Of a stretch of DNA of 64,000 bases, positions 1 through 64,000 are shown piece after piece (positions within the stretch are counted from its first letter, which is position 1; every line of letters starts with the position of its first letter). The stretch lies in the NCBI GenBank assembly GCA_963763255.1, contig CAVXNW010000006.1, positions 48,670 through 112,669 of the forward strand. The letters run 5' to 3'. Made by a program: the position numbers and the translations under genes. The DNA is from an uncultured Alphaproteobacteria bacterium. Its GTDB lineage: Bacteria > Pseudomonadota > Alphaproteobacteria > Rhizobiales > Xanthobacteraceae. The notes beneath the pieces are model-generated. The model saw only the letters and a program-made list of their open reading frames with translations, ran no database searches and was not told the DNA's origin.

Positions 1-409
1 GGTCGATGGCGATGAACAACGCGACCGGCGCGTTGAAAAACTCGAAATTGCGCTTGTACTGTTCGAGCCGCCCGGCGTGATCGTCGCGACCGATGCCGAG
101 CGCGCCGTAAAGCTGCACGCCGTGCTCCTCGCGCCGCGCCTTGTAGGGCTCCCACATGGTCTTCGGATAGATCGGATACTCGGCATCATCATGCCGCGGA
201 TCGTGTTCGGCGATATGCGCCGCGACCTGTCGCTTGAGTTGTGCAAGCGGTGCGCCGGTCAGCGCGTAGATGTGCCAGGGCTGCAGATTGCCGCCGGAGG
301 CCGCGCGTGCCGCGCGGGCAATGAGATCGCGCACGATCACCGGATCGACCGGCCTGTCGAGAAACCAGCGGCAGGCGATGCGGGAATCGACGGCGTCGAA
401 CACGTCCAT
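1..409 (-). CDS. nitroreductase family protein (N-terminal ~136 codons; 3' end lies outside the window)
   Basis: My own translation of the minus strand from ATG at 409 gives MDVFDAVDSRIACRWFLDRPV...GGNLQPWHIYAL...FFNAPVALFIAID. This is a typical nitroreductase-fold N-terminus with a purine-rich RBS upstream. It is absent from the ORF track because it runs off the window edge. Confidence 0.75.
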   Translation of the reverse strand, partial: MDVFDAVDSRIACRWFLDRPVDPVIVRDLIARAARAASGGNLQPWHIYALTGAPLAQLKRQVAAHIAEHDPRHDDAEYPIYPKTMWEPYKARREEHGVQLYGALGIGRDDHAGRLEQYKRNFEFFNAPVALFIAID

Positions 410-555
410 GCGGGGCAGGCCCTTTCCTTGCAGTGAAGCGCGGCGGCGCCGGCCGGCGCGCCCGTCACCGTTTCTATCTGTCACCGATGCGATCTGCTAA
501 GTGTCAGCCGGCGATCGAACAGGCTCGTTGCTAGTATAAACGTGGGGGACGCGCT

Positions 556-1200
556 ATGCACCGTCTAGCCGCTTGCATCATTCTGGTCACGCTCATTCCG
601 GTAACGCTCATGGCCGACGCTCCAGCCGCAACCAAAGGCACATCCGTTTCGCGCCTGCCGGCGCTGCCCGATCCGTCCGATCCGTATCTCAAGGAGATGT
701 TCGCCAAGGTTCGCGCCAAGGGCGGGCAGCCGCTGAACATTCATCTGGTCCAGGGCTTCGCGCCGAAGCTCGCCAGGGCGCGACTCGATATGGCCTATGC
801 GCTGCGCTACGACGTCATCACGCCGGCGCTGCTGCGCGAACTGGCGATCCTGCGCACCGGACAGATTCTCAATTCGGAATACGAACTCGACCAGCATATT
901 CCGCTGGCCAAGGCCTGCGGCGTGACGGACGCGCAGATCGCCGCACTACCGAATTGGCGCGCCAGTACGCTGTTCGATGCCAGGCAGCGCGCGCTGCTCG
1001 GCTATACCGAAGCGGTTGCGCTGCATGGCGGCGAGGTCGACGATGCCACCTATGCGGCCTTCGCCAAACAATTCAGCCCGCAGGAGATCGTCGAGCTCAC
1101 CATCACGATCATCACCTATTACGGCACCGGTCAGTTGACCAAGGCGCTCAAGGTCAAGGTGGAGACCAACGGTGCGCGCTCCGCGCCGCCGAAATGCTGA
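556..1200 (+). CDS. carboxymuconolactone decarboxylase (AhpD-like) family protein with hydrophobic N-terminus
   Basis: 214-aa ORF with family-like blocks (LRELAILRTGQILNSEYELDQH, ALLGYTEAV). It fills the gap between neighbouring genes. Confidence 0.75.
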   Translation: MHRLAACIILVTLIPVTLMADAPAATKGTSVSRLPALPDPSDPYLKEMFAKVRAKGGQPLNIHLVQGFAPKLARARLDMAYALRYDVITPALLRELAILRTGQILNSEYELDQHIPLAKACGVTDAQIAALPNWRASTLFDARQRALLGYTEAVALHGGEVDDATYAAFAKQFSPQEIVELTITIITYYGTGQLTKALKVKVETNGARSAPPKC

Positions 1201-1219
1201 AAGCGCTCGTTATTCAAGC

Positions 1220-1305
1220 GTCATTGCGAGCGGAGCGAAGCAATCCAGGGCCGCGGACATTGAGTGGCGGATTGCTTCGTCGCCCTTCGGGCTCCTCGCA
1301 ATGAC
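1220..1305. repeat. REP-type imperfect palindromic element, family 1 (GTCATTGCGAGCG.AGCGAAGCAATCC ... GGATTGCTTCG...CTCGCAATGAC)
   Basis: Intergenic inverted repeat. The same arms recur at 25356-25446 and 31952-32036. Confidence 0.85.
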
Positions 1306-1319
1306 GACGACGAGCCTAT

Positions 1320-2303
1320 TCACTCGGCCTTGATGCCGGCGAACTTGACGACCTCGCGCCATTTGGCGGTTTCGGCGGCGATGAATTGTTTGAACTGCGC
1401 AGGCGTCATCGGATCTGGCACCGCTCCCAGAGCCGCCATGCGATCGGCGAGCTTCGGATCGGCGAGCCCGGCATTGACCGCCTTGTTGACGATGTCGATG
1501 ACAGTCGCGGGCGTGCCCGCCGGTGCGCCGATGCCGAGCCAGCCGGACGCCTCGTAGCCCGGCAGGAATTCGGCCAAGGCCGGGACGTCCGGCAGGATCT
1601 TCAAACGCTGTTTGGTCGAAACGCCGAGCGCGCGCAGCTTGCCGGATTTGATGTAGCCCATCACCGCCGGCACCGGCTCGAACGCAAGCTGGACCTGATC
1701 GCCCAGCAGATCGGGAAATACGCTTTCCTTGTAGGGGACGTGAACGAGTTTCACGCCGGCCTTCATTTCGAACAGCACGCCGAGAATATGCGGCAGGCTG
1801 CCGTTGCCGGACGAGCCGAAGAACAGCTTGCCTGGATTGGCTTTGGCGTAGGCGATGAATTCGGGGACGGTCTTCGCCGGCAGCGACGGGTTGACCACCA
1901 TCGCCAGCGGAATGCCGCCGATCGAGGCGACCGGCGCGATGTCGCGAATGAAATCATAGCGCAGCTTGTAGACCCAGCCATTGACCGCGTTGCCGGCAAG
2001 CGCAAGCAGCAGCGTGTAACCATCCGCCGCCGTATGCACCACGTATTCGGTGGCGAGCCCGGTGGCGGCGCCGGGCCGGTTCTCGACCACGAACGGATGA
2101 CCCACATGCTCCGACAGGTAAGCGCAGACGAGCCGCGCGACGATGTCGGGTGAATTGCCAGGCGGCAGTCCGACGATGACGCGCACCGACCGCGAGGGGT
2201 AGGTGTCTGCGGCAAGAACGCAGGCCGGTGTTGTCAGCGCGGCGGCGCCAGCAGCCAGATGGAGAAATTCGCGACGGAGAATTTTCATTTTTTTATTCCA
2301 CAT
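1320..2303 (-). CDS. Bug/TctC-family tripartite tricarboxylate transporter substrate-binding protein
   Basis: 327-aa ORF with a Tat/Sec-like leader (MKILRREFLHLAAGAAALTT) and Bug-family blocks (SVRVIVGLPPG, GSSGNGSLPH, TPAQF..FI..E..KW). The start is more likely the internal ATG at 2288. Confidence 0.9.
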   Translation of the reverse strand: MWNKKMKILRREFLHLAAGAAALTTPACVLAADTYPSRSVRVIVGLPPGNSPDIVARLVCAYLSEHVGHPFVVENRPGAATGLATEYVVHTAADGYTLLLALAGNAVNGWVYKLRYDFIRDIAPVASIGGIPLAMVVNPSLPAKTVPEFIAYAKANPGKLFFGSSGNGSLPHILGVLFEMKAGVKLVHVPYKESVFPDLLGDQVQLAFEPVPAVMGYIKSGKLRALGVSTKQRLKILPDVPALAEFLPGYEASGWLGIGAPAGTPATVIDIVNKAVNAGLADPKLADRMAALGAVPDPMTPAQFKQFIAAETAKWREVVKFAGIKAE

Positions 2304-2370
2304 CCGTCATTCCGGATTGACGCGACGGCGGCGGGTCCGCGGGCTCGCGTCGGCGCCCCGGATTGACTCA

Positions 2371-3666
2371 TCAATACGCCTTCTTGCTGACCTCGCCAGA
2401 GCCGGCGACATACCAGCGCTCGCTGATGAGAGGCTTGCCGGCGAGCCGGTCGGCGATCCAGTCGGCGACGAGAATGGGCGGGAACGGCCCGAGGTTGGCG
2501 GCCGGAACGTTGCCAACCGAATGGCGCGATTCCTGGTAGACGACCATCTGCTTCGGCCCCTTGAGCGCCGCCATCAGCCGTTCGGAATGTTCCAGCGGGC
2601 TCAGTTCTTCCGCCTCGCCGGCAACGCACAGATACGGCACGCTGATTTTTTCGGCGTGACCTTCCCAGGTGATTTTCTTGCGGAACTCGTCGAATTCATC
2701 CTCGTCGACGATGCCCGACATGTACATGAAACGCTTCTTGAAGGTCGGCGACGCCTCCTGGAAGATCGTGTGGCAGCCCGGCTCGTGGCACACCGACATC
2801 ACCGCGCACGCCTTGATGCGTGGCTCGTTGGCGGTCAGCACCGTGCCGAACAGCGAGCCGAAGCTCGTTCCCGAGGCGGCGACGCGGGTGGCGTCGAGTT
2901 CAGGCCGCGCCGCGATCCAGTCGACCAGCGCCGGCCCCGCCGCCATCCAGTTTTCCATCGAGAAATAAAGTCCGATCATCGGCGCCTCATACTGGCCGGG
3001 CCCGTCGATCGCCAGCACCGCCATTCCGCGATTGAGAAACTTGTCGCCGTAGAGCGCGACCTGAATCTCCTTGTAGCTGTCCATGCCGGGGATCGAGATC
3101 ACCACCGGCAGTTTGCCGCCCGTGTAATTCGGCGGCAGGTGAAGCCACGCAGGGATTGCCTTGTCCTTGAACGGCACCCACACCGCTTCGACGTGATGAT
3201 CGGCGAGCGCCGCATACTTGGCGTAGCACTCACGCTTCTTGTTGTTGTAGGTGATGTTGGTCTCGTCATTCTCGTCATACGGCCATTGCGCCGCACCCCA
3301 ATGCACCGCCGCCATGAAGAAATTGTCGCGCGCACTGACTTTATGATCCGCCTGCGCGGCCGCATTGGCCTTGGCCTCGCGCCGCCGCGCCACCGCAGCG
3401 AAAGCCGGGCCGATGTCGGCCATTTTCTTCACCCGCTCGCGGATGCCGGCGAAATCGGCGTTGGCCTCGATGCCGCACGGCCCGTGGATATAGAGCGAGC
3501 GCGGCTGGTCCCAATCGATGCCGTTGGCGCGGATGATGTTGTCGATGAGCCAGCGCTGGGCGTCGAAGCGGTGCACGCGCGGCGCACCGCGGTGATCGTG
3601 AACAGGGGGAAATCCCTGGCTGGGGCGGTTCATGGGCATCCTCCGATTGGGAGCGGCGGATCGCAT
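2371..3666 (-). CDS. alpha/beta hydrolase (dienelactone / DHPON-hydrolase-like)
   Basis: 431-aa ORF with a nucleophile elbow GTSFG, an upstream PVVISIPGMDS block and a C-terminal ESRHSVG histidine region. Confidence 0.75.
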   Translation of the reverse strand: MRSAAPNRRMPMNRPSQGFPPVHDHRGAPRVHRFDAQRWLIDNIIRANGIDWDQPRSLYIHGPCGIEANADFAGIRERVKKMADIGPAFAAVARRREAKANAAAQADHKVSARDNFFMAAVHWGAAQWPYDENDETNITYNNKKRECYAKYAALADHHVEAVWVPFKDKAIPAWLHLPPNYTGGKLPVVISIPGMDSYKEIQVALYGDKFLNRGMAVLAIDGPGQYEAPMIGLYFSMENWMAAGPALVDWIAARPELDATRVAASGTSFGSLFGTVLTANEPRIKACAVMSVCHEPGCHTIFQEASPTFKKRFMYMSGIVDEDEFDEFRKKITWEGHAEKISVPYLCVAGEAEELSPLEHSERLMAALKGPKQMVVYQESRHSVGNVPAANLGPFPPILVADWIADRLAGKPLISERWYVAGSGEVSKKAY

Positions 3667-3735
3667 GGCTCCGCCGCAGGCTGGAGGCCCATTATCGGCA
3701 AGACAGATCGGGGGTTGTCAATGAGGCGTGCGATC

Positions 3736-4347
3736 TCAGAGCCAGGCGCGATCGAGACCCCGCTCCGCCATCAGCTCGGCGATGCGCTTCCTCGCATAGA
3801 ACACCCGGGTCTTCACCGTAGAGGCCGGCACGCCGATGATCTCGGCGACCTCCTCGATCGACTGCTCGTGATAGTAGACCAGATCGACGACCTGCCGGTG
3901 CGCGACCGAGAGCTGCTGCAGGCACTGTTGCAGCAGCGCGCTGCGCTCGGTCTTCTGGATGGCGACCTCGGGAGTGTCCGACGTATCCTCGATCATCTCG
4001 CCGGCTTCGTCGTCGAGCTCATCGTGCTGACGGCGCCGCATCGAGGCCAGCGCCTTGAAGCGCGCGATGGCCAAAATCCATGTCGACACCTGCGAACGCG
4101 CCTCGAACCGGCCGGCGTTGCGCCAGACCTCGAGGAAAACTTCATTCAACAGGTCTTCCGCGGTCGCGTCGTTGCCGACGATGCGCGTCAGGAAGCGAAA
4201 CACGCGCACGTTATGCCGGGCGAACAGCACCCGCATGGCGTCCTTGTCGCCGCCGGCGATCAGCTGGACCAGCACTTCGTCGGAGGTGGCCTTGGCGGAC
4301 GGCGTCCGGCCAAAGTCCGCGACGGCAGCGATCCTGTTTGTTTGCAT
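3736..4347 (-). CDS. ECF-type RNA polymerase sigma-70 family factor
   Basis: 203 aa. Region 2 (LLNEVFLEVWRNAGRF, STWILAIARFKAL) and region 4 HTH (QSIEEVAEIIGVPASTVKTRVFYARKRI) are recognisable. Confidence 0.9.
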   Translation of the reverse strand: MQTNRIAAVADFGRTPSAKATSDEVLVQLIAGGDKDAMRVLFARHNVRVFRFLTRIVGNDATAEDLLNEVFLEVWRNAGRFEARSQVSTWILAIARFKALASMRRRQHDELDDEAGEMIEDTSDTPEVAIQKTERSALLQQCLQQLSVAHRQVVDLVYYHEQSIEEVAEIIGVPASTVKTRVFYARKRIAELMAERGLDRAWL

Positions 4348-4441
4348 GACACCCTCTCCCCGTTGACTGGAACCTAAAGGCAGGGGTGCCGGGCCACTAT
4401 TCTACGTTAGGAAACCATTAACTATCGGAAGGTTGGTGAGC

Positions 4442-4457
4442 CTATACGTGCGTATAG
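4442..4457. promoter_or_regulatory. 16-bp palindrome CTATAC-GTGC-GTATAG upstream of the ECF sigma gene
   Basis: Perfect 6-N4-6 inverted repeat about 95 bp upstream of the sigma start codon. The same half-sites recur at 5023-5038. Confidence 0.45.
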
Positions 4458-4545
4458 TCCGCTGTGCAGCGCACAAATTATCCACACGCCCTGTCGGCAC
4501 GCCGGAGAACCCCCGGGCGGCAAAAACGATCGAAAAATTATTGAA

Positions 4546-4968
4546 TTACTGCTTGGTCGAACTGGGGCTGAGCGCCTTGTCGAGGCAGGCGATGAGGCTT
4601 TCGTCGTTGAACGGCTTGCGCAGAAAGCCGAACGCGCCGGCATCCATGACCCGTTCGCGGATGCGGTCCTCGTAGTAGGCGGTCACGAAAATGATCGGAA
4701 TCTGGTAGCCATCGGCAATCAGGCGGTCCTGCAGGTCGGTGCCGCTCATCCCCGGCATGTGGAGATCGGTAATCAGGCAGGACAAGTCGTTCAGGTTATC
4801 GGACTGCAGATATTCTTCGGCGGATGCGAAAACTTGTGCATCGTAACCGAGAGAACGGATGAGGCTTTGAGTAGCCTCACGCACGGACGGATCGTCGTCG
4901 ATGATGGAGATCACGTGGGATTTTGCCAATTCCAAGTTCCTACTGTGACGCAATCTAATGCATGACAA
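4546..4968 (-). CDS. single-domain response regulator (receiver only)
   Basis: 140 aa with REC hallmarks (IIDDD, LITDLHMPGMSG, IIFVTA, FLRKPF) and no output domain. Confidence 0.85.
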   Translation of the reverse strand: MSCIRLRHSRNLELAKSHVISIIDDDPSVREATQSLIRSLGYDAQVFASAEEYLQSDNLNDLSCLITDLHMPGMSGTDLQDRLIADGYQIPIIFVTAYYEDRIRERVMDAGAFGFLRKPFNDESLIACLDKALSPSSTKQ

Positions 4969-5022
4969 CGGCGACGCACACTGTACTTCCGCAAGCTTTG
5001 AGTATCGGTTCGGGATACGGAA

Positions 5023-5038
5023 CTATACTTCTGTATAG
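5023..5038. promoter_or_regulatory. 16-bp palindrome CTATAC-TTCT-GTATAG upstream of the receiver gene
   Basis: Second copy of the CTATAC-N4-GTATAG motif (extended arms AACTATAC/GTATAGTT, 5021-5040). It lies in the 81-bp gap between the FixJ-like gene and the receiver gene. Confidence 0.45.
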
Positions 5039-5049
5039 TTGCGCGGCGG

Positions 5050-5685
5050 TCAGGGCGGAGCGCGACGCACTCCCAAGGCATCCGCCATTCGTACCAGATC
5101 GGCGAGCGACCGCGCGTTCATCTTGCGCATCACATTGCCGCGGTGAACCTTCACGGTAATTTCGCTCACCCCAAGCTCGCCGGCGATCTGCTTGTTCATC
5201 AGGCCGGCGGTCACCAGCCCCATGATCTCCTGCTCGCGCGCGGTGAGCGTGTCGAAACTTGCCTTGAGCCTGGCGGTTTCACCGGCGCTTTTACGGCGGC
5301 CACGGTCGCGCTCGAGCGCCGTCTGCACCGCATCGAGCATGTCCTGGTCGCGAAACGGCTTGGGCAGAAACTCCACGGCGCCCGCTTTCATCGCCCGCAC
5401 GGTCATCGGAATATCGCCATGCCCGGTCATGAACACGATCGGAATATCGATGTTCGTCCGCGACAGCTCGGCCTGAAAATCGAGCCCGCTCAGGCCGGGC
5501 AGCCTGACGTCAAGCACCAGGCAGTTCGGGCCCTCGGGCAGCTTGATTTGCAGAAATTCCGGCGCGGTGGCGAGCGCCTTCACCTGCAAACCGACCGACC
5601 GGAACAGGCTCGACAGCGCCTCGCGCAGATTGGCATCGTCGTCGATGACGAAAACCGTCGGCGGCAGTTCGGTCGGCGGGCTCAC
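5050..5685 (-). CDS. FixJ/NarL (LuxR-HTH) family response regulator
   Basis: 211 aa: REC domain (VFVIDDD, LVLDVRLPGLSG, KPF) plus a C-terminal LuxR-type HTH (LTAREQEIMGLV..G..NKQIAGELGVSEITVKVHR). Confidence 0.9.
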   Translation of the reverse strand: MSPPTELPPTVFVIDDDANLREALSSLFRSVGLQVKALATAPEFLQIKLPEGPNCLVLDVRLPGLSGLDFQAELSRTNIDIPIVFMTGHGDIPMTVRAMKAGAVEFLPKPFRDQDMLDAVQTALERDRGRRKSAGETARLKASFDTLTAREQEIMGLVTAGLMNKQIAGELGVSEITVKVHRGNVMRKMNARSLADLVRMADALGVRRAPP

Positions 5686-7649
5686 GAGTTTGAATCCGAT
5701 CCCGGACGGCCCGGCAACACGATTCGAAAGATCGAGCCGCGCGGTTCGGCCGCGGCCGCCGACAGCTGACCGGCATGCCGGTCGACGATCATCCGCGACA
5801 GCGCCAGACCGAGGCCCATGCCCTCCGCCTTGGTGGTGACGAAAGCGTCGAAGATGCTCTCGAGCTGGACGGGATCAATCCCCGGTCCGGAATCCTCGAC
5901 CGCAACAAAAATACGATTGCCGGTATGAGGCCCGGTGTGGAGCCGCAACACCCGGCGGTTGCCGTCGTCGCCGTGCATCGCTTCGATCGCGTTGCGGATG
6001 AGGTTGATCAGGACTTCCTGCAACTGTCCGCGATGGCCGGTCACCTGCGGCAGGTCTGACGCCAGGTTGTGCGCTGCGTCGATGCCATGGTCGTCGAACT
6101 CGCGCTGCAAGCCGTTCAACACGCCGCGAACCAGATCGTTCATGTCGATCGGCTCGTAGCCGCGGTCGGCCTTGCCGAACAACGCACGGATATTGTCGAA
6201 AACCTGGCTGGCGCGGTGACTATCGTTGACGATCCGGTTCAGCGCCAGACGGACTTCGCCGATATTGGGGGGTGTGTGGCCGAGGAAGCGTAACGCCGCG
6301 CCGCCATTCGATGCGATGCTCGCCAGCGGCTGGCGTACCTCGTGCGAAATCGACGCGACCATCGCCTCGAGGTTCATCAGCTTGTTGTTGCGCTCGCGCT
6401 CAAGCTCTTCGACCGAGCGGATGAGTTCATCCGTGCGCCAGCGCAGCTCGGTCAGAAGGCGGGTATTTTCGATGGCGATGACCGCCTGGGCTGCAAAATT
6501 TTGCGCAAGCACGATCTGCTGCTCGGTGAACGGTCGAACGGTGGAGCGCATCAATACGATAATCCCGACCGGACGCCCCTCGCGCAGCAGCGGCACGCCG
6601 AGCACCGTGCGGTAGCCGAGTCTTTGCTGCGCCTCGTGCAGCTTATAGCCGGGATCGGCGAGCACGTCGGCAACCTGGACAGGTCTGCCTTCGCGCGCCG
6701 TCCGCGCCATGACGCTGCCGTCGCCCGGCTCGAACGTCACGCCGCCGGCCACTTCCTTGTGGTCTTTCGGCCCGCCGTAGATCGCGTAGGCGCTGAAATA
6801 TGACCGCTCCGGATGGATCGCGGCGAGGTCGGCGCCGCACTGCCGCGCAACGAGTTCAATCAGTGTGTCGAGCACGGTCTGCAGATCGTAGGTCGAGCGG
6901 CTGACGATCTTGAGCACTTCTGCGGCTGCCGCCTGCTGTTGCAGCGTTTCCTGCAACTCGTGCAGCAGGCGCGCATTTTCAGCCGCGACGGCCGCCTGCG
7001 CGGCGAACGCCTGCACGATCTTGATCTGCTTGCTGGTAAAGGGCCGGACCACCTGGCGGCCGACCGTGAACGAACCGACGAGTTCATCCTCCTTGAGCAA
7101 TGGCACTGCCAGCGCGGTGCGTACGCCGCCAAGCTCGACGGCCGTGACGGTCGACGGATTGCCCGCGAGATACGCCGGATCTTTGGCGAGGTCGGCGATG
7201 TGAATGGGACCCTTGCGCTTGAGCAAGCGCACGGTGGCGGAATTCTCCTCGAGGCGATACGGCGAATTCCGACGCACCTCGATGAAGGCATCAGGCATGT
7301 TATGCGTCGCCGCAAGATGCAGCGCGTGACCGTCCCAGCGATTGATGACGCCATTATGCGCATCGCAGAGCCGAACGGCGCTCGCCAGAATGCTGGCGAA
7401 GACCGGCTCGAGATCGCCGGACAACTCGCTAATAAGGTGCAACACCTCGGCGGTAGCATGTTGCTGATCGGCGATGTCCTTGCGCTCGCGCTTGAGCCGC
7501 GCGAGTTCGGACTCCCAGCGGCCAGCGGACACGCGGCGGTTGCGCTTGGACTTGGCCTTCGCGGACACAGCGCGACGGCGTCGCACGGCAACCGACTTGC
7601 CGCGCACCGGCTTCCCCGGTCCGCTGCCTGCTTTTGCGCGCCGTCTCAT
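5682..7649 (-). CDS. sensor histidine kinase with two GAF domains (cytoplasmic; basic N-terminus)
   Basis: 655 aa with two GAF-like repeats, each followed by AAQA..A.EN.RLL. It has an H-box (SISHEVRQPL) and N/G boxes (NLIRNAIEA, DSGPGI, GMGLGL). Its stop overlaps the FixJ-like start by 4 nt. Confidence 0.9.
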   Translation of the reverse strand: MRRRAKAGSGPGKPVRGKSVAVRRRRAVSAKAKSKRNRRVSAGRWESELARLKRERKDIADQQHATAEVLHLISELSGDLEPVFASILASAVRLCDAHNGVINRWDGHALHLAATHNMPDAFIEVRRNSPYRLEENSATVRLLKRKGPIHIADLAKDPAYLAGNPSTVTAVELGGVRTALAVPLLKEDELVGSFTVGRQVVRPFTSKQIKIVQAFAAQAAVAAENARLLHELQETLQQQAAAAEVLKIVSRSTYDLQTVLDTLIELVARQCGADLAAIHPERSYFSAYAIYGGPKDHKEVAGGVTFEPGDGSVMARTAREGRPVQVADVLADPGYKLHEAQQRLGYRTVLGVPLLREGRPVGIIVLMRSTVRPFTEQQIVLAQNFAAQAVIAIENTRLLTELRWRTDELIRSVEELERERNNKLMNLEAMVASISHEVRQPLASIASNGGAALRFLGHTPPNIGEVRLALNRIVNDSHRASQVFDNIRALFGKADRGYEPIDMNDLVRGVLNGLQREFDDHGIDAAHNLASDLPQVTGHRGQLQEVLINLIRNAIEAMHGDDGNRRVLRLHTGPHTGNRIFVAVEDSGPGIDPVQLESIFDAFVTTKAEGMGLGLALSRMIVDRHAGQLSAAAAEPRGSIFRIVLPGRPGSDSNS

Positions 7650-7861
7650 TGCCCCCCGTCCGGGGCCAAAGGATTAGCATCCTAACGCCCCCCAACAGCA
7701 TAGCCGAACTGCGCCAGCGCGCCTATGGCGGAGCGCGAATGGCACGTTTGAAAATGCGGCGGGCAAATGCCGTCACAAAGCCGCGACTTCAGGCAATTTT
7801 GCGGGTCGGGGCGACCTTCAGTCCTCTTGCAATCACCCTGAAAAATCGGTGACTTGGGGCG

Positions 7862-9241
7862 ATGGATGCTGTCGTCGAACGCCCGGCCACGCGGGCACCG
7901 GGTCCCACCAGCCTTCGTGATGCATTCAGCGTATGGGCACAGATCTCCGTCGCCGGCGTCGGCGGGGCCGCGTTGCAGCTCGCCACCATGCACCGGCTGC
8001 TGGTGCAGGTGAAACGGTGGATTTCGGAAGACCGTTTCTTCCACGCCCTGAGCTATTGCATCGCCTTTCCCGGACCCGAGACGCAGCAACTTTCGATCTA
8101 TGTGGGGTGGCTGACGCAGCGCATGCTCGGCGGCATCATTGCGGGCGGCCTGTTCGTGCTGCCCGGCGTCGTTTGCATGATGGCGCTGACGTTCGGCTAC
8201 GTGAGCGGCGGCGATTCCCCGCTGGGGCACGCCATATCGCTCGGCATCAGGCCCGCCATCCTCGCCGTCATGGCCGAGGGCATCCTACGCTTCGGCCGGC
8301 ACGTGCTGCACAGCCCGTCGATGGCGGTGCTTTCGGCAGCGTCATTTATCGCCGCCTTCATCAGAGTCCCCTTCCCCATCATCATGTTGACCGCCGGCTG
8401 CATCGGCGCGATTGCGGTCTTGAGCGGCTACCGCGGCCTGGCCCGGCCCATCCCGGCCGCGAAATTCGACACCGGCGCCGATGCCGAGCACCGCGAACTG
8501 CCCAAACACGCCGAGCCCAATTTCAAGCAATTCATCGTCACTCTGACCTTCTGGCTGGTGCTGTGGCTGGCGCCGCCGATCACCCTCTTGGCCGTGTTCG
8601 GCCTGCACAACATCTTCACGCAGATTTCGCTGCTGTTTGGCAAAGTGGCCTTGATGGCGGTCGGCGGCGACTACGCCGTCGTCGCCTATGCGACCGAGCA
8701 GGTCGTCACCTCATATCATTGGCTGTCGTCCCGCGAAGCTCAGGAAGGCATCGCGATGGGCGAAATGGTGCCGGGAACGATCATGATCGTTACCCAGTTC
8801 CTCGGCTCGGTCGCCGCGTTTCGCGACCCCGGCCAACTGCCGCCGCTCGTCGCCGGCGCACTCGGCGGATTGCTGGCGACATGGATGACGATGTGTCCCT
8901 GCTTCCTCTGGATCATGCTCATTGCGCCGTTTCTCGAGGGGCTGCGCCGCAACACTTTCCTCAACAGCACCATGCAGGCCGTGACGGCCGGGGCGGTCGG
9001 CATGATCCTCAATCTCTCGGTCTGGTTCGGGCTGCGCACCTTATTCGGACAGATCGAACGTATTCATTTCAGCTATTTCCGGTTTGATTTCCCGATTTTC
9101 ACCACCATCGATTTCTGGGCGTTGGCGCTGTTTCTGTGTGCGCTGCTGGCGGTCTTCCGCTTCAAGATCGGCACCGCGGCGACATTGATCGGATCGTCGG
9201 CCGTCGGCGTTGCGCTGTACATGCTCGGCCTCGCCGTATGA
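7862..9241 (+). CDS. chrA: chromate ion transporter (CHR family), duplicated-domain type
   Basis: 459 aa, polytopic. The N-terminal block FSVWAQISVAGVGGAALQLATMHRLLV..KRWISEDRFFHALSYCIAFPGPETQQL is typical of ChrA. Confidence 0.85.
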   Translation: MDAVVERPATRAPGPTSLRDAFSVWAQISVAGVGGAALQLATMHRLLVQVKRWISEDRFFHALSYCIAFPGPETQQLSIYVGWLTQRMLGGIIAGGLFVLPGVVCMMALTFGYVSGGDSPLGHAISLGIRPAILAVMAEGILRFGRHVLHSPSMAVLSAASFIAAFIRVPFPIIMLTAGCIGAIAVLSGYRGLARPIPAAKFDTGADAEHRELPKHAEPNFKQFIVTLTFWLVLWLAPPITLLAVFGLHNIFTQISLLFGKVALMAVGGDYAVVAYATEQVVTSYHWLSSREAQEGIAMGEMVPGTIMIVTQFLGSVAAFRDPGQLPPLVAGALGGLLATWMTMCPCFLWIMLIAPFLEGLRRNTFLNSTMQAVTAGAVGMILNLSVWFGLRTLFGQIERIHFSYFRFDFPIFTTIDFWALALFLCALLAVFRFKIGTAATLIGSSAVGVALYMLGLAV

Positions 9242-9334
9242 CAACGCGCGACGCAGCCCTGCTGCGACTATTGAGCTGCGACCATTGACAAGACCGCCGC
9301 GCCCGCCATCCTGACCGCCGCAACGGAGGCTCAC

Positions 9335-10810
9335 ATGCAGCAGCACACCAACGTCAAAGCGGCGATCGCCTATGACGACTTGCGCGAATGGCTCACGGCG
9401 GCCGAAGCGCTCGGCGAAGTCCGTAAAATCGAAGGTGCGAGCTGGCAGGAGGATATCGGCCTCGCCGCCGAGGCGATCCTGCGCGAAGAGAACGGGCCTT
9501 GCGCGGTCTTCGATAACGTTCCGGGCTGCCCGAAGGGCTTTCGCGTGCTGCTCAACATGTTCGCCGGCACGCGCCGCAACATGACGCTTGGCTTCCCCGA
9601 TCACCTCAACAAGTGGGAACTGAGCGACGCCTATCGGGAAGCCTATCTGGTCGAACCGAAAATCATTCCGCACGAAATCGTCGACGACGGACCGGTGCTG
9701 GAAAACGTGCTCACCGGCGACGACATCGACGTCACCAAATTCCCCTCGCCGATCTGGCACGAGAAGGACGGCGGCCGCTACATCGGCACCGGCACCTACA
9801 GCATCACCCGCGACCCGGAAGAGAACTGGCTCAATGCCGGCGCCTATCGGGCGATGGTACACGACAAGAAATCGGTCGGCTTCGTCACCGCGCGCGGCCA
9901 CCACGGCTATATCCATCGCGAGAAATACTGGGCACGCGGCGAGGCCATGCCGGTCGTGATGGTGCTCGGCGGCGATCCGCTGGCGTTCTTCTACGGCGGC
10001 GTCGAAGCACCCTACGGCACCTTCGAACTCGACATCGTCGGCGGCATGCGCGGCCGGCCGACCAAGATGGTGCGCGGCCAGGTCACCGGCCTGCCCTTCC
10101 CGGCCAATGCCGAGATCGTGCTCGAAGGTTATGTGACGCCGGACAAGCGCCAGGACGAAGGCCCGTTCGGCGAGTGGACCGGCCACTATGCGGGCGGCGT
10201 GCGCCCGATCCCGGTGCTCGACATCAAGGCGATCTATCATCGCAACGATCCGATCCTGCTCGGCGTGCCGCCGATGGGTGGCGGGCCCGACGAGATGGCG
10301 CGCTACCGCGCGGTGATGCGCTCGGCGATGATCAAGCAGAACATGACCAACGCCGGCGTGCCGGCCGTGGAACAGGTGTGGTGTCACGAAGTCGGCGCCG
10401 CGCGCATCTTCCATGCGATCTCGATCAAGCAGCGCTATCCGGGCCACGCCGTGCAGGCCCTGCACATCGGCGCGCAATGCGGCGCCTCGGCTTATGCGTC
10501 CAAATACGTCGTGGTGGTCGATGACGACATCGACGTCACCAACCTGGAACAGACGCTGTGGGCGATGCTCAGCCGCACCGATCCCAAGGAGTCGATCCAG
10601 TTCATCACCGGGTCGTGGGATTCGAGCGCCGATCCTGCGCTGCCGCCCGAGCGCCGCGCGGTCGGTAACTTCACGCACTCGGTGGCGCTGATCAACGCCT
10701 GCAAGCCGTTTCACTGGCGCGACAAATTTCCGCCGAGCAACGCGCCAAGCCAAGAGGTCGCGCGCAAGGCGAAGGAAAAGTTCGGCTGGCTCCTCAATGG
10801 AAAGAAGTGA
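9335..10810 (+). CDS. UbiD-family (prFMN-dependent) decarboxylase
   Basis: 491 aa with UbiD-like blocks (DLREWL, GGRYIGTG, GPFGEWTGHYAG, VVVVDDDIDV.N). Confidence 0.9.
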   Translation: MQQHTNVKAAIAYDDLREWLTAAEALGEVRKIEGASWQEDIGLAAEAILREENGPCAVFDNVPGCPKGFRVLLNMFAGTRRNMTLGFPDHLNKWELSDAYREAYLVEPKIIPHEIVDDGPVLENVLTGDDIDVTKFPSPIWHEKDGGRYIGTGTYSITRDPEENWLNAGAYRAMVHDKKSVGFVTARGHHGYIHREKYWARGEAMPVVMVLGGDPLAFFYGGVEAPYGTFELDIVGGMRGRPTKMVRGQVTGLPFPANAEIVLEGYVTPDKRQDEGPFGEWTGHYAGGVRPIPVLDIKAIYHRNDPILLGVPPMGGGPDEMARYRAVMRSAMIKQNMTNAGVPAVEQVWCHEVGAARIFHAISIKQRYPGHAVQALHIGAQCGASAYASKYVVVVDDDIDVTNLEQTLWAMLSRTDPKESIQFITGSWDSSADPALPPERRAVGNFTHSVALINACKPFHWRDKFPPSNAPSQEVARKAKEKFGWLLNGKK

Positions 10811-10822
10811 ATTAATGATCCG

Positions 10823-10905
10823 CTCATTCCCGCGCAAGCGGGAATCCAGAGGGATGTAGTCACTTGATATTTTTCTGGGTCCCCGCCTTCGCGGGGACAA
10901 GCGGA
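10823..10905. repeat. REP element, family 2 (two short hairpins ATTCCCGC-GCAA-GCGGGAAT and TCCCCGC-CTTC-GCGGGGA)
   Basis: Intergenic pair of GC-rich stem-loops with the CATTCCCGCG..GCGGGAATCCAG signature common in Bradyrhizobiaceae-type genomes. Confidence 0.7.
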
Positions 10906-10918
10906 AAGGTCAAAGAAA

Positions 10919-11842
10919 ATGAAACTCGCTATTCCTGACAAAATCTCACCGTCCTATTTCATCGCCGAAGCCGCAGTCGAGCTTGGTTTTTTCAAAGCCG
11001 AAGGGCTCGATGTCTCGCTCGAGCTGGTCTACCCGGTCGACAAGGCCTATGAGGCGCTACGCGCCGGGACGATCGATTTCGTCGGCGGCGCCGCGCATGC
11101 GGTGCTGTCGGCATTTCCCGATTTCAAAGGCGCCAAGCTGATCGCCGCGCAGTCGCAGGGCATGTATTGGTTCCTGGTGATGCGCGCCGATCTCGGCGCC
11201 AAGCGCGGCGATCTGAGCGTCGTCAAGGGCCGCACGATCGGAGCGGCGCCGTGGGTCAATACCGGCCTGCGCGGACTGCTGAGCGCGGGTGGCATCGATC
11301 TCGAACGGGACAAAGTCACGATCGCGCCGGTGCCAGGAATTCTCGACACGGTGCCGAATTTCGGCGTGATGGCGGCGCGTGCCGTGCAGGCCGGCAAGCT
11401 CGACGGCTTCTGGGCCAACGGCATGGGCGCGGAAGTCGCGGTGCGCGAGGGCTTCGGGACGCTGGTTGCCGACGTGCGCCGCGGCGACGGGCCGAAAGCC
11501 TGCTTCAACTACACCGAGCCGACGATCGCCACCAGCGACGCACTGATCGCGCGCTCGCCCGATACGGTCGCGGCGGCGGTGCGCGCCATCGCCAAGACTC
11601 AGGCCGCACTCAAGAAGGACGTGTCGCGCGCCGGCGAAGTCGGCCGCAAACTATTCCCGCCCGCCGAAGCCGATTTGATTGTCGAGTTGATCCGCCGCGA
11701 TCTGCCGTTCTACGACGCGACGATCTCGCGCGAGTTCGTGGCCGGCATGACGGCGTTCTGCCGCGCGCAAGGCGTGCTCAAGAGCGACGTCCCTTACGAG
11801 CAGATCGTCGCCACGCAATTCGCGCCGCTGTGGAAGAGCTAG
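10919..11842 (+). CDS. NMT1/THI5-like substrate-binding-fold protein without signal peptide
   Basis: 307 aa with binding-protein-like composition and blocks (DFVGGAAHA, GKLDGFWANG). No N-terminal hydrophobic leader, so probably cytoplasmic. Confidence 0.7.
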   Translation: MKLAIPDKISPSYFIAEAAVELGFFKAEGLDVSLELVYPVDKAYEALRAGTIDFVGGAAHAVLSAFPDFKGAKLIAAQSQGMYWFLVMRADLGAKRGDLSVVKGRTIGAAPWVNTGLRGLLSAGGIDLERDKVTIAPVPGILDTVPNFGVMAARAVQAGKLDGFWANGMGAEVAVREGFGTLVADVRRGDGPKACFNYTEPTIATSDALIARSPDTVAAAVRAIAKTQAALKKDVSRAGEVGRKLFPPAEADLIVELIRRDLPFYDATISREFVAGMTAFCRAQGVLKSDVPYEQIVATQFAPLWKS

Positions 11843-11884
11843 GTTATCGCTCACCGGAACCGCGAAAAACTGAATGTTTGCGCT

Positions 11885-11919
11885 CCGCGAGGAGACATCG
11901 TCTCCTCGCGGCTTTTTTT
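11885..11919. terminator. Rho-independent terminator between convergent genes
   Basis: Perfect 11-bp stem CCGCGAGGAGA / TCTCCTCGCGG with a 5-nt loop, followed by CTTTTTTT. Confidence 0.8.
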
Positions 11920-11935
11920 CAGGCGACAGATCTTC

Positions 11936-13006
11936 CTAGCGGTGGTGCGACGGCTTCATCGGCCGCCGATGGTCACCGTGCTCGCCGTGCCGCTCCCGTC
12001 CGACGCAATCGAAGTTGTTCTTGACGACCGGATTGTTGGTCGCGGTCACATCGATCGCGAACAGCGCCGCGGCGGAGGTTCCAGGCGGCGTGTAGCCCGA
12101 TCCGCAAACGATATTGTTGCGGATCACGTCCATGTCGCCCTGATCGGCGATGCCGGCCTGATAGCCTTGCGTCGGTCCATTACCGGTCTTGTTGTTGATT
12201 CCATTGTTGTCCAATGTGTTGTTTTCGGCTGTATCACGCGTCGGCGTCGACAACGGGTTGCAACCGGCGTCGAGATTGGAGAACCAGATTCCGATGTCGT
12301 TGCCCAGCCCGACGTTCTGCCTGACGTCGGTATTGATCGTCGGGTTGCCGGCGTAGCAGTCGCCGCCGATCAGGATGATGCCGCCGCTGGCCGCGTTGTT
12401 GGGGCCGGTGTAGGAATTCCCATAGACGAAATTCTGTTCAATGGTTGTGCTGGCACCGTAGCCTGCCTGGATGCCGTTTTGTGCGATGTAATCGACCGGA
12501 CCCTGGCCGATGACGGTATTCTGTTTGATATCGGCAGTCGCGGTCGGCCCGTTTACGACGATTCCTCCCTTCTGGTAATTCCAGATGCGATTGCCCCGGA
12601 TATTTCCGTGGGCGTTGCTGCCAAAGGCGAAGTAGATGGCGACGCCGTGCTGGGTGCCGTTGAGCGGGCTTTCGCCTATGTCCGAAATATAGGAATTGGT
12701 CACATCGACGTCCGCGCCGTTGTTCACCACGCCGAAATAGTTGGCGCCGTGAATGTTCGCTTGATCGACCCGCCCGTGGGCGCCCGGCGCGTAATAGACG
12801 CCGATGTTGCAGCCAGTCGCGTCCACGTCACCGCTGACTGTGTTCGGCGGATTGATCAGCGCGGCTGTCAGATTGATGCTGTCGCGAACGAAGCCCGTAG
12901 ACGTGCAAGTGGCCGCCACGGCCTGACCAAACGACGCGCTCAGTACAACGAACGCACCAAGCGACAACGCCAATTTCACGTGAGACAGACAAGATAATCT
13001 GCGCAT
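11936..13006 (-). CDS. secreted right-handed parallel beta-helix repeat protein
   Basis: 356 aa with a signal peptide (LALSLGAFVVLSASFGQAVA). Repeated N/G/I-rich turns (NTVIGQG, QNFVYGN, RQNVGLGNDIG, ENNTLDNNGI, IRNNIVCG) are typical of pectate-lyase-fold repeats. The C-terminus is His/Arg-rich. Confidence 0.7.
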   Translation of the reverse strand: MRRLSCLSHVKLALSLGAFVVLSASFGQAVAATCTSTGFVRDSINLTAALINPPNTVSGDVDATGCNIGVYYAPGAHGRVDQANIHGANYFGVVNNGADVDVTNSYISDIGESPLNGTQHGVAIYFAFGSNAHGNIRGNRIWNYQKGGIVVNGPTATADIKQNTVIGQGPVDYIAQNGIQAGYGASTTIEQNFVYGNSYTGPNNAASGGIILIGGDCYAGNPTINTDVRQNVGLGNDIGIWFSNLDAGCNPLSTPTRDTAENNTLDNNGINNKTGNGPTQGYQAGIADQGDMDVIRNNIVCGSGYTPPGTSAAALFAIDVTATNNPVVKNNFDCVGRERHGEHGDHRRPMKPSHHR

Positions 13007-13029
13007 AGGTTGCCATCCCTCTCATGCAT

Positions 13030-13045
13030 GTGCGTAGCTACGCAC
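13030..13045. promoter_or_regulatory. perfect 16-bp palindrome GTGCGTAGCTACGCAC
   Basis: Lies about 25 bp upstream of the beta-helix gene start. Read directly from the sequence (coordinates +/-1). Confidence 0.25.
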
Positions 13046-13295
13046 ACGCGCGTGTCCTGATTTTTTATCTGGATCGGCGGGAAAAAATGCCGGTGTGAGT
13101 GCTATGCCTGCCGACGGCATGCTCGCTGCCCTGGCCCCGCGAACATTTCGGCACATACCGCGTCAGAGGCAGCCTGCGGAGCTTGGCACGGCCAACCCAT
13201 GTGTTTCAAGTGGGCATCGGAACTCGCCCGATCGTCGGCGACGGAAGATGCTCTGCGTCAACTTCGCCGATTGCAGGCTGTCCGCGACAGCGGCG

Positions 13296-13802
13296 TCACG
13301 GAGTCGTTACGGCCGGGTGCGACGGCAGCGCCGGCGCTCGGACCGCGGCAGGGTCCGCCATCACGGCCGCGGGCATCAGGGCGGCGATCAGTTCTGCTTC
13401 GCTGAACGGCTTCGACAACGTGGCGGCGGCCTTTACGTGTGTCTCCAAGCGGCCCGATTCGCCGGAGGTCACGACGACGCGAACGCCGCGATCGTGTAGC
13501 CGGGCGATCAACTCATCGGCGCGCTCGCCGGCGCGCAAATGAATGTCGATCAGTGCGGCGTCGGGAACTTGCCCGGCTATCAAACGGTCGGCATCGGCCG
13601 TCGTCGCCACAGGTCCGGCAACGTCGGCTCCGCACGCCTGCAACAGGCTCGCCACCGCGATTCCCAGCTCCACCGAATCCTCGACGACCAGGATATGCAG
13701 ACCGCAGAGGTCCGGGCATCCCGGCTCGGGAACGGCGCGACGGTTGCGCGATAGCGCTGGCTTTTCCGTGGCACACCCCCCTGTAGGCTGAAGGTTCGGC
13801 AA
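13296..13802 (-). CDS. orphan single-domain response regulator (receiver)
   Basis: REC-like core LHILVVEDS...ALIDIHL...VVVTSG...LSKPF. The true start may be internal. Confidence 0.65.
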   Translation of the reverse strand: MPNLQPTGGCATEKPALSRNRRAVPEPGCPDLCGLHILVVEDSVELGIAVASLLQACGADVAGPVATTADADRLIAGQVPDAALIDIHLRAGERADELIARLHDRGVRVVVTSGESGRLETHVKAAATLSKPFSEAELIAALMPAAVMADPAAVRAPALPSHPAVTTP

Positions 13803-14034
13803 AAAATCGCCGGATTTATGCCTTCATTTGGCCACGCCCCAACATACAGCGGATTTTCGAGACGCATGTGCAAAAAAGACCAAGACGAAAGAAAATTCTG
13901 ACGGTATTCGCACACCGGGAAGCCCCGGCGGCCGGGCGGCGGCCAAGCCAAGCCTGCTGCTGGATCGTGGCGCGACAACCAAGGGCATTGTCAGGAGTTG
14001 CTCTCCTGCAATCTGACAACGAAGGCAGGCGACC

Positions 14035-15594
14035 ATGAGCGAACAGTCCTCTCCAAGCGGCCCCGATCTCACCAAAGGCGTTGCGTTGTCCGACCTGGCG
14101 GATGGGCGTCTCCTGGGACACGTCGGCAATGACGATGTGCTGCTGGTTGCGAGCGGCGCGGACGTGTTCGCGATCGGCGCTCACTGCACTCATTATCATG
14201 GGCCGCTCGCCGAAGGCATCGTTGTCGGCGGCACAGTGCGCTGCCCATGGCACCATGCGTGTTTCGATCTGCGCAGCGGCGAGGCGGTGCGCGCGCCGGC
14301 TTTGAGTCCGGTCGATTGCTGGAAGGTCGAGCGGCACGATGGCCGCATCGTCGTCCGCGAGAAGCTGTCCCAGCCGAAGCCGCGGCAGGCCGCCGACGCG
14401 GATGCCCCGCGGCGCATTGTGATCGTCGGCGGAGGCGCCGCCGGATTTGCGGCTGCCGAAATATTGCGGCGGAGGGGCTATGACGGGGGTATCGTCATGC
14501 TGAGCTCGGATTCGGCCGCACCGGTCGACCGCCCCAACCTGTCGAAGGACTATCTCGCCGGCAGCGCACCCGAAGAGTGGGTGCCACTGCGGCCCGACGA
14601 CTTCTACGCCGATAACCGCATCGATCTGCGCCTCGGGACGGACGTAACCGGCATCTCGGTGAAAGCGCGTGAAGTCGCGACATCGGACGGCAAGACATTC
14701 GCTTATGACCGGCTGTTGCTGGCGACGGGGGCCGAGCCGGTGCGGCTGCCGATCCCCGGCGCCGAGCTGCCGCATGTGCATGTGCTGCGGTCACTCGCCG
14801 ACAGCCGCGCCATTATCGATATCGCCAAGTCCGCGCGCCGCGCCGTTGTGATCGGTGCAAGCTTCATCGGACTGGAGGCCGCCGCAGCATTGCGCACGCG
14901 CGGCGTCGAAGTGCACGTGGTCGCGCCTGAAGCCCGCCCGATGGAACGCGTGCTCGGGGCACAGATGGGCGATTTCGTTCGCGCGCTTCACGAGGAACAC
15001 GGCGTCGTCTTTCACCTGCAAAACACGGTCATGGCGATTGACGGAAGGCGAGCCACGCTCAAGAGCGGCGGCACGCTCAACGCGGATCTTGTCGTCGTCG
15101 GGGTCGGCGTGCGCCCGCGCCTGACGCTCGCCGAAAAGGCAGGGCTCGCTATCGATCGTGGCGTCACCGTGGATGCGTTTCTGGAAACGAGCGCGCCCGG
15201 GATCTATGCGGCCGGCGACATCGCGCGCTGGCCCGATACCCATTCCGGCCAGAACATCCGCGTCGAGCATTGGGTGGTGGCGGAGCGCCAGGGACAGACC
15301 GCCGCCGCCAACATGCTGGGGCTCAAGGAGCGCTTCGACGCGGTGCCGTTCTTCTGGAGCCAGCACTACGACGTGCCGATCAACTATGTGGGGCACGCCG
15401 AGCAATGGGACGAAATCGCTATCGACGGCGACATCAAGGGCAAGGATTGCCTGCTGCGCTACAACAAAGCCGGCCGTACGCTCGCCGTCGCGTCGATCTT
15501 CCGCGATGTCGAGAGTTCTGAAGGCGGAGCTTGCAATGGAGCATGGCAACACGCCATGATGGCCTGCCTCGTCCTTCCGCTCGAGGTTGTTTGA
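14035..15594 (+). CDS. Rieske [2Fe-2S] domain fused to FAD/NAD(P)-dependent ferredoxin-reductase-type oxidoreductase
   Basis: Rieske ligand motifs CTHYHGPL and CPWHHACF. These are followed by dinucleotide folds IVIVGGGAAGFAAAE and AVVIGASFIGLEAAA and the AAGDIA motif. Confidence 0.85.
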   Translation: MSEQSSPSGPDLTKGVALSDLADGRLLGHVGNDDVLLVASGADVFAIGAHCTHYHGPLAEGIVVGGTVRCPWHHACFDLRSGEAVRAPALSPVDCWKVERHDGRIVVREKLSQPKPRQAADADAPRRIVIVGGGAAGFAAAEILRRRGYDGGIVMLSSDSAAPVDRPNLSKDYLAGSAPEEWVPLRPDDFYADNRIDLRLGTDVTGISVKAREVATSDGKTFAYDRLLLATGAEPVRLPIPGAELPHVHVLRSLADSRAIIDIAKSARRAVVIGASFIGLEAAAALRTRGVEVHVVAPEARPMERVLGAQMGDFVRALHEEHGVVFHLQNTVMAIDGRRATLKSGGTLNADLVVVGVGVRPRLTLAEKAGLAIDRGVTVDAFLETSAPGIYAAGDIARWPDTHSGQNIRVEHWVVAERQGQTAAANMLGLKERFDAVPFFWSQHYDVPINYVGHAEQWDEIAIDGDIKGKDCLLRYNKAGRTLAVASIFRDVESSEGGACNGAWQHAMMACLVLPLEVV

Positions 15595-15624
15595 CGTTGA
15601 TCGCAACCGAGCAAAATAACCATC

Positions 15625-15638
15625 TTGATCCAAATCAA
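15625..15638. promoter_or_regulatory. FixK/FNR-type box TTGATCCAAATCAA
   Basis: Perfect TTGAT-N4-ATCAA palindrome centred about 78 bp upstream of the ATG at 15709. Confidence 0.65.
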
Positions 15639-15708
15639 AGCTAATTCCTGGCCCGAAAGGCTATCCTTCACGCGAAGGCATCATGCCTCAATAAGAAGGA
15701 CAGAACTC

Positions 15709-16632
15709 ATGACCATACCGATCAGGCTACGCGCCGCGGCGGGGTTAATGGCGCTCGCCGCCGGCGCGTTTTTCTCGACCGGCTTTTCGGCCCAGGCGGC
15801 CGAAAACTACTATGTCTTCAAATCCGTACTTTCCACGCCAAACGCCAATTGGTGCATCAACGTTACGCAGGACCAGGCCGCAGCTCATGTCGCGATCTCG
15901 GCCTGCTCCGGAAAGCCCAACCAGACCTTCGGGTACGAAGGCGGCGGCACCGTGACAAACGGCGGCTATTGTCTGGACGCTCAACCGGGAACGCCAAACC
16001 AACCGCCGGGCGCAGGCGATCCGGTGGTCATCGCCGAATGCACCGGCGCCGATTCCCAGATTTGGGAATTGCCGCAATTCAAGCGGCGGGCCGATGCGTT
16101 CGCGATTTCAAATTCGGACGGCCTGTGCGTCACCGTTGACGGCAACACGATCGGCGAAGGAGCGCCGCTCGTGCTCGCGGAATGCGCCGAGCAGGACAAC
16201 CAAGGCTGGCTCAGGAGCACCGCAGCGGCAGCGAGCGTTCAACCGGAAGCCTACTTCTATTCCGGTCACCGCTATTGCTGGTACGACGGCGGCTGGCACG
16301 GCGGCGGCTGGTACTGGTGCGGCGAGAATTTCCATCAGGGCATAGGCTGGGGCGGCCCGATCGGCTGGCATTGGTGGCACCATCACGGCCACCCGTTCCA
16401 TCCGCATCACCCACATCCGCACCCGCACCCGTTGCCGCATCCGGTGCCGCATCCGCATCCCATACCGCACCCGCATGTGTTCCATCCGCACGCGATTCAT
16501 CCGATCCATCCCCACGTGGTGCATCCGATCCATCCCCACGTGGTTCATCCGATCCACCCGCATGTGACGCCCCATGTGGTTCATCCTCACGCGGTGATTC
16601 ACCCGCACGGCGCGGTGCGCCCCCACCATTGA
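15709..16632 (+). CDS. secreted ricin-type beta-trefoil lectin-domain protein with Trp/Gly-rich linker and His-Pro-rich C-terminal tail
   Basis: Start ATG at 15709 after AAGGA. Signal peptide ends ..GFSAQAA. Three (QxW)-type subrepeats are visible (NQTFGY, SQIWEL, NQGWLR) with paired Cys. The tail is HPHPHPHPLPHPVPHPHPIPHPH... Confidence 0.8.
   Translation: MTIPIRLRAAAGLMALAAGAFFSTGFSAQAAENYYVFKSVLSTPNANWCINVTQDQAAAHVAISACSGKPNQTFGYEGGGTVTNGGYCLDAQPGTPNQPPGAGDPVVIAECTGADSQIWELPQFKRRADAFAISNSDGLCVTVDGNTIGEGAPLVLAECAEQDNQGWLRSTAAAASVQPEAYFYSGHRYCWYDGGWHGGGWYWCGENFHQGIGWGGPIGWHWWHHHGHPFHPHHPHPHPHPLPHPVPHPHPIPHPHVFHPHAIHPIHPHVVHPIHPHVVHPIHPHVTPHVVHPHAVIHPHGAVRPHH
16375..16629 (+). repeat. coding low-complexity His/Pro repeat, including about three tandem 27-bp units (HPIHPHVVH)
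   Basis: By my count the last 85 codons of the lectin gene contain about 33 His. The units CATCCGATCCATCCCCACGTGGT(G/T) are tandemly repeated. Confidence 0.8.
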
Positions 16633-16677
16633 TCAGAACATCGGCAACCATCCATCGATGGATGCCGCCGAAAGCGG

Positions 16678-16708
16678 AGCCCCGGGCAAAGTCCCGGGGC
16701 TTTTTTGT
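16678..16708 (+). terminator. Rho-independent terminator of the lectin/His-Pro gene
   Basis: Stem GCCCCGGG / CCCGGGGC with loop CAAAGT, followed by a TTTTTT run. Confidence 0.75.
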
Positions 16709-16741
16709 GTTTGGGTATTGCTACGAACGGCATGCTACCGA

Positions 16742-19096
16742 CTAAAACGCCCCGGCCGTGAAATTGAGCCGTTGAGTCACGTCGTACGGCTGTTTGGCGA
16801 TCGGGTAGGCGTAATTGACCTGCAGCGGGCCGAACGGCGAATTCCAGATCAGCGCGGTACCGACCGAGGCCCGCATGGCCCGCGAGTTCGTGAGCTGCTG
16901 CGACGGCGACAGCGAGGCCAGACTCGAAGCGCCCGCCCCGGTCGCCCACAGGCTGCCGACATCGGAGAATGCTGCGACTTTCAGGTTGGCGTCCGATGGA
17001 ACGCCCGGCACCGGTGCTTCAAGCTCCGCCGAAGAGGTCCAATAAATGTTGCCGCCGACATTATCCATGGCGGTGCCGGGCGTTATGTCGCGCGGGCCGA
17101 AACCGTTCGGCGCAAAGCCGCGAATGAGCTGCGGTCCGCCAAAGAAATTGTCGAGCAGCGGCAGTTGCTGCCCGCCATAGGGCGACACGTAACCGCCCTG
17201 CGCCCGCACCATACCGACGAGATCGCCGACAATCGGATGGTAGTAGCTCACGTCTTCGGTAGTCTTGGCGAATTTTGCGGCGCCGCCGAGACCGGCAAAC
17301 TCATTGCTGGTCACCAAGCGCACTCCGCTGGTGGGATTTTTGGCGTTATCGAGCGTCGAATAGGTGACCGTTGGGCCGATTGACGACACCCAGATCGGCC
17401 CAGCGGCGGCCGCCTGCTGGATCGGCAGTGACGACACCCCTTCGGCCGGATCGAGCGACACCGCCTGATTGTAGATCGAGTAATTCCAGTTCACGCCGAG
17501 TTGCTCGGTTAGCGGCGTGCCGAGCGACAGCTTGGCCCCGTAGACGGTGCTGTTGAAGGACTGGTCGACATTGCCGATGGTCTCGTTGCCGAAAAGCTCA
17601 ACGCCAGCCGGCATGCGCCGGCCGAGGAAATACGGATCGGTGAGACCCACATCGAAGCCTTCCGCGTATTGGCCCCAGGTCACCGAAACCTTGCCGCGGT
17701 AGCCGGTGCCCAGAAGATTGCTGTCGCTGACGGTGACGCTCGCCATCAGGCCGGTGGCGGTGGAATAGCCGCCGGAGATGAAGAAATTTCCGGTATCCTG
17801 TTCCTGCACGTTGACATCGAGCACGACACGGTCAGGCGCCGAGCCGCGCTCGGTTTCGATCTTGACCGTTTTGAAATAGCCCAGCGCCTTCAGGCGCCGC
17901 TCGGCGCGATCGACCAGGGCCTTGTTGTAGGCGTCGCCCTCGCCGAAATCGAATTCGCGGCGGATGACGTCGTCGTGCGTCTTGGTGTTGCCGTGGATCT
18001 GGATGCGCTCGACATAGCGGCGTTCGCCTTGTTCGATCGAGTAGACGAGGTCGATGATCCCGGTGCCGCCGGCCTTGGGCGGCTCGCGCGTGGTGCGGGG
18101 CTCGGCGTGGGCGAACGGCTGGCCGCTCCGCGCCAGCGCCATGGTCAGGTCGTCGGTGGTTTTGTTGATCGCATCGGCGTCGAACATGCCGCCCGATTGC
18201 GTGCGCAGATAGGAACGCAGCGAGGCGGCATCGACGGTCTTGAGTTGGGTATCGATTGCGACCTTGCCGAAGCGATAGGGCGGGCCTTCGTTGAGCGTAT
18301 AGGTCACGACGACACCCTTGAGGCCGTCATCGTAGCTTGCCGACGAGCGCACCGTCACATCGGCGTAGCCGTGATCGCGATAGAACCGGCGCAAGAGATC
18401 GCAGTCGTTGTCGATCTTGTCGGTGTTGTAGATGTCATTGTCGAGCAGGAAGCTCAGAAAATTGGTCTTGCCGGTTTTGATCACGCCAGTCAGTTTGTAA
18501 GGGGGAAACGCGTGGTTGCCGGCGAACGCGATCTGGCGCACCGCCAGTTTGCCGCCTTCCTTGATCTGAAACACCACGTTGACGCGTTCGCCTGCGGAAA
18601 CGCCTGCCTTTGCGCCCTTATTGACGATGATCGTCTCCGGCGTGATCTGCACCTGAAAGTATCCATGCTGCCGATAGACCTCGATCATGTGCTCGACGTC
18701 GGCCTGCACGAAGAACCGCGACAGCGGCCCGCCCTCTTTGGATTGCAGGTCCCTTTTCAGCTCGGCATCCTTGACCTTCTTGTTGCCCTCGAAGGCGATC
18801 CGCATGATCGTTGGATTTTCCGCGACGGTGACCAGAACGCCGGCGCCCTGCCGGGTGATCTTTACGTCGGAGAACAGGCCGGTGGCGTAGAGCGCCTTGA
18901 TGGCGGCATCGCGTGCTCCGGCATCGAGCGGCTTGCCCGGAACGCCATGGAAGAACGAGCGGATCATTCCGGCATCGACATGCTGGTTGCCGGCAACCGC
19001 GATACGCGAATCCGTTTCGCCCTCCGCGCAGGCCGCGGTGACCGACCAGACCATCAGGATTGCAAGGAAGGCGGCGCGCGCCCACCGGCGAAGCAT
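16742..19096 (-). CDS. BamA/Omp85-family outer-membrane protein assembly factor (POTRA repeats plus beta-barrel)
   Basis: Signal peptide MLRRWARAAFLAILMVWSVTAACAEG (start at 19096 within the 805-aa ORF). The length fits five POTRA repeats. The barrel is Gly/aromatic-rich and the C-terminus ends ..LNFTAGAF (aromatic beta-signal). Confidence 0.85.
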   Translation of the reverse strand: MLRRWARAAFLAILMVWSVTAACAEGETDSRIAVAGNQHVDAGMIRSFFHGVPGKPLDAGARDAAIKALYATGLFSDVKITRQGAGVLVTVAENPTIMRIAFEGNKKVKDAELKRDLQSKEGGPLSRFFVQADVEHMIEVYRQHGYFQVQITPETIIVNKGAKAGVSAGERVNVVFQIKEGGKLAVRQIAFAGNHAFPPYKLTGVIKTGKTNFLSFLLDNDIYNTDKIDNDCDLLRRFYRDHGYADVTVRSSASYDDGLKGVVVTYTLNEGPPYRFGKVAIDTQLKTVDAASLRSYLRTQSGGMFDADAINKTTDDLTMALARSGQPFAHAEPRTTREPPKAGGTGIIDLVYSIEQGERRYVERIQIHGNTKTHDDVIRREFDFGEGDAYNKALVDRAERRLKALGYFKTVKIETERGSAPDRVVLDVNVQEQDTGNFFISGGYSTATGLMASVTVSDSNLLGTGYRGKVSVTWGQYAEGFDVGLTDPYFLGRRMPAGVELFGNETIGNVDQSFNSTVYGAKLSLGTPLTEQLGVNWNYSIYNQAVSLDPAEGVSSLPIQQAAAAGPIWVSSIGPTVTYSTLDNAKNPTSGVRLVTSNEFAGLGGAAKFAKTTEDVSYYHPIVGDLVGMVRAQGGYVSPYGGQQLPLLDNFFGGPQLIRGFAPNGFGPRDITPGTAMDNVGGNIYWTSSAELEAPVPGVPSDANLKVAAFSDVGSLWATGAGASSLASLSPSQQLTNSRAMRASVGTALIWNSPFGPLQVNYAYPIAKQPYDVTQRLNFTAGAF

Positions 19097-19133
19097 GACC
19101 CCATCCCGCCATAATTCAAACGACCGTATGAAT

Positions 19134-20240
19134 TCATCCGGTCTCCGGGGCGGAACCATGACGCTTTATGTCGGATTGTGGGGTATTGTTGGGGCACCCG
19201 CCACAAAGCATGACGCGATTTTCGCCGCGTTTCGGCGGGCCGATCACGCAATGGGCACATTCGCCGATGCGGGCCGCCCGCGCGGCGCCACCGGTGGCGG
19301 CAGATATTACAGAGTCGGTGCCGCGAAACAGCATCTTGAACACGGACCTGATCCATTGACTGGCAGGGTCGTTGTGAAACCGCGCGTGCCAGTATTGAAA
19401 GATATCGATCTTCGGCAGTCTGACGGGCGGCGTGATGATCGTCAGATCGAGATCATCCGCCAAGGCATTCGCGACCGACAGCGGCAAGGTCGCGATGGCA
19501 TCGGTTTGCCTGGCGAGCACCGCCGCGCCGGTGAAGATCGGGATGCGGCAGACGATATTGTCGCGCGGCACGGCCGCTTCGAGAGCGCGCTGCATGACCT
19601 CATGGGCGTGCCCGCTGCCGGCGATCGAAACCATCACATGCTTCTCGGCGGCGAATTCGCGCAAGGTAGGTTCGGATGAAAGCCGTGGGTGGCCGCGACG
19701 CGCCACGCTGACATAGCGCTCCACCCATAAAGCCTGGCGCCTGATGTTTTTCGGCAGCGACGGGTACGACCCCATCGCGAAGTCGAGCTTGCCGGATTCA
19801 AGCGAGCGTTCCAGATGCGCCGCATCGACCTGCGAGACGTTGAGCCGAACGCCAGGCGCCTCGCGCAGCAGTTTGTCGACCAGCGGCGGCAAGAGCTTCA
19901 GCAGGCCCGCATCCACCACGCAGAAATTGAACGTGCGCTGCGAGGTCGCCGGATCGAAAGCGCTGTGCCCGGTGCGCAGCGACGCCGCGCGTTCGAGAAT
20001 GGCGCGCACCGGCGCCTGCAACTGCAACGCCTTCGGCGTCGGCTCCATGCGCAGCGCGACGCGCACGAACAGCGGGTCGCCGAAATAGCGGCGCAGCTGC
20101 GCCAACGTCTTGCTCAGCGCTGGCTGCGTGACGTCGAGCGCGCGCGCCGCCCGCGTCAGGCTGTGCTCGCGCAGCAGCACGTCGAGCACCCGCAGCTGAT
20201 GCAGGTCAGGGTCACTATGCCTTTTGGGAATAGTCTGCAT
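19134..20240 (-). CDS. LysR-family transcriptional regulator (with an unusual ~60-aa C-terminal extension)
   Basis: N-terminal wHTH LHQLRVLDVLLREHSLTRAARALDVTQPALSKTLAQLR. It is divergent from the HpaB-like gene. Confidence 0.85.
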   Translation of the reverse strand: MQTIPKRHSDPDLHQLRVLDVLLREHSLTRAARALDVTQPALSKTLAQLRRYFGDPLFVRVALRMEPTPKALQLQAPVRAILERAASLRTGHSAFDPATSQRTFNFCVVDAGLLKLLPPLVDKLLREAPGVRLNVSQVDAAHLERSLESGKLDFAMGSYPSLPKNIRRQALWVERYVSVARRGHPRLSSEPTLREFAAEKHVMVSIAGSGHAHEVMQRALEAAVPRDNIVCRIPIFTGAAVLARQTDAIATLPLSVANALADDLDLTIITPPVRLPKIDIFQYWHARFHNDPASQWIRSVFKMLFRGTDSVISAATGGAARAARIGECAHCVIGPPKRGENRVMLCGGCPNNTPQSDIKRHGSAPETG

Positions 20241-20348
20241 ATCGTTCAGTTTATAGTTTAGCGCCGACGCCGGGCGTAAGCTAGCGGTTGATCGACAGCG
20301 GCAAAAAGTCCGGGGTTACCGGGCGATCCGCTCCCGGGGAGGACTGGC

Positions 20349-21890
20349 ATGCTGCGGACCGGCGAGCAGTACCTCAAGGCGCTCAACGATGGCCGTTCCG
20401 TCTGGGTCGGCAACCAGAAGATCGACAACGTCGCGACCCATCCGGCGACACGCGACTACGCGGCGCGCACCGCCGAGTTCTTCGATCTGCACAATCGCTC
20501 CGACCTGCAGGACATTCTCACCTACATGGACGAAAGCGGCGTGCGCCGCTCGATGGCGTGGTTTCAGCACCGCAGCAAGGAAGAGCTGGTCCGCAAGCGC
20601 CGCTATCTTGAATTCATCATGAAGCATTTCGTCGCGGCGTCGTGTCCACGCACGCCCGATTCGCAGAACTACATGCTGGTCACCTACATCGACGATCCCG
20701 AACCGTGGGAGAAGGCCGCCATCGGCGCCGACGGCCGCGGGCTCGCCGATAACATCCGCAATTTCTGGCGCTACGCGATGGACAACGATCTGGTCGTGGC
20801 GCCGCATTTCGTCGACCCGCAGGCCGACCGTTCCGATCCCGGCGCGCATGCGGTTTCTCCGGCCTTGCGCATCGTCGAAACCAACGACCGGGGCATCACG
20901 GTCAGCGGCGTCAAGGCGATCGGCACCGCGACACCGTTTGCCGACTTCCTCCATCTCGGCGTGTTCTTCCGGCCCGGCGCCAAAGGCGACCAGATCATCT
21001 ACGGCGTCTGCCCGGCGAACCTGCCGGGCATCACCATCGTGTGCCGCGAAAGCCTGGTCGAGCGCGATCCGGTCGAGCATCCGCTGGCGTCGCAGGGCGA
21101 TGAACTCGATGCCACCGTGCTGTTCGATAACGTGCTGATCCCCTGGAAATACGTGTTCCACATCGGCAATCCGGACCACGCCAAGCTTTACCCGCAGCGC
21201 GTGTTCGACTGGGGCCATTATTACGCGCTGGTGCGGCAGGCGGTGCGCGCGGAGCTCCTGGCCGGACTCGCCATCCTGATGTGCGAGCACCTCGGCACCA
21301 GCAAGATCGAGGCGGTGCAGTCGCGGATCGCCAAGATCATTGCGTTTCAGCAGACCACCTTCGCCCACGTGCTCGCGGCGGAAGACCAGGGATTTTTCAC
21401 GCCCGGCGGCCTCTACAAGCCCGACATCCAATTGTTCAACTGGGGCCGTGTCTATTTCCTGCAGAACTACGGCGCCATGGTGAATGAGCTGATCGACCTG
21501 TGCGGCCGCAGCGCCATCATGTTCCCGACCGAACAGCAATGGCGCGAGCCGGCCATGCATCCCTGGTTCGAACGGCTCAACAAGGGCGCGACGGGCGAAC
21601 CTTATGACCGGCTGAAGATTGCCCGCGTCGTCCGCGATCTCTATCTCACCGACTGGGGCAGCCGACTGGCGATGTTCGAAAATTTCAACGGCACGCCGCT
21701 GCAGACGCTGCTGTCTCTGACCATGAAGCGGGCCGAATTCACCGGTGCGGGGCCGTTCGCCGCGTTCGCCCGACGCGTGTGCGGCATCGAGGCCCAGGAT
21801 ACAATGACGGAGTACCAGGCGACCGTCGATTATGCGAAAGCGCAGGATGCCGGCCGGCGGCCGGCGATGAATATCGCGGCGGCGGAATGA
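20349..21890 (+). CDS. HpaB-family (4-hydroxyphenylacetate 3-hydroxylase-like) flavin-dependent monooxygenase, oxygenase component
   Basis: 513 aa. The N-terminus MLRTGEQYLKALNDGRSVWVGNQKIDNVATHP and the overall length are typical of the family. Confidence 0.8.
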   Translation: MLRTGEQYLKALNDGRSVWVGNQKIDNVATHPATRDYAARTAEFFDLHNRSDLQDILTYMDESGVRRSMAWFQHRSKEELVRKRRYLEFIMKHFVAASCPRTPDSQNYMLVTYIDDPEPWEKAAIGADGRGLADNIRNFWRYAMDNDLVVAPHFVDPQADRSDPGAHAVSPALRIVETNDRGITVSGVKAIGTATPFADFLHLGVFFRPGAKGDQIIYGVCPANLPGITIVCRESLVERDPVEHPLASQGDELDATVLFDNVLIPWKYVFHIGNPDHAKLYPQRVFDWGHYYALVRQAVRAELLAGLAILMCEHLGTSKIEAVQSRIAKIIAFQQTTFAHVLAAEDQGFFTPGGLYKPDIQLFNWGRVYFLQNYGAMVNELIDLCGRSAIMFPTEQQWREPAMHPWFERLNKGATGEPYDRLKIARVVRDLYLTDWGSRLAMFENFNGTPLQTLLSLTMKRAEFTGAGPFAAFARRVCGIEAQDTMTEYQATVDYAKAQDAGRRPAMNIAAAE

Positions 21891-21918
21891 CGCCGCGCTG
21901 TAGGGAAAGGTTCCGACC

Positions 21919-22572
21919 ATGGCGAAGCAAAAAATCAGTTACATCCCGCTGGAAAAAATGGACGCGCGGATGCGTGCCGAGATGGAGCGCTGCCAGCGCG
22001 AAGGCACGCCGCGGCCGGAAAGCTCGGCGATCCGCGCCCACGTGCCGGCCTGCTTCTGGTTCTTCGCCGAGTCCTGGCACAACATCTTCCGCACCGGCGT
22101 ACTCGATCACGCCATCAAGGAACTGTGCCGGCTCTACGTGTCGCGCTCGGTCGCCTGCGAATATTGCGGCAATCAGCGTTCGGTGAAGGCGACGACCAGC
22201 GGCGCGCTGATCGAAGACCAGGTGCTGGATCTGCTCAATTTCGAGAAATCCACCAAATACAACGAGCGGCAAAAGGCGGCGCTGGCCTATGCCGAAGCGA
22301 TCGTCTGGCATCTCAACACCGATGATGCGTTCTGGGATCGCATGCACGCCCAGTTCAACGAGCCCGAGCTGGTCGAACTCGGCTGCATGATCGGGCTCAC
22401 GATGGGCCAGCAGAGCTGGCTGCGGCTCCTCAACATCGAGCACCACCAGGTGATGGCCGGCACGTCGGCCTCGATGGCGCCGGGCTACGAAGACTCAAAG
22501 AGCCTGCAGGCGACCAAATCGCGCTCGGACTACTGGGCGAAATCGAAAGCCAAGTCGGAAAGCGCCGCCTGA
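21919..22572 (+). CDS. carboxymuconolactone decarboxylase (AhpD-like) family protein
   Basis: 217 aa with a CxxC-containing block (SVACEYCGNQRS) and a ..QKAALAYAEA.. block characteristic of AhpD-like proteins. Confidence 0.75.
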   Translation: MAKQKISYIPLEKMDARMRAEMERCQREGTPRPESSAIRAHVPACFWFFAESWHNIFRTGVLDHAIKELCRLYVSRSVACEYCGNQRSVKATTSGALIEDQVLDLLNFEKSTKYNERQKAALAYAEAIVWHLNTDDAFWDRMHAQFNEPELVELGCMIGLTMGQQSWLRLLNIEHHQVMAGTSASMAPGYEDSKSLQATKSRSDYWAKSKAKSESAA

Positions 22573-22631
22573 CGCACGGACTGCGGCGCGAGAGCCGGCG
22601 CTAGACCGGCCCGCGCGAGGGAGGAAACAAC

Positions 22632-23015
22632 ATGTATGCTGGCGATGCATCGTGGCTCGACACGGCCGGCCGATTGCTGATGATCGCGTTCTTTCTGGCG
22701 GTCGGCATTCGAAACTTGCAGAGGCAACACGTTGACGATCACGTCAAGCGTCTGACCAATTTCAAAGCGCCCTACCCGCTCGCCACGTTCTGGATCGGCC
22801 AGGGCATGGAGTTCGTCGGCTGCGCGCTAGTGCTGCTGAATTGGCATCCGGCGGTCGGCGTGCTGCTGCTCCTGGCGTTCACGATCGTCGCCTCGGGCCT
22901 GCTGCTGCGGTTCTGGGAAGTGCAAGGACCAATGCGCACCGGCATGCAGAACGGCATGCTCGCCAACGTCGGCGTCGTCGGCGGCTTGCTGCTGCTGTTG
23001 CAGCACGTGCGCTAA
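22632..23015 (+). CDS. DoxX-family small membrane protein
   Basis: 127 aa with four predicted hydrophobic helices and DoxX-like size and pattern. Confidence 0.65.
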   Translation: MYAGDASWLDTAGRLLMIAFFLAVGIRNLQRQHVDDHVKRLTNFKAPYPLATFWIGQGMEFVGCALVLLNWHPAVGVLLLLAFTIVASGLLLRFWEVQGPMRTGMQNGMLANVGVVGGLLLLLQHVR

Positions 23016-23056
23016 ATCGCATCGCACGAGCGGGCGGAGCACAAGGGAGGACGGTC

Positions 23057-24304
23057 ATGACGCGCGCAATGAATCGCCGTGGATTTTTGATGGGAAGCGG
23101 TGCGGCCGCGACAACTCCGTCGCTGTTGGCGAAACCCGCGCTGGCGCAGCAAAAACCCTTCAAGATCGGACTGATGACGGTGAAAACCGGCGGCCTTGCC
23201 GCCGGCGGCGTGCATCTCGAGGAGGGCATCACCTGCTTCCTCAAGGACAAGAACTACACGCTGGCGGGCCGCAAGATTGAGCTCATCGTTGCCGACACAG
23301 CAGGCGTGCCGGCCACCGCCAAGACCAAGGCGGTTGAGCTGGTCGAGCGCGACAAGGTCGATCTGATCATGGGGCCGCTCGCCGCGTTCGAATGGCTCGC
23401 CATCGAGGACTATCTCGGCCAACACAAGATGCCGACCATCGGCTTCGGCGGCGCCGAGGACCTGACGCAGCGCCATCGCAACACCTACCAGGTGCGCACG
23501 TCGGACAGTTCGGCGCAATGCCTCTATCCGCTCGCCGACTATGCGGCCAAGGAAATGAAGCTCAAGGCCGCCATCACCGCGGGCGACGATTTCGCCTTCG
23601 GTTACGAACAGGTCGGCGGCTTCCAGCGCGCATTCGAGGATGACGGCGGCAGACTCGTCAAGAAACTGTGGTCGCCGTTCAACACGCCGGATTACCTACC
23701 CTATCTGGCACAGATCGATCCGAAAAAGGCCGATGTCATCGTTCTGGTTTATGCGGGCGCCAACCCGATCAAGTTTGTCAAACAGTACCGCGCACAAGGC
23801 CTCACTCTGCCGCTCATCGGCGGTTCGACCGTCGCCGACGACAGCATCATGCGCAATTTCGGCGACGAGGCGATCGGCCTGATCAATTCGATCCCCTATA
23901 CGCTCGATCTCGACACCGCGGCGAACCATCGCTTCATCGCCGCGATGCAGAAATATTACGGCACCGACGTGCCGATCGGATTCTATGCGGCCGCGCTGTA
24001 CGTGAACGGCCAGATCCTGGAAGCGGCGCTGAAAGCCACCGGCGGCGACACCGAGCCCGACAAGCTGACCGCTGCCATCAAGGCCGTGTCGCTGACCGAC
24101 ACGCCGCGCGGCCCGGTCAAATTCGACGATTACGGCAATCTCACCTTCACGGTTTATATCCGCAAGGTCGAGAAGCAGGCCGGCAAGCTCGTCAATGTCA
24201 CCGTGAAGGCTTATCCGGACGTGAGTCAGTTCTGGCACTACGATCCAAAAAACTTCCTCGCGCAGCCGGTGTTTTCACGCGACTACCCGCCGCTGAAGCC
24301 TTGA
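23057..24304 (+). CDS. ABC transporter periplasmic substrate-binding protein (LivK/branched-chain amino acid-type family)
   Basis: Start ATG at 23057 after GGAGGA. Tat-like leader MTRAMNRRGFLMGSGAAATTPSLLAKPALAQ, then family blocks (FKIGLMT, GPLAA, AGDDFAFGYE). Confidence 0.85.
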   Translation: MTRAMNRRGFLMGSGAAATTPSLLAKPALAQQKPFKIGLMTVKTGGLAAGGVHLEEGITCFLKDKNYTLAGRKIELIVADTAGVPATAKTKAVELVERDKVDLIMGPLAAFEWLAIEDYLGQHKMPTIGFGGAEDLTQRHRNTYQVRTSDSSAQCLYPLADYAAKEMKLKAAITAGDDFAFGYEQVGGFQRAFEDDGGRLVKKLWSPFNTPDYLPYLAQIDPKKADVIVLVYAGANPIKFVKQYRAQGLTLPLIGGSTVADDSIMRNFGDEAIGLINSIPYTLDLDTAANHRFIAAMQKYYGTDVPIGFYAAALYVNGQILEAALKATGGDTEPDKLTAAIKAVSLTDTPRGPVKFDDYGNLTFTVYIRKVEKQAGKLVNVTVKAYPDVSQFWHYDPKNFLAQPVFSRDYPPLKP

Positions 24305-24355
24305 GCCGCGGACCCAACAGCAAACAATAAACAGCGCGTTGAGCCGGAGCAGTCG

Positions 24356-25333
24356 ATGATTAGAACCCCAGTCTGCGATCTCTTGCATATCGAACACCCG
24401 GTGGCTCTGGGCGGCATGGGCTCGGCGACGACACCCGAACTGGTCGCCGCGGTCTCCAATGCGGGCGGTCTCGGCGCGCTCGGCAGCTATCGACTCAAGC
24501 CGGATCAGGTCGTCGAAGGCACCGCCAGCATCCGCCGGCAGACCAACAAGCCGTTCGGGCTGAACTTCCTGCTGTTCGCGACGGGCGAGGACAGCATTGC
24601 GGCCGCGCTCGAATTGCGGCCGCCGGTGATGCAATTCGCCTGGGCCAAGCCCGAGCAGGATCTGCGCTCATATTTCGACCGGTCGCACAAGGCGGGCGCG
24701 CTCGTCACCTACATGGCGGGCACCGTGCCGGAAGCGAAACACGCCGCCGAAGCCGGCGCCGACATTATCATCGCGCAGGGCAGCGAGGGCGGCGGCCATG
24801 TCGGCTGGATGGCCAGCATGCCGCTGCTGCCGATGGTGGTCGACGCGGTCGCGCCGATCCCGGTTCTGGCGGCCGGCGGCTATGCGGACGGCCGCGGCCT
24901 CGCCGCGGCGCTGGCGCTCGGCGCCGACGGCATCCTGCTCGGCACGCGCTTTCTCGCCACGGTCGAGTCGCCGCTGCATCCGAATTTCAAGCAGGCGATC
25001 GTCGATAGCGACGGCCACGACACGGCGCTTTCGGAAATCCCCGACATCGCCTCCGGCCTCGTCTGGCCGGGCGCGATGATCCGCTCGCGGCGCAACCGTT
25101 TCATCGAGCGCTGGGCGGGCCGCGAATGGGCGCTGCGCCGCGACTGCGCAAAGGCGTCTGAAGGTCTCGCCACGGCGCGGCGGACCGGCGATGTCGACGA
25201 AGGTTCGCTGTCGATGGGCCAGGACGCCGGCCTTATCCACGACATCCCCCCGGCGGGCGAGATCGTCATACGCATCGTCAAAGAGGCGGAGGAGATTTTG
25301 ACAAAGCTGCCGCGCGTCGTTGTAAAGAAGTAG
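24356..25333 (+). CDS. nitronate monooxygenase (NMO / 2-nitropropane dioxygenase) family FMN enzyme
   Basis: 325 aa with blocks PIVLGGM-like (HPVALGGMG), GADIIIAQGSEGGGH, PVLAAGG and GADGILLGTRF. Confidence 0.85.
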   Translation: MIRTPVCDLLHIEHPVALGGMGSATTPELVAAVSNAGGLGALGSYRLKPDQVVEGTASIRRQTNKPFGLNFLLFATGEDSIAAALELRPPVMQFAWAKPEQDLRSYFDRSHKAGALVTYMAGTVPEAKHAAEAGADIIIAQGSEGGGHVGWMASMPLLPMVVDAVAPIPVLAAGGYADGRGLAAALALGADGILLGTRFLATVESPLHPNFKQAIVDSDGHDTALSEIPDIASGLVWPGAMIRSRRNRFIERWAGREWALRRDCAKASEGLATARRTGDVDEGSLSMGQDAGLIHDIPPAGEIVIRIVKEAEEILTKLPRVVVKK

Positions 25334-25355
25334 CGCGTGATGATCGAACCAAATC

Positions 25356-25446
25356 GTCATTGCGAGCGAAGCGAAGCAATCCAGGACGGCTTGCGATACC
25401 CGAGAGGCCCGCTGGATTGCTTCGTCGCTTCGCTCCTCGCAATGAC
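25356..25446. repeat. REP-type palindromic element, family 1 (second copy)
   Basis: GTCATTGCGAGCGAAGCGAAGCAATCCAGG ... CTGGATTGCTTCGTCGCTTCGCTCCTCGCAATGAC between convergent genes. Confidence 0.85.
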
Positions 25447-25449
25447 GCC

Positions 25450-26349
25450 CTACAGCCCCCGCGTTACATCGTCGAACAATTCCTCGACCGAATAGCGCCG
25501 CGGGATGATCTTCATCTCGAGCGCATAGCTCGACATCAGATCGAGCGCGGGCTTCACCGCATCGAAGCCGAACGGCAGAGCGTCGATCGTGCCGGGCTTG
25601 GGCAGGCCCGCGGCCTGTTTGCTGTCCTTGAGCATGCGGAACACTTCGCGCACCGCGCCCGGGTTGGCTTTCACCACTTCGTTCTTCACCACTACCATGT
25701 GGTTGACCGGCACCGTGCCGTATTTCTTGTACCACTCCTTGGCTGCCGCATCGGGATCGGGGATCACGCTCTTGAGCCGCGGATCGGTCGGCAAAACCGT
25801 GCCGAAGATCGCCGCATCGAGTTCGCCGTCGAGCAGCATCTTGGTCATGTCCTTGCCATCGGCGGCGCGCTCGACGCCGGGCGGATCCTTGAACTCGGGG
25901 ATGTGCGCGTCCTCGAACGTCACCCATCTGACCTTGCTGTTGTCGAGCCCGTAGTCCTTCCACAAAATTCCGCGCAGCCAGCAGCCGGTCGTCTGCGCGA
26001 ACGAGCGCACGCCGATGCGCCGGCCTTCCAGCGTCTGCGGCGTCACCGTGCCATGGTCGGAATTGTAGAGCATGGTGCCGTGCTGAAAGCGGCCCATCAT
26101 GGTGGCGGGCAAGAGCGTCAGCGGCTTGCCGTAGGCCTTGCCTTGCAGATAGCTCACCACGGCCATTTCGCAGATGTCGAACTTCAGGTCTCGCACCATC
26201 ATGCCGAAAGCCTTGTAGACCGGCGTGATTTCGGTCAGCCGCAGATCGACGCGATCGGACTTGATCTGTCCGCTCTTGAGCGCCTGGGTCTGCGGATAGG
26301 TCCCGAAGCAGGCGCTGATGGTGTCAAGTTTTTCGGCAGTCATACTCAT
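25450..26349 (-). CDS. binding-protein-fold protein without signal peptide, resembling the 4,5-dihydroxyphthalate decarboxylase (PhtD)-like family
   Basis: Start ATG at 26349 after GGAGGA (MSMTAEKLDT..). The pattern ..FDICEMAVVSY.. and the ~300-aa size recall PhtD-like proteins. The assignment is from memory. Confidence 0.6.
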   Translation of the reverse strand: MSMTAEKLDTISACFGTYPQTQALKSGQIKSDRVDLRLTEITPVYKAFGMMVRDLKFDICEMAVVSYLQGKAYGKPLTLLPATMMGRFQHGTMLYNSDHGTVTPQTLEGRRIGVRSFAQTTGCWLRGILWKDYGLDNSKVRWVTFEDAHIPEFKDPPGVERAADGKDMTKMLLDGELDAAIFGTVLPTDPRLKSVIPDPDAAAKEWYKKYGTVPVNHMVVVKNEVVKANPGAVREVFRMLKDSKQAAGLPKPGTIDALPFGFDAVKPALDLMSSYALEMKIIPRRYSVEELFDDVTRGL

Positions 26350-26426
26350 GGCATTTTCCTCCGCGGTCGAATTGATCTTATGATCCCGCGCAAGGTTAAA
26401 CCAGCCTGCGTTCTTCAATAGGGAGC

Positions 26427-27509
26427 ATGCCGTTCATGTCCGAAACCGCCACGAGCCAAACCGAAGCGCGCGTCCCGGCCGCGCGGCTTGCCGCCTTCAT
26501 CACACGCGCCTTCGTGGCGGCCGGCCTGCCGAAAGCAGACGCCGAGATCGTCGCCGGCCTGATGACGGAAGCCGATCTGCGCGGCAGCGACACCCACGGC
26601 GTGATCCGCCTGCCGATCTACCTGCGGCGCATCCGCTTGGGCGGCGTCAACGCCACGCCGAACATCCGCGTGGTCAGCGACCGGCCTTCGGCGGCGCTGA
26701 TCGACGGCGACAACGGCATGGGACATCTGGTGATGCGCCGCGCCACGCACATCGCCATCGACAAGGCAAGGGCGACCGGCATCGGCTGGGTCGGCGCCCG
26801 CATGAGCAATCACGCCGGCCCCGCCGCGCTCTACGCCACGCTGCCGCTGCATCACGACATGATCGGGCTGTATTTCGCTGTCGGCAGCAACAATCACCTG
26901 CCGCCATGGGGCGGCGCCGAGAACCTGCTCGGCACCAACCCGCTGTGCATTGCCGTGCCGGCCAAAGACGAACCGCCGGTCGTGCTCGACATGGCGCCGA
27001 CCGTCGCGGCGTTCGGCAAGGTCCGGCTCAAGGCGCAGCGTGGCGAAGCAATGCCGATCGGCTGGATGATCGACCGTGACGGCAAGCCGCTGACCGATCC
27101 GAAGCGCGCCGATGAGGGCTATCTGCTGCCGATCGGCGACTACAAGGGTTACGGGCTGAGCCTGATCATCGGCATCCTGGCCGGCGCACTCAACCGCGCC
27201 GCGCTCGGCCGCGACGTGGTCGATTTCGTCAAGGAGCCCGGCAAGGCCACCAACACCGGGCATGCCATCGCGGCGATCGAGATCGAGGCCTTCATGCCGG
27301 CGGCGGAATTCAAGCACGCCGTCGATGGCGTGATCCGCGACATTCGGAGTTCGAAACGCCTGCCGGGCGTCGAGCGCATCTACCTGCCCGGCGAGCAGAC
27401 CCACGCCAAGCTGCTCGATCGCCGCGCCCACGGCATTCCGATGCCGAAGTCGCTGCGCGACAGCCTCGACGCCGTCGCGCGGGAGTTTTCCGTCGCGCCG
27501 CTGGAATAA
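26427..27509 (+). CDS. Ldh_2-family (malate/L-lactate/ureidoglycolate dehydrogenase type 2) oxidoreductase
   Basis: 360 aa with blocks DLRGSDTHGVIRLPIY, NGMGH, ISNHAGPA-like (MSNHAGPA) and YKGYGLS. Confidence 0.85.
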   Translation: MPFMSETATSQTEARVPAARLAAFITRAFVAAGLPKADAEIVAGLMTEADLRGSDTHGVIRLPIYLRRIRLGGVNATPNIRVVSDRPSAALIDGDNGMGHLVMRRATHIAIDKARATGIGWVGARMSNHAGPAALYATLPLHHDMIGLYFAVGSNNHLPPWGGAENLLGTNPLCIAVPAKDEPPVVLDMAPTVAAFGKVRLKAQRGEAMPIGWMIDRDGKPLTDPKRADEGYLLPIGDYKGYGLSLIIGILAGALNRAALGRDVVDFVKEPGKATNTGHAIAAIEIEAFMPAAEFKHAVDGVIRDIRSSKRLPGVERIYLPGEQTHAKLLDRRAHGIPMPKSLRDSLDAVAREFSVAPLE

Positions 27510-27512
27510 GCC

Positions 27513-27549
27513 GTCATTCCGGAGCGACCAACGGCTTCGCCGGAATGAC
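27513..27549. repeat. short REP hairpin GTCATTCCGG-N17-CCGGAATGAC
   Basis: Perfect 10-bp arms immediately after the stop codon of the Ldh_2 gene. Confidence 0.7.
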
Positions 27550-27601
27550 GGCGGGTATCACCCAAATCGCGCCTGCGGTATTGGCTATCGTGGTCGCTGC
27601 A

Positions 27602-28204
27602 CTACGCCACGATGGCCGCAACAACGCCGACGACCTGCCCCACCAGCTTCAGGTCGTTCACGACGTTATTCACCAGCGCCGTGAGATCGAAATTCGCCGA
27701 CGCGCGCCACGACCAGTGGTAGCCCGAGGCCAATTCGTTCCAGTACGTCGTCAGATCGAACAACGGCGCGTTGCCCGCCCAATTATCGTCGCGCGACCCG
27801 GATTCGTCCGTGCCGTGCACTCGTCCATTGTGGGCGAATGTGTAGACCCGGCCGAGGCTGGTTCTTATTCCCCAGGCAAGCTCCACGTTGTAGCTGGGAA
27901 ATCCCAAGTCGTGGTAGTGGCCGGTGAACGTGTATGTTCCGTCCGAACGCAGTGTGAGATGGGAATTGCCACCCACCGGCACGCCGCCGCCGAAGGTGAT
28001 GCCGCCGGTGTCCAGATCGATGAGGCTGATGCTTTGAGCCACCGCTTGGGCGGCTTGCGGAATCGCAAACCTCCCCTTCCAACGCGCGAGCGCCTGGTCG
28101 GCTTCGACCGCGGCATTCATCACGCCGCCGCTCGATCCCTGAAAGGCCGTCGCGCTTTCCTGCCTGGCCAGTTCCTGCAAATGTGCTTCGATGTTGTACT
28201 GCAT
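27602..28204 (-). CDS. hypothetical protein with C-terminal hydrophobic tail
   Basis: Likely start is the ATG at 28204 (MQYNIEAHLQEL..) within the 237-aa ORF. The protein has a helical N-terminal part, a beta-rich Gly/Thr/aromatic core and ends ..LKLVGQVVGVVAAIVA. I recognise no family. Confidence 0.5.
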   Translation of the reverse strand: MQYNIEAHLQELARQESATAFQGSSGGVMNAAVEADQALARWKGRFAIPQAAQAVAQSISLIDLDTGGITFGGGVPVGGNSHLTLRSDGTYTFTGHYHDLGFPSYNVELAWGIRTSLGRVYTFAHNGRVHGTDESGSRDDNWAGNAPLFDLTTYWNELASGYHWSWRASANFDLTALVNNVVNDLKLVGQVVGVVAAIVA

Positions 28205-28492
28205 GCGTCGCTCCCTTACAGACGCCAATGGCGCCGTTGACTTCTGCGGCGGGTTGCCCGCCGATAGTTTGAGTAACACGGCGTTTCCGCAGTGCCTGTG
28301 TCGGACGTCACACAACTCCTTTACGCTCGCTCATCGCCGATTGAGGACCGAAATGGCTTTATCGGGAGGGTTTCATTCCAGCCGTTCGAGCGGCTGCCGC
28401 ATTGCGTTGCTGTCGGAGGCCCTCGCCGGCATCATGTCTGACTCGCAGGAGCGGGGGGTCTCGAAGCCGCCACCATTGATATTAGACTTGGC

Positions 28493-29917
28493 ATGAGCGT
28501 TGAGCCCGAGATCCGCACGGCCGACGGCTTGTTGAGTCCTCGCGTGGAGAGCCGGCCTATTCACCGCGGCTTGGTCTTCGCCGTCGTCGCCCTCGCGTTG
28601 CTGATGATGTCGATCAATTCGACTATCGTCTCGACGGCGTTGCATTCCTTGCGGGTTGGCCTGCACACGTCGATCGACTGGGCCGGGTGGACCATCACGG
28701 CGTACGCCCTCGGTTTTGTGGTCGTCCTGCCGATCAGCGGCAAACTCTGCCAACTGTACGGCTGCCGCAGGGTGTTCGTCGGATCCACTGTTGTCTTCAC
28801 CATCGCGTCGCTGTGTTGCGGGCTCGCCGACAACATCTATGTGCTTGTCGCGTTGCGCGGACTGCAGGCGGCAGGCGGCGCGGGCTTCACACCTTCGGCG
28901 ACCGAAATCATCGTGGACTATTTCGGCGATGCCCGTGATCGCGCGATCAGCCTGTTTGGCAGTATCTTCTCGATCGGTTCGATGATCGGACCCATCTTCG
29001 GCGGCCTATTCGTGACGTATTGGTCATGGCGGGGCATCTTTCTGGTCAACGTACCGATCGGCGTCGCGGTCACCGTGCTTGCGCTGTATTACGTGCCGCA
29101 GGATCGATCGCGCGAGGGACGCGCCCGCCCGAGGATGGATGTCATCGGCATGGCGCTGCTCGGGGGCGGTCTGCTCTCCGGCATGCTGGCCGTCAGTTAT
29201 TTGGCCGAAAGGACTGCGCACGCACTGTCGATGGAGTTCGCGATCCCGTCGGCCATCGCGATGGCCGCCCTATGGGCGTTCTTTCGTCACATCAACCGCT
29301 CGCCATATCCGTTCATCGCACCGCGCCTGATTACAGGGCTCGGCTTCGGAGCAGTCAACGTGGTCAACGCGCTCTACGGCGGCGTTACCTCCGGCCTGGT
29401 TGCGCTCATTCCGCTCTATGCCATGAACCGTTACGACATCAGCGCCCTCAACTCCGGTACGTTGCTGATCGCCCAGGGAGCCGCCGCGATCCTGATGTCG
29501 ATCGCCGCCGTATTCGCTTTGCGGCGCACGGGTTACCGGGGTCCGCTGTATCTCGGCGCGCTCGTTATCGTCGTCGGGATCGGGCTGCTTGCGCTTTATC
29601 CGGTCGCCGGCATCCCGCCGTATGGGTGGCTCGCCGGCTCCGCCTTCCTGGTCGGACTGGGCCGCGGCGTGAACAACCCGGCGAGCCGCAACGCCGGCCT
29701 GCAACTGGCGCCCGAACACGCCTCAACGCTTGCCGCACTCCGTACCATGTGCATGTCGATCGGCACCATCGTCACAATCTCGATAGACACCGCGATCCTT
29801 GCCAATTCCCATGACCCCGGCCGCATCCAGGCCTGGATCTTCGTTGCCATAGCTGTGCTGTACGTCGCAGCGCTGCCGCTGATTACCCGCGTGCCGGAAC
29901 ACCGCGGCTCGTGGTGA
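28493..29917 (+). CDS. MFS transporter, DHA2/EmrB-like 14-TMS type
   Basis: 474 aa, polytopic, with MFS signature GKLCQLYGCRRV and a CGLA..I..L...R.LQA.G.. block. Confidence 0.9.
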   Translation: MSVEPEIRTADGLLSPRVESRPIHRGLVFAVVALALLMMSINSTIVSTALHSLRVGLHTSIDWAGWTITAYALGFVVVLPISGKLCQLYGCRRVFVGSTVVFTIASLCCGLADNIYVLVALRGLQAAGGAGFTPSATEIIVDYFGDARDRAISLFGSIFSIGSMIGPIFGGLFVTYWSWRGIFLVNVPIGVAVTVLALYYVPQDRSREGRARPRMDVIGMALLGGGLLSGMLAVSYLAERTAHALSMEFAIPSAIAMAALWAFFRHINRSPYPFIAPRLITGLGFGAVNVVNALYGGVTSGLVALIPLYAMNRYDISALNSGTLLIAQGAAAILMSIAAVFALRRTGYRGPLYLGALVIVVGIGLLALYPVAGIPPYGWLAGSAFLVGLGRGVNNPASRNAGLQLAPEHASTLAALRTMCMSIGTIVTISIDTAILANSHDPGRIQAWIFVAIAVLYVAALPLITRVPEHRGSW

Positions 29918-30094
29918 GTGGCGCTATCCCCAAAGAAATGCGACCCAGAGCCCGCATCAGCGAGCCTGTAATTGATCGGGCATCGCTCTGACCCGGTGAA
30001 ACTCTTTGCGAAGCGAGGTTTGCCAGAGCCCGCCCATTGCCCGGGATTGCCAACGCTCGCGAGGCAAACCCTGATGATATTCCTCGCTTCGGTA

Positions 30095-30108
30095 TTGATG
30101 TGGATCAA
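30095..30108. promoter_or_regulatory. FixK/FNR-type box TTGATGTGGATCAA
   Basis: Perfect TTGAT-N4-ATCAA in the 500-bp gap upstream of the His-rich protein gene (about 316 bp from its ATG). Confidence 0.5.
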
Positions 30109-30417
30109 CTGCACAAGAAGGTAGCAGCGCTATTTTCAGCGATTGGGTCTTTTTGGCCTCCGTGTTCCGTGAAAATACCTGAGCGTGTTGCAAATTGAAC
30201 CTCGGACGCAAAGTGAAAACTCTACTTTCCGAGTACGGAGCCGGAGCGCTGTAGAGTCGTGAGTCCGGATGGTCGAAAAGGCTTCACAGATGCCCTGCGG
30301 CGCCGCTGGCGCAGCCGACTTTTAAGCTCCGGCTGCGTCGCGAGAGCGCACCTTGTGATTGCAACCATTTCGGCTTTCGGGCGCTTAACTTGCCGGGCCG
30401 AAAACCGGGAGTCGATC

Positions 30418-31077
30418 ATGCGCAAAACAGTATTGGCTATTGTTGCAGCGTTTGCCTTCGGCTGTACGCCGGTGGCGATTGCGGCGCCGCGTGGCGGCGG
30501 TCCTGGTGGAGGAGGGCATTTCAGCGGCGCTCCCGCTGGTGCAGCCCATATCGGCGGTAGCCCGGGCGGCGGTCCTCATTTCAGCCACGGGCCGGTTGGT
30601 GCAGGCCATTTCAACGCCGGTCCCGGCGGGGGTGCGCCGCACTTTTCCGCACCGCATATGGCGGCTCCGCACTTCACACCTCAATTCGCGCATGGGGCCC
30701 ATTTTGCGCACGGCCCCAATTTCGCGCACGGATCCCAGTTCACGCATGCGCCTCATGGGTTTCAGTTTGCGCATGGCCCTCATTTCGCTCATGCGCCTCA
30801 TTTCGCTCATGGGTCCCGCTTTGTGTACGGAGCTCACTTGGCGCATGGACCCCATTTCGCACGGGAATCTCATTTCAGGCACTTCGTCTTCCGCGGGAGC
30901 CATTTCCATCGCTATCGATTCCGGCATGGAAGGTTTCATTATTTTTATCACGGGTGGTGGTATGCGTATCCGTGGTGGAATGATTCCTACAGTTATTGGT
31001 CTGGCGTTTGCGCCTCGCGGTGGGGGTATCGCACTCGCCGCTACTACCGCTGCATGGCCTATCACGGCTTCTATTGA
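30418..31077 (+). CDS. secreted Gly/His/Phe-rich repeat protein (HF-x-HGP-type repeats) with aromatic/Arg-rich C-terminus
   Basis: ATG at 30418 gives signal peptide MRKTVLAIVAAFAFGCTPVAIAA. The mature part is GGGHFSGAPAGAAHIGG..PHFSHGP..AHFAHGPNFAHGSQFTHAPHGFQFAHGPHFAHAPHFAHG.. and the C-terminus is WWYAYPWWNDSYSYW..C..RRYYRC. Confidence 0.7.
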   Translation: MRKTVLAIVAAFAFGCTPVAIAAPRGGGPGGGGHFSGAPAGAAHIGGSPGGGPHFSHGPVGAGHFNAGPGGGAPHFSAPHMAAPHFTPQFAHGAHFAHGPNFAHGSQFTHAPHGFQFAHGPHFAHAPHFAHGSRFVYGAHLAHGPHFARESHFRHFVFRGSHFHRYRFRHGRFHYFYHGWWYAYPWWNDSYSYWSGVCASRWGYRTRRYYRCMAYHGFY

Positions 31078-31558
31078 GGCAGGCACACAAGTGGTGGCCC
31101 GTACTGATGCGACGAGGACAGAGGCGTCCCTGCCGTAATTCGAAAACATCCGCCTGTTCCGCGCCTTAGACGCGAATCATGCGATCAAGGCAACGTGCCA
31201 CAATTGGCGCGCCGCGAATCAAACAAACAACGAAAAAAGATTCTCGCCACATCAAAGAGATAGCTCGCGCCGCCGGAATTTCTTAAATCCACCCCGCCCG
31301 CCGAACTAAAAAACTCCCATCTCGCCTTTCGAAGGGACGTTCTTCGCGAGGACACTCCTTGGGACGGGGCGAGTGCGGTGCCTGCGGGCGGATTTGTAAC
31401 CCGCTCCCGGGCGGCATCGGGCATCATCCTGCCGGCACGGAGCCTGCCATCGGGCCGGCCACTTCGGGCCGGACCCGTTGGACCGGTGCGCGAGGTGCTC
31501 GCGGTACGGAGACAGGACTTCGTTCGTTTTTCCGGCGCGGGTAACGCCTGCGAGTGGT

Positions 31559-31603
31559 GCATGATCTTGCCGGAAAACCGGCATCCACTTTTCCGGATCA
31601 TGC
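31559..31603. repeat. REP hairpin GCATGATC..CCGGAAAACCGG..TTTTCCGGATCATGC (family 3)
   Basis: Imperfect 45-bp palindrome. It is a widespread alphaproteobacterial intergenic repeat whose spurious translation reads ..HDPEKW.PVF..DHA. Confidence 0.7.
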
Positions 31604-31951
31604 ACGGCGAAGCGCAAGGTCTCCGCCCCCCGGTTGGGGCGGCCGTACAGGACTGAACGCCCCGGACTGTCTCCCGAAGCATGGCCTGATGCAGAGCCTT
31701 GGGGACCAGCTGTCTCCCTGGCGAGAGCCGCGGTGGGACGCCGAGAGGCGAGCGCACCCCGCAAGGGTGCGCCCCGCGCTGCGCGGCGCGGGTACTGGTT
31801 ACGCGTCTCTCGGCGTTCCGCTTCCCCTTTTTGGTAGCCCGGATTGAACGCAGTGAAATCCGGGGCATGGCGCAGGGGAAGCCGTTAGCAACATGGTTGG
31901 CCGGTGACTCGGGACGCGAACAAAAATCGCGCCGCGGGAACGGGAGAACTC

Positions 31952-32036
31952 GTCATTGCGAGCGCAAGCGAAGCAATCCAGGCGGCTTGCGCCAGCGGTG
32001 AGGCCCGCTGGATTGCTTCGCTCCGCTCGCAATGAC
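31952..32036. repeat. REP-type palindromic element, family 1 (third copy)
   Basis: GTCATTGCGAGCGCAAGCGAAGCAATCCAGG ... CTGGATTGCTTCGCTCCGCTCGCAATGAC. The internal loop resembles the copy at 25356. Confidence 0.85.
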
Positions 32037-32088
32037 GAAGGGGTTGCGAGGATGGTAAGCTTTCACCCAAAGCAACAACGATGAAGGA

Positions 32089-32961
32089 ATGGAAATGCCG
32101 TCATCCACCCCCGTCGGCTTGATCGGCATCGGCCTCATGGGCGAAGTCTATGCGCGCCGGCTGATCGCCGCGGGATTTTCCGTGATCGGCTTCGACATCG
32201 ATCCCGCCAAGGGTGAACGTCTCGCGGCGATGGGCGGCCGCGCGGCCTCGATCGCCGAGATCGCGGAGAAATGCGAACCGATCGTACTTGCTGTTTTCAA
32301 CACCGATCAGGTCGAGGACGTGGTCGAGCATGCGCTCATCCCGGCGGCAGCCGGCAAGATCGTGCTCTGCACCTCGACCTGCGATCCGGATCGCATCGCC
32401 GCGCTCGCCGGTCGCGTCGGCAACCGCTTGCGCTTTCTCGAAACGCCGGTGTCGGGCACGAGCGAACAGGTCCGCGCCGGCGATGGCGTCGGCCTGATCG
32501 GCGGCGACGCGGCGGTCGCGCAATCTGCTGCTGCCGTGCTCGATGCCCTGTTCACCAAACGCTTTCATATCGGCAAGGCCGGGGACGGCGGCCGCGCCAA
32601 GCTCGCGGTCAACCACATCCTGGCGCTGAACCGGCTGGCGCTCGCCGAGGGGCTGGTGTTCGCCTCCCGCCTTGGCCTCGATCCGGCGGCTTTCCTCAAG
32701 GTGGCGCGCCATTCGGCCGCGGCCTCGCAGGTGATGGACACCAAAGGCCCGAAAATGATCGCCGGAGAATTCTCGCCGGAAGGCCGCGTGCGGCAATCGC
32801 TCAAGGACGCCCACCTCATGCTCGATCAGGCGCGCAAGGCCGGCCAAAAACTGCCGCTTCTGGAGATTCACGCGCAGGTGCTGGAAGCCTGCGTGGCTCA
32901 GGGGGAGGCTGAGCGCGATAACTCCATCGTCATCGAGGAAATCCGCCGTCGGAGGGCGTGA
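32089..32961 (+). CDS. NAD(P)-dependent oxidoreductase, 3-hydroxyisobutyrate / 6-phosphogluconate dehydrogenase-like family
   Basis: N-terminal Rossmann motif VGLIGIGLMGEVYARRL, the catalytic-region block GDGGRAKLAVNH and a ~290-aa size. Confidence 0.85.
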   Translation: MEMPSSTPVGLIGIGLMGEVYARRLIAAGFSVIGFDIDPAKGERLAAMGGRAASIAEIAEKCEPIVLAVFNTDQVEDVVEHALIPAAAGKIVLCTSTCDPDRIAALAGRVGNRLRFLETPVSGTSEQVRAGDGVGLIGGDAAVAQSAAAVLDALFTKRFHIGKAGDGGRAKLAVNHILALNRLALAEGLVFASRLGLDPAAFLKVARHSAAASQVMDTKGPKMIAGEFSPEGRVRQSLKDAHLMLDQARKAGQKLPLLEIHAQVLEACVAQGEAERDNSIVIEEIRRRRA

Positions 32962-33025
32962 CGCCGGACGGCTTGCGCGAGCAGGCCAAGATTGCTTCCC
33001 TGCCGTCCGCCGATGGGCACCCTTA

Positions 33026-35353
33026 TTGAACGCAACGGAGCGAGACTTGTCCGATCAGAAATTCACCGGCCGCCGCGAAGATGTTCGCCTCGTCACCGGC
33101 CGTGGCCGCTACACGGCCGACGTCGCCATGGACAAACAGGCAGCGGCTTTTTTCCTGCGCAGCGATCGCGCGCACGCCAGGATTCGTGGCATCGACACCG
33201 CGAAGGCGCGTAGCGCCCCCGGCGTGATCGACATCGTCACCGGCGCCGACATGGCGGCCGCCGGCTGGAAGGGCCTGCCCGCCATGGCGTTCTTCAAGGG
33301 CGTCGGCGGCTCGTCGCTCAATGTGCCGCCGCGCTTTGGCCTGGCGCACGAGCGCGTCCGTTTCGTCGGCGAGCCGGTCGCGGCGATCGTTGCCGAAAGC
33401 GAACACCAGGCGCAGGACGCCGCCGAACTGATTGCGGTCGACTACGAGGACCTGCCGGTGCTGGTCGAGGCCGCCGATGCCAACGCCGCAAGCGCGGTGC
33501 GCATTCACGACGGGGCGCCCGACAACCTGGCGTTCGAATACGAGTACGGCAATCGCGAAGCCGCCGACCAGGCGATGGGCGGGGCCGCGCACGTGGTGCG
33601 CGTGAAGGTGCGCGCGCAACGCATCGCCGGCAATCCGATGGAGCCGAAATCCGCCGTCGCGTCCTACGATGCGGCAAGCGACGCGTTCGAACTCGCGGCG
33701 CCGACGCAGGGCATCAGCGACATCAAAAACACGCTGGCGCAGATCACCGGGTTGCCGGTCGAAAAGTTCCGCGTGCGCTCCGCCGATGTCGGCGGCGGCT
33801 TCGGTATTCGAAACGAAGTTTATCCGGAATTCCTCGCGCTGCTGCTGGCGGCAAAACGGAGCGGCCGCGCGGTCAAATGGACCGGCACGCGCGGCGAAAC
33901 ACTGTCCGGCGATCATCACGCGCGCGCCGCCGACCTTTCCGGCGAACTCGGCCTCGACAAGGACGGCCGCTTTGTCGCGCTGCGGGTCGAGTGGCTGGTC
34001 AACCTCGGCGCGTTCTGCAGCAACGCCGGCCCGCTCATCAACACCGTCGCGGCGCCGACCAGTTCGGCGATCAGCCTTTATAATGTCGCCGCGGTGCACG
34101 GCCGGCATAAGCTGATTTTCACCAACACGACGCCGACCACCGCCTATCGGGGCGCCGGCCGGCCGAACGTCGCGTATCTGTGGGAGCGTCTGGTCGAAGA
34201 AGCCGCGATCACGACCGGCATCGACGCCATCGAGCTGCGCCGCCGCAACGTGCTGCGCAAAGACATGTTCCCGATGAAGACGCCGACCAATTCCAATTAC
34301 GACAGTGCCGATCCCGCGCGTCTGCTCAAGACTGCGCTGCAGGCGGCGGACTGGAAAGGTTTCGGCAAGCGGCAGCGCAAATCCAAGCGCCGGGGCAAGC
34401 TGCGCGGCATCGGGCTCGCGCTGTTTCTCGAACCGTCCGGCGGTATGGGCAAGGAGCAGGTCGAAATCCGGATCGAGTCCGGCGGAAAGCTGGCGATGTA
34501 TTCCAATGCCGGGCCTTCGGGCCAGGGCCACGAGACGGTGTTTCCGGCGATCGTCGCCGACGTGCTCGGCATTCCGGTCGAGCGGATCGAGCTGCGATAC
34601 AATGATGCCGCGGCCCCGAAGATGCTCGGCACCGGATCGTTCGGCTCGCGCTCGCTGATCAGCCACGGCGCCGCATTGCAGACAGCCGCCAAGGAGATTG
34701 TCGAGAAGGGCAAGAAGCTCGCGGCGAGCGAGCTGGAAGTCGCGCCGGGTGACGTCGTGTTCGAATCTGGCGCCTACAAGGTCGCCGGCACCGATCTTTC
34801 TGTCGGGCTACAGACGCTGCTCGAACGCAAGGGAAGCGATCTCGACACTAACACCACGATCGATCTCGCCAGCGCGTTTCCATCCGGCGCACATATCGCC
34901 GAAGTCGAAATCGATCCAGACACCGGCGAACTCGCCGTGGTCAACTACATCGCCGCCGACGATTGCGGCACGATCTATAATCACAAGCTGGTCGAGGGCC
35001 AGCTTCACGGCGGCCTGATGCAGGGCCTTGGCCAGGTCATCGGCGAACACATCGCCTACGATCACGATACCGGCCAGCTTCTATCCGGCAGCTTCATGGA
35101 TTATTTCATGCCGCGCGCCGATCACCTGCCGCCGATCACGCTGATCGACTGCGCGGTGCCCTCGCCCGCCAACGTGCTCGGCGCCAAGGGCGCAGGCGAA
35201 GCCGGCGCCACCGGCTCGGTACCGGCGCTCGCCAATGCGGTGATGGACGCGCTCAAAGCCATGGGTGTGCGGCAGCTGGAAATGCCGTATTCGCCCGACC
35301 GCGTCTGGGGCGCGATCCACGCGGCGGGGGCCGTGGCGAAAGCGGCGGAGTAA
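33026..35353 (+). CDS. xanthine dehydrogenase / aldehyde oxidase / CO-dehydrogenase family molybdopterin-binding large subunit (stand-alone)
   Basis: 775 aa with blocks GRGRYTADV, FVGEPVAAIVAES, GGGFG, AYRGAGRP and GAKGAGEAG. No adjacent Fe-S or FAD subunit gene. Confidence 0.9.
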   Translation: MNATERDLSDQKFTGRREDVRLVTGRGRYTADVAMDKQAAAFFLRSDRAHARIRGIDTAKARSAPGVIDIVTGADMAAAGWKGLPAMAFFKGVGGSSLNVPPRFGLAHERVRFVGEPVAAIVAESEHQAQDAAELIAVDYEDLPVLVEAADANAASAVRIHDGAPDNLAFEYEYGNREAADQAMGGAAHVVRVKVRAQRIAGNPMEPKSAVASYDAASDAFELAAPTQGISDIKNTLAQITGLPVEKFRVRSADVGGGFGIRNEVYPEFLALLLAAKRSGRAVKWTGTRGETLSGDHHARAADLSGELGLDKDGRFVALRVEWLVNLGAFCSNAGPLINTVAAPTSSAISLYNVAAVHGRHKLIFTNTTPTTAYRGAGRPNVAYLWERLVEEAAITTGIDAIELRRRNVLRKDMFPMKTPTNSNYDSADPARLLKTALQAADWKGFGKRQRKSKRRGKLRGIGLALFLEPSGGMGKEQVEIRIESGGKLAMYSNAGPSGQGHETVFPAIVADVLGIPVERIELRYNDAAAPKMLGTGSFGSRSLISHGAALQTAAKEIVEKGKKLAASELEVAPGDVVFESGAYKVAGTDLSVGLQTLLERKGSDLDTNTTIDLASAFPSGAHIAEVEIDPDTGELAVVNYIAADDCGTIYNHKLVEGQLHGGLMQGLGQVIGEHIAYDHDTGQLLSGSFMDYFMPRADHLPPITLIDCAVPSPANVLGAKGAGEAGATGSVPALANAVMDALKAMGVRQLEMPYSPDRVWGAIHAAGAVAKAAE

Positions 35354-35371
35354 CGCGCGATTTCGATCCGC

Positions 35372-37153
35372 TCAGGCGTGCGGAACGGGATTGACCGGTA
35401 CGGCGAGCGGGTTTTCGCTCGCAACCGGCTGCGACTGACCGAGCGGCAAGGACGCCGCGGGCGCGCCGCTATCGGTCGCGAACGCCGCCATCGCGTGCGT
35501 GAGCTGAGTGAGCGAACTCGCCGGTTCGATCGCTGGAGTGCTGATCTCAGTGCCCGGCGAGCCGGACGGCGCGCCGCTGGTCACGCCGACGATCGACCAT
35601 TCAAGGCCGACCTGACCCATCGGGACCGTCGCCGTAATGGTATTGTTGCTGATGTCGTAGAGCTCGAACACGCCGGTTCTGCTGTTGCGCATCAGCATGT
35701 CGGTTTCGTTGGCGTTGCCGGAGAAATCGCCGAAACCCGCGATCGTCCATTCGACGCCGACCTGGCCCATCGCGGCCGACGACGTGATTGCATTATTGCG
35801 GATATCGTAGACCTCGAACGCGCCGGTATTGGTGTTGCGCATCAGCATGTCGGTCTCGCCGGGATTGCCGGAGAAATCGCCGAAGCCCGCGACCAGCCAC
35901 TCGAGTCCGACCTGGCCCATCGGCGTCGTCGAAGCGATGGCGTTGTTGCGGATGTCGTAGATATCGAAATTGCCGTTGTTGCTGTCGCGCATCAGCATAT
36001 CGGTCTCGCCGGCGCGACCGGAGAAATCGCCGAAGCCGGCGACCTGCCACTCCAACCCGACCTGGCCCATAGGCGCAGTCGCCGTAATGGCGTTGTTGCT
36101 GATGTCGTAGAGCTCGAAATCGCCATTGTTCCCGTCACGCATCAGCATGTCGGTCTCGCCGGTGCGACTGGAAAAATCGCCGAAGCCGGCGATCTGCCAT
36201 TCAAGTCCGACCTGCCCGAGCGCGACACTGCCGGTGATGGCATTGTTGGTCACGTCGTCGATTTCAAACGCGCCGGTCGATGGATTGCGCATCAACAAAT
36301 CAGCAGTATCGGCGCCGTCGAAGCCACCCATACCCACCGCCTGCCACGCCGGATCGATCTGCCCGAGCGGGCCGTCGAGCAGGATCGTGTTGTGTCCGAT
36401 GTCGTAGAATTCGTACGCGCCGTCGGAATCGCGCACCATGACGAGCTGGGCCATCGTGCCCGCCGGCGGCACGGGATTGGGCGGCGGCTGAACGGTGAAG
36501 GTGGTGTAGTTGCTCCACACCCCGCCGGCATAAGCCCGTACCATGATGGAGTCGGTGCTGTAGCCGGTTTGGAAAGTCAGTTCCGACAACTGCGCCGGCG
36601 TCACGAAAACGAGCTGGCCGGCCGGCTCGATGGTGCCATTGAAGACCCAATGGCCGCTGTCCGTCGTGGTGTCCTCGACCTCATAGGCCGTAATGGACAG
36701 GCCGCCGAATGCGGTGCCACTGAACAGACTCGATGCCGCAATGTTGAGATTCGGGGCCGCAACGGCATTCGCCGCATTAACGACGGGCGCCGGCATTGGG
36801 AGACTACTTGCAGGTACAATATCAAACGACGTGAAAGCGCCAAAGCCGGCCACATCCGAAGCTGCGACCTGCAGCACGTCGATCTCCGGACCGATGGCGC
36901 CCGTGCCAGCCACGAAGGTCAATTCAGACAGTTGCGCCGCGGTCAGCTCCGTAACTTGCCCATTCGGCAGGACTGCCCCATCGAGCACCCAGAAGCCCGC
37001 GTCCGGACCTGTCGTCCCATCCTCGACCTGATAATCGAGAATTGGATCGCCGCTCGTGTCGCTCGCAGAAAACAGCTGAGACGCCGCGAAGATCTCGCCA
37101 GGCGCGGCATTCACCACCGGGGAAGTGGCCGTCACAACCGGTGTGGTACTCAT
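35372..37153 (-). CDS. large repeat protein: two copies of an unknown ~100-aa N-terminal domain plus about six FG-GAP/VCBS-like 50-aa repeats (beta-propeller-like)
   Basis: Start ATG at 37153 after GGAGG. The repeats read GQVGLEWQ(V/I)AGFGDFSG..GETDMLMR..N.G.F..YDI.NNAIT with an exact 50-residue period. No N-terminal signal peptide. Confidence 0.75.
   Translation of the reverse strand: MSTTPVVTATSPVVNAAPGEIFAASQLFSASDTSGDPILDYQVEDGTTGPDAGFWVLDGAVLPNGQVTELTAAQLSELTFVAGTGAIGPEIDVLQVAASDVAGFGAFTSFDIVPASSLPMPAPVVNAANAVAAPNLNIAASSLFSGTAFGGLSITAYEVEDTTTDSGHWVFNGTIEPAGQLVFVTPAQLSELTFQTGYSTDSIMVRAYAGGVWSNYTTFTVQPPPNPVPPAGTMAQLVMVRDSDGAYEFYDIGHNTILLDGPLGQIDPAWQAVGMGGFDGADTADLLMRNPSTGAFEIDDVTNNAITGSVALGQVGLEWQIAGFGDFSSRTGETDMLMRDGNNGDFELYDISNNAITATAPMGQVGLEWQVAGFGDFSGRAGETDMLMRDSNNGNFDIYDIRNNAIASTTPMGQVGLEWLVAGFGDFSGNPGETDMLMRNTNTGAFEVYDIRNNAITSSAAMGQVGVEWTIAGFGDFSGNANETDMLMRNSRTGVFELYDISNNTITATVPMGQVGLEWSIVGVTSGAPSGSPGTEISTPAIEPASSLTQLTHAMAAFATDSGAPAASLPLGQSQPVASENPLAVPVNPVPHA
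35582..36454 (-). repeat. tandem 150-bp coding repeats (about 6 units) inside the FG-GAP-like gene
   Basis: The motif GQVGLEW recurs at residues 330, 380, 430, 480 and 530 of the 610-aa ORF, with a diverged unit at 281. Confidence 0.85.
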
Positions 37154-37732
37154 TCTACTTGCCTCCGGCACCGTCGGGCCGCGCGCACAACGCGCGACCG
37201 ACATCGCTCAATCCGGAGTCCCGCCTCGACCGCCGTGCATACCCCTCGCTGGTGCCCATCCCGACGCAACGACCGAACAGGGTCACTGAGACACTCCGCA
37301 TCGAACTCAACCGGCGTCGATCACGGTGCTTTCGCGCGAAATCGCCGCCGCAATTCCAAAGCCTACGGGCCCCCTGCCCGCGCCGCGCGGATCGGCATGA
37401 TCTTGATCAGAATCCTGAGAAAGGAACCTGCGTTCCCCGGAAGGCCAAGGCCGCCGCGGGCCTTCCGTGGCGAAGGTCGTATCAGGATCACGAGCGAAGC
37501 GGAATTTAATTCAATATTTACCGTTTACGGCGACGCCGTGACGGGGCGAATCGCTGCTGAATTGCTTACGGATCGCCGGTCGGTGGTGGTTTTTCCGCCT
37601 CCTGCCATGCGGTGGCCCGGCGAGCTGTCCCAGTTTGACGCAAGAACCGCAAATCCGACGTTGTCGCACGCCCGCCGTCTCATTAGGTTCGCGCAGGCGG
37701 TGCGTTCCAAGCTGCCCTGGGGACCGAAACTC

Positions 37733-38920
37733 ATGTTCGATTTCGACCGCGTCATAGAACGCCGCGGCACACACTCTTCCAAATGGGACCACATCGCCCG
37801 GCTTTCGGGCATCAAATCGCCGGACGCGATTCCGATGTGGGTGGCGGACATGGATTTCGCCGCACCGCCCGGCGTGACAAAGGCGCTGGCCGCCGAACTT
37901 GAGTGCGCCGTGCACGGCTATTACGCCGATACGGGAACCTGGGCGGCGGCGCTCGTCGATTGGATGGCGCGCCGGCATGGCGTGAAAATCGATCCGGCTT
38001 GGGTGAGCCCGACGCCCGGCATCGTTTCCGGACTGGGCCTGATCCTTCAGGCGGTGAGTGCGCCGGACGATGAGGTGGTGGTGTTTCCGCCCGCCTACCA
38101 CGCATTCCGCAAAATCATTCGCTCCAATGAACGGCGCATTCTCGATGCGCAGCTTGTCGAAAGCGACGGGCGCTACGTGATGGATCTCGACGCACTGCGC
38201 GCGCGGCTGACGCCGCGTACGAAGGTCGTTTTCCTGTGCAGCCCGCATAATCCCGGCGGGAATGTTTGGTCGGTAGCCGAGTTGCGCGCGCTGGCCGCGT
38301 TGTGCGCCGAACGCGACCTTATCCTGGTGTCCGACGAGATTCATTGCGATCTCGTTTTCGCCGGATCCAAGCACACGCCGACGATGGCGGCGGCGCCAGA
38401 GATTGCCGATCGTCTGATCACTTGCGTCGCGGCGACCAAGACCTTCAATCTCGCCGGCGCTCATGTCGGCGCATGCGTCACCTCAAATGCCGCGTTGAAG
38501 CGCCGCCTCGATGCGCGCATCGCCGCGAGCGGTCTCGGTTCCTACAACAGGTTCGGCATGATCGCGACGGAAGCGGGATGGCGGACCGGCGAGGCATGGC
38601 TTGATGAACTGCTGCCCTATCTCGCCGGGAACCGCGACGTGTTCGATGCACGCATCCAAGCGGCGGCGCCAGGCGCACGCTCGATGCATCTCGACGGAAC
38701 ATATCTGGCGTGGGTCGATTTCTCCGGAACCGGTCTCGCTCCCGAAGAGGTCGCCGCCAGGGTGAGAGACCGCGCCCGCATCTTTGTCAGCCCGGGCGAG
38801 CAGTTTGGACCGGGCGGAGAAACATGGCTGCGCATTAATTTCGCAACGCCGCGTCCGCTTCTCAACGAAGCGCTGTCGCGATTGGAGGACGCCTTCTCGG
38901 ATTTGCGTCCACGGAAGTAA
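37733..38920 (+). CDS. class I/II aminotransferase-fold C-S lyase (MalY/PatB-type cystathionine beta-lyase)
   Basis: The real start is the internal ATG at 37733 of the 1180-aa composite ORF. MFDFDRVIERRGTHSSKWD...IPMWVADMDF is the classical MalY/PatB N-terminus, and the SPHNP and TKTFNLAG (PLP-Lys) blocks are present. Confidence 0.85.
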   Translation: MFDFDRVIERRGTHSSKWDHIARLSGIKSPDAIPMWVADMDFAAPPGVTKALAAELECAVHGYYADTGTWAAALVDWMARRHGVKIDPAWVSPTPGIVSGLGLILQAVSAPDDEVVVFPPAYHAFRKIIRSNERRILDAQLVESDGRYVMDLDALRARLTPRTKVVFLCSPHNPGGNVWSVAELRALAALCAERDLILVSDEIHCDLVFAGSKHTPTMAAAPEIADRLITCVAATKTFNLAGAHVGACVTSNAALKRRLDARIAASGLGSYNRFGMIATEAGWRTGEAWLDELLPYLAGNRDVFDARIQAAAPGARSMHLDGTYLAWVDFSGTGLAPEEVAARVRDRARIFVSPGEQFGPGGETWLRINFATPRPLLNEALSRLEDAFSDLRPRK

Positions 38921-39072
38921 GTGAGTCACTTCGGCGATCGATACAGCCGTCGCCGTCGCGGCAGGGGGCGTCTGATGAATACTTCCGTCGAGAGATCGTT
39001 GCCGTCAGCGAACGGACATGGGCACTCGGCTGTAGAAATTGGCAATGACAGAATGCAAGCCGCCAAAAGCCA

Positions 39073-40044
39073 TCAGGCGTTGAGCCGCACGGCAGGCGCC
39101 ACGCCATTGCGGGCGACCAGTGCCGGTGCGATGTCCAGATCATCGCGGTCCGCTTCCCGCTCCATTGCGCGGAACTGCTGGGTAATCAGATCGAGAAAGC
39201 TGCGTACATTGGTCGCCAGGTGCTGGCGATGCGGATAGACGGCATTGATGGAAAGGCCGAGACAGGAAAACTCGGTCAACACCGGAACGAGCTTGCCCGA
39301 TTTGATGTCGTTTCGCGCCAGAAAGTCCGGCACCCAGATCAGACCTTGTCCCAGCGCGGCCGTGAGCCTCAGCGCATTGACGCTGTTCGTTTCCATATTG
39401 CCAGTCACCTGGATCGTACGTTCTCCGTCCGGCGATTTGAAGCGCCAGTCCGAACCCCAAGGCGAGAACGTGTATCTCAGGCAATTGTGATTCACGAGAT
39501 CGCCCGGCTCGCGTGGAAAGCCGTGCTGCGCGAAATAATCAGGACTGCCGCAGACCAGCAGCTTGAAAGTGCCGACCCGCCGCATGACCAAATTCGAATT
39601 TGGGACCGGCATAGTGATAATCGCAAGATCGATACCTTCTTCAACGAGGTCGACCATCCGGTCGCTCATCGTCATGTCCACTTTGACGGCAGGATAAAGC
39701 GATGTGAATTCGGCAATGACTGGCGCAACGAAAAACGGGATCGCGGTCGAAACGTTGAGTTGCAAGGTTCCGTTGGGCTTTGCATGCATCGCTTGCACTG
39801 CGGTCTCGGCTTCCTCCATCTCGGCAAGAATATGCATACAGCGCTCATAGTATGCCTTGCCTATCTCGGTAAGGCTGACCTTTCGGGTGCTGCGGTTGAG
39901 CAAACGCACGCCGAGTTGATCTTCAAGGTCCTGAATCTGTGTCGTGACGGTGCTCGGCGAAACACCGAGCTTTCGCGCCGCCGCTGCGAAGCCGCCAGCC
40001 TCTGCGATTTTCACGAAAGTGGAGATGCTGGTCATACGATCCAT
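39073..40044 (-). CDS. LysR-family transcriptional regulator
   Basis: 323 aa with N-terminal wHTH ISTFVKIAEAGGFAAAARKLGVSPSTVTTQIQDLE. Confidence 0.9.
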   Translation of the reverse strand: MDRMTSISTFVKIAEAGGFAAAARKLGVSPSTVTTQIQDLEDQLGVRLLNRSTRKVSLTEIGKAYYERCMHILAEMEEAETAVQAMHAKPNGTLQLNVSTAIPFFVAPVIAEFTSLYPAVKVDMTMSDRMVDLVEEGIDLAIITMPVPNSNLVMRRVGTFKLLVCGSPDYFAQHGFPREPGDLVNHNCLRYTFSPWGSDWRFKSPDGERTIQVTGNMETNSVNALRLTAALGQGLIWVPDFLARNDIKSGKLVPVLTEFSCLGLSINAVYPHRQHLATNVRSFLDLITQQFRAMEREADRDDLDIAPALVARNGVAPAVRLNA

Positions 40045-40197
40045 GAGATCACTCCTACGCTTCCCGCAGCCCGCCGATTGCGCTCGTTATTGTCGTGTCT
40101 CGATGGCCAATTCGCAGGACCGATGGACGTGCCATCCCGGCCATTTCCCCGGTGCTCAACCGCCAGCCGACTGACCGTGACAGGCCGCAAGGCTTGT

Positions 40198-40250
40198 GAT
40201 ACTGACCGGTAACACTACATAACGTTTGGGTAGATACTGACCGGTAACAC
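40198..40250. promoter_or_regulatory. two direct copies of GATACTGACCGGTAACAC (40198-40215 and 40233-40250), candidate TetR operator
   Basis: Exact 18-bp direct repeat with 35-bp periodicity, 20-70 bp upstream of the TetR gene start. Each copy contains the ACCGGT palindromic core. Confidence 0.45.
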
Positions 40251-40270
40251 CTTCGTCAAGAGGAAGCGCG

Positions 40271-40876
40271 ATGAAATCCGGGGTGGGCACGCTAACAACC
40301 GGAAATAATGAGAGAATTCCGCCGCGTGCGCGGTTGCTCGCGGCAGCTGCGGACCTGTTTTACCGCCACGGCATCCGGGCTATCGGCGTCGACGCGGTCG
40401 CTGACGCGGCCGACACGAACAAGATGACCCTCTATCGGCACTTTGCGTCCAAGGACGAGTTGGTGGCCGAATGTCTGCGTGAATTCGCACGAGACGCCCT
40501 TCAACGCTGGGAACGTTATGAGCAGGCCCATCCGGGCGATGCGCGCGCGCAAATCCGCGCGTGGCTGACGGAAGTAGCCGCCATTTTTGCCGACAAGAAA
40601 CATCGCGGATGCGCTCTCGCCAATGCAGCGATCGAGTTGCCCGACAAGGCCCATCCGGCACGCCGCGTCGTCGAGGAATTCAAGCTCGCGCAACGCAGCC
40701 ATCTCGCGGAATTGTGCCGGCGCGCTGGCCTTAGGGATCCAGAAATGCTCGCCGACGAGCTTTATTTGTTAGTCGAAGGGGCGCGCGTGACCGCGCAAAG
40801 CATTGGCACGGAAGGCCTTGGCGCACGAATGACGCGCATGGGCGAGGCCATGATCGCGCTCCACGAGATGCGATAG
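40271..40876 (+). CDS. TetR/AcrR-family transcriptional regulator
   Basis: 201 aa with N-terminal HTH LLAAAADLFYRHGIRAIGVDAVADAADTNKMTLYRHF. Confidence 0.9.
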   Translation: MKSGVGTLTTGNNERIPPRARLLAAAADLFYRHGIRAIGVDAVADAADTNKMTLYRHFASKDELVAECLREFARDALQRWERYEQAHPGDARAQIRAWLTEVAAIFADKKHRGCALANAAIELPDKAHPARRVVEEFKLAQRSHLAELCRRAGLRDPEMLADELYLLVEGARVTAQSIGTEGLGARMTRMGEAMIALHEMR

Positions 40877-41105
40877 TCGAACTGATTGCTGAATCACAGC
40901 GATTGTCTTGAGAGCGTCAATTTCATATGAGGCCGCATGAAATGCGGCCACCGGTAGATCTAAAAACAGCGCACCACTCATAATTTGCCTCAGGCAAACA
41001 GTCCGTTCACGGTCGCGCCGATTAAGTCTCGGAGGATCGACCTTATCTCCGCACCACTGGCAGCAAGAGTATTCAGCTCTTGTCCGCGTGATCAGGAGAA
41101 AAGCT

Positions 41106-41309
41106 ATGATCAGCAAAACCATATTCGCAGCTACCGCCATCGTTGCTATGATCGGCGTCGTGTCTCCGGCATCGGCTGAATTTTTGGAGACCGGCACTGC
41201 GGTGAATAACGCCGAAGGCGGCTTCGGGAACGGCGGATTTGGCTGGACTGCTCCGCAGGGCCAGCAAGTTCTGGTCAATCACTGGCCGATCCATCAACGC
41301 CACGAATAG
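41106..41309 (+). CDS. small secreted Gly-rich protein (about 67 aa)
   Basis: ATG at 41106 after CAGGAGAAAAGCT. Signal peptide MISKTIFAATAIVAMIGVVSPASA. Followed by a strong terminator. Confidence 0.55.
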   Translation: MISKTIFAATAIVAMIGVVSPASAEFLETGTAVNNAEGGFGNGGFGWTAPQGQQVLVNHWPIHQRHE

Positions 41310-41330
41310 GTACCGACGGAGTTTTATAGA

Positions 41331-41370
41331 AAAGGAGGACGGGCCCTGTTCGTCCTCCTTTCACGTTTTT
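41331..41370 (+). terminator. Rho-independent terminator
   Basis: Stem AAAGGAGGACG / CGTCCTCCTTT with loop GGCCCTGTT-like, then CACGTTTTT. Confidence 0.75.
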
Positions 41371-41437
41371 AGAATAAAAACCGGGTTTCGCCGACATCTG
41401 GCGCGCATCTCAGACTTGCTTATCTTAATGCGCGCCG

Positions 41438-41468
41438 AAACAAAGGGGCTCCGGCAAGCCGGAGCCCC
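41438..41468 (-). terminator. Rho-independent terminator of the 41500-41742 gene
   Basis: Stem GGGGCTCCGG / CCGGAGCCCC with a 4-nt loop, followed on the minus strand by TTTGTTTC. Confidence 0.6.
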
Positions 41469-41499
41469 TGCGTTCAATTGAACTCACTTCGCTCATCGA

Positions 41500-41742
41500 C
41501 TATTGGGCTCGCCGATGGTGGCGCGGCGGAGCGTACCCATACAAGGTGTGGTTCCTCAGTGCCGGCCGGCCGCCGGCCGCAGCGTCTTGTGGACCCCACG
41601 AACCCCACGTCTGCTTCCCGGTGCTGTCATAGTAGTTAGGCATCTGGCTGCCGGTGTGGTCGGAGGACTGGGCGAACGCCGGCGACGCGATGCTCGCAGT
41701 CAGGACGGCTGCAGCGAGGACAACATTGGACTTGTTGATCAT
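41500..41742 (-). CDS. small secreted protein (about 80 aa)
   Basis: Internal ATG at 41742 after GGGAGA gives signal peptide MINKSNVVLAAAVLTASIASPAFA and a Gly/Trp/His-containing mature part. Confidence 0.55.
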   Translation of the reverse strand: MINKSNVVLAAAVLTASIASPAFAQSSDHTGSQMPNYYDSTGKQTWGSWGPQDAAAGGRPALRNHTLYGYAPPRHHRRAQ

Positions 41743-41946
41743 AGTGCATCTCCCGTGTGACAAGAGCCTGATGCTCCCGTGGCAGTGAGATGCGGCTGCC
41801 TCGGAGATTTTTTTAGAAGCTTTGCTTCGAATGGTCTTTTCTGGAATGCGATATAATGGACGGACGATGGGCAAAAAGCCGAACAGGAGCGGCGCATCTC
41901 CCGCAAGAGATGGCCAACTCCTGTGTTCGGATAGTCGGCTGATCTG

Positions 41947-42156
41947 TCAGTAGTCGTGCTCGACAGTCCAGTTGTAGCCGGCGCTCCCGCCTCCAGTGGC
42001 TGAAGGAAACGTATCGGAACGCTGACCCAGATGGGGCGCGATGACGTAACCGTGCGCGCCCCGCGAACCGAAATCCGCCCTTTGGGCGAAGGCCGACGAT
42101 CCGACTCCTACCACCGAGATGAGGAGCAGCGCGCCGAGCACTGATTTCTTAATCAT
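41947..42156 (-). CDS. small secreted Gly-rich protein (69 aa)
   Basis: Signal peptide MIKKSVLGALLLISVVGVGSSAFA with RBS AGGAGA upstream. Confidence 0.55.
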   Translation of the reverse strand: MIKKSVLGALLLISVVGVGSSAFAQRADFGSRGAHGYVIAPHLGQRSDTFPSATGGGSAGYNWTVEHDY

Positions 42157-42357
42157 GGCATTTCTCCTGTCTGCGATAAGCCAAAGGAGCTCTTGCTCCG
42201 TTGACGATGGAGAAATGTGGAGTTGGGCGCCTGATTTAAGGGAGCTTTGGCGAAAGCATCATTCGGCCCTGACGAACAGTCGAATGCGTAGCCGATGAAG
42301 TCCGTGAGCGTGCGTTGTCGTCGGAGACCTCTTCGGCGCCGCCCACCGCCGCGCGAA

Positions 42358-45300
42358 TCAAGCCACCGTCGTGTCATTTCGCACGCTGCGGCGTCTCCTT
42401 CGCTCGTCGAGGCGCTGCATCACCACATAGAATGAGGGGACGAACACGACGACGAGGCAAGTCGAGGCGATCATGCCGCTGAAGACCGGAATACCGATCG
42501 AGCGGCGCGCCCCCGCGCCCGCGCCGGTCGCAACAACAAGCGGCAGGACACCCAGAATGAAGGCGAACGATGTCATGAGAATCGGCCGGAACCTCAGTCG
42601 GGCTCCCTCCACCGCCGCCGTGGCGATGTCCATCCCCTCGGCGCGTCTCTGGCGCGCATATTCTACGACCAGAATCGCGTTCTTGCTGCCGAGCGCGATC
42701 AGAAGAATCAGTCCGATCTGCGTATAGAGGTTGTTGGCAGCGCCGAGAGCGGTCAGCACGCCAACTGTCCCAAGCAGCGCAAGCGGCACGCCGAGAATCA
42801 CGGCGAGCGGCAAAATCCAGCTCTCGTATTGGCCCGCCAGCACGAAATAGACAAGCAGGATCGCCAAGCCGAAAACGAAATACATTTGCGAGCCGACCGC
42901 CTTCTCCTGGTACGACATCGCGGTCCATTCGTAGCTCGTTCCGGGCGGCAGTTCGTGTTGACCAATCTGATCCATGATGTCGAGCGCCTCACCCGAACTG
43001 AAGCCGGGCGCCGGGTTGCCGACGATCGTCGCCGACGGATAAAGATTGTAGAGGCTGATCAACGAGGGACCCTGGACCTCCTTGATGTCGACGACCGTTC
43101 CGAGCGGTGTCATGGTTCCATTGCCGGCTCTGACCTTAAGGTTGCGAATGTCGCCGGCGCTGGCGCGGTACGTGGGCAGCGCTTGCGTGTAGAGCTGGAA
43201 GACGTGTCCGAACTTGTTGAATTGCGCCGCGTAGCTCGATCCGACATAAGTCGACAGCGCCGAAAAGACATTGCCGACAGTAATGCCGAGTGTCTCGGCC
43301 TTGGTGCGATCAACGGTGACGCTGAGCTGTGGCGCATTAGCGCGGAATGTCGTATTGAGCCTCTGTAGAGCCGATTGCGCGTTGCCGGCCCTAACGACGG
43401 TATCCGCCAGACTCTGCAACAAGCCGTAGTCGAAATCTCCGTTCCGGATCTCGACCTGCATGGTGAAGCCGCCGACATTGCCGATGCCCTGGATCGGCGG
43501 CGGTGGAAGCGCGAACACCAGCGCCTGCGCTATGCCATGCAATGAGCGATTCAGATTTATTACGATCGAACGCAGATCCTGGCCCTTTTGTTTGAGGCGG
43601 AGGTCCCAGTCCTTGAGAACCACGAACGCTACTCCGGCATTGGCAAGGCTTGCAAAGTTATCCAGGACGGAAATGCCGCTGACGGTGATGACACTTTCCA
43701 CGCCGGGCGCTTTCCTGGCGATCGTCGAGATTTGCTGCATGACCGCGTCGGTACGCTCCTTCGAGGCGCCGTCGGGCAATTGCGCGCTGACGATCAGATA
43801 GCCTTGGTCTTCGTTCGGCAGGAACGCGGTCGGCACGCGCGCCAAGCCCCACACCGCGAGGACGACTAGACCAAGCGCAAGGACAACCATGAGGCCGCTG
43901 CGGCGCGTCATCGCGGCGACGATTCGAACGTAACCACGCTCGGTGGCGCCAAATGCGGCGTTGAAGCCGCGATAGAAAAAATTGCGCCGCTCAAGTGGAA
44001 CGGGCGCTCGAAGCCAAAGCGCGCTCTGGGTGGGCTTCAAGGTCACGGCATTGATCGCACTGATGAAGGCGGTGGCGGCGATGACCAGCGCGAATTGCCG
44101 ATAGAGCTGGCCGGTCAGGCCCGGCAGGAAGGCGGCGGGAAGAAAGACCGACATCAGCACCAACGTAATGCCGATGACCGGACCGATAAGGTCGTCCATC
44201 GCTCTGGCGGCCGCTTCGCGGCCAGGGAGACCCTCTTCGACATAGCGTGAGACGCCTTCGACAATAACGATCGCGTCGTCAACGACGATGCCAATCGCCA
44301 GCACGATGGCGAACAGGGTCGCAAGATTAATACTAAAGCCAAGCGCGGCCATCGCGGCGAACGCGCCAATGATCGTCACCGGAACGGTCGTCGCCGGGAC
44401 AAGCATCGCCCGCCAATCCTGAAGGAAAACAAGAATGACGATCAGCACCAGGACCGCGGCCTCGATCAGGGTGACATACACCTCGTCGATCGCGGCTTTG
44501 ACGAATTTCGTGGTGTCGTAGGGAATCGAATAGCTGACGCCCGGGGGAAAGCTTTTGGCCAGCTCATCCATCTTCGCCTTGACCGTGGTGGCCACCGCAA
44601 TGGCGTTCGCGTCCGGCAGCAGCGAGATGCCAATCCCGGCCGCCGGACGGCCGTCGAGGTTGAAGGACTGACTGTAGGTTTGGGCGCCGAGCTCGACGCG
44701 GCCGATGTCGCGGATTTTGGTGATCTGTCCACCGTTCGCGCCAGCGGCTTTGACGACGATGTTCTCGAATTCAGCTACCTCATCGAGGCGACCTTTGATG
44801 TCGAGCGTATATTGGAAATCCTGCCCGCTCGGCGCCGGCGGGGCGCCGACTTGACCGGCGGTGACTTGTTGGCTCTGCCCCTGGATTGCGTTGATCACGT
44901 CCTGGGGCGTGAGACCTCGTGTTTGAAGCAGATCCGGATTCATCCAAATCCGCATCGCGTATTGACCGGTACCGAAGATCGTCACGGCGCCGACACCCTT
45001 GAGGCGCGCCAGTTCGTTCTGCAGGTTGATGACGGCATAGTTCGACAAAAACAGGCTGTCGAAGCGGCTGTCAGGCGAAACCAAGGTGATGAATTCGAGA
45101 ATCGAACTCGACTTCTTTGTCGTTGTCACGCCCTGGGCTTGTACGGCGGAGGGGAGCGACGAAAGCGCGGTTGCAACCTGATTTTGAACCAGGATTTGCG
45201 CCTTGTCGGGGTCGGTACCGATCGCGAAAGTAACGGTCAGGGTGTAGGTGCCGTCGCTCGCGCTTGTCGACTGCATATAGAGCATGCCTTCGACGCCATT

Positions 45301-45510
45301 GACCTGCTGCTCGATAGGTAGGGCAACCGTATCAATCAGAGTCTTGGCGCTAGCGCCCGGAAATCGCGTGGCGACCTGAATAGTTGGCGGCACCACATTG
45401 GGGTATTCGGCGGTCGGCAATTCCAAAAGCGCGACCAGCCCGACCAGAACAAAAACCAATGCCAGCACGTTGGCGAGCACAGGTCGGTCGATGAAGAAGC
45501 GCGAGATCAT
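42358..45510 (-). CDS. RND (HAE1, AcrB/MexB-like) multidrug efflux permease
   Basis: 1050 aa. The N-terminus MISRFFIDRPVLANVLALVFVLVG and the 12-TMS two-large-loop organisation are typical. Confidence 0.95.
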   Translation of the reverse strand: MISRFFIDRPVLANVLALVFVLVGLVALLELPTAEYPNVVPPTIQVATRFPGASAKTLIDTVALPIEQQVNGVEGMLYMQSTSASDGTYTLTVTFAIGTDPDKAQILVQNQVATALSSLPSAVQAQGVTTTKKSSSILEFITLVSPDSRFDSLFLSNYAVINLQNELARLKGVGAVTIFGTGQYAMRIWMNPDLLQTRGLTPQDVINAIQGQSQQVTAGQVGAPPAPSGQDFQYTLDIKGRLDEVAEFENIVVKAAGANGGQITKIRDIGRVELGAQTYSQSFNLDGRPAAGIGISLLPDANAIAVATTVKAKMDELAKSFPPGVSYSIPYDTTKFVKAAIDEVYVTLIEAAVLVLIVILVFLQDWRAMLVPATTVPVTIIGAFAAMAALGFSINLATLFAIVLAIGIVVDDAIVIVEGVSRYVEEGLPGREAAARAMDDLIGPVIGITLVLMSVFLPAAFLPGLTGQLYRQFALVIAATAFISAINAVTLKPTQSALWLRAPVPLERRNFFYRGFNAAFGATERGYVRIVAAMTRRSGLMVVLALGLVVLAVWGLARVPTAFLPNEDQGYLIVSAQLPDGASKERTDAVMQQISTIARKAPGVESVITVSGISVLDNFASLANAGVAFVVLKDWDLRLKQKGQDLRSIVINLNRSLHGIAQALVFALPPPPIQGIGNVGGFTMQVEIRNGDFDYGLLQSLADTVVRAGNAQSALQRLNTTFRANAPQLSVTVDRTKAETLGITVGNVFSALSTYVGSSYAAQFNKFGHVFQLYTQALPTYRASAGDIRNLKVRAGNGTMTPLGTVVDIKEVQGPSLISLYNLYPSATIVGNPAPGFSSGEALDIMDQIGQHELPPGTSYEWTAMSYQEKAVGSQMYFVFGLAILLVYFVLAGQYESWILPLAVILGVPLALLGTVGVLTALGAANNLYTQIGLILLIALGSKNAILVVEYARQRRAEGMDIATAAVEGARLRFRPILMTSFAFILGVLPLVVATGAGAGARRSIGIPVFSGMIASTCLVVVFVPSFYVVMQRLDERRRRRSVRNDTTVA

Positions 45511-45529
45511 GACAGCACCCCGCGTCCCT

Positions 45530-46765
45530 TCATTTCACTGCCGGTTTGGGAGCGATCGTCTTGGGATCGTCTGATGAGCCGGCTTCGGCCAGCGTCAATG
45601 CGGATCGTTGCGGCTCTACCTTAGCGCCGGGAAAGGCCTGTTGGACGCCTTCAATCACCACCCAGTCACCTGGATCGAGACCGGATTCGACGATGACAAG
45701 CTGCCCCTGCTGCTGGCCGATTTTGACGATCTTTCGCTGGACGACGTTGTTCGCGCCAACGACCAGCACGTAGCTTCCCTCTTGGCTCGTCCCGATCGCG
45801 TCACTTCGTGTCAGCAGCGCCTTGTCCTGATGCCCGATCGGCCCCCGGACCCGAACGAAAAGGCCCGGCACCAGCGCGTTGTTCTTGTTGTCGAATATCG
45901 CGCGCACCGCCACCGTGCCGGTCGATGGGTCGACCTGCGGCGAGACGTAATCGAGATGGCCTTTATGAGGATAACCCTGTTCATCCTGCAGGCCGATCTC
46001 GACCGGGATAGTCGAAAGGTAGGTCAGGTCCGAGGTACTGGTTTGGCGTCCCGCCTTGGCGGTACTTTGCCGGATCGCCAAAAATTGCGGCTCACTCACC
46101 GTGAAGTTGACGTAGATGGGGTCGGTCTGCACGATGGTCGCCAGCGTCGTCGGGCCGGAGGCGCCGACGAGATTGCCCACATCGACCTGGTGACTGGTAA
46201 CGATGCCGTCGAAGGGCGCCGCAACCCTGGTGTAGCCAAGATTGATTTTTGCCGTCTGGAGATTAGCCTGATCAATTCCGACGGCCGCTTTGTCCTGCTG
46301 AACGACGAAGCCCTGATCCTGGGCTTGCTGCGCTGCAATTGATTTTTGCTGTTCCAATGTCTGGTAACGCGCCAGATTGACTTGCGCCTGTGCGAGCACC
46401 GACTGATCTTTTGCCAATTGGGCCGTGGCCTGATCGACCTGCGCCTCATAGGTATCGCGCTCGATGCCAAAGAGCTGCGTTCCCTTGGTGACCGCTGCGC
46501 CATCCTTGTAATCGATCAATTCGAGGTAGCCCTGGACGCGTGCAACCAGATTGGCAGTTCTGTACGACGCGGTGTTGCCGGTCAGATGAATGTACAGCAC
46601 TACCGACTTCTGCAGGGGCTGCGCGACAATGACTTTCGCAAGCGGCGGAGGCACAAAGGTATTTCTGGAGCCGCAGCTGCTCACCAGGACCGAGACGCCC
46701 AATAGCGCAAGCAATACAATGATCGTTCGGCTTCGCCGCTGCGCTCGCCCCACGACGTATGCCAT
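45530..46765 (-). CDS. RND efflux periplasmic adaptor (membrane fusion protein, AcrA/MexA-like lipoprotein)
   Basis: Start ATG at 46765. Lipobox LVSSCG, then a coiled-coil hairpin region and beta-barrel blocks (YTRVAAPFDGIV, VNFTVSE). Confidence 0.9.
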   Translation of the reverse strand: MAYVVGRAQRRSRTIIVLLALLGVSVLVSSCGSRNTFVPPPLAKVIVAQPLQKSVVLYIHLTGNTASYRTANLVARVQGYLELIDYKDGAAVTKGTQLFGIERDTYEAQVDQATAQLAKDQSVLAQAQVNLARYQTLEQQKSIAAQQAQDQGFVVQQDKAAVGIDQANLQTAKINLGYTRVAAPFDGIVTSHQVDVGNLVGASGPTTLATIVQTDPIYVNFTVSEPQFLAIRQSTAKAGRQTSTSDLTYLSTIPVEIGLQDEQGYPHKGHLDYVSPQVDPSTGTVAVRAIFDNKNNALVPGLFVRVRGPIGHQDKALLTRSDAIGTSQEGSYVLVVGANNVVQRKIVKIGQQQGQLVIVESGLDPGDWVVIEGVQQAFPGAKVEPQRSALTLAEAGSSDDPKTIAPKPAVK

Positions 46766-46895
46766 GAATGTCCCGCCGCCCAGCCGCGGTGATGTGTACG
46801 ATCGGTTCGTCACACGTATATCAGGCCATCTTTCAAGCTACCACATCGGCCTTTAGCTTCCGCACAAGGAGTATGTGGCTCGTACATGCTACTGT

Positions 46896-46930
46896 CTTGC
46901 TGACCGGGATATATCTTGCCGACCGGGATA
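46896..46930. promoter_or_regulatory. two direct copies of CTTGC(T/C)GACCGGGATA upstream of the RND operon
   Basis: Copies at 46896-46911 and 46915-46930 share the core CTGACCGG / CCGACCGG with the TetR-proximal repeats at 40198-40250. Confidence 0.35.
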
Positions 46931-47160
46931 AAGCTGGATTGCCTCCAAAACGGATCGAGGCGCTCGTCAAACGGAAAGCATTGCCGTATTCGCCTTTATC
47001 TACGTGCCGGATTTGAAACCGGTCGGCGGCCAATTCAGTTTGTCCAGCCTCGAATTGGCCGGATAACGTTGCACTCAGCTCGTTTCCGACGTGCCGCGGC
47101 GCCGTGGTCACCGCAGCAGAACGTGCATGTCCGGGTGCAGGATGGAGCGTGTGGATAGAA

Positions 47161-47418
47161 CTATTGCAGGTCTGAGCACGCTGATGGTTCCTCGGCCGGA
47201 TAACCGAAATCGAGAAAAAACCACTGCCACGGTTTGCGCGGCCGGCACGGCTGCGGAGGCAACTCAGTGGTCACGACTCGCCAGTTCCAGCTGGGATCGG
47301 TTCGCGCCGTCTGCTGCGTATAGGCGGCACCTGCCGAATTCTGCAGCACGTTGAGCGCGAAATAAGTCCCCGCGCCCATGAGAGCGAATACAAGGCATGC
47401 CGTTAAAAATGCGCGCAT
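47161..47418 (-). CDS. small hypothetical membrane/secreted protein (about 85 aa)
   Basis: Internal ATG at 47418 gives MRAFLTACLVFALMGAGTYFALNV... No family recognised. Confidence 0.4.
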   Translation of the reverse strand: MRAFLTACLVFALMGAGTYFALNVLQNSAGAAYTQQTARTDPSWNWRVVTTELPPQPCRPRKPWQWFFLDFGYPAEEPSACSDLQ

Positions 47419-47655
47419 GATCGAATTTCCACTTGCCGGTGTTCGTTTATATGAACAGCACTCCTGCACTCCAGCGCGCGGCAACGCCGCCCGGACAGCA
47501 CCAGACGCGATCCGGGCTGCACAAAGCTTAGTGCGGAACCGCAGGCTCAGCGGGCTTTGACCGCGATCTTCTTTTCCGCCTTCTGCGCTTCAGCACTCTA
47601 CAGCAGCGTCACCGAAAGCACGCCCTTCTTAAACCTTGCCTCGCCCGGCCCTTCG

Positions 47656-47669
47656 TTGATCTGCGTCAA
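47656..47669. promoter_or_regulatory. FixK/FNR-type box TTGATCTGCGTCAA
   Basis: TTGA-N6-TCAA match, 156 bp (centre) upstream of the PhaC-like gene ATG. Confidence 0.55.
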
Positions 47670-47701
47670 ATCATGCCTGCGGCCGAAAGGGTGCGCGGTG
47701 A

Positions 47702-47715
47702 TTGATGCAGGTCAA
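47702..47715. promoter_or_regulatory. FixK/FNR-type box TTGATGCAGGTCAA
   Basis: TTGA-N6-TCAA match, 110 bp (centre) upstream of the PhaC-like gene ATG and 46 bp from the preceding box. Confidence 0.6.
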
Positions 47716-47818
47716 GGCAAACTGGTGCGCGCGGCATGACATTTCGTATCCAGTCCGACGATTGCAGGCTCTCCGGCAGGACGGCGACAAGCGTCGGCAA
47801 ACAACTCGCGCCATATTC

Positions 47819-48958
47819 ATGTACGATCCAGCGGCACGCCCGTTTCCCAATCTCACCTTCTTGTGGCCGGCCTTTGCGGCCGCGGCGGCAGGTGACATAG
47901 CGGGCCTGTTCGCGCGGCAGCTTGCCGACCTGGCGATCGGAGCGGACGGCCGGTCGGCGCGCGAGCCGCCGTGGACCTCGTCGAACAGTATTGCGCTTGA
48001 GCTGAAAACGGTCCGGCTGCGCGATTTCACCGTCGGTGCCCGCGTGCAGCCGCCGACACTGTTGTGCGCGCCTTTTGCCCTGCATGGCGCCGCCGTTACG
48101 GACCTCACGACGGGGCACAGCCTGGTCGCTGCCTTGCAGCAAGCCGGCTTACAGCACCTCCTGGTGACCGACTGGCGCTCCGCCACGAGCGAAATGCGCT
48201 TTCTTGGCATCGATGATTATCTCGCCGACCTCAACGTCATGGTCGACGCGATTGGCGCGCCGGTTGATCTTATCGGCCTGTGCCAGGGCGGCTGGATGTC
48301 GCTGATCTACGCCGCCCGATTTCCGGGCAAGGTCCGCAAGCTTATCCTCGCCGGCGCACCGGTCGATATCGCCGCCGCTCCGTCTGCCCTTTCAACCCTG
48401 GCCGCAAGCTCTCCGCTGGCAATCTATCGTGATCTTGTGCGGCTCGGCGACGGTCTTCTTCCCGGCAGGAACGTGTTGAAATTCTGGGGATCAGACGCTG
48501 TTGACGCTGAAGATATCAGACGGCTGATGCAAACCGATAAGGCAATCGGGTCACCCGGCTTCGCCCGCCTGCAAGCGGCGTTCGAAACCTGGAATACATT
48601 CACGGTCGACCTCCCCGGGACCTTTTTTCTCGAGTGCGTCGAAAAACTTTACAAGCGCAACGAATTGGCAACCGGCTGTTTTGTCGCTTTGGGGCGACCG
48701 ATCGATCTAACCTCGGTCACGCTCCCGCTATTCCTGCTCGCGGCCCGCGATGATGAGCTGATAGCACCGCAACAACTGTTTGCGGTGGAGCGCCTAGTTG
48801 GGACTTCGGCCCAGGATCTACGCAAAGCCATTGTGCCATGCCGTCACGTCGGATTGTTCATCGGCAAGAGGACGATCGAGGACATCTGGCCGAAAATTGC
48901 GCATTGGCTCCGCGAAGAGCCGGGTGGCCGGCAGGCCGTGCAGCGAGGGAGTGAGTGA
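47819..48958 (+). CDS. PHA synthase-like alpha/beta hydrolase (short, class III/IV PhaC-like)
   Basis: Start ATG at 47819 (MYDPAARPF..). The lipase-box variant has Cys (GLCQGG = G-x-C-x-G-G). Downstream Asp (ARDDELIAP) and His (CRHVGLFIG) blocks parallel ERDHVAP and GHNAGIV in the class I PhaC at 50153-52039. Confidence 0.65.
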   Translation: MYDPAARPFPNLTFLWPAFAAAAAGDIAGLFARQLADLAIGADGRSAREPPWTSSNSIALELKTVRLRDFTVGARVQPPTLLCAPFALHGAAVTDLTTGHSLVAALQQAGLQHLLVTDWRSATSEMRFLGIDDYLADLNVMVDAIGAPVDLIGLCQGGWMSLIYAARFPGKVRKLILAGAPVDIAAAPSALSTLAASSPLAIYRDLVRLGDGLLPGRNVLKFWGSDAVDAEDIRRLMQTDKAIGSPGFARLQAAFETWNTFTVDLPGTFFLECVEKLYKRNELATGCFVALGRPIDLTSVTLPLFLLAARDDELIAPQQLFAVERLVGTSAQDLRKAIVPCRHVGLFIGKRTIEDIWPKIAHWLREEPGGRQAVQRGSE

Positions 48959-48961
48959 GCC

Positions 48962-49789
48962 ATGGCATTCAAGACAATCATGGTTTACGTCGATTTCGAC
49001 GAGCAATCCGAGAAACGTATCGGCGCCGCAGCGGAGCTGGCGAATTGATTCGATGCGGTACTCATCGGCGTGGCCGGCTGGCCGCTACGCCGATCGGGCT
49101 CCCTGGCCCATTCGGACGTGGAATATCCATCCACTGAAGAACATCTGCAGGCCAAAGTTGCCGAAGAACTGGAGCGGCTGGGCGAAATGTTCCGGCGCTG
49201 CGCGCAACCCGCGCGGCGCAGCATAGAATGGCGCTCGTCGTCTCATTTCCCAAATGAGGTGATCGCCGCGCAGGCGCGAGCGGCGGACCTCGTTATTATC
49301 GGGCGCGATCCGCTGCATGACGACAATTTCCATACGTACGATCCGGGGGCCATCATCTTGGCGTGCGGCCGGCCGGTACTGGTGTTACCGAACGGCGTTA
49401 ATCGGGTGCATGCATCACGCGTTCTGATCGCCTGGAAGGATAGCCGTGAGGCGCGTCGGGCAGTCTCCGATGCGCTGCCGTTCCTGAGCGCGGCGGAAGC
49501 CGTCATCGTCGCGGCGGTCGGGCCTTCAGAGATCGAACTCGCCACGCGCGAACAGATCGATGACGTCGCCGATTTCCTGCAGCGTCATGGGGTGACAATC
49601 GACGCAAAGGTAGCGATTCCTACACGCGAGGCCGATGCGCATGTTCTGCTAAGGCTTGTCGACGAACGAAAAGCCGATTTGATCGTCGCCGGCGCCTATG
49701 GACGTAGCCGGTTGAGCGAATGGATATTCGGCGGCGTGACTCGCTCGCTCCTTACACGCAGCAAAGTCCCTATCCTGTTCGCAAATTGA
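48962..49789 (+). pseudogene. tandem-domain universal stress protein (UspA family) interrupted by an in-frame TGA at 49046-49048
   Basis: ATG at 48962 encodes MAFKTIMVYVDFDEQSEKRIGAAAELAN, then TGA. The same frame continues FDAVLIGVAGWPL... into the 239-aa ORF 49070-49789 (..LIAWKDSREA.., ..DLIVAGAYGRSRLSEWIFGGVT..). Total length is about 275 codons, typical of tandem Usp. Confidence 0.65.
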
Positions 49790-49992
49790 TTGCGTGAGTA
49801 TTATTTCCAGGGGGCGGTTCGATCTGCAGGCGTGATAATCTGTGAAATAGTCAGTCGATCCCCACCCGTGCAATGACGGCGAGCTTGATCGAACGCAACG
49901 CTAGCGCCGCGCTCGCGCGGCCTTCCTGAAACACGCCGGATCGTTGGTCGCGGTCGCTTCGGTGTGACAATTCATGACAAGGCGTGGCCGTC

Positions 49993-50006
49993 TTGATCTG
50001 CATCAA
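49993..50006. promoter_or_regulatory. FixK/FNR-type box TTGATCTGCATCAA (orphan, in a convergent intergenic gap)
   Basis: Perfect TTGAT-N4-ATCAA between the 3' ends of the usp and phaC genes. Confidence 0.5.
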
Positions 50007-50152
50007 TGCGACCGCCCCCGTGTCGATTATATGCGATCGGGGGGCGTTTCAACGCAATGGTCCTTGTAGAAGGAGCAACCAATGGCCACGCGTCGCGAAG
50101 TCGAAGGCGTGACGCCCCGGAAAGTAGTAACCGCGGAAAAGAGGTGTTCGCG

Positions 50153-52039
50153 TCACTGCATCAGCACATAGGTGCCCGGCGCCTCGGCAAGCGGGGGATA
50201 GCCAGCCTGGGCCGCACCCATCGGCGGGATGCCGGTGGGCGGCCCTGAGCGTTCGCTGAGCCAAGCGACCCATTCCGGCCACCACGACCCATCCTGGCGC
50301 CGCGCCTCGGCCAGATATCGCTCCGGATCAAGGTAGTGCTGGTTCGCTTGTTTGGTTCTGACGCGGAAATTGCGTCCAGGATGACCGAGCTCCGACACAA
50401 TGCCGGCATTGTGCCCGCCGCTGGTGAGCAGATAAGTCACATCGGTATCGAACTGAAGATTGATCTTATAGGTCGATCGCCAGGGCGCGACATGATCGCG
50501 CTCGGTACCAACGGCGAAGACCGGCACGCCAATGTCCTTGAGCGCGATCGGCCTGCCTCCCGCCATGCAACGGCCTTCCGCCAACTCGTTATCGAGGAAC
50601 AGCCGGCGCAGATATTCAGAGTGCATGCGATAGGGCATGCGAGTTGCATCCGCGTTCCAGGCCATCAGGTCGGTCATCGGTTCACGCTCACCGAGCAGAT
50701 AATCGTGCACCCCACGCGACCAGACGAGGTCGTTCGAGCGCAGCATTTCGAAGGCGCCGGCCATCTGACGACTGTCGAGGAAGCCTTGCTCCCACATCAT
50801 GTCTTCCAGAAACGCGACTTGGCTTTCGTCAGTGAAGAGCAGCAATTCGCCGGCCTCGGTGAAATCAGTCTGCGCCGCCAATAGTGTGAGCGTCGCGATC
50901 CGATCGTCGCGGTCGCGCGCCATCGCCGCCGCCGCGATCGAGAGCAGCGTGCCGCCGAGGCAATAGCCCACCGCATGCACTTTGCGGTCCGGCACGATCC
51001 GGCCGATAGCGCCAAGCGCGTCCATCACACCGAGCGACCGGTAATCGTCCATGCCGAGATCGCGATCGTCCGGCACGGGATTTTTCCAGGAAATCATGAA
51101 GACCGTGAAGCCTTGTTCGGTCAGGTACTTGACCAGCGAATTGTGCGGCGACAGGTCGAGAATGTAATATTTCATGATCCACGCGGGTACGATGAGGATC
51201 GGTTCCGGTCTCACTTCCCGCGTTACCGGTGCGTATTGGATCAGTTCGATCAGGCGATTGCGGAAAACCACCTTGCCGGGGGTTACCGCGACGTCGTGGC
51301 CGACCTTGAATTGCTCCGTGCCGACCGGCTTCTTGCCTCCAAAGGCGCGCTCGCAATCCGCAAAGACGTTCTGCGCGCCGCGCACAAGATTGGATCCGCC
51401 GGCGCTCATCGTGCGCCACAGAATTTCCGGATTGGTCAGCATAAAATTCGAGGGTGCGGCTACATCGAGAAGCTGTCGCGTGGCGAACTCGACCATGTCT
51501 TCGTGATGTTTTGATACGCCGCGCAAGCCGGTCGTGGCGTTATACCACCATTGCTGCTGCAACAGAAAACTCTGATAGATGAAGTTGAAGGGCCATTGCC
51601 GCCATTTTTCATCGCGGAAGCGGTGATCCTGCGGTAGCGGGTCGATGCAGGGTTCCGCATTCGGGCCCTCGACGGCGTACCGAAGAGCGTAATTCGCGAA
51701 GCGCAACGCTTTGCGGAACGCTTTGTCTGCTAGTTGCATACGTTTGCCCGGCGCGACGGCAAGATGCGTCGCCCAATCCCAGTAGGCTTGGGTGAGTGCG
51801 GCCGGTGACAAACCTCCGGTCATGCGTGCAATTGCGGCGTGGAGCGTGCGGTCGGTGACATCGGCGAGCGCAGTGACACTATAGGAATCGCGGTCGTCCG
51901 GTTCGACCGCCGGGCCGACGATCGCTGCCTCCGCGTCCGACCGTTCGGGGGCAATCGGAGCAACGGCCGAAATTTCGGCAGGTGCAATTGCGCTGTTCGT
52001 CATCGCTATTTGCCGCGGAAACCGCGCAGGCGCTGTCAT
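50153..52039 (-). CDS. phaC: class I poly(3-hydroxyalkanoate) synthase
   Basis: 628 aa with lipase-box GYCLGG and conserved blocks (WNADATRMP, ERDHVAP, GGHNAGIV). N-terminal domain typical of class I PhaC. Confidence 0.9.
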   Translation of the reverse strand: MTAPARFPRQIAMTNSAIAPAEISAVAPIAPERSDAEAAIVGPAVEPDDRDSYSVTALADVTDRTLHAAIARMTGGLSPAALTQAYWDWATHLAVAPGKRMQLADKAFRKALRFANYALRYAVEGPNAEPCIDPLPQDHRFRDEKWRQWPFNFIYQSFLLQQQWWYNATTGLRGVSKHHEDMVEFATRQLLDVAAPSNFMLTNPEILWRTMSAGGSNLVRGAQNVFADCERAFGGKKPVGTEQFKVGHDVAVTPGKVVFRNRLIELIQYAPVTREVRPEPILIVPAWIMKYYILDLSPHNSLVKYLTEQGFTVFMISWKNPVPDDRDLGMDDYRSLGVMDALGAIGRIVPDRKVHAVGYCLGGTLLSIAAAAMARDRDDRIATLTLLAAQTDFTEAGELLLFTDESQVAFLEDMMWEQGFLDSRQMAGAFEMLRSNDLVWSRGVHDYLLGEREPMTDLMAWNADATRMPYRMHSEYLRRLFLDNELAEGRCMAGGRPIALKDIGVPVFAVGTERDHVAPWRSTYKINLQFDTDVTYLLTSGGHNAGIVSELGHPGRNFRVRTKQANQHYLDPERYLAEARRQDGSWWPEWVAWLSERSGPPTGIPPMGAAQAGYPPLAEAPGTYVLMQ

Positions 52040-52217
52040 GGACTAACTCGGCATGATTACAAAGATACGACGTTTCGCGACGAACCTCCCCCCGTTTAAA
52101 AAAGCCCCGGCCAAAAATAAGGCCGGGGCCAAATGCTGGCATCCGATTCCCCTGGGAGGCCGGGAAATTGGACGCAATACCAGCACAGCAAGACTAGCCA
52201 ACCATGCGGGAATTGCT

Positions 52218-52231
52218 TTGATTTGCATCAA
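52218..52231. promoter_or_regulatory. FixK/FNR-type box TTGATTTGCATCAA upstream of phaC
   Basis: Perfect TTGAT-N4-ATCAA, 2 nt downstream of the CBS-BON stop codon and about 185 bp upstream of the phaC start. Confidence 0.6.
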
Positions 52232-52232
52232 T

Positions 52233-52982
52233 TCAATGAATCGCGCGTCCAGTCGAGTCCTCGGCTCTGGCTTCATCTTCCGCAGACGGAATGGCGATCC
52301 CAGACATCGGCTCGACCCAAACGAGGTGGTCGTGAACCTCTTTGACGCCTGCGACGTTCTCCGCCGCGACGATGAGCGCCTTGCGTTGACGCTCATCCGT
52401 GATGATGCCGGATAATTCCGCAGCGCCGTTGTGGACTGCCACGTTGACTTTCGGCGCCCAATTCACGTCGGCAAACGCCGCCAGGATCCGGTCGCGAATC
52501 GTCCCGTCATCGGCCGCGGGGCCGTGGGTATAGCGGGCGGTCTCGGTCAGGGCGTCCACGAGATTGGCGCGGCTGACAATTCCTACGATACGGCTATTGC
52601 GCAGCACCGGCAGCCGCTTGACGTGCCGGCGCTCCATCAGTTCGACCACGGTCTCCAGCGAGTTGTCCTCACTGACCGTAACGGGATCGGGCGTCATCAC
52701 TTCCTCGACCGTTCGGCCGGTCGTATGCACGTATTCAGCCGCAAGGCGCCCCGGCCCGAGCAAGAATTCAAGCCATCTAGGCCGCTGTCGTTGCGTTCCT
52801 ATTTCACCACGGCGCAGAAAATCGCCTTCGGTCACAATCCCGACCAGCGCGCCGGCGGCGTCCACTACCGGCAGACCGCTGACTTTATTCAGCAGCATCA
52901 GCTGTGCCGCATCGAGCACCGATTGATCGCCGCGAACCGAAATCACGTTGCGCGTCATCACATCGCGCACTTGCATCATCAT
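52233..52982 (-). CDS. CBS-pair plus BON domain protein
   Basis: 249 aa. Two CBS motifs (VRDVMTRNVISV.., VEEVMTPDPVTV..) are followed by a BON-like C-terminus (VAVHNGAAELSGII...AAENVAGVKEVHDHL). Confidence 0.85.
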   Translation of the reverse strand: MMMQVRDVMTRNVISVRGDQSVLDAAQLMLLNKVSGLPVVDAAGALVGIVTEGDFLRRGEIGTQRQRPRWLEFLLGPGRLAAEYVHTTGRTVEEVMTPDPVTVSEDNSLETVVELMERRHVKRLPVLRNSRIVGIVSRANLVDALTETARYTHGPAADDGTIRDRILAAFADVNWAPKVNVAVHNGAAELSGIITDERQRKALIVAAENVAGVKEVHDHLVWVEPMSGIAIPSAEDEARAEDSTGRAIH

Positions 52983-53010
52983 GTTTATTTCCTCCCCGAT
53001 CCAGCATTCC

Positions 53011-53721
53011 TCAGCTCACGATCCGATGCAGCGCCGCGCGGTTGCGGAGCACGATGTGCCGTGAGGTCGGCAGTCCGATCGCGGCGGAACATTCCAGAGC
53101 GGTGAGGGTCCGCGACACTGTCTCGATGGTCAGGCCAAGGTAGTCGGCAATATCCTGGCGCGACATCGGCAGCTCAACAGAATTGCCAGCAGACGTGCGA
53201 TCCGCCATTTCGAGCAGGAAGCCTGCCACCCTCTCCTGGGCGCTCTTGATGAGCAGCAGAATTCGGTCCTGCGCGCGGCGCAATTCGCGACCGGTCAGCG
53301 TGAAAAGCTCGCGGGCGATGGACGGGTCGCGCCCGGCAAGCGCATCGATCGCACTGCGCTTGATCACCAGCACCTTGCTGTCGGCGATCGCTTCCGCCGA
53401 TACGGTGTGCTCGTCATCGAAGCTCAAACCAAAGACTTCACCGGGGAGATAAAAGCCGCTGATCTGGCGGCGGCCGTCGTTCAGCGTCTTGTAAGTGCGC
53501 ACACAACCGCTCATCACCCTGTAGAGGTATTCGGACGGCTCCCCCTCACCGAAAATTTCGCTGTTGCGCGAATGCGACATGACAGCGCCCATCAGGTGCA
53601 TCGTCTGCGTCAGCGGCTGATCGGCGCTTTCAACGGCGCGGACGGATACCGGTGCAACGCGGCGGGCAGACTTCGGTGCGGGGTGAAAGGCGTTGGAGCG
53701 GACTGCGGTCTGGATGAGCAT
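53011..53721 (-). CDS. Crp/Fnr-family transcriptional regulator, FixK type (no N-terminal Cys cluster)
   Basis: cNMP-binding-like fold (LYRVMSGCVRTYKTLNDGRRQISGFYLPGEVFG). C-terminal HTH SRQDIADYLGLTIETVSRTLTALE carries the E--SR recognition motif that reads TTGAT half-sites. Confidence 0.9.
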   Translation of the reverse strand: MLIQTAVRSNAFHPAPKSARRVAPVSVRAVESADQPLTQTMHLMGAVMSHSRNSEIFGEGEPSEYLYRVMSGCVRTYKTLNDGRRQISGFYLPGEVFGLSFDDEHTVSAEAIADSKVLVIKRSAIDALAGRDPSIARELFTLTGRELRRAQDRILLLIKSAQERVAGFLLEMADRTSAGNSVELPMSRQDIADYLGLTIETVSRTLTALECSAAIGLPTSRHIVLRNRAALHRIVS

Positions 53722-53939
53722 GCGACGTGCCTCCGAGGGGTTTCGAAGGCATTGGTAGTCCGGTGCCTCAGGGTAAAAAATTCAGATGTTGCCCCTAAGT
53801 AATATCCCGGAGGCTCACTAAGGCAGCATCGACGCCTCACCGCCCATTCGAAAGAAGCCAGACCCGCAACACATTGTGGCATGCCAGCATTTTACAATTT
53901 CGCGCGAAAATTCACCGCCACGGATGGCGATGCTTCAGG

Positions 53940-53953
53940 TTGATTTTCGTCAA
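53940..53953. promoter_or_regulatory. FixK/FNR-type box TTGATTTTCGTCAA in the fixK-like / nitroreductase divergent region
   Basis: TTGA-N6-TCAA match centred about 81 bp upstream of the nitroreductase ATG (54028) and about 225 bp upstream of the fixK-like start. Confidence 0.6.
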
Positions 53954-54027
53954 TTCGCTTTCCCGGCCGACGGCTACGCTTAACGCTTTCCGCAATTTAG
54001 GCTCTCAGCACGCCGTTGGAGAAGGAC

Positions 54028-54591
54028 ATGGATCTAGGGGAAGCGATCTACTCGCGCCGCGCCACGCGCGATTTCACGGCGGAGCCGGTCGACGAAAAGT
54101 CAGTGCGCGCACTGATCGACGCGGCTGTGCAGGCGCCAAGCGCGGTCAATGTCCAGCCCTGGTCGTTTTGCGTTATTCGCGACAAAAGCCTGCTTGGCAG
54201 CATATCGCGCGAATCCAAAGCTTACATGGTCCGAAATTCGCCGATCGGGCTTGTCTCGCATCATTTCAGTGAGATCCTGAATGATGAAAGCTTCGATATC
54301 TTCTATCATGCGCCCGTCCTCATCGTGATTTGCAGTACGTCGGAAATCCCGTGGGCTGTTGAAGATTGCGCGCTGGCAGCGGAAAATCTCATGCTGGCGG
54401 CGCGAGCCGCGGGCCTTGGCAGCTGCTGGATCGGCTTCGCTCAAGGCTTTCTCGGCACGCCGGATGGCAAAGCGATGATGAAGGTCCCGGCGGCCTATAA
54501 GCCCATCGCCCCCATCATTGTCGGTCACCCGAAAGCCTGGCCTGCGCCTGTTCCGCGGAAGGAACCGGAAATCCGCTGGATCGATGCGTGA
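54028..54591 (+). CDS. nitroreductase family protein
   Basis: ATG at 54028 after GGAGAAGGA. MDLGEAIYSRRATRDFT.., APSAVNVQPW and AAENLMLAARA.GLGSCWIG blocks. Confidence 0.85.
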   Translation: MDLGEAIYSRRATRDFTAEPVDEKSVRALIDAAVQAPSAVNVQPWSFCVIRDKSLLGSISRESKAYMVRNSPIGLVSHHFSEILNDESFDIFYHAPVLIVICSTSEIPWAVEDCALAAENLMLAARAAGLGSCWIGFAQGFLGTPDGKAMMKVPAAYKPIAPIIVGHPKAWPAPVPRKEPEIRWIDA

Positions 54592-54626
54592 GCATTATGC
54601 GCGCGTTGAATTTTGCGGGCACAATC

Positions 54627-54640
54627 TTGACGAGGATCAA
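54627..54640. promoter_or_regulatory. FixK/FNR-type box TTGACGAGGATCAA
   Basis: TTGA-N6-TCAA match centred about 58 bp upstream of the host-attachment-family gene ATG. Confidence 0.6.
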
Positions 54641-54691
54641 GAAGTCCGCCGGTGAATTGTCTATTCTGACTGCGCATATTGGAGACACGAC

Positions 54692-55141
54692 ATGAACAAA
54701 ATCGCCATTCCTCATGACGCTCTGGTGTTCGTCGGTGACGGGCAAAAGGCGCTCTTCCTCCGCAATGCCGGAGACGAGAAATTTCCCAATCTGAAGATTG
54801 AGCGGGTGTTCAGCGAAAACAATCCGCCCACACGCGATCAAGGTACCGATCGCCCGGGTCGCACCATGGAGAGCGCCGGCACGCATCGCCACAGCAGCAT
54901 GGAGCCGACTGACTGGCACGAGATCGAGAAGGGACGTTTCGCCGATCGCGTGGCGGCCGAGCTGGAGAAGCTGGTGCGTGACCAAAACATGCGGAAGATC
55001 GTCGTGGTCGCACCGCCACGCACGCTTGCCGAGTTACGGCATGTATTTCACGCCGACGTCAAGAAACGCATCATCGCCGAGATCGATAAGGATTTGACCA
55101 GGCATCCGGTTTCGGAGATCGAGAAACACATCCTGGCGTGA
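54692..55141 (+). CDS. host attachment protein family (release-factor-like fold) protein
   Basis: 149 aa. Pattern ..ALVFVGDGQKALFLRN.. and ..FA..VA..L......IVVVAPPRTLAELR... as in Host_attach-family proteins (assignment from memory). Confidence 0.7.
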   Translation: MNKIAIPHDALVFVGDGQKALFLRNAGDEKFPNLKIERVFSENNPPTRDQGTDRPGRTMESAGTHRHSSMEPTDWHEIEKGRFADRVAAELEKLVRDQNMRKIVVVAPPRTLAELRHVFHADVKKRIIAEIDKDLTRHPVSEIEKHILA

Positions 55142-55171
55142 GTGAAGAACGCAAGCTGAGGGGGCATTTTC

Positions 55172-55381
55172 TTGCCGTACGCCAGCAATGAAAGCTTGCC
55201 GTCCTCGGTTCGCGCGCATCTGCCCGACCATGCGCAGGACATTTATCGGGAGGCCTTCAATCACGCTTGGGCTGCGCATGCCGGTGAGGGCCGTCAGGAA
55301 CAGGCCGCCCATCGCATCGCTTGGGCCGCGGTGAAGCGATCCTATGTCAAGCTCGGCAACGATTGGGTTGTGCGCGGCTAG
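55172..55381 (+). CDS. ChaB-family protein
   Basis: 69 aa with TTG start after GAGGGGG. MPYASNESLPSSVRAHLPDHAQDIYREAFNHAW...AHRIAWAAVKRSY is the ChaB signature. Confidence 0.75.
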   Translation: MPYASNESLPSSVRAHLPDHAQDIYREAFNHAWAAHAGEGRQEQAAHRIAWAAVKRSYVKLGNDWVVRG

Positions 55382-55414
55382 GATTTGCCCCTTCGCGAAC
55401 GCGAAACTATTCTC

Positions 55415-56443
55415 CTATCCCGCGGCCTTGACGATCGCTCGCCGCACCAACGCTTCAAACAGCGGTAGCTTGTAGGCATTCTTACTGAGCGGCGTGGCGC
55501 CATCGAGCGCCGCATGTGCGGCTCGGGCGGCGGTCGTCGGATCAATCCGCTGTCCGACCAGCGCAGCTTCGGCTTTCCTGGCCCGGTGCGGCACCGGCGC
55601 GGCCGCGCCGAGAACGATGGCGGCGCGCTGGCAAACGCCGCTCGTGTCAACGTCGATCAGAGCAGCGACATCGGCAAGGGGCCAATCGAACGAATCTTTT
55701 TCCCCCTGCTTGATGTGGGCCATGCGCACGCTCTGCGACAGTCGCGGCAGATGGATTGCGGTGAGAATCTCGTGCGGTTCGAGCCCATTCTCGCGTTGCA
55801 TATCCTGCTCGACGGGGACGAAGAAGTCTTCCAGCAAGAGGCGGCGCGCGCCCCCCGCCGTGCCGGTGATCTCGACCGTCGCGCCGATCGCGACCAGTGC
55901 GGTTGCCGCAGTCGAAGGATGCACGATGGCGCAGGGCATATTGTTGAAAATCGCGTGGTACTGGTTCTCGCCGTGGACGGCAAAGCAGTGACCGCCGCCC
56001 TTGCGCAGACAGCGAAACGCGTGCGAGCGCAGATACCAGCAGCGCGGCCGCTGCAGAAGGTTGCCGCCCAAGGTCGCGACGTTGCGGATCTGCGGACTTG
56101 CCGAGCTAGCAAGCGCGTCAGCGAGTGCGGGGTAGCGCTGCCGTAAGATCGGATGCGCGGAGAGCGATGCCAATGTGACCATAGACCCGATGCGCAGTCC
56201 GCCGTCCTCCTCTTCGCCAACGGTGTCAAGGGTCGGCACCTCGCGCAGGTTTATCAGCCTGGGCGGCGCCAGCAGGCCCTCTTTGATCAGATCAAGCAGA
56301 TCGATCCCGCCGGCTTTGATGACGGATACGTCGCTCTGACCTGCAAGCTCGGGCGGCACAGCCATGGCGTGGGCGACAGTCGCGGATGCCGCCGTGGCGG
56401 CTGCGGCAATCGTTCTTGGCGTGGCGAGGTCGAAGCGGTGCAT
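55415..56443 (-). CDS. xanthine dehydrogenase family FAD-binding (medium) subunit
   Basis: 342 aa with FAD_binding_5-like blocks (VIKAGGIDLLDLIKEG, IRNVATLGGNL). Confidence 0.85.
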   Translation of the reverse strand: MHRFDLATPRTIAAAATAASATVAHAMAVPPELAGQSDVSVIKAGGIDLLDLIKEGLLAPPRLINLREVPTLDTVGEEEDGGLRIGSMVTLASLSAHPILRQRYPALADALASSASPQIRNVATLGGNLLQRPRCWYLRSHAFRCLRKGGGHCFAVHGENQYHAIFNNMPCAIVHPSTAATALVAIGATVEITGTAGGARRLLLEDFFVPVEQDMQRENGLEPHEILTAIHLPRLSQSVRMAHIKQGEKDSFDWPLADVAALIDVDTSGVCQRAAIVLGAAAPVPHRARKAEAALVGQRIDPTTAARAAHAALDGATPLSKNAYKLPLFEALVRRAIVKAAG

Positions 56444-56448
56444 GGCCG

Positions 56449-58794
56449 TCAGCTCCTTCGCGCCACTTTGCCCAGCGCCGCAAGTACAGTCGCTGGAGTC
56501 ATCGGCAGGCTGCGCAGGCGCACGCCGATGGCATTATAGACGGCGTTGGCAATTGCCGGTGCGGTAGCGATATTGGCCGGCTCGGCGACGCCATAGGCAT
56601 CGGTCGCGCTTTGGCCTTGGTAATTCTCCAACACCACGACGTCGATCTGCGGCGTCTCACGCACGCCGGCGAGCTTGTATTGTTCCAGATCGGGATTGAC
56701 CATGCGCCCCGTCGCCTGATCAAGGATGCGCTCTTCAAGCAGCGCATAGGAAACGCCCATGAGCACGCCGCCCTGCACCTGACTTTCGATTTGCCTTGGA
56801 TTCATCGGCCGGCCGCAATCTTGCACGGCGACCACGCGCTCGACGCGGATAATGCCAGTCTCAGTATCAACCGCGACTTGCGCGAATTGCACGCCGCCCA
56901 AGTCCTGCTGCGCCAGCGCGGCGTCCGCTCCGGCGCGCCGTCGAAATCCCCCATAGTCGTCGCTGCGTGAAACAATCTCTGCGACACGATCAGTGCGCAA
57001 ATGACGGGCTGCATCCTTGAAGGTTACGAAGCGCGAGGGATCGCCGTGGACGAGGATTTTGCCTTCGCGCGCGATCAAATCGTCCGGGGAAGCATTCAGC
57101 AAAAGCGATGCCTCCCGGAAAAGCTGTCGCTGGACGCGCCACGCGGCAATACGCGCCGGCGGCGTGACCGACGCTGTGGTGCGGCTGCCATAAGACGGCC
57201 CGCCAGGCGGAAATTCGGTATCACCGATACGAACGGTGATCTGGTCGGGACGAAGACCAAATGCCTCGGCGACCGTCTGCGCCAAAACAGTCGTGATGCC
57301 CGTACCGATATCCTGCACGCTGGAGAGTACCTCCACCGAGCCGTCGCGCATCACCCGCACTTCGCAAGCGGCGTTGGTCTGGACATTGGCGCCCCAAAGC
57401 GATTGCGCGACACCGAGGCCGCGCCTGATCGGGCCAGCATCCGCACCGGGCCCGTGCCGGCGCGACCAGCCGATCCGTTCGGCGCCGATCCGCCGTTCCT
57501 CGCGCCGGACCGGGCTCGGGTCAATTCGGTCGCGCAATGCCAGCGGATCGATGGCAAGCCTTTCCGCCAGTTCGTCGACGGTCTGCTCCAAGCCAAATGC
57601 TCCGGGCGTATTTCCCGGCCCTCGCATCGCGCAGCCCGGCCCTGCATTGATGAAAACGTCATGCTGGGCGCCTTCGAAATTGGGACAAGAATAAAGCGCC
57701 TCGGCATTGTTGCCGACTCCTGCGCCGACCGTGATGCCAGCGGTACCGTAGCTCACGAGCGATATCGCGGTGAGCGAACCGTCGCGCTTGGCGCCAACGC
57801 GCAAGCGCTGCCAAGTGCCGGGCCGATTGCCGGCATCCATCTGCTCCTCCTCGCGCTCAAGGAAAAGGCGCACTGGCGCCTTGGCCTGGCGCGACAGCGC
57901 GATGGCAAAATGGCCGTAATTGCCGAGCGACGACTTTGAACCAAATCCGCCGCCCATCGCGTCGACGATGACCCGGACGCGGTTGAGCGGCAAATCGAAT
58001 ACCTCGGCGATTTCGTCGCGAACACCCGCAGTAAACTGCGTCGACATGTAAACGGTGAGCCCGTCGGCTCGCCAATCAGCAACGATCGCGTGCGGCTCAA
58101 TGCAGCAATGGGTGTGGACGCTCGTGCTGTACTCGCCTTCGACGACCACGTCGGATTCGCCAAACCCCTTGGTCGGATCCCCGCGCCTCGCGATTGAAGG
58201 GCCGCGAACATTGCCATTGAGCGGCAGGTTCACCGCCGCCGGAAAGCCCGAAGGGTGTCCCGGAGGCGATGTCGCATGATCGTGAACCAAAGGGGCGGTA
58301 GACTCGCGCGCCTTGTCCATGTCGGCGACGAACGGCAGCGACTCATAGTCGACGCGAATAAGGCGCAACGCCTCTTCGGCGGCCGGCAGCGAAATAGCTG
58401 CCACGGCGACGACAGGCGCGCCGACATAGCGCAATTTTGCGCTTCTCGGATCAGCGGGATCGGCCACCGTCAGAACCGCACGCACGCCGGGATGACGGAC
58501 AGCCGCCGAGACATCGATTGAGCGCACAACGGCATGAGGGAGAGGCGAGCGTAACACGCGTCCGTGCAGCATGCCCGGAAGCGAAATGTCGACAGTGAAG
58601 CGGACGGCACCAGTGACTTTGGCGCGGCCGTTGGGCCGCGGAAAGGACTTGCCGATGACGCTAAGCTCGCTGTTCGGCGGCAGTGGCGGCGGCTCATCGG
58701 CCGGAATCTGACGCTCGACCGTGCCTAAGCCGACGCTGGCGATGCCGAAGGGAAAGCTTGCTGCCCGCAGCATTTCTGGCTTCGCCACGTTCAT
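56449..58794 (-). CDS. xanthine dehydrogenase / aldehyde oxidoreductase family molybdopterin-binding large subunit
   Basis: Start ATG at 58794 overlaps the upstream stop (ATGA). Blocks GRAKVTGAVRFTVD, GGGFGSK and AYGVAEPA. Confidence 0.9.
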   Translation of the reverse strand: MNVAKPEMLRAASFPFGIASVGLGTVERQIPADEPPPLPPNSELSVIGKSFPRPNGRAKVTGAVRFTVDISLPGMLHGRVLRSPLPHAVVRSIDVSAAVRHPGVRAVLTVADPADPRSAKLRYVGAPVVAVAAISLPAAEEALRLIRVDYESLPFVADMDKARESTAPLVHDHATSPPGHPSGFPAAVNLPLNGNVRGPSIARRGDPTKGFGESDVVVEGEYSTSVHTHCCIEPHAIVADWRADGLTVYMSTQFTAGVRDEIAEVFDLPLNRVRVIVDAMGGGFGSKSSLGNYGHFAIALSRQAKAPVRLFLEREEEQMDAGNRPGTWQRLRVGAKRDGSLTAISLVSYGTAGITVGAGVGNNAEALYSCPNFEGAQHDVFINAGPGCAMRGPGNTPGAFGLEQTVDELAERLAIDPLALRDRIDPSPVRREERRIGAERIGWSRRHGPGADAGPIRRGLGVAQSLWGANVQTNAACEVRVMRDGSVEVLSSVQDIGTGITTVLAQTVAEAFGLRPDQITVRIGDTEFPPGGPSYGSRTTASVTPPARIAAWRVQRQLFREASLLLNASPDDLIAREGKILVHGDPSRFVTFKDAARHLRTDRVAEIVSRSDDYGGFRRRAGADAALAQQDLGGVQFAQVAVDTETGIIRVERVVAVQDCGRPMNPRQIESQVQGGVLMGVSYALLEERILDQATGRMVNPDLEQYKLAGVRETPQIDVVVLENYQGQSATDAYGVAEPANIATAPAIANAVYNAIGVRLRSLPMTPATVLAALGKVARRS

Positions 58795-59399
58795 CCCCCA
58801 TGCGCTCTGGCCGCCGCGAGCGTTGCGGCGATGACATGCGGATAAGTGCCGCAACGGCAATAATGCCCGCTGATCGCGGCACGGACCTCGTCGGCGTTCG
58901 GTTCCGGGTTACGCTTCAACAAGGCCGCACAGCTCATGATCATGCCGGGCGTGCAAAATCCACATTGCAGCGCATCGTGATCGATGAAAGCTTGCTGCAC
59001 TGGATGCAGTGTTTCACCCTGCGCGAGGCCTTCGATCGTCGTAACCTCTCGTGTGCCGACATCAACGGCGAGCATCATGCAGGCGCAGATCGGCAGGCCA
59101 TCAAGCCATACGGTACAGGCCGAGCATGCGCCGCGATTGCAGGCGATCTTGGTGCCAGTCAGCCCCAATGGCCCACGCAACACTTCAGCTAGTGTTGCGC
59201 TCGCTGCGACATGCGCCGCCCGCAGCACGCCATTAACATTCAAATGAATGGTATCCGGCTGCGCACCTGCCGACGGCGCGTCGCCTGCACTGATTTCCGC
59301 TTGTGCCGTCATCGTTTGCGCTGTGTTGATCACGGTCGCTCCGGCGGTCGACACCGCGGAGCCGCGAAGAAACGACCGGCGCGACAGGTCACTCACCAC
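58791..59399 (-). CDS. [2Fe-2S]-binding small subunit with twin-arginine (Tat) signal, PaoA-like
   Basis: Probable GTG start near 59399 after GGAG gives (M)VSDLSRRSFLRGSAVSTAGA. Two 2Fe-2S motifs are present: CNRGACSACTV...C and CGFCTPGM...C.C. Confidence 0.8.
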   Translation of the reverse strand: MVSDLSRRSFLRGSAVSTAGATVINTAQTMTAQAEISAGDAPSAGAQPDTIHLNVNGVLRAAHVAASATLAEVLRGPLGLTGTKIACNRGACSACTVWLDGLPICACMMLAVDVGTREVTTIEGLAQGETLHPVQQAFIDHDALQCGFCTPGMIMSCAALLKRNPEPNADEVRAAISGHYCRCGTYPHVIAATLAAARAHGG

Positions 59400-59459
59400 G
59401 TCTCGCTCCGCCACACTTGTCGCCGCCAAAACAACTATGCGCCCGTCGCTTCGCTGGCC

Positions 59460-59473
59460 TTGATCTAGGTCAA
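59460..59473. promoter_or_regulatory. FixK/FNR-type box TTGATCTAGGTCAA upstream of the PaoABC-like operon
   Basis: TTGA-N6-TCAA match centred about 67 bp upstream of the putative GTG start of the Tat-signal Fe-S subunit. Confidence 0.55.
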
Positions 59474-59849
59474 GCCAGCCGAGGCGAAACGTCGAATGTC
59501 TTCCGGGCGATCCGATCTTCTGACATTGGATCAAAGCGGGCGGCCACCGCCGCCAGCATAAGAATTGCGGCCGCTTATGGAGGTGAGCGAATGCACGTTC
59601 CGTTGTCTCTGCGATCAAGCAAAGCGCCCAGGCCCGCGATTGTGCGCCGCGCAACAAAAACCCGTCGCAATGTGACGGACAAGCAACAAGCTGAGCTCCG
59701 CCGCCACATCGCGGGGAATCGACGGCCGTTTGATCTTCGTCAAAGCATGCTCTCCCTCAACACGAAAGACTGCAATCAGCCGGGCTTGGGTCTCGGAGTT
59801 GCGCATGCATGGTCCATTCGGAGAAATGCCAACGCAAAGGAGGGAAACG

Positions 59850-60002
59850 ATGCGCGCGCTCGCGTGGAATGGAAATGGCCTCACGACGAAGCTCCTTTGG
59901 GGCGCGATCGCTCTCCTTGGCGCAGTTTCGCTGGCCATCGTTGCACTCAGCCGCGGCGAAGCGGTCAATGCTGCATGGCTGGTCATAGCATCGGTGTGCA
60001 TC
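59850..60002 (+). pseudogene. cstA: carbon starvation protein CstA remnant: first ~51 codons with intact RBS
   Basis: AAGGAGGGA RBS then [51 protein letters not shown]. This matches the conserved CstA N-terminus (..ALNRGE.INA.W.V.ASVCIY..). Similarity stops abruptly at 60002. Confidence 0.7.
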
Positions 60003-60004
60003 TC

Positions 60005-60115
60005 GGCGCCGGCAATGACGACGCCGGCGAGAATCCACAGCGTACCGGGCAGGTAGCCCATTTGCGCGGCCAGCACCGGACCAACCAGCGGTCCCGCACC
60101 TGCTTGCCCAGCAAT
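60005..60115 (-). pseudogene. cstA: inverted internal fragment of cstA (conserved [33 protein letters not shown] block)
   Basis: The minus-strand translation [37 protein letters not shown] is a hallmark CstA block. In intact genes it lies downstream of the N-terminal block on the same strand. Here it is inverted and abuts it. Confidence 0.7.
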
Positions 60116-60189
60116 TCAAAGATCCGGCGACGCTTGCGACCTAGGCGGCGCTGCGACGGTGCACTTTCCGCTTGCGACGGAAGAAAATC

Positions 60190-61197
60190 ATGGATTTGAC
60201 GACACGCTACCTGGGTCTTGAACTTAAAAATCCTATCGTAGCTTCGGCTTCGCCGCTCACCGGCAATCTCGACGCTATCCGCAGTCTGGAGGACGCCGGA
60301 GCCGCCGCCGTCGTACTGCCCTCGCTATTCGAGGAACGGATCGAGGCGGAAGCGCGCGCGCACGAGATTCTTACCGCGACGGGCCTGAAAAATACCCCCG
60401 AAGCCCACGGCTGTACGGCCGATTCTGAGGGACCCGCGCCTGAAGAATACCTCAACCTCATCAGACGAGCCGTTGCCGCCGTCGACATTCCCGTCATTGC
60501 CAGCCTCAACGGCACAACAGACGAAGGCTGGACAGGCTACGCCGAGCTGATCGAGCAAGCCGGAGCGGCAGCGCTCGAACTCAATGTCTATTTGATTCCG
60601 ACCGATTTGTCTTTGACCGGGGGCGAGGTCGAAGAGATTCATCTTGAAATTCTGCGCCAGGTCCGGCGCACGGTCGCACTGCCACTTGCGATCAAACTTA
60701 GCCCGTATTTCAGCGCGATCGGGCAGATCGCTGCGCAATTAGCTACCGCGGGAGCGGATGCTTTGGTGCTGTTCAACCGTTTCTATCAACCGGACATTGA
60801 TTTGACGCAGCTTCGGCTTCGCAATGATTTGCAGTTGAGCCACTCGAACGAAATCGGACTGCCGCTCTTGTGGATCGGCCTCCTGTCCGGGCGCGTCGAA
60901 GCCTCGCTTGCCGCAAGCACCGGCGTTGAGGATTCCGAGCAGGTAATAAAATACCTGCTGGCCGGGGCCGATGCCGTGATGACCACGGCAGCTTTGCTGC
61001 GGCACGGTCCGCGACACATAGAGAAACTTTTGAATGAAACGATGTCGTGGCTGTCAGCACGTGATATTTCGTCACTCGATGAGATTCGCGGATTGCTCAG
61101 CCAGCGCCGCTTCGCCAATCCCGACTCCTTCGGCCGAGCAAGCTATGTAAAGATCTTACGCGATTACGCCGCTCATTATCAGCGCGGAGCTGCGTAG
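60190..61197 (+). CDS. dihydroorotate dehydrogenase-like (class 1 DHOD/DPD TIM-barrel fold) protein lacking the canonical catalytic Cys/Ser motif
   Basis: Start ATG at 60190 (MDLTTRYLGLELKNPIVASASPLT). FMN-barrel blocks are present (IASLNG, LELNV, IKLSP, LFNR, GADAVM). The usual ELN-x-S-C-P-N segment reads ELNVYLIP. Confidence 0.8.
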   Translation: MDLTTRYLGLELKNPIVASASPLTGNLDAIRSLEDAGAAAVVLPSLFEERIEAEARAHEILTATGLKNTPEAHGCTADSEGPAPEEYLNLIRRAVAAVDIPVIASLNGTTDEGWTGYAELIEQAGAAALELNVYLIPTDLSLTGGEVEEIHLEILRQVRRTVALPLAIKLSPYFSAIGQIAAQLATAGADALVLFNRFYQPDIDLTQLRLRNDLQLSHSNEIGLPLLWIGLLSGRVEASLAASTGVEDSEQVIKYLLAGADAVMTTAALLRHGPRHIEKLLNETMSWLSARDISSLDEIRGLLSQRRFANPDSFGRASYVKILRDYAAHYQRGAA

Positions 61198-61283
61198 CCT
61201 GGCTGGTGAACCCGCAGACCTACAGCGATCCGTGTGGACAGTCAGTTGGTCGCGGTCCTGGCGGTAAAATAGGAGGCATGAGA

Positions 61284-61658
61284 ATGCAACGATCCTGGCT
61301 TCTGACGCTTGCAGTGTTGGGCGGCCTCGCTGCAGGCCTCCTGACCCACGCCACGGCGCAAACGCCGTCAGCGGCGCCGGGTGCCGGGCATGGTTTTCTC
61401 ATCGATAAGCATGCGGCGGCCGGGCTCAATTGCGCCGCATGCCACTCCGAAACTCCCCCATCAAAGCAGCCGGATCAAGCGGTGTGTGTCAAGTGTCACG
61501 GCACCAACGCGCAGGTTGCTACTAAGACTGCATCCGACCAGCCCAATCCCCATGCGTCGCATCTCGGCGAAGTTGCGTGCACAAGCTGCCATCACATCCA
61601 TCAGGCTTCGGTGCTTTATTGCACGCAGTGCCATAATTTCGATTTGAAGACTCCCTGA
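61284..61658 (+). CDS. periplasmic tetrahaem cytochrome c (small, cytochrome c3 / flavocytochrome N-domain-like)
   Basis: AGGAGG RBS and Sec signal MQRSWLLTLAVLGGLAAGLLTHATA. Four CxxCH motifs: CAACH, CVKCH, CTSCH, CTQCH. Confidence 0.85.
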   Translation: MQRSWLLTLAVLGGLAAGLLTHATAQTPSAAPGAGHGFLIDKHAAAGLNCAACHSETPPSKQPDQAVCVKCHGTNAQVATKTASDQPNPHASHLGEVACTSCHHIHQASVLYCTQCHNFDLKTP

Positions 61659-61735
61659 AGCATTATCGACCGCGCTGTCATCTAGTGAGAAATTCGCGGC
61701 CATCCCTGGATGACAAGTGCTTTTGATCGACCCGA

Positions 61736-63505
61736 TTAACCGGCACCGCCATCACTCGCGGCATTCTTGCCGGCGATATAGCCCTGACAGGCGGCGCGGG
61801 CGAGGCCATGCTGCGAGAATCCGCCGGCAGATTCGCCACTACAATACAGGCCAGGGATCGCGTCGGCGTTCATATCCATGACCTGGCACTTGCCGTTGAT
61901 GCGCAGTCCGGCGCGCGTGTCGTGCACGACCGGCGTTGCCCAGGCGGCATAGAACGGCGCCTTCGCGATCTTGTGCAGCGGCTTCGGCTTGCCGAAATCC
62001 TCATCGACACCAGAGTCGACGAATGAATTATAGCGCGCCACGGTTTGTTCGAGATTTTCGGACGGCATTGAGACGCGTTGATATTTCATTTTGATTTTCC
62101 CGGCGAGATCACCGAGCGAATTTGCCGAAAAAAAGAAGCCAGCCTCGGTGTCGACGTTCGGAGGGTCCGGATCCCACTTTTCCCGCGTGACCGCGTCGGC
62201 GTCGAAGACTGCCCAGATCGGACCGCCGCCATTGTGGCCGTCTCCGATTCCGGCCAGCGCCGCGTTGATGAAGTTGTTGGGATTGTATTTCTGATTCCTG
62301 GCGTTGAGGTAGCTGCCCTGCTTGTAATCCTTGATCGAGTTGTAATCGTTTGCGGTGAACTGCGGACCGGTCTCGTCATAGAAGCGCTTTCCGATCATGT
62401 TGACGAGAATGACGTCCTGCCAATTGGCGACCGACAGACCCGAGGCGCGCGCCTTGTCGAAAACGGGGCTGCCCGGCATCCACTTCAAATTGACGTAACC
62501 GTACTGGCCGCCGATCGTCCCAGCCTTGGTGAGGTTGGAACCGAATTCGCCGGTCTGATTGTAAAGCCCCCACAGTGAAGCGCCGATCGCCATGCCGGCA
62601 AGTTCACCGCTGGCGTCCTGGTTGGACCACGGCATGCCCGACAAGCCGCAATATTCCTCCGTCAGCCGCGGATCGAACATGCGACGGAAGTTGATGTTTC
62701 CAGTCGAACCGCCGGTCGCGATAATGACGGCCTTGTGGGCGCGGATGTTCAGCGTTTGACCGTCATTTTGCACCGCGATGCCGGTAACGCGCCCGGAAGC
62801 CGGCTGGTCGCGATAGATCGAGGTCATCTTATGTTCGAGCAGAATCTGCACGCCTGCCTTCCTGGCAGCGGCCTCCAGCGGGCGCATCAGCCCATTGCCC
62901 GAAGAGAGGGTCTTCTGAATCATCGGATCGGCCGGCTTGCCGGTCTGCACCATCGGCCAGTTCATGACAGCGCTGTGCACCTCTCGCGGCGCGGAATTGC
63001 CGACCGATGTGCCGCCAAACTGGTCCGGTGTCTTATCGACAAAAACGACACCATGGGCGAGCAGCCATTCAAACGTTGGCGCGCTGTTGTCGGCGAAAGC
63101 GCGAATGATCTCGCGGTCGTTATATCGGTAGTCAGGGAAGCCGTTACCTTCCACCACTGACCAGTCGGTCAAATCGCGGAACAGCAGATCCGGCGAGTCG
63201 TTGATGCCATATTTCTTCTGTACGCTGGTTCCGCCGCCGAGCGGGACATTGCCGCCACTGGTGATGGCGTGACCGCCGATATCCTTTTCGGCTTCGACCA
63301 GAATGACCGTCGCGCCGGCTTCGTGTGCCACGATAGCGGCCGGCAGGCCTGCAGCACCCGAACCGATCACAACGATATCGGCCTCGCGCTGCCACTCTGT
63401 GGGCGTGCGTGGCGCCTGCGCTAAAGCCCTATCGGGCGCTCTGACGGCAAGGCCAGCTGCGATTCCACCGCCGCTGAGCAAAAAGTCACGCCTTTTCAGG
63501 GTCAT
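61736..63505 (-). CDS. Tat-exported FAD-dependent oxidoreductase (fumarate reductase / flavocytochrome c flavin-subunit-like, FAD_binding_2)
   Basis: Start ATG at 63505 gives twin-arginine leader MTLKRRDFLLSGGGIAAGLAVRAPDRALAQA. Dinucleotide fold DIVVIGSGAAGLPAA is present and the C-terminal block is GLYCSGESAGG. No CxxCH in this protein. Confidence 0.85.
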   Translation of the reverse strand: MTLKRRDFLLSGGGIAAGLAVRAPDRALAQAPRTPTEWQREADIVVIGSGAAGLPAAIVAHEAGATVILVEAEKDIGGHAITSGGNVPLGGGTSVQKKYGINDSPDLLFRDLTDWSVVEGNGFPDYRYNDREIIRAFADNSAPTFEWLLAHGVVFVDKTPDQFGGTSVGNSAPREVHSAVMNWPMVQTGKPADPMIQKTLSSGNGLMRPLEAAARKAGVQILLEHKMTSIYRDQPASGRVTGIAVQNDGQTLNIRAHKAVIIATGGSTGNINFRRMFDPRLTEEYCGLSGMPWSNQDASGELAGMAIGASLWGLYNQTGEFGSNLTKAGTIGGQYGYVNLKWMPGSPVFDKARASGLSVANWQDVILVNMIGKRFYDETGPQFTANDYNSIKDYKQGSYLNARNQKYNPNNFINAALAGIGDGHNGGGPIWAVFDADAVTREKWDPDPPNVDTEAGFFFSANSLGDLAGKIKMKYQRVSMPSENLEQTVARYNSFVDSGVDEDFGKPKPLHKIAKAPFYAAWATPVVHDTRAGLRINGKCQVMDMNADAIPGLYCSGESAGGFSQHGLARAACQGYIAGKNAASDGGAG

Positions 63506-63596
63506 ATGGCTCTCCCTTCGGCTACGCTGGCGACGCGAGAGGCGCGCCTGATGGCCTTCGGAAGCGCGTAGTGTGCCGGGCATCAGGTGGGCGGCA

Positions 63597-63610
63597 TTGA
63601 CGAAGATCAA
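63597..63610. promoter_or_regulatory. FixK/FNR-type box TTGACGAAGATCAA in the divergent flavoprotein / NapC-like promoter region
   Basis: TTGA-N6-TCAA match centred about 98 bp from the flavoprotein ATG (minus strand) and about 85 bp from the NapC-like ATG (plus strand). Confidence 0.6.
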
Positions 63611-63688
63611 TCTGGAGTCTGTCCGCTTACCCTATGAAGGTTGCGGAGCGCCGCGGGTGTCAGCCTTGCCATGTCTGGGAGATTTCGG

Positions 63689-64000
63689 ATGCGACGATGG
63701 CTTGTGATTTGCTCGCTACTCATTATCGGAGCAGCGGTTGGCGCTGGGGGGATCGTCGCCAGCACCTTCGTTAATCAGATTACGTCCACGGAGGCGTTTT
63801 GTACGTCCTGCCATTCGATGGCGAATGTGGCTGCCGATCCACACTACTTGCAGTCCGCGCATCGAAATAACGCTGCCGGAGTTCTGGCCAGCTGCGCTGA
63901 CTGCCACGTCCCCTCGAACAATTGGTTCGTCGAAACCTATTCGCACGTCGTTGACGGAATTCGCGACGAGATTGCCGAGCACACCAGCAAATTCAATGAT
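63689..64000 (+). CDS. NapC/NirT/CymA-family membrane-anchored multihaem cytochrome c quinol dehydrogenase (N-terminal 104 codons; continues beyond window)
   Basis: My translation is MRRWLVICSLLIIGAAVGAGGIVASTFVNQITSTEAFCTSCHSM...SCADCHVPSNNWFVETYSHVVDGIRD. It has an N-terminal TM anchor, the first two CxxCH motifs and the family-typical spacing. Confidence 0.85.
   Translation, partial: MRRWLVICSLLIIGAAVGAGGIVASTFVNQITSTEAFCTSCHSMANVAADPHYLQSAHRNNAAGVLASCADCHVPSNNWFVETYSHVVDGIRDEIAEHTSKFND

Follow-up and report, generated by a model that had tools for sequence, protein, structure and literature searches.

The FixK low-oxygen control circuit is of a well-known kind. For Bradyrhizobium diazoefficiens, the experimentally defined FixK2 regulon includes usp, phaC2, hspC2, an RND adaptor, the CBS-domain gene blr6074, the host attachment protein bll4645 and the nitroreductase blr4652, which is FixK2-dependent and preceded by a box (PMC9104804). 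At nosR of the same organism, the RACE-mapped start is located 40.5 bp from the box axis (PMC5582078). The window described here, a stretch of 64 kb that was analysed as a whole, originates from an uncultured soil member of the Xanthobacteraceae, a relative of Bradyrhizobium. With a probability of about 85%, a FixK-class Crp/Fnr activator uses its 11 palindromes as operator sites, and promoters of a low-oxygen regulon are clustered from ~47 kb up to, and past, the end of the window. The features are listed in Table 1.

Table 1. Boxes, genes and other elements of the window, with distances from box to refined start codon
Feature	Position	Strand	Hexamer or similar at -10 spacing	Remarks
Outlying box TTGATCCAAATCAA	15625-15638		TATCCT	77.5 bp upstream of lectin-domain gene
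Secreted ricin-type lectin-domain protein	15709-16632			His-rich (12.3%)
Outlying box TTGATGTGGATCAA	30095-30108		TATTTT	316.5 bp upstream of His-rich protein gene; long leader
Secreted His-rich protein	30418-31077			13.6% His
HSP20 3' pseudogene fragment	47553-47642	-		30 codons, 70% identity, in-frame stop
Box TTGATCTGCGTCAA	47656-47669			Adjoins HSP20 3' fragment
Box TTGATGCAGGTCAA	47702-47715		GACATT	110.5 bp upstream of hydrolase ATG 47819
PhaC/PhaZ-like alpha/beta-hydrolase (47819-48958), then tandem-type usp (ATG 48962)	47819-49789	+		Pfam, NCBIfam
Relaxed box TTGATCGAACGCAA	49885			108 bp from box 49993
Orphan box TTGATCTGCATCAA	49993-50006		TATAT (+ strand)	Between usp and phaC, whose 3' ends converge
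Class I PhaC-type PHA synthase	50153-52039	-		Pfam, NCBIfam
Conserved structured RNA	52092-52184	-		5' hairpin with CCUCCC loop, then GC-rich intrinsic terminator and U-run
Box TTGATTTGCATCAA	52218-52231		TAGTCT	2 nt after CBS/BON stop
CBS-CBS-BON protein	52233-52982	-		Pfam CBS (two) and BON; 28-nt gap to regulator, co-transcribed
FixK-class Crp/Fnr regulator, 236 aa	53011-53721	-		Pfam cNMP_binding, HTH_Crp_2, Crp
Conserved fixK-promoter element CGGGATATTACTTAGGGGCAACATCTGAAT	53780-53809	-		Overlaps -35 region
Box TTGATTTTCGTCAA	53940-53953		TACGCT (nitroreductase side)	81.5 bp to nitroreductase ATG 54028; 225.5 bp to fixK ATG
Nitroreductase-family protein	54028-54591	+		Pfam Nitroreductase
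Box TTGACGAGGATCAA	54627-54640		TATTCT	58.5 bp upstream of host-attachment gene
Host_attach/baeRF12 protein (54692-55141), ChaB (55172-55381)	54692-55381	+		Pfam
Tat periplasmic molybdenum hydroxylase operon, PaoABC-like	55415-59399	-		2Fe-2S 58791-59399, Mo 56449-58860, FAD 55415-56443; Pfam, NCBIfam
Box TTGATCTAGGTCAA	59460-59473			67.5 bp upstream of Tat-signal 2Fe-2S subunit, GTG 59399
Box TTGATCTTCGTCAA	59730-59743			113.5 bp from cstA remnant ATG 59850
cstA wreck	59850-60115			Codons 1-51 on + (59850-60002); inverted codons 100-136 on - (60115-60005)
Dihydroorotate-dehydrogenase (DHODH)-like protein (60190-61197), tetrahaem cytochrome c3 (61206-61658)	60190-61658	+
Tat-exported FAD flavoprotein, flavocytochrome c/fumarate-reductase-like family	61736-63505	-		Pfam FAD_binding_2
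Box TTGACGAAGATCAA, divergent promoter	63597-63610			98.5 bp to flavoprotein ATG 63505; 85.5 bp to napC ATG 63689
NapC/NirT-type tetrahaem quinol dehydrogenase	63689-64000	+		Pfam Cytochrom_NNT; truncated by window end

All 11 perfect TTGA-N6-TCAA boxes of the window also match the tighter pattern TTGAY-N4-RTCAA. An earlier note on this DNA had reported ten of them, all of which are present at their coordinates, but the box at 59730 had been overlooked; the clustering in the last 17 kb was seen correctly, with nine instead of eight boxes at or beyond 47 kb. Dinucleotide shuffles gave a chance expectation of 0.63 per 64 kb (at most 4 in 100 shuffles). The comparison of coding with promoter DNA, named there beforehand as a possible refutation, was based on a curated gene map: 54.5 kb of coding DNA contain no box (0.42 expected), and the intergenic DNA (9,614 bp, 15% of the window), where a first-order Markov model predicts 0.11, holds all 11, as had been claimed for the ten. 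Variants with one mismatch occur at about chance level (16 extra sites, ~14 expected), and the published relaxed consensus TTG(A/C)-N6-(T/G)CAA yielded a single additional credible intergenic site, at 49885.

In related loci, 290 boxes were identified in 1.43 Mb (12.9 per 64 kb), 231 of them intergenic despite 85% coding DNA, and the distance from box to start codon peaks at 60-80 bp. Over 181 pairs of box and gene, the A/T hexamer TATATT was found at +29.5 to +34.5 from the axis, which corresponds to -12 to -7 with the axis at -41.5. The distance from box to start and this -10 signal agree with the FixK2 regulon of B. diazoefficiens as defined by experiment. Boxes centred near -41.5 would act as class II sites in activating RNA polymerase. 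The previously given distances for the window proved broadly right after start refinement, except that no credible gene follows box 49993. Genes behind the boxes of the relatives code for CBS and BON domains (22), CcoN (20), HSP20 (16) and response regulators (13), and also for ChaB, Usp and the hydrolase. In the loci L161 to L163, half-sites and spacing of the boxes are conserved and the inner bases are variable.

The regulator, whose start codon is preceded by a GGAGG Shine-Dalgarno sequence, is by homology a member of the FixK class. Among solved structures it matches FixK2 best (4i2o; E 1.2e-58, 201 bits), with FNR at 90 bits, and it shares 50.5% identity with Bradyrhizobium FixK2; with the curated FixK (Caulobacter) equivalog it scores 248 bits, under the 300-bit cutoff. 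An FNR-type Cys cluster was looked for in its sequence and is absent, and the recognition helix IETVSR is kept in 74 of 75 relatives; both the missing cluster and ETVSR had been read correctly before. The suggestion that the Cys after this helix parallels the redox-sensitive Cys183 of FixK2 was not borne out. Cys183 falls at the beginning of the HTH (LPM-C-RRD), a position that is Ser in the window protein as well as in 74 of 75 relatives; the Cys of the window protein aligns with T207, which is replaced by Cys in 3% of the relatives, and 33 of 75 contain no Cys whatsoever. An equivalent of Cys183 is ruled out. A FixK dimer devoid of both Fe-S cluster and redox cysteine would bind TTGA-N6-TCAA by the IETVSR helix.

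Relatives of the regulator have a true FixL as neighbour in 70 of the 80 loci compared (haem-PAS domain 1dp6 matched with 163 bits, 4gcz with 361) and a FixJ-like one in 64 (5xso, 230 bits); ccoNOQP-GHIS is located downstream in relatives, with ccoN boxed in 31 of the 35 loci that carry it. Neither fixLJ nor ccoNOQP was found in the 64-kb window, and its sole two-component system (4546-7649) pairs a GAF-GAF kinase with a response regulator fitting 1yio better than FixJ. Since the closest fixLJ-linked relatives of the regulator are only ~71% identical, it may be a paralogue; its orthologue in the syntenic locus L162 is 84.7% identical. There are many paralogues with this recognition helix, so that sequence cannot tell which protein reads the boxes. 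A block of ~110 nt (53722-53830), comprising the fixK-promoter element, TACCAAT and the 5'UTR, is ~95% identical to L162, and the neighbouring spacer has drifted. The core of the element is invariant in 18 of 18 aligned loci. The element lies upstream of fixK in 78 of 80 (median -80), in relatives within the fixL-fixK divergent region, with 5 occurrences elsewhere in 1.43 Mb; in the window it occurs once. The published motifs CCCTTA and CSNAATWT bear a resemblance, and only a resemblance, to it (PMC4999443). From its position and this partial likeness, the element is a probable site of a FixJ-type response regulator. In the proposed mechanism, the haem-PAS kinase FixL and its partner FixJ, presumably encoded outside the window, would activate the fixK promoter through it at low oxygen.

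The CBS-CBS-BON gene keeps its synteny with fixK in 60-65 of the 80 loci. Behind it, the structured RNA has its first base 40.5 nt from the axis of box 52218; the box is placed to transcribe this RNA, which is a likely direct target. The RNA folds at -48.8 kcal/mol (z = -4.75), with a detected terminator, and is homologous to a counterpart in L014 with compensatory changes. Covariance models identified it in ~30 of 80 FixK loci, immediately after the fixK stop; pair counts gave 98% paired and compensatory changes in 12 of 23 pairs, equalled in 0 of 500 shuffles. No Rfam family matched. This new lead, which has an anti-Shine-Dalgarno loop, could be a small RNA or else a 3'-end element belonging to the fixK unit. 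The proposal that the box drives phaC was not upheld: the strong terminator and the RNA element intervene, L162, the closest relative, lacks a box at this place, and just 10 of the 70 phaC orthologues are boxed, so that direct control of phaC is unlikely. The segment 52040-52095 is conserved with L162, and phaC probably has its own promoter in these ~55 nt before the ATG. Nor is the presence of two PHA synthases shown; the class I PhaC-type protein scores 536.6 bits (under the cutoff of 622.65), and the second is the PhaC/PhaZ-like hydrolase, far under every curated cutoff.

Likely direct targets with counterparts elsewhere are the nitroreductase and the host-attachment/ChaB genes. The nitroreductase orthologue in L025 has boxes at 72.5 and 113.5; in L162 the box is likewise 225.5 bp from fixK, and the divergent gene differs. 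The host-attachment box has its L162 counterpart 57.5 bp from the start, and ChaB orthologues are boxed in 4 of 6 loci. The hydrolase-usp operon would be a further target, hydrolase orthologues being boxed at 58-96 bp in 4 of 6 loci. The gene usp, placed in the regulon before, is the second gene of this operon; it has no box of its own and carries an in-frame TGA at codon 29 (49046-49048), across which Usp homology continues. The two secreted His-rich proteins are also likely targets.

The Tat molybdenum hydroxylase operon (Tat motif SRRSFLRG) is another likely target, and in L162 a box also precedes the orthologous Fer2_2 gene. The same is proposed for the divergent Tat-flavoprotein and napC. 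Their box has perfect counterparts in L161, L162 and L163, again with half-sites kept and inner bases variable; napC follows at 84.5-86.5 bp in L161 and L162, and in L163 it is replaced by a multihaem/cytochrome b gene at 115.5 bp. The flavoprotein (Tat signal MTLKRRDFLL) reaches 202 bits with NCBIfam flavo_cyto_c, under the cutoff, and has >5,000 homologues in MAGs of the Xanthobacteraceae, with identities of up to 90%; NapC is 74% identical to that of L162.

Two or three of the boxes either remain from genes that have decayed (HSP20, cstA) or are orphans, and the low-oxygen island of the earlier note, sound in its FixK/FNR-type sites, FixK-class regulator and promoter cluster, has to be qualified accordingly: boxes 47656, 49993 and 59730 have no intact adjacent gene. 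HSP20 is boxed in 20 of 27 relatives, and box 47656 is probably the orphaned promoter box of its decayed gene. Box 59730 belonged to the promoter of a cstA that has since decayed and now heads the DHODH-like and cytochrome c3 genes, likely targets via this former promoter. In L163 an intact cstA, boxed at 121.5 bp, is first in an operon ending in cyt c3; the wreck's pieces are 88% and 92% identical to its product (tblastn), and the minus-strand ORF matches Pfam CstA. The DHODH-like protein scores 422 bits with PRK07565 (NCBIfam), over the cutoff, and the cytochrome (Pfam Cytochrom_c3_2) has 4 CXXCH motifs. After box 49993, the only ORF is one of 29 codons at 50082 (82.5 bp), opened by AAGGAG-N6-ATG; no conservation was found.

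Compared with known systems, the molybdenum hydroxylase is PaoABC-like, with all its matches under the equivalog cutoffs. The regulator differs from Bradyrhizobium FixK2 in having Ser in place of Cys183. Many gene families of the B. diazoefficiens FixK2 regulon are shared with the boxed or neighbouring genes of the window, namely usp, nitroreductase, host-attachment, ChaB, CBS and HSP20.

A pattern search of the window identified 11 perfect TTGA-N6-TCAA palindromes (boxes, named here by their first coordinate). The ten sites listed in the earlier note were all recovered, but its total has to be corrected, since a further box at 59730-59743 had been missed. All 11 also match the tighter pattern TTGAY-N4-RTCAA. 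In dinucleotide-preserving shuffles of the window, 0.63 boxes were expected and the maximum was 4. A gene map was built from frame-specific GC content, Shine-Dalgarno-guided starts, and Pfam and NCBIfam matches, and on this map every box is intergenic, in a total of 9.6 kb of intergenic DNA (15% of the window). For intergenic DNA alone, a first-order Markov model predicted 0.11 boxes versus the 11 observed, and the coding DNA of the window contains none, versus 0.42 expected. The comparison of intergenic with coding density, proposed earlier as a check, thus gave 11 to 0 in the window, and the observation is confirmed in a stronger form than originally stated. Nine of the boxes lie past 47 kb. 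One-mismatch boxes occurred at chance level and were left out, and the relaxed published consensus added a single credible intergenic site, at 49885. The region from about 38000 to 64000 has a GC content of about 0.59-0.61, compared to 0.62-0.65 in the left part of the window, and a third-position GC of 0.65-0.77, compared to 0.75-0.88. Neither a tRNA gene nor an integrase nor flanking (direct) repeats were seen at the island boundaries in the window.

Four independent lines, namely density, geometry, content and close-range footprinting, argue that the boxes are functional sites. In 1.43 Mb of related fixK neighbourhoods 290 boxes were found, corresponding to 12.9 per 64 kb, and 231 of them are intergenic although 85% of this DNA is coding. 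The distance from the box axis to the start codon peaks sharply at 60-80 bp in the related loci; values of 58.5, 67.5, 77.5, 81.5, 85.5, 98.5 and 110.5 bp were obtained in the window, where start codons lie in the range of 58-114 bp. In 181 box-gene pairs of the relatives an A/T-rich hexamer (TATATT) was identified at +29.5 to +34.5 from the axis, which is -12 to -7 for a site centred at -41.5, and TAnnnT or nAnnnT is present at the -10 spacing in about nine of the 11 window boxes. For nosR, a start 40.5 bp from the axis of the FixK2 box has been mapped by RACE (PMC5582078).

When the products of genes behind boxes (150 proteins) were counted by Pfam family, CBS+BON proteins (22), CcoN (20), HSP20 (16) and response regulators (13) came first, followed by the dicarboxylate/sulfate symporter family, LTXXQ, ribosome hibernation factor, cold-shock protein, ChaB, Usp, hydrolase and cytochrome bd. 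For the experimentally defined FixK2 regulon of Bradyrhizobium diazoefficiens, Table 2 of PMC9104804 includes, as boxed genes, those for a universal stress protein, a host attachment protein, a nitroreductase, hspC2 and efflux adaptors, as well as phaC2 with a divergent CBS-domain gene. For the footprinting, homologues of the window flavoprotein with up to 90% identity were used, whose contigs include a syntenic island, L162 (identity to the window: FixK 84.7%, CBS/BON 84.7%, molybdenum subunit 87.8%, host-attachment protein 82.6%). The divergent napC/flavoprotein promoter contains a perfect box in all three close relatives (L161-L163), located 84.5-86.5 bp from napC in L161 and L162 compared to 85.5 bp in the window; its half-sites are preserved and its six inner bases differ. 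The host-attachment box lies at 57.5 bp in L162 versus 58.5 bp in the window, a box is also present upstream of the gene for the 2Fe-2S subunit in L162, and the box upstream of fixK is found at exactly 225.5 bp in both islands, the divergent gene being different. Beyond the equivalent of the right end of the window, further perfect boxes (L161: 2943, 4761, 5315; L162: 3308, 4860, 5300) are located upstream of a PSCyt1 cytochrome gene, of a hypothetical gene and of the genes for an MFP-MacB efflux pair, NarJ being encoded nearby, so that the regulon cluster is expected to continue past 64000.

The Crp/Fnr regulator encoded among the boxes shows the domain set cNMP_binding, HTH_Crp_2 and Crp, all above the Pfam cutoffs. 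The closest solved structure is Bradyrhizobium FixK2 (4i2o; E 1.2e-58, 201 bits, compared to 90 bits for FNR), with 50.5% identity. The best NCBIfam model is the FixK (Caulobacter) equivalog, whose cutoff of 300 bits is not reached by the score of 248 bits. In the HMMER alignment with native FixK2 numbering, L195-E196-T-V-S-R200 corresponds to I-E-T-V-S-R of the regulator, so the ETVSR recognition helix described earlier is present and aligned to 4i2o; IETVSR is kept in 74 of 75 relatives. A role of L195 in the FixK2 recognition helix is cited in PMC9104804. An FNR-type cluster (C-x2-C-x5-C) was found in none of the 76 aligned sequences and is also absent from the translated regulator, in agreement with the earlier reading.

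The species of the window is not among 185,579 representative genomes, in which the best match to the regulator is 71% identical and all matches belong to soil Xanthobacteraceae or to MAGs of the Pseudolabrys type. An identical regulator protein has been recorded in one metagenomic run only. When all genes of 80 related FixK loci were clustered, a conserved order was obtained, with fixJ-fixL divergent from the regulator gene, then CBS/BON and then ccoNOQP-ccoGHIS. The divergent neighbour is a true FixL in 70 of these loci (163 bits to the haem-PAS domain of B. japonicum, 361 bits to a FixL kinase chimera), a FixJ-like partner gene (230 bits to 5xso) is present in 64, and a box lies upstream of ccoN in 31 of the 35 loci carrying ccoN. 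This linkage to fixL and fixJ, together with the boxed ccoN, identifies the regulators of the relatives as FixK of the FixLJ-FixK cascade. The region is a real cluster of FixK-type operators, arranged around a paralogue or orthologue of fixK, in an uncultured member of the Xanthobacteraceae. By its sequence features it belongs to a well-known kind, and its mechanism would follow the FixLJ-FixK paradigm, from which binding by the regulator and dependence on oxygen are predicted. The earlier core reading of a low-oxygen operator cluster stands on homology, geometry and conservation.

Within the 64-kb window, fixLJ and ccoNOQP are absent. The only two-component system of the window, at 4546-7649 (-), was considered as FixLJ and rejected, its kinase being of the GAF-GAF type and its response regulator scoring 230 bits to 1yio but 144 bits to FixJ. 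Together with 3736-4347 (-), this region encodes in a row the GAF-GAF histidine kinase, the response regulator of the FixJ/NarL family, a single-domain response regulator and an ECF sigma factor.

In 18 aligned fixK upstream regions a near-invariant element, CCTCCGGGAtAtCCCTTAGGGnCAttATCTGAATTTTT, was identified, which is followed by about 20 nt, TACCAAT, a Shine-Dalgarno sequence and ATG. Its core is present upstream of fixK in 78 of the 80 loci at a median position of -80, with or without an adjacent fixL, and elsewhere in the 1.43 Mb of related loci it occurs only five times. The surrounding block of about 110 nt is about 95% identical to L162, compared to 85% for the FixK orthologue, and the spacer between this block and the box has diverged. 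The FixJ site TAAGTAATTTCCCTTA of Sinorhizobium meliloti and a CSNAATWT element near -33 have been described (PMC4999443). The fixL-fixK intergenic position and the partial likeness to both suggest that the window copy is a candidate FixJ site overlapping the -35 region, at which FixJ would act on the fixK promoter. A sigma-54 promoter upstream of fixK, searched for by eye, was rejected because the GG-N10-GC spacing does not fit.

Features of the window discussed in the text (positions in window coordinates)
Feature	Position	Strand	Context	Detail
Regulator gene (window fixK)	53011-53721	-		
CBS/BON gene	52233-52982	-	co-transcribed with the regulator gene	
phaC	50153-52039	-		
Hydrolase gene	47819-48958	+		
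usp	48962-49789	+		
Flavoprotein gene	61736-63505	-		
napC	63689-64000	+	cut by the window end	
Box 47656	47656		abuts HSP20 3' fragment 47553-47642 (-)	last 30 codons, 70% identity to HSP20 of relatives, in-frame stop
Box 59730	59730-59743		upstream of cstA wreck 59850-60115	codons 1-51 forward, abutted by inverted codons 100-136
Box 49993 and relaxed box 49885	49993; 49885		between convergent gene ends	followed by TATAT (-10-like) and, behind a good Shine-Dalgarno sequence, a 29-codon ORF
Structured RNA	52092-52184	-		93 nt; 5' hairpin with CCUCCC (anti-Shine-Dalgarno) loop, and terminator
fixK-promoter element CGGGATATTACTTAGGGGCAACATCTGAAT	53780-53809	-	inside conserved block 53722-53830	once in the window

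It could be argued that AT-richer intergenic DNA gives rise to the palindromes as a by-product, or that they belong to a dispersed, non-regulatory repeat of the REP or MITE kind. Intergenic GC is slightly lower than coding GC in the window (0.59 versus 0.63), and the 14-mer of box 59730 recurs in opposite orientation as box 63597, both being part of an inverted repeat. However, the composition-matched model already contradicts this view, the flanks of the boxes are mutually unrelated, with no repeat family holding boxes except this pair, half-sites are kept while inner bases drift in orthologous promoters, and the spacing to start codons and to the -10 signal is fixed, so that its probability is negligible. 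The earlier note had further compared a Cys behind the recognition helix of the regulator with Cys183 of FixK2, which would make the regulator itself a sensor of oxygen or redox state. For FixK2, control by oxidation of C183 is established, C183 is the sole cysteine and adjoins the DNA and L195, and the crystallised protein is the C183S variant (PMC9104804). The regulator does contain a Cys near the DNA-binding helix (ALECSA), but this residue aligns with T207 of FixK2 and is found in 3% of the relatives, whereas position 183 (LPM-S-RRD in the crystal) is a native Ser in the regulator and in 74 of 75 relatives, for which reason the parallel is rejected. No cysteine whatever is present in 33 of the 75 relatives. 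Sensing through this residue is therefore very improbable. As judged from the alignment, the Cys183 redox switch is missing from this lineage, and it would not be a general property of FixK.

The identity of the protein reading the boxes is less clear-cut. They might be real Crp/Fnr operators used mainly by a paralogue encoded elsewhere, either the canonical fixLJ-linked FixK or a protein of the FnrN/AadR/NnrR type, the local regulator being second-tier or redundant, like Bradyrhizobium FixK1. The window fixK is not located beside fixLJ or ccoNOQP and shares at most 71% identity with the fixLJ-linked copies; some genomes or loci contain two or three copies (two in the locus L009, and one MAG supplies the three loci L028, L034 and L077); IETVSR is common to all copies, so that their specificities are indistinguishable by sequence; and cascades from FixK2 to FixK1 have been documented (PMC5582078). 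On the other hand, the window fixK has kept the FixJ-type promoter element of first-tier fixK genes rather than a box at class II distance, and L162 has the same arrangement of regulator plus island, with about 85% identity. A dominant role of a paralogue is doubtful on balance, with a real chance of being correct; it is not mutually exclusive with reading by the local regulator, and both can hold.

Box 52218 lies 2 nt past the CBS/BON stop codon, and the phaC ATG is 185.5 bp away. The -41.5 rule predicts a start for this box at about 52183, and a structured RNA is encoded in the interval before phaC. Its fold has an energy of -48.8 kcal/mol (z = -4.75), a stability not reached by any of 200 shuffles. 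The same element is present in L014 (3816-3908) between CBS/BON and phaC, with three compensatory pairs. A covariance model, made from these two sequences and then rebuilt from 18, detects the element with 37-78 bits in some 30 of these 80 loci, ten of those being outside the training set; nearly all copies directly follow the fixK stop codon (about 10650-10790 (+) in the loci of the relatives), and no box was found upstream of these fixK-adjacent copies. The common form is GCCGAAC-N-(U/C)CUCCC(U/C)GA-N-GUUCGGC followed by a GC-rich terminator. In the alignment of 18 sequences, which is model-fitted and thus favours structure, 98% of the cells are paired and 12 of 23 pairs changed on both sides; none of 500 shuffles was as good, and slid controls gave 23-50% paired. 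A search of the window and six loci against Rfam gave no match at the gathering threshold. The best sub-threshold scores (anti-hemB with 22-27 bits, 26.6 at best, versus 49.5, mmgR with 16.9 versus 41) were rejected as family membership, as they reflect the generic shape of a hairpin plus terminator. The element is absent from the closest relative, L162, and is therefore variable between lineages.

The earlier note had assigned box 52218 to phaC. If so, the hairpin plus terminator would function as a leader or attenuator, or simply terminate the fixK-CBS/BON unit, and would not be a separate RNA. In B. diazoefficiens phaC2 is a direct FixK2 target with a box at -81 (PMC9104804), and the element, being always located where the fixK unit ends, must at least act as its terminator. 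However, the box is followed, before phaC, by a strong intrinsic terminator (10-bp stem with 9 GC pairs, T6 run), L162 contains neither box nor hairpin at this position and yet shares about 55 nt directly upstream of phaC with the window, and in metagenomes a perfect box was found within 700 nt of only 10 of 70 phaC orthologues. On these three grounds phaC probably has its own promoter. The metagenome scan with PhaC (80 loci, up to 75% identity) was of little use for footprinting, most "hydrolase" matches being PhaC's own domain, but its result speaks against phaC as a conserved target. For a bare terminator, the invariant hairpin with its CCUCCC-type loop and compensatory changes would be needless, and the axis of box 52218 is placed 40.5 nt from the first base of the element, compared to about 43.5 nt in another locus, L069. 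Control of phaC by this box is thus unlikely, though to be taken seriously. With a probability of roughly 0.35, the FixLJ-FixK cascade of this lineage has an undescribed post-transcriptional arm, in which an anti-Shine-Dalgarno RNA of about 75-95 nt with an intrinsic terminator would derive from the 3' part of the fixK unit in about 30 of the 80 loci and, in the window and L069, also from its own FixK-activated promoter. FixK would then also silence mRNAs via their ribosome-binding sites.

It had been assumed that each box has an intact gene behind it, but boxes 47656 and 59730 stand beside gene remnants and box 49993 has no gene. HSP20 is boxed in 20 of 27 relatives, and box 47656 looks like the stranded promoter of a decayed HSP20 gene, not like a second hydrolase site. 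The two parts of the cstA wreck are 88% and 92% identical to the intact CstA of L163 and form an inversion/deletion scar. The cstA operon of L163, with a box 121.5 bp upstream of cstA, ends in a cytochrome c3 gene, and in the window the DHODH-like and cytochrome c3 genes are now probably transcribed from the former cstA promoter. Regulon islands would accordingly decay and strand operator sites beside gene remnants. A 26-nt inverted repeat (59721-59746 and 63594-63619, 81% complementary) holds boxes 59730 and 63597 and brackets the DHODH-like/cytochrome c3/flavoprotein module, so that recombination or inversion between operator sites is possible.

For the TATAT and the 29-codon ORF behind box 49993 no conservation was found. 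This ORF, an 85-aa ORF at 47161-47418 and a 92-aa ORF at 46833-47111 have no homologue in the 80 loci; the 85-aa ORF, the sole small ORF scanned against Pfam, gave no match. No convincing gene was identified in the approximately 740 bp from 46814 to 47552, between the start of the RND adaptor gene and the HSP20 fragment. The ATG of usp (48962) lies 4 nt past the hydrolase stop codon, which places usp in the operon served by box 47702. Codon 29 of usp is an in-frame TGA (49046-49048), across which homology to Usp N-termini continues; it could have arisen by a nonsense mutation (probably from CGA), be subject to recoding or stem from an error in the assembly. Box 30095 is followed by a good -10-like TATTTT at class II spacing and by a gap of 316 bp (30109-30417) to the start of a His-rich protein, which implies a leader of about 275 nt or an unrecognised small gene or RNA. 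The gene at 35372-37204 (-) codes for a product of 610 aa without a Pfam match and contains about six tandem repeats of 150 nt (50 aa) at 35585-36422, with 69-80% identity.

These findings extend the FixLJ-FixK microaerobic circuit from model rhizobia to abundant uncultured soil Xanthobacteraceae. The predicted low-oxygen output includes periplasmic redox modules, namely a Tat-exported flavoprotein together with a quinol dehydrogenase of the NapC type, a tetrahaem cytochrome c3 and a Tat-exported molybdenum hydroxylase, in addition to stress proteins and secreted His-rich proteins. The descriptions given from the sequence alone hold for the Tat molybdoenzyme, the Tat flavoprotein, the tetrahaem cytochrome c3, NapC/NirT and both secreted His-rich proteins; those of two PHA synthases and of phaC as a box target do not stand. 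The supposed second PHA synthase is a PhaC/PhaZ-like alpha/beta-hydrolase scoring far below every curated cutoff. A defined candidate FixJ-site/promoter motif for this lineage and a candidate FixK-linked small RNA are both directly testable. Current understanding is not overturned by any of the findings.

Compared to known systems, the structured RNA resembles proteobacterial sRNAs with anti-Shine-Dalgarno loops in its C-rich CCUCCC hairpin loop followed by an intrinsic terminator and, like those derived from 3'UTRs, in its position at the end of a protein-coding unit, with a putative promoter of its own in some copies; unlike them, it reaches the threshold of no Rfam family, and membership of a described family is unsupported. 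The regulator shares with E. coli FNR the Crp/Fnr fold, the E--SR helix, the TTGAT-N4-ATCAA operator and, as a prediction, class II activation at -41.5, but FNR senses O2 directly by an N-terminal [4Fe-4S] Cys cluster. FixK from Caulobacter and Rhodopseudomonas palustris is oxygen-insensitive, acts downstream of FixLJ and binds TTGA-N6-TCAA (PMC13327599); from its score below the equivalog cutoff, the window regulator is not the Caulobacter equivalog, and neighbourhood and targets also differ. The closest system is FixLJ-FixK2(-FixK1) of B. diazoefficiens USDA 110, with the same regulator class and fold, an L/I-E-T-V-S-R helix contacting TTGA, the same operator and, as predicted for the window, a start about 40.5-41.5 nt from its axis. 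It differs from the window in having Cys183 in place of the Ser of the whole lineage; furthermore, the window fixK is not beside fixLJ, fixNOQP is absent from the window and phaC is probably not box-driven. The Tat molybdenum hydroxylase, the Tat flavoprotein with NapC, the DHODH-like/cytochrome c3 genes and the His-rich secreted proteins are additional predicted targets, absent from those parts of the USDA 110 tables that were compared. The target families overlap in usp, a host attachment protein, a nitroreductase, a CBS-domain protein, HSP20, the phaC neighbourhood and efflux adaptors, and in USDA 110, as in the window, targets are clustered on the chromosome (bll4634-blr4655 and bll6061-blr6074).

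Follow-up and report, generated by a model that had tools for sequence, protein, structure and literature searches.

The window, the whole stretch of 64,000 nucleotides analysed in this study, encodes a flavoprotein, a soluble tetrahaem cytochrome c and a NapC/NirT-type membrane cytochrome that together represent a credible three-gene periplasmic unit of a soil alphaproteobacterium. With somewhat better than even probability, the unit is understood as a three-component module of the FccABC, ArdAB and Mrd/Mcc type, placed under predicted FixK/FNR control, in which an acceptor becomes reduced. The original prediction had assigned four adjacent genes to one electron-transfer chain. Its coordinates and motifs for all four genes and for the regulatory box were recovered throughout, and the chain stands for the flavoprotein and the two cytochromes; the fourth member, a DHOD-like protein, drops out of it.

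Components of the periplasmic module

The soluble tetrahaem cytochrome c (124 amino acids; 61284–61658, plus strand; PF14537, 69 bits) has a Sec-type signal and four CxxCH motifs. Aligned by phmmer, its residues 49–124 correspond to residues 13–93 of Shewanella flavocytochrome c3 (Fcc3; 1qjd and other PDB entries; E = 1.5e-14), with all four CxxCH motifs and the NxHASH ligands matched. Judged from this homology, which spans the whole mature length, the protein is the detached haem domain of Fcc3. Its gene is convergent, across a spacer of 77 nt, with that of the FAD flavoprotein (589 amino acids; 61736–63505, minus strand; FAD_binding_2, 168 bits), for which the twin-arginine motif KRRDFLL predicts export by the Tat pathway. 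No CxxCH motif is present among the 589 residues of the flavoprotein.

Divergent from the flavoprotein gene lies the 5′ part of a gene for a membrane tetrahaem cytochrome of the NapC/NirT/CymA family (63689–64000, plus strand; PF03264, 78 bits at a cut-off of 24). The window ends inside this gene, so that 104 of about 182 codons are included, and these encode a transmembrane helix at the N terminus together with the first two of four CxxCH motifs (CTSCH, CADCH). The orthologue from locus L088, 91% identical to the part available, comprises 182 amino acids, carries four CxxCH motifs and is matched along its full length by NapC/NirT models, with scores under the equivalog cut-offs. The single FixK/FNR-type box TTGACGAAGATCAA proposed between the two divergent genes was located exactly at 63597–63610, within a spacer of 183 nt, where about 98 nt separate its centre from the start codon of the flavoprotein gene and about 85 nt from that of napC.

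Active site of the flavoprotein and direction of electron flow

Sequence comparison places the flavoprotein in the superfamily that unites flavocytochrome c flavin domains with KstD, and there in a large, highly conserved and uncharacterised subfamily marked by an invariant HDTR motif. Its score against TIGR01813 flavo_cyto_c (203 bits) is under the cut-off of 285; its best PDB matches, UrdA and Fcc3, reach only ~1e-34; and the N-terminal FAD domain on its own scores highest with the Δ4-(5α)-ketosteroid dehydrogenase 4at0 (149 bits). A Foldseek search with the AF2 model (pLDDT 72.9) retrieved Fcc3, UrdA, KstD and cyclohexanone dehydrogenase (CDH). A reductase acting on an unsaturated acid, as originally proposed, is plausible. 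Fumarate and urocanate reductases score about equally with the KstD-type desaturases: KstD and CDH come nearly equal to Fcc3 in score and have the higher TM-scores, 0.55–0.57.

The active-site arginine and histidine residues to which the original prediction had pointed give a divided picture. His528 and Arg570, equivalent to the His504/Arg545-type carboxylate-binding pair of fumarate reductase, are retained and invariant across 84 homologues, whereas the proton donor and catalytic residue of Fcc3, Arg402, is replaced by Gln382 (in this column, the 84 sequences have Gln 62 times, His 8 times, and Gly and Ala 5 times each). A manual extension of the alignment shows no conservation of Thr377, Glu378 or Arg381 and probably none of His365. 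Fumarate reductase was rejected as an assignment for the flavoprotein, in whose uncharacterised subfamily Gln occupies the position of the proton-donating Arg402.

For the sequence of electron transfers, their reductive direction and the kind of substrate, we infer the following. Anchored in the inner membrane, the NapC/NirT-family tetrahaem cytochrome would exchange electrons with the quinone pool and transfer them to the soluble tetrahaem cytochrome c, a free-standing counterpart of the haem domain in Fcc3; from there they would reach the Tat-exported FAD flavoprotein, which would reduce an organic acceptor in the periplasm at low oxygen. Because the His528/Arg570 anchor is kept and the Arg402 position is Gln, the acceptor is probably a carboxylate-bearing unsaturated compound, not fumarate. 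Enoate reduction persists in flavin reductase clades devoid of the canonical arginines (bioRxiv 10.1101/2022.12.26.521950).

The same three proteins could alternatively operate with reversed electron flow, a reading that we consider possible but rather unlikely. The flavoprotein, as a KstD-type or cyclohexanone dehydrogenase-type dehydrogenase or desaturase in the periplasm, would then take electrons from an organic compound and deliver them, via the tetrahaem cytochrome, to the NapC-family protein, which would serve as quinone reductase, or else directly to a high-affinity oxidase or denitrification enzymes, in analogy to hydroxylamine oxidoreductase, cytochrome c554 and cM552 of nitrifiers. 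NapC/NirT proteins can indeed run in reverse, as cM552 exemplifies. Besides the missing Arg402, the equally good fold matches and the top score of the FAD domain with 4at0, thermodynamics would favour this direction: Xanthobacteraceae normally have only ubiquinone, whose potential is too high to drive a fumarate-like reduction via a NapC-type quinol dehydrogenase, and reductive flow would to this extent be disfavoured. Close homologues (67–79% identical) are, in about half of the cases, without signal peptide and without NADH-oxidising partner, a pattern more typical of dehydrogenases than of reductases. These Tat-less proteins stand alone, with no NADH-oxidising domain, in catabolic neighbourhoods, among Rieske/LigXa oxygenases, UbiD, amidohydrolases, aldehyde dehydrogenases and XDH-family enzymes. 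A three-subunit XDH-family enzyme is the neighbour here, comparable to the three-subunit 3-hydroxycyclohexanone dehydrogenase whose genes adjoin that of cyclohexanone dehydrogenase (PMC10966990). Against reversed flow, the equivalent of the carbonyl-binding Tyr487 of KstD is His528, as in Fcc3, and that of Arg545 is invariant; the haem subunit is specifically an Fcc3-type haem domain; and the characterised systems of such architecture are all reductases (PMC4427408; bioRxiv 10.1101/2024.02.11.579808). The predicted induction under oxygen limitation, moreover, is easier to reconcile with an alternative acceptor than with a donor, albeit no proof.

Gene linkage, regulation and the stranded DHOD-like gene

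The reading of the three genes as one module draws on their distribution among relatives. Flavoprotein and cytochrome are neighbours in every member of the window clade, and of 83 related loci surveyed by tblastn, 13 have the two side by side. The napC gene adjoins the pair in the window and in L001, L003, L004, L006, L007, L009, L088 and L089; in the clade members L002, L005, L012 and L013, tblastn did not find it within 10 kb. The window contains 11 copies of the sequence TTGA-N6-TCAA where 0.63 are expected (17-fold enrichment), a number reached in no shuffle, and a Crp/FNR-family regulator is encoded at 53011–53721. Among 77 flavoprotein homologues, ten (L001–L007, L009, L012 and L023) have this sequence 95–180 nt upstream of the flavoprotein gene, with a varying spacer, and all ten belong to cytochrome-linked clades; upstream of the flavoprotein gene in the other 67 it is absent. 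The box is identical in L088 and L089, and each promoter of an orthologue that was inspected carries this box type. Taken with the haem-domain homology to Fcc3, the clade-wide pair and this partition of the box (10/10 compared to 0/67) uphold the split periplasmic flavocytochrome module as proposed.

It is improbable that the flavoprotein is self-sufficient, as an oxidase or a user of generic cytochromes, with the cytochrome and napC genes as mere neighbours in a FixK-regulated island. The neighbourhoods of the flavoprotein family are extremely heterogeneous (164 Pfam families over 142 immediate neighbours), nearby cytochrome genes accompany fewer than half of the Tat-bearing homologues, and the presence of napC is variable. 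Only exported members of the family, of which about half lack an export signal, adjoin c-type cytochromes, however, and cytochromes of three types (tetra-, tri- or monohaem) were recruited beside approximately 18 of 45 Tat-bearing homologues compared to none of 38 Tat-less ones. The cytochrome, furthermore, is the very haem domain that Fcc3 has fused to its flavin domain, and pair, box and napC are conserved jointly over a clade with 76–92% flavoprotein identity.

Co-occurrence, which had been expected of all four genes, extends through the clade for the flavoprotein–cytochrome pair but is confined to the innermost sub-lineage (L004, L005, L088 and L089) for the DHOD-like gene. In the survey of 83 flavoprotein loci, the latter was present only in L004 and L005, L088 and L089 having been found from the DHOD-like protein; the module lacks it as a neighbour in the sister locus L001, in L002, L003, L006, L007, L009, L012 and L013, and in all other relatives. 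Its product, an FMN protein of 335 amino acids (60190–61197, plus strand; Pfam DHO_dh), is a full-length member of NCBIfam PRK07565 (421.9 bits, cut-off 303). The suspected loss of the catalytic residue was confirmed: ELNVYLIP (residues 130–137, nucleotides 60577–60600) aligns with ELNISCPN of class 1B DHOD and has Leu in place of the catalytic Cys. The motif ELNxY[LF]IPT is conserved over 27 family members, and PRK07565 proteins are Cys-less throughout.

A PRK07565 'dihydroorotate dehydrogenase-like protein' flanking pyruvate:ferredoxin oxidoreductase (PFOR) was noted in Propionibacterium (PMC7650540). Of 54 independent metagenome loci, 47 have PFOR directly upstream of the PRK07565 gene. A GltD/NfnB-like gene often precedes, and neither cytochrome nor flavoprotein occurs in any of 80 PRK07565 loci. 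In the local lineage (L005, L088 and L089), E1α/E1β–E2 (2-oxoacid dehydrogenase) replace PFOR, and the DHOD-like gene ends a cstA-ybdD-E1-E2-CMD operon. In the window, tblastn with L005 CstA revealed a scrambled remnant of this pyruvate/peptide transporter gene at 59850–60115, with codons 1–51 on the plus strand (59850–60002) and codons 100–136 inverted on the minus strand (60115–60005), the fragments being 88% and 92% identical; colinearity with L005 and L088 restarts at 60189. The remnant marks a deletion of ~6.5 kb that removed cstA, ybdD, E1α, E1β, E2 and CMD. The DHOD-like gene is the orphaned last gene of the deleted operon, left beside the cytochrome gene by the deletion; it belongs to pyruvate metabolism and is not a module member. 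A further FixK/FNR-type box, TTGATCTTCGTCAA (59730–59743), precedes the cstA remnant by 107 nt. Since the deletion, the DHOD-like gene and the cytochrome c gene have this box as their nearest candidate promoter element; in L005, where cstA is intact, a box likewise precedes it, at 19125. That all four genes constitute one chain or pathway is most improbable: the DHOD-like gene and the cytochrome gene point the same way, lie 86 nt apart and are probably co-transcribed in this genome, an adjacency shared with the rest of the sub-lineage, but this stands against the operon of origin, the PFOR linkage, the wider relatives and the DHOD-like protein itself, which has no signal peptide and therefore resides in another compartment.

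Relation to known systems

A close counterpart of the three-gene module is FccABC of the epsilonproteobacterium Wolinella succinogenes. FccC is a NapC/NirT-type cytochrome, and FccABC likewise combines with such a membrane protein a haem-free Tat flavoprotein and a separate Sec-exported tetrahaem cytochrome. The signals of FccA (Tat) and FccB (Sec) and the haem counts have been tabulated (PMC4427408). Differences are the alphaproteobacterial host, the convergent and divergent genes in place of one operon, the predicted control by a FixK box and the flavoprotein of another subfamily devoid of the catalytic Arg, FccA being compared by description only. The acrylate reductase ArdAB of Shewanella woodyi, whose cytochrome is required for activity, and the methacrylate reductase Mrd/Mcc of Geobacter sulfurreducens AM-1 are similarly split, with a Tat signal on the flavoprotein and a Sec signal on the multihaem cytochrome; no adjoining napC gene is described for either, and the present flavoprotein is ~60–120 residues longer, with an insertion in the capping domain at residues 384–425. 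ArdA also keeps the His504/Arg545-type carboxylate set and has the second set replaced, but retains the proton-transfer Arg where the flavoprotein has Gln.

Shewanella Fcc3/FccA and UrdA, the best sequence matches and also fold matches, are fed by CymA, to which the NapC-type partner is analogous. The cytochrome corresponds to the N-terminal haem domain of Fcc3. Here, however, haem and flavin occupy separate polypeptides; the flavin parts share only ~22–25% identity, Arg402, Glu378, Arg381 and Thr377 have no conserved equivalents, and HDTR replaces HHTM. KstD, Δ4-(5α)-KstD and CDH share the two-domain FAD fold but have a Tyr/Tyr/Tyr/Gly active site, and none is known to use a dedicated tetrahaem cytochrome. 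Given that FccABC, Mrd/Mcc and ArdAB are built alike, the novelty ascribed to separate haem and flavin polypeptides was overstated. The module is thus a variant of an electron-chain architecture already known, with a flavoprotein of an uncharacterised subfamily at its centre.

The putative split flavocytochrome module

The original prediction joined four genes into one electron-transfer chain with an unnamed substrate, and ORF, domain and motif checks recovered all four reading frames, together with a FixK/FNR box, where it had placed them. Three of the four are understood here as a candidate respiratory module. The flavoprotein (589 aa; 61736-63505, minus strand; FAD_binding_2, 168 bits) bears out the predicted Tat export and absence of haem, for it carries the twin-arginine motif KRRDFLL, a 30-residue signal ending in ALAQA and no CxxCH motif. 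The separate cytochrome c (124 aa; 61284-61658, plus strand; PF14537, 69 bits), its ATG at 61284 preceded at 7 nt by an AGGAGG ribosome-binding site, has a Sec-type signal and four CxxCH motifs. When it was compared with all PDB sequences, the best matches were the Shewanella flavocytochrome c3 (Fcc3) fumarate reductases (E = 1.5e-14); cytochrome residues 49-124 align to Fcc3 13-93, comprising the entire N-terminal haem domain, in which all four CxxCH motifs and the ligand motif NxHASH are matched; the match stops exactly at the end of that domain. Judged by sequence, the cytochrome is a detached Fcc3 haem domain, and this alignment provides the strongest single evidence that cytochrome and flavoprotein are the two halves of a flavocytochrome.

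The third component, of the predicted NapC/NirT/CymA type, is present in the window with its first 104 codons (63689-64000, plus strand; PF03264, 78 bits), encoding an N-terminal membrane anchor and two CxxCH motifs; a full-length orthologue, 91% identical, has 182 aa and four such motifs. Exact-sequence look-ups with the flavoprotein and with P0271, a DHOD-like protein 100% identical to that of the window, led to no recorded contig, and the gene beyond the window end was inferred from L088 and L089, two close-relative loci found through the DHOD-like protein. The NCBIfam equivalog cut-offs for NapC, TorC and NrfH are not reached, hence the product is taken as a divergent member of the family. 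The likeness to CymA-fed FccA/UrdA and to Wolinella FccABC that had been proposed is upheld, in that the three-part list matches: FccABC combines the same Tat flavoprotein, Sec tetrahaem cytochrome and NapC/NirT-type cytochrome, the last being the membrane protein FccC. Geobacter Mrd/Mcc and Shewanella woodyi ArdAB share the split architecture but are without napC. The splitting of haem and flavin onto separate polypeptides is already known and not new; new is the combination: the host is a soil alphaproteobacterium, FixK control is conserved, and the flavoprotein comes from a widespread, uncharacterised subfamily whose active site is non-canonical and which has both cytoplasmic and periplasmic forms.

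Spread, export and FixK boxes of the flavoprotein family

Among the candidates scored, 5572 proteins are homologous to the flavoprotein at E<=1e-10, and 505 clusters (50% identity) are retained at E<=1e-30. Species-representative genomes hold homologues in at least 584 places, the best 80 of which show 67-90% identity and derive, nearly throughout, from soil, peat or bog assemblies. These best 80 loci carry the titles Xanthobacteraceae, Stellaceae, Acetobacteraceae, Vulcanimicrobiota, Acidobacteria, Opitutaceae, Syntrophorhabdales/Syntrophobacterales and one Actinomadura isolate; this identity range holds for Alphaproteobacteria, Eremiobacterota, Acidobacteriota, Actinomycetota, Verrucomicrobiota and Desulfobacterota. 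Cytochrome-less homologues are carried by the cultured strains Acidisphaera sp. S103 and Actinomadura sp. DC4. The neighbourhood survey covered 83 loci (the best 80 plus three fetched earlier); by tblastn, 13 of these have a tetrahaem cytochrome beside the flavoprotein, 7 have napC and 2 the DHOD-like gene. Of the four-gene co-occurrence originally expected, the flavoprotein-cytochrome pair stands within the clade nearest the window, and the DHOD-like gene falls away.

In a neighbour-joining tree the window groups with L004, L005, L001 (its sister locus), L006, L007, L002, L003/L009 and L012, all with a Tat signal and a tetrahaem cytochrome, and with L010 and L011, which have a monohaem cytochrome instead. 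Outside this clade are a second cytochrome-linked clade (L019, L023, L049) and, standing apart, L013, with Tat-less clades interspersed. Roughly half of the homologues (38) lack a signal peptide altogether, their ORF beginning just ahead of the dinucleotide-binding motif, and within 6 kb of any Tat-less homologue no CxxCH ORF was found. Trihaem proteins of 136-158 aa lie beside the Tat-bearing L030, L046 and L050, and monohaem proteins of ~187 aa beside L010 and L011; in all five the cytochrome, unrelated to that of the window, is encoded on the same strand 19-116 nt past the flavoprotein gene, and these partners look like independent recruitments. The family would accordingly comprise a soluble flavoenzyme working in either compartment, whose exported forms appear to have acquired c-type cytochrome partners on several occasions. 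Its presence in several phyla and the mixing of Tat and Tat-less clades suggest frequent horizontal transfer with repeated gain or loss of export. Tat-bearing and Tat-less homologues in these interspersed clades are 67-79% identical, and up to three copies occur per genome (L007, L020 and L065 in the JASHOR01 MAG; L009 and L070 in OY969771).

The FixK/FNR box TTGACGAAGATCAA at 63597-63610, in the spacer from which the flavoprotein and napC genes diverge, was confirmed. In ten surveyed loci (L001-L007, L009, L012, L023) a box of the same type, with conserved half-sites and variable spacer, precedes the flavoprotein start by 95-180 nt, and that of L088 and L089 is identical to the window box; none was found upstream of the 67 other homologues having enough upstream sequence. 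Its conservation in the cytochrome-linked clades supports low-oxygen control. The window contains 11 TTGA-N6-TCAA boxes (15625, 30095, 47656, 47702, 49993, 52218, 53940, 54627, 59460, 59730, 63597) against 0.63 expected, a number reached by no shuffle, and 9 of the 11 are gathered in the last 16 kb (47.6-63.6 kb), mostly at promoter distance from genes for a Crp/FNR-family regulator (53011-53721, minus strand), PhaC, a PHB-depolymerase-like hydrolase, a nitroreductase, a host-attachment protein and a Pao-like molybdoenzyme; Usp and a CBS protein are encoded in this stretch too. From its sequence, the window resembles a FixK-regulon island at its right end. G+C content is 59-61% at 40001-56000 and 60001-64000 vs 62-65% in the left 40 kb, with third-position G+C of genes falling from ~0.8-0.88 to ~0.65-0.77 in the lower-G+C parts, and the box-rich region may have been acquired separately. 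A promoter and terminator scan of 59300-64000 gave nothing exceeding the shuffle level.

The gene neighbourhoods are extremely diverse. The 142 immediate neighbours of the family fall into 164 Pfam families, the commonest being HbpS/GlcG-like proteins and the cytochrome with 7 each; a conserved partner other than a cytochrome was rejected on this frequency. One distant homologue in the plasmid collection (Salipiger, 44% identity) adjoins a tripartite tricarboxylate transporter, suggestive, if not decisively so, of a carboxylate substrate, and a hint of aromatic or phenylpropanoid acids comes from neighbouring genes for Pao-like aldehyde oxidoreductase, UbiD and LigXa-type oxygenases. As none of these associations recurs often enough, assignment of a substrate from neighbours was rejected.

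The Pao-like enzyme of the window has three subunits of the xanthine-dehydrogenase (XDH) family (FAD_binding_5, Mo and 2Fe-2S; 55415-59423, minus strand), and SRRSFLRG, a twin-arginine signal carried by the 2Fe-2S subunit, marks it as a periplasmic PaoABC-like aldehyde oxidoreductase. The box at 59460 lies just upstream of its genes, which directly adjoin the cytochrome gene in L001; XDH-family genes occur near ~10 of the 83 homologues, and the window has another molybdopterin subunit of this family at 33026-35353 (plus strand), followed by an ORF of 1180 aa. In L003/L009 (L003 2362-12237) the flavoprotein-cytochrome pair comes just behind a NiFe hydrogenase cluster in which two extra ORFs are set between the structural genes (small subunit, 228-aa ORF lacking a Pfam match, Fer4/CCG protein, large subunit); after that cluster stand a NapC-family cytochrome and a UbiA-family prenyltransferase. 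This arrangement hints at hydrogen as electron donor for the module. UbiA-family genes are near the module also in L001 and L004. Past napC in L001 (1-9234), L004 (840-9264) and L088 (12082-15940) follow a conserved membrane protein of 118-122 aa and a MacB-type ABC exporter together with its HlyD-like adaptor. Further genes there encode a UbiA-family protein, a monohaem cytochrome of the PSCyt1 type, a large Fe-S protein, DUF3306 and a chaperone resembling NarJ/TorD, so that another set of respiratory genes probably lies just beyond the window end.

The DHOD-like gene and the cstA deletion

The DHOD-like protein (335 aa; 60190-61197, plus strand; Pfam DHO_dh) belongs to NCBIfam PRK07565 (421.9 bits, cut-off 303, residues 1-330) and, having no signal peptide, is considered cytoplasmic. 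Alignment verified the predicted loss of the Cys/Ser base in the ELN-x-SCPN loop: ELNVYLIP (residues 130-137, 60577-60600) aligns with the class 1B segment ELNISCPN, placing Leu at the position of the catalytic Cys. The loss is family-wide, as ELNxY[LF]IPT is conserved in 27 PRK07565 members (66-100% identity), and these members keep the FMN-site Lys as well as the phosphate-binding motifs.

Membership of this protein in the electron-transfer chain, as first envisaged, did not survive the wider comparison. None of 80 PRK07565 metagenome loci contains a cytochrome or flavoprotein gene of the module. Upstream sequence exceeding 600 nt is available for 54 of them, and in 47 of these a NifJ-type PFOR ends less than 400 nt upstream on the same strand, itself preceded by a GltD/PreT/NfnB-like gene in 14 of 29 loci. 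In Propionibacterium, PFOR is flanked by glutamate-synthase-like and DHOD-like genes (PMC7650540); the literature found on PRK07565 consists of passing mentions. The 1180-aa ORF of the window (35378-38920, plus strand) was rejected as a PFOR partner: it has only an aminotransferase domain, confined to its last third, so that the long 5' extension is probably non-coding.

The relatives of the window reveal how the gene may have come to its place. In L005, L088 and L089 an operon ordered cstA, ybdD, E1 alpha, E1 beta, E2, a 90-aa ORF, CMD and the DHOD-like gene runs into the cytochrome gene; the E1 alpha/beta-E2 genes stand in PFOR's place in this lineage, and no E3 gene was called in the 17-kb L088. 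The window retains codons 1-51 of cstA (59850-60002, plus strand) and, inverted, codons 100-136 (60115-60005, minus strand), and is colinear again with L088 and L005 from 60189. On this comparison the scrambled remnant marks a ~6.5-kb deletion of cstA, ybdD, E1 alpha, E1 beta, E2 and CMD, all intact in close relatives (L005 12324-19012; L088 3984-9008), and the DHOD-like gene is what remains of the operon. In comparison with L001, the sister locus, all of 59412-61271 forms an inserted block, flanked by the Pao-like operon on one side and the cytochrome gene on the other. As far as gene context can tell, the DHOD-like gene is not a module partner; its consistent companions are 2-oxoacid-oxidising enzymes, which suggests PRK07565 as an uncharacterised electron-transfer partner of 2-oxoacid oxidation. 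The correction averts a wrong four-gene model and points to PFOR as a nearly obligate partner.

Active site, electron flow and biological role

The solved structures nearest to the flavoprotein by sequence are UrdA and Fcc3 (~1e-34), followed by ketosteroid dehydrogenases. A profile of its family lifts all three to between 1e-52 and 1e-58, the top FAD-domain score going to delta4-(5alpha)-ketosteroid dehydrogenase 4at0, and the protein stays below every equivalog and subfamily cut-off in NCBIfam. Our literature search found nothing on the subfamily or on a FixK-regulated flavocytochrome. A first AlphaFold model, built from a 71-sequence alignment of 76-91% identity, was discarded (pLDDT 43.9); a second, with sequences down to 49% identity, gave pLDDT 72.9 and pTM 0.76 with insertions of low confidence. 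In Foldseek searches with the second model, Fcc3 and UrdA come first by E-value (~1e-31, TM 0.45-0.56), with KstD and cyclohexanone dehydrogenase (CDH) close behind (~1e-27, TM 0.55-0.57). With this model, fold alone does not separate reductase from desaturase.

The anchor motif (I/V)LVNxxGKRFxxE is common to the flavoprotein and Fcc3. The Fcc3 proton donor Arg402, four residues past GKRFxNE, aligns in the family profile with Gln382, and the equivalent column of 84 homologues holds Q in 62, H in 8, G in 5 and A in 5, with no conserved Arg nearby. H528 and R570, the equivalents of His504 and Arg545, are invariant in the 84. The H528 alignment is firm (invariant H-D-T-R; H-H-T-M in Fcc3); R570 rests in HGLAR, matched pairwise to Fcc3 HGANR through an HGxxR motif, and its equivalence is less certain because the profile alignment put Arg545 in an insert. 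The stretch of Fcc3 bearing His365/Thr377/Glu378/Arg381 is ~23 residues longer in the flavoprotein, left unaligned by HMMER and modelled at low confidence, and by manual alignment only the positions read E320, L, S and N; a further insertion of ~40 residues is found at 384-425. The pattern would be that of one carboxylate anchor retained and the second site remodelled. ArdA acrylate reductase likewise keeps one anchor beside a remodelled second site, whereas it retains the proton donor that the flavoprotein is without. Cinnamates are still reduced by gut flavin reductase clades that lack the canonical arginines (bioRxiv 10.1101/2022.12.26.521950). The missing Arg therefore weakens the claim to a fumarate reductase but is compatible with a reductase.

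Based on the observed module parts, export signals, homologies and conservation, we lean slightly towards a FixK-controlled chain leading from quinol through the cytochrome to the flavoprotein and a periplasmic organic acceptor; the order of transfer, its direction and the substrate class are what we infer. When oxygen is limiting, a FixK-type activator occupying the box at 63597-63610 would switch on the divergent flavoprotein and napC genes. Transcription of the cytochrome gene would probably start from the FixK-box promoter of the cstA remnant (59730) and take in the orphaned DHOD-like gene as well. The NapC-family protein would draw electrons from quinol, the soluble tetrahaem cytochrome would shuttle them onward, and the Tat-exported FAD enzyme would reduce an organic acceptor held by H528 and R570. 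The main rival, which we consider less likely, is the reverse chain, in which a periplasmic dehydrogenase or desaturase delivers electrons to the quinone pool or an oxidase. The missing Arg402, the KstD/CDH-like fold scores and the stand-alone cytoplasmic homologues in catabolic neighbourhoods speak for it, and so does thermodynamics: low-potential enoate reductions are hard to drive from ubiquinol, and Xanthobacteraceae are usually limited to ubiquinone. Desaturases of the KstD/CDH type possess a Tyr-Tyr-Tyr-Gly set (Y119, Y318, Y487, G491 in KstD1; Y195, Y376, Y570, G574 in CDH); the one Tyr position mapped, that of KstD Y487 and CDH Y570, is His528 in the flavoprotein.

Lastly, the flavoprotein subfamily appears from its sequences to be highly conserved, widespread, non-canonical in its active site and present in both cytoplasmic and periplasmic forms. 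We put forward, tentatively, that a large enzyme family without characterised member (invariant HDTR, no equivalent of Arg402) might, in the window's clade, underlie an unrecognised low-oxygen respiratory pathway of soil and peat Alphaproteobacteria. If true, the pathway would reduce an abundant plant- or humus-derived organic acceptor, or feed the electrons of such a compound in from the periplasm. The coexistence of cytoplasmic and periplasmic forms represents a natural experiment in wiring a soluble flavoenzyme to the respiratory chain. Respiration of organic acceptors by periplasmic flavocytochromes is documented mainly for Shewanella, Wolinella, Geobacter and gut bacteria, and a FixK-controlled version in Xanthobacteraceae would extend it to the microoxic soils and peat in which these bacteria abound.
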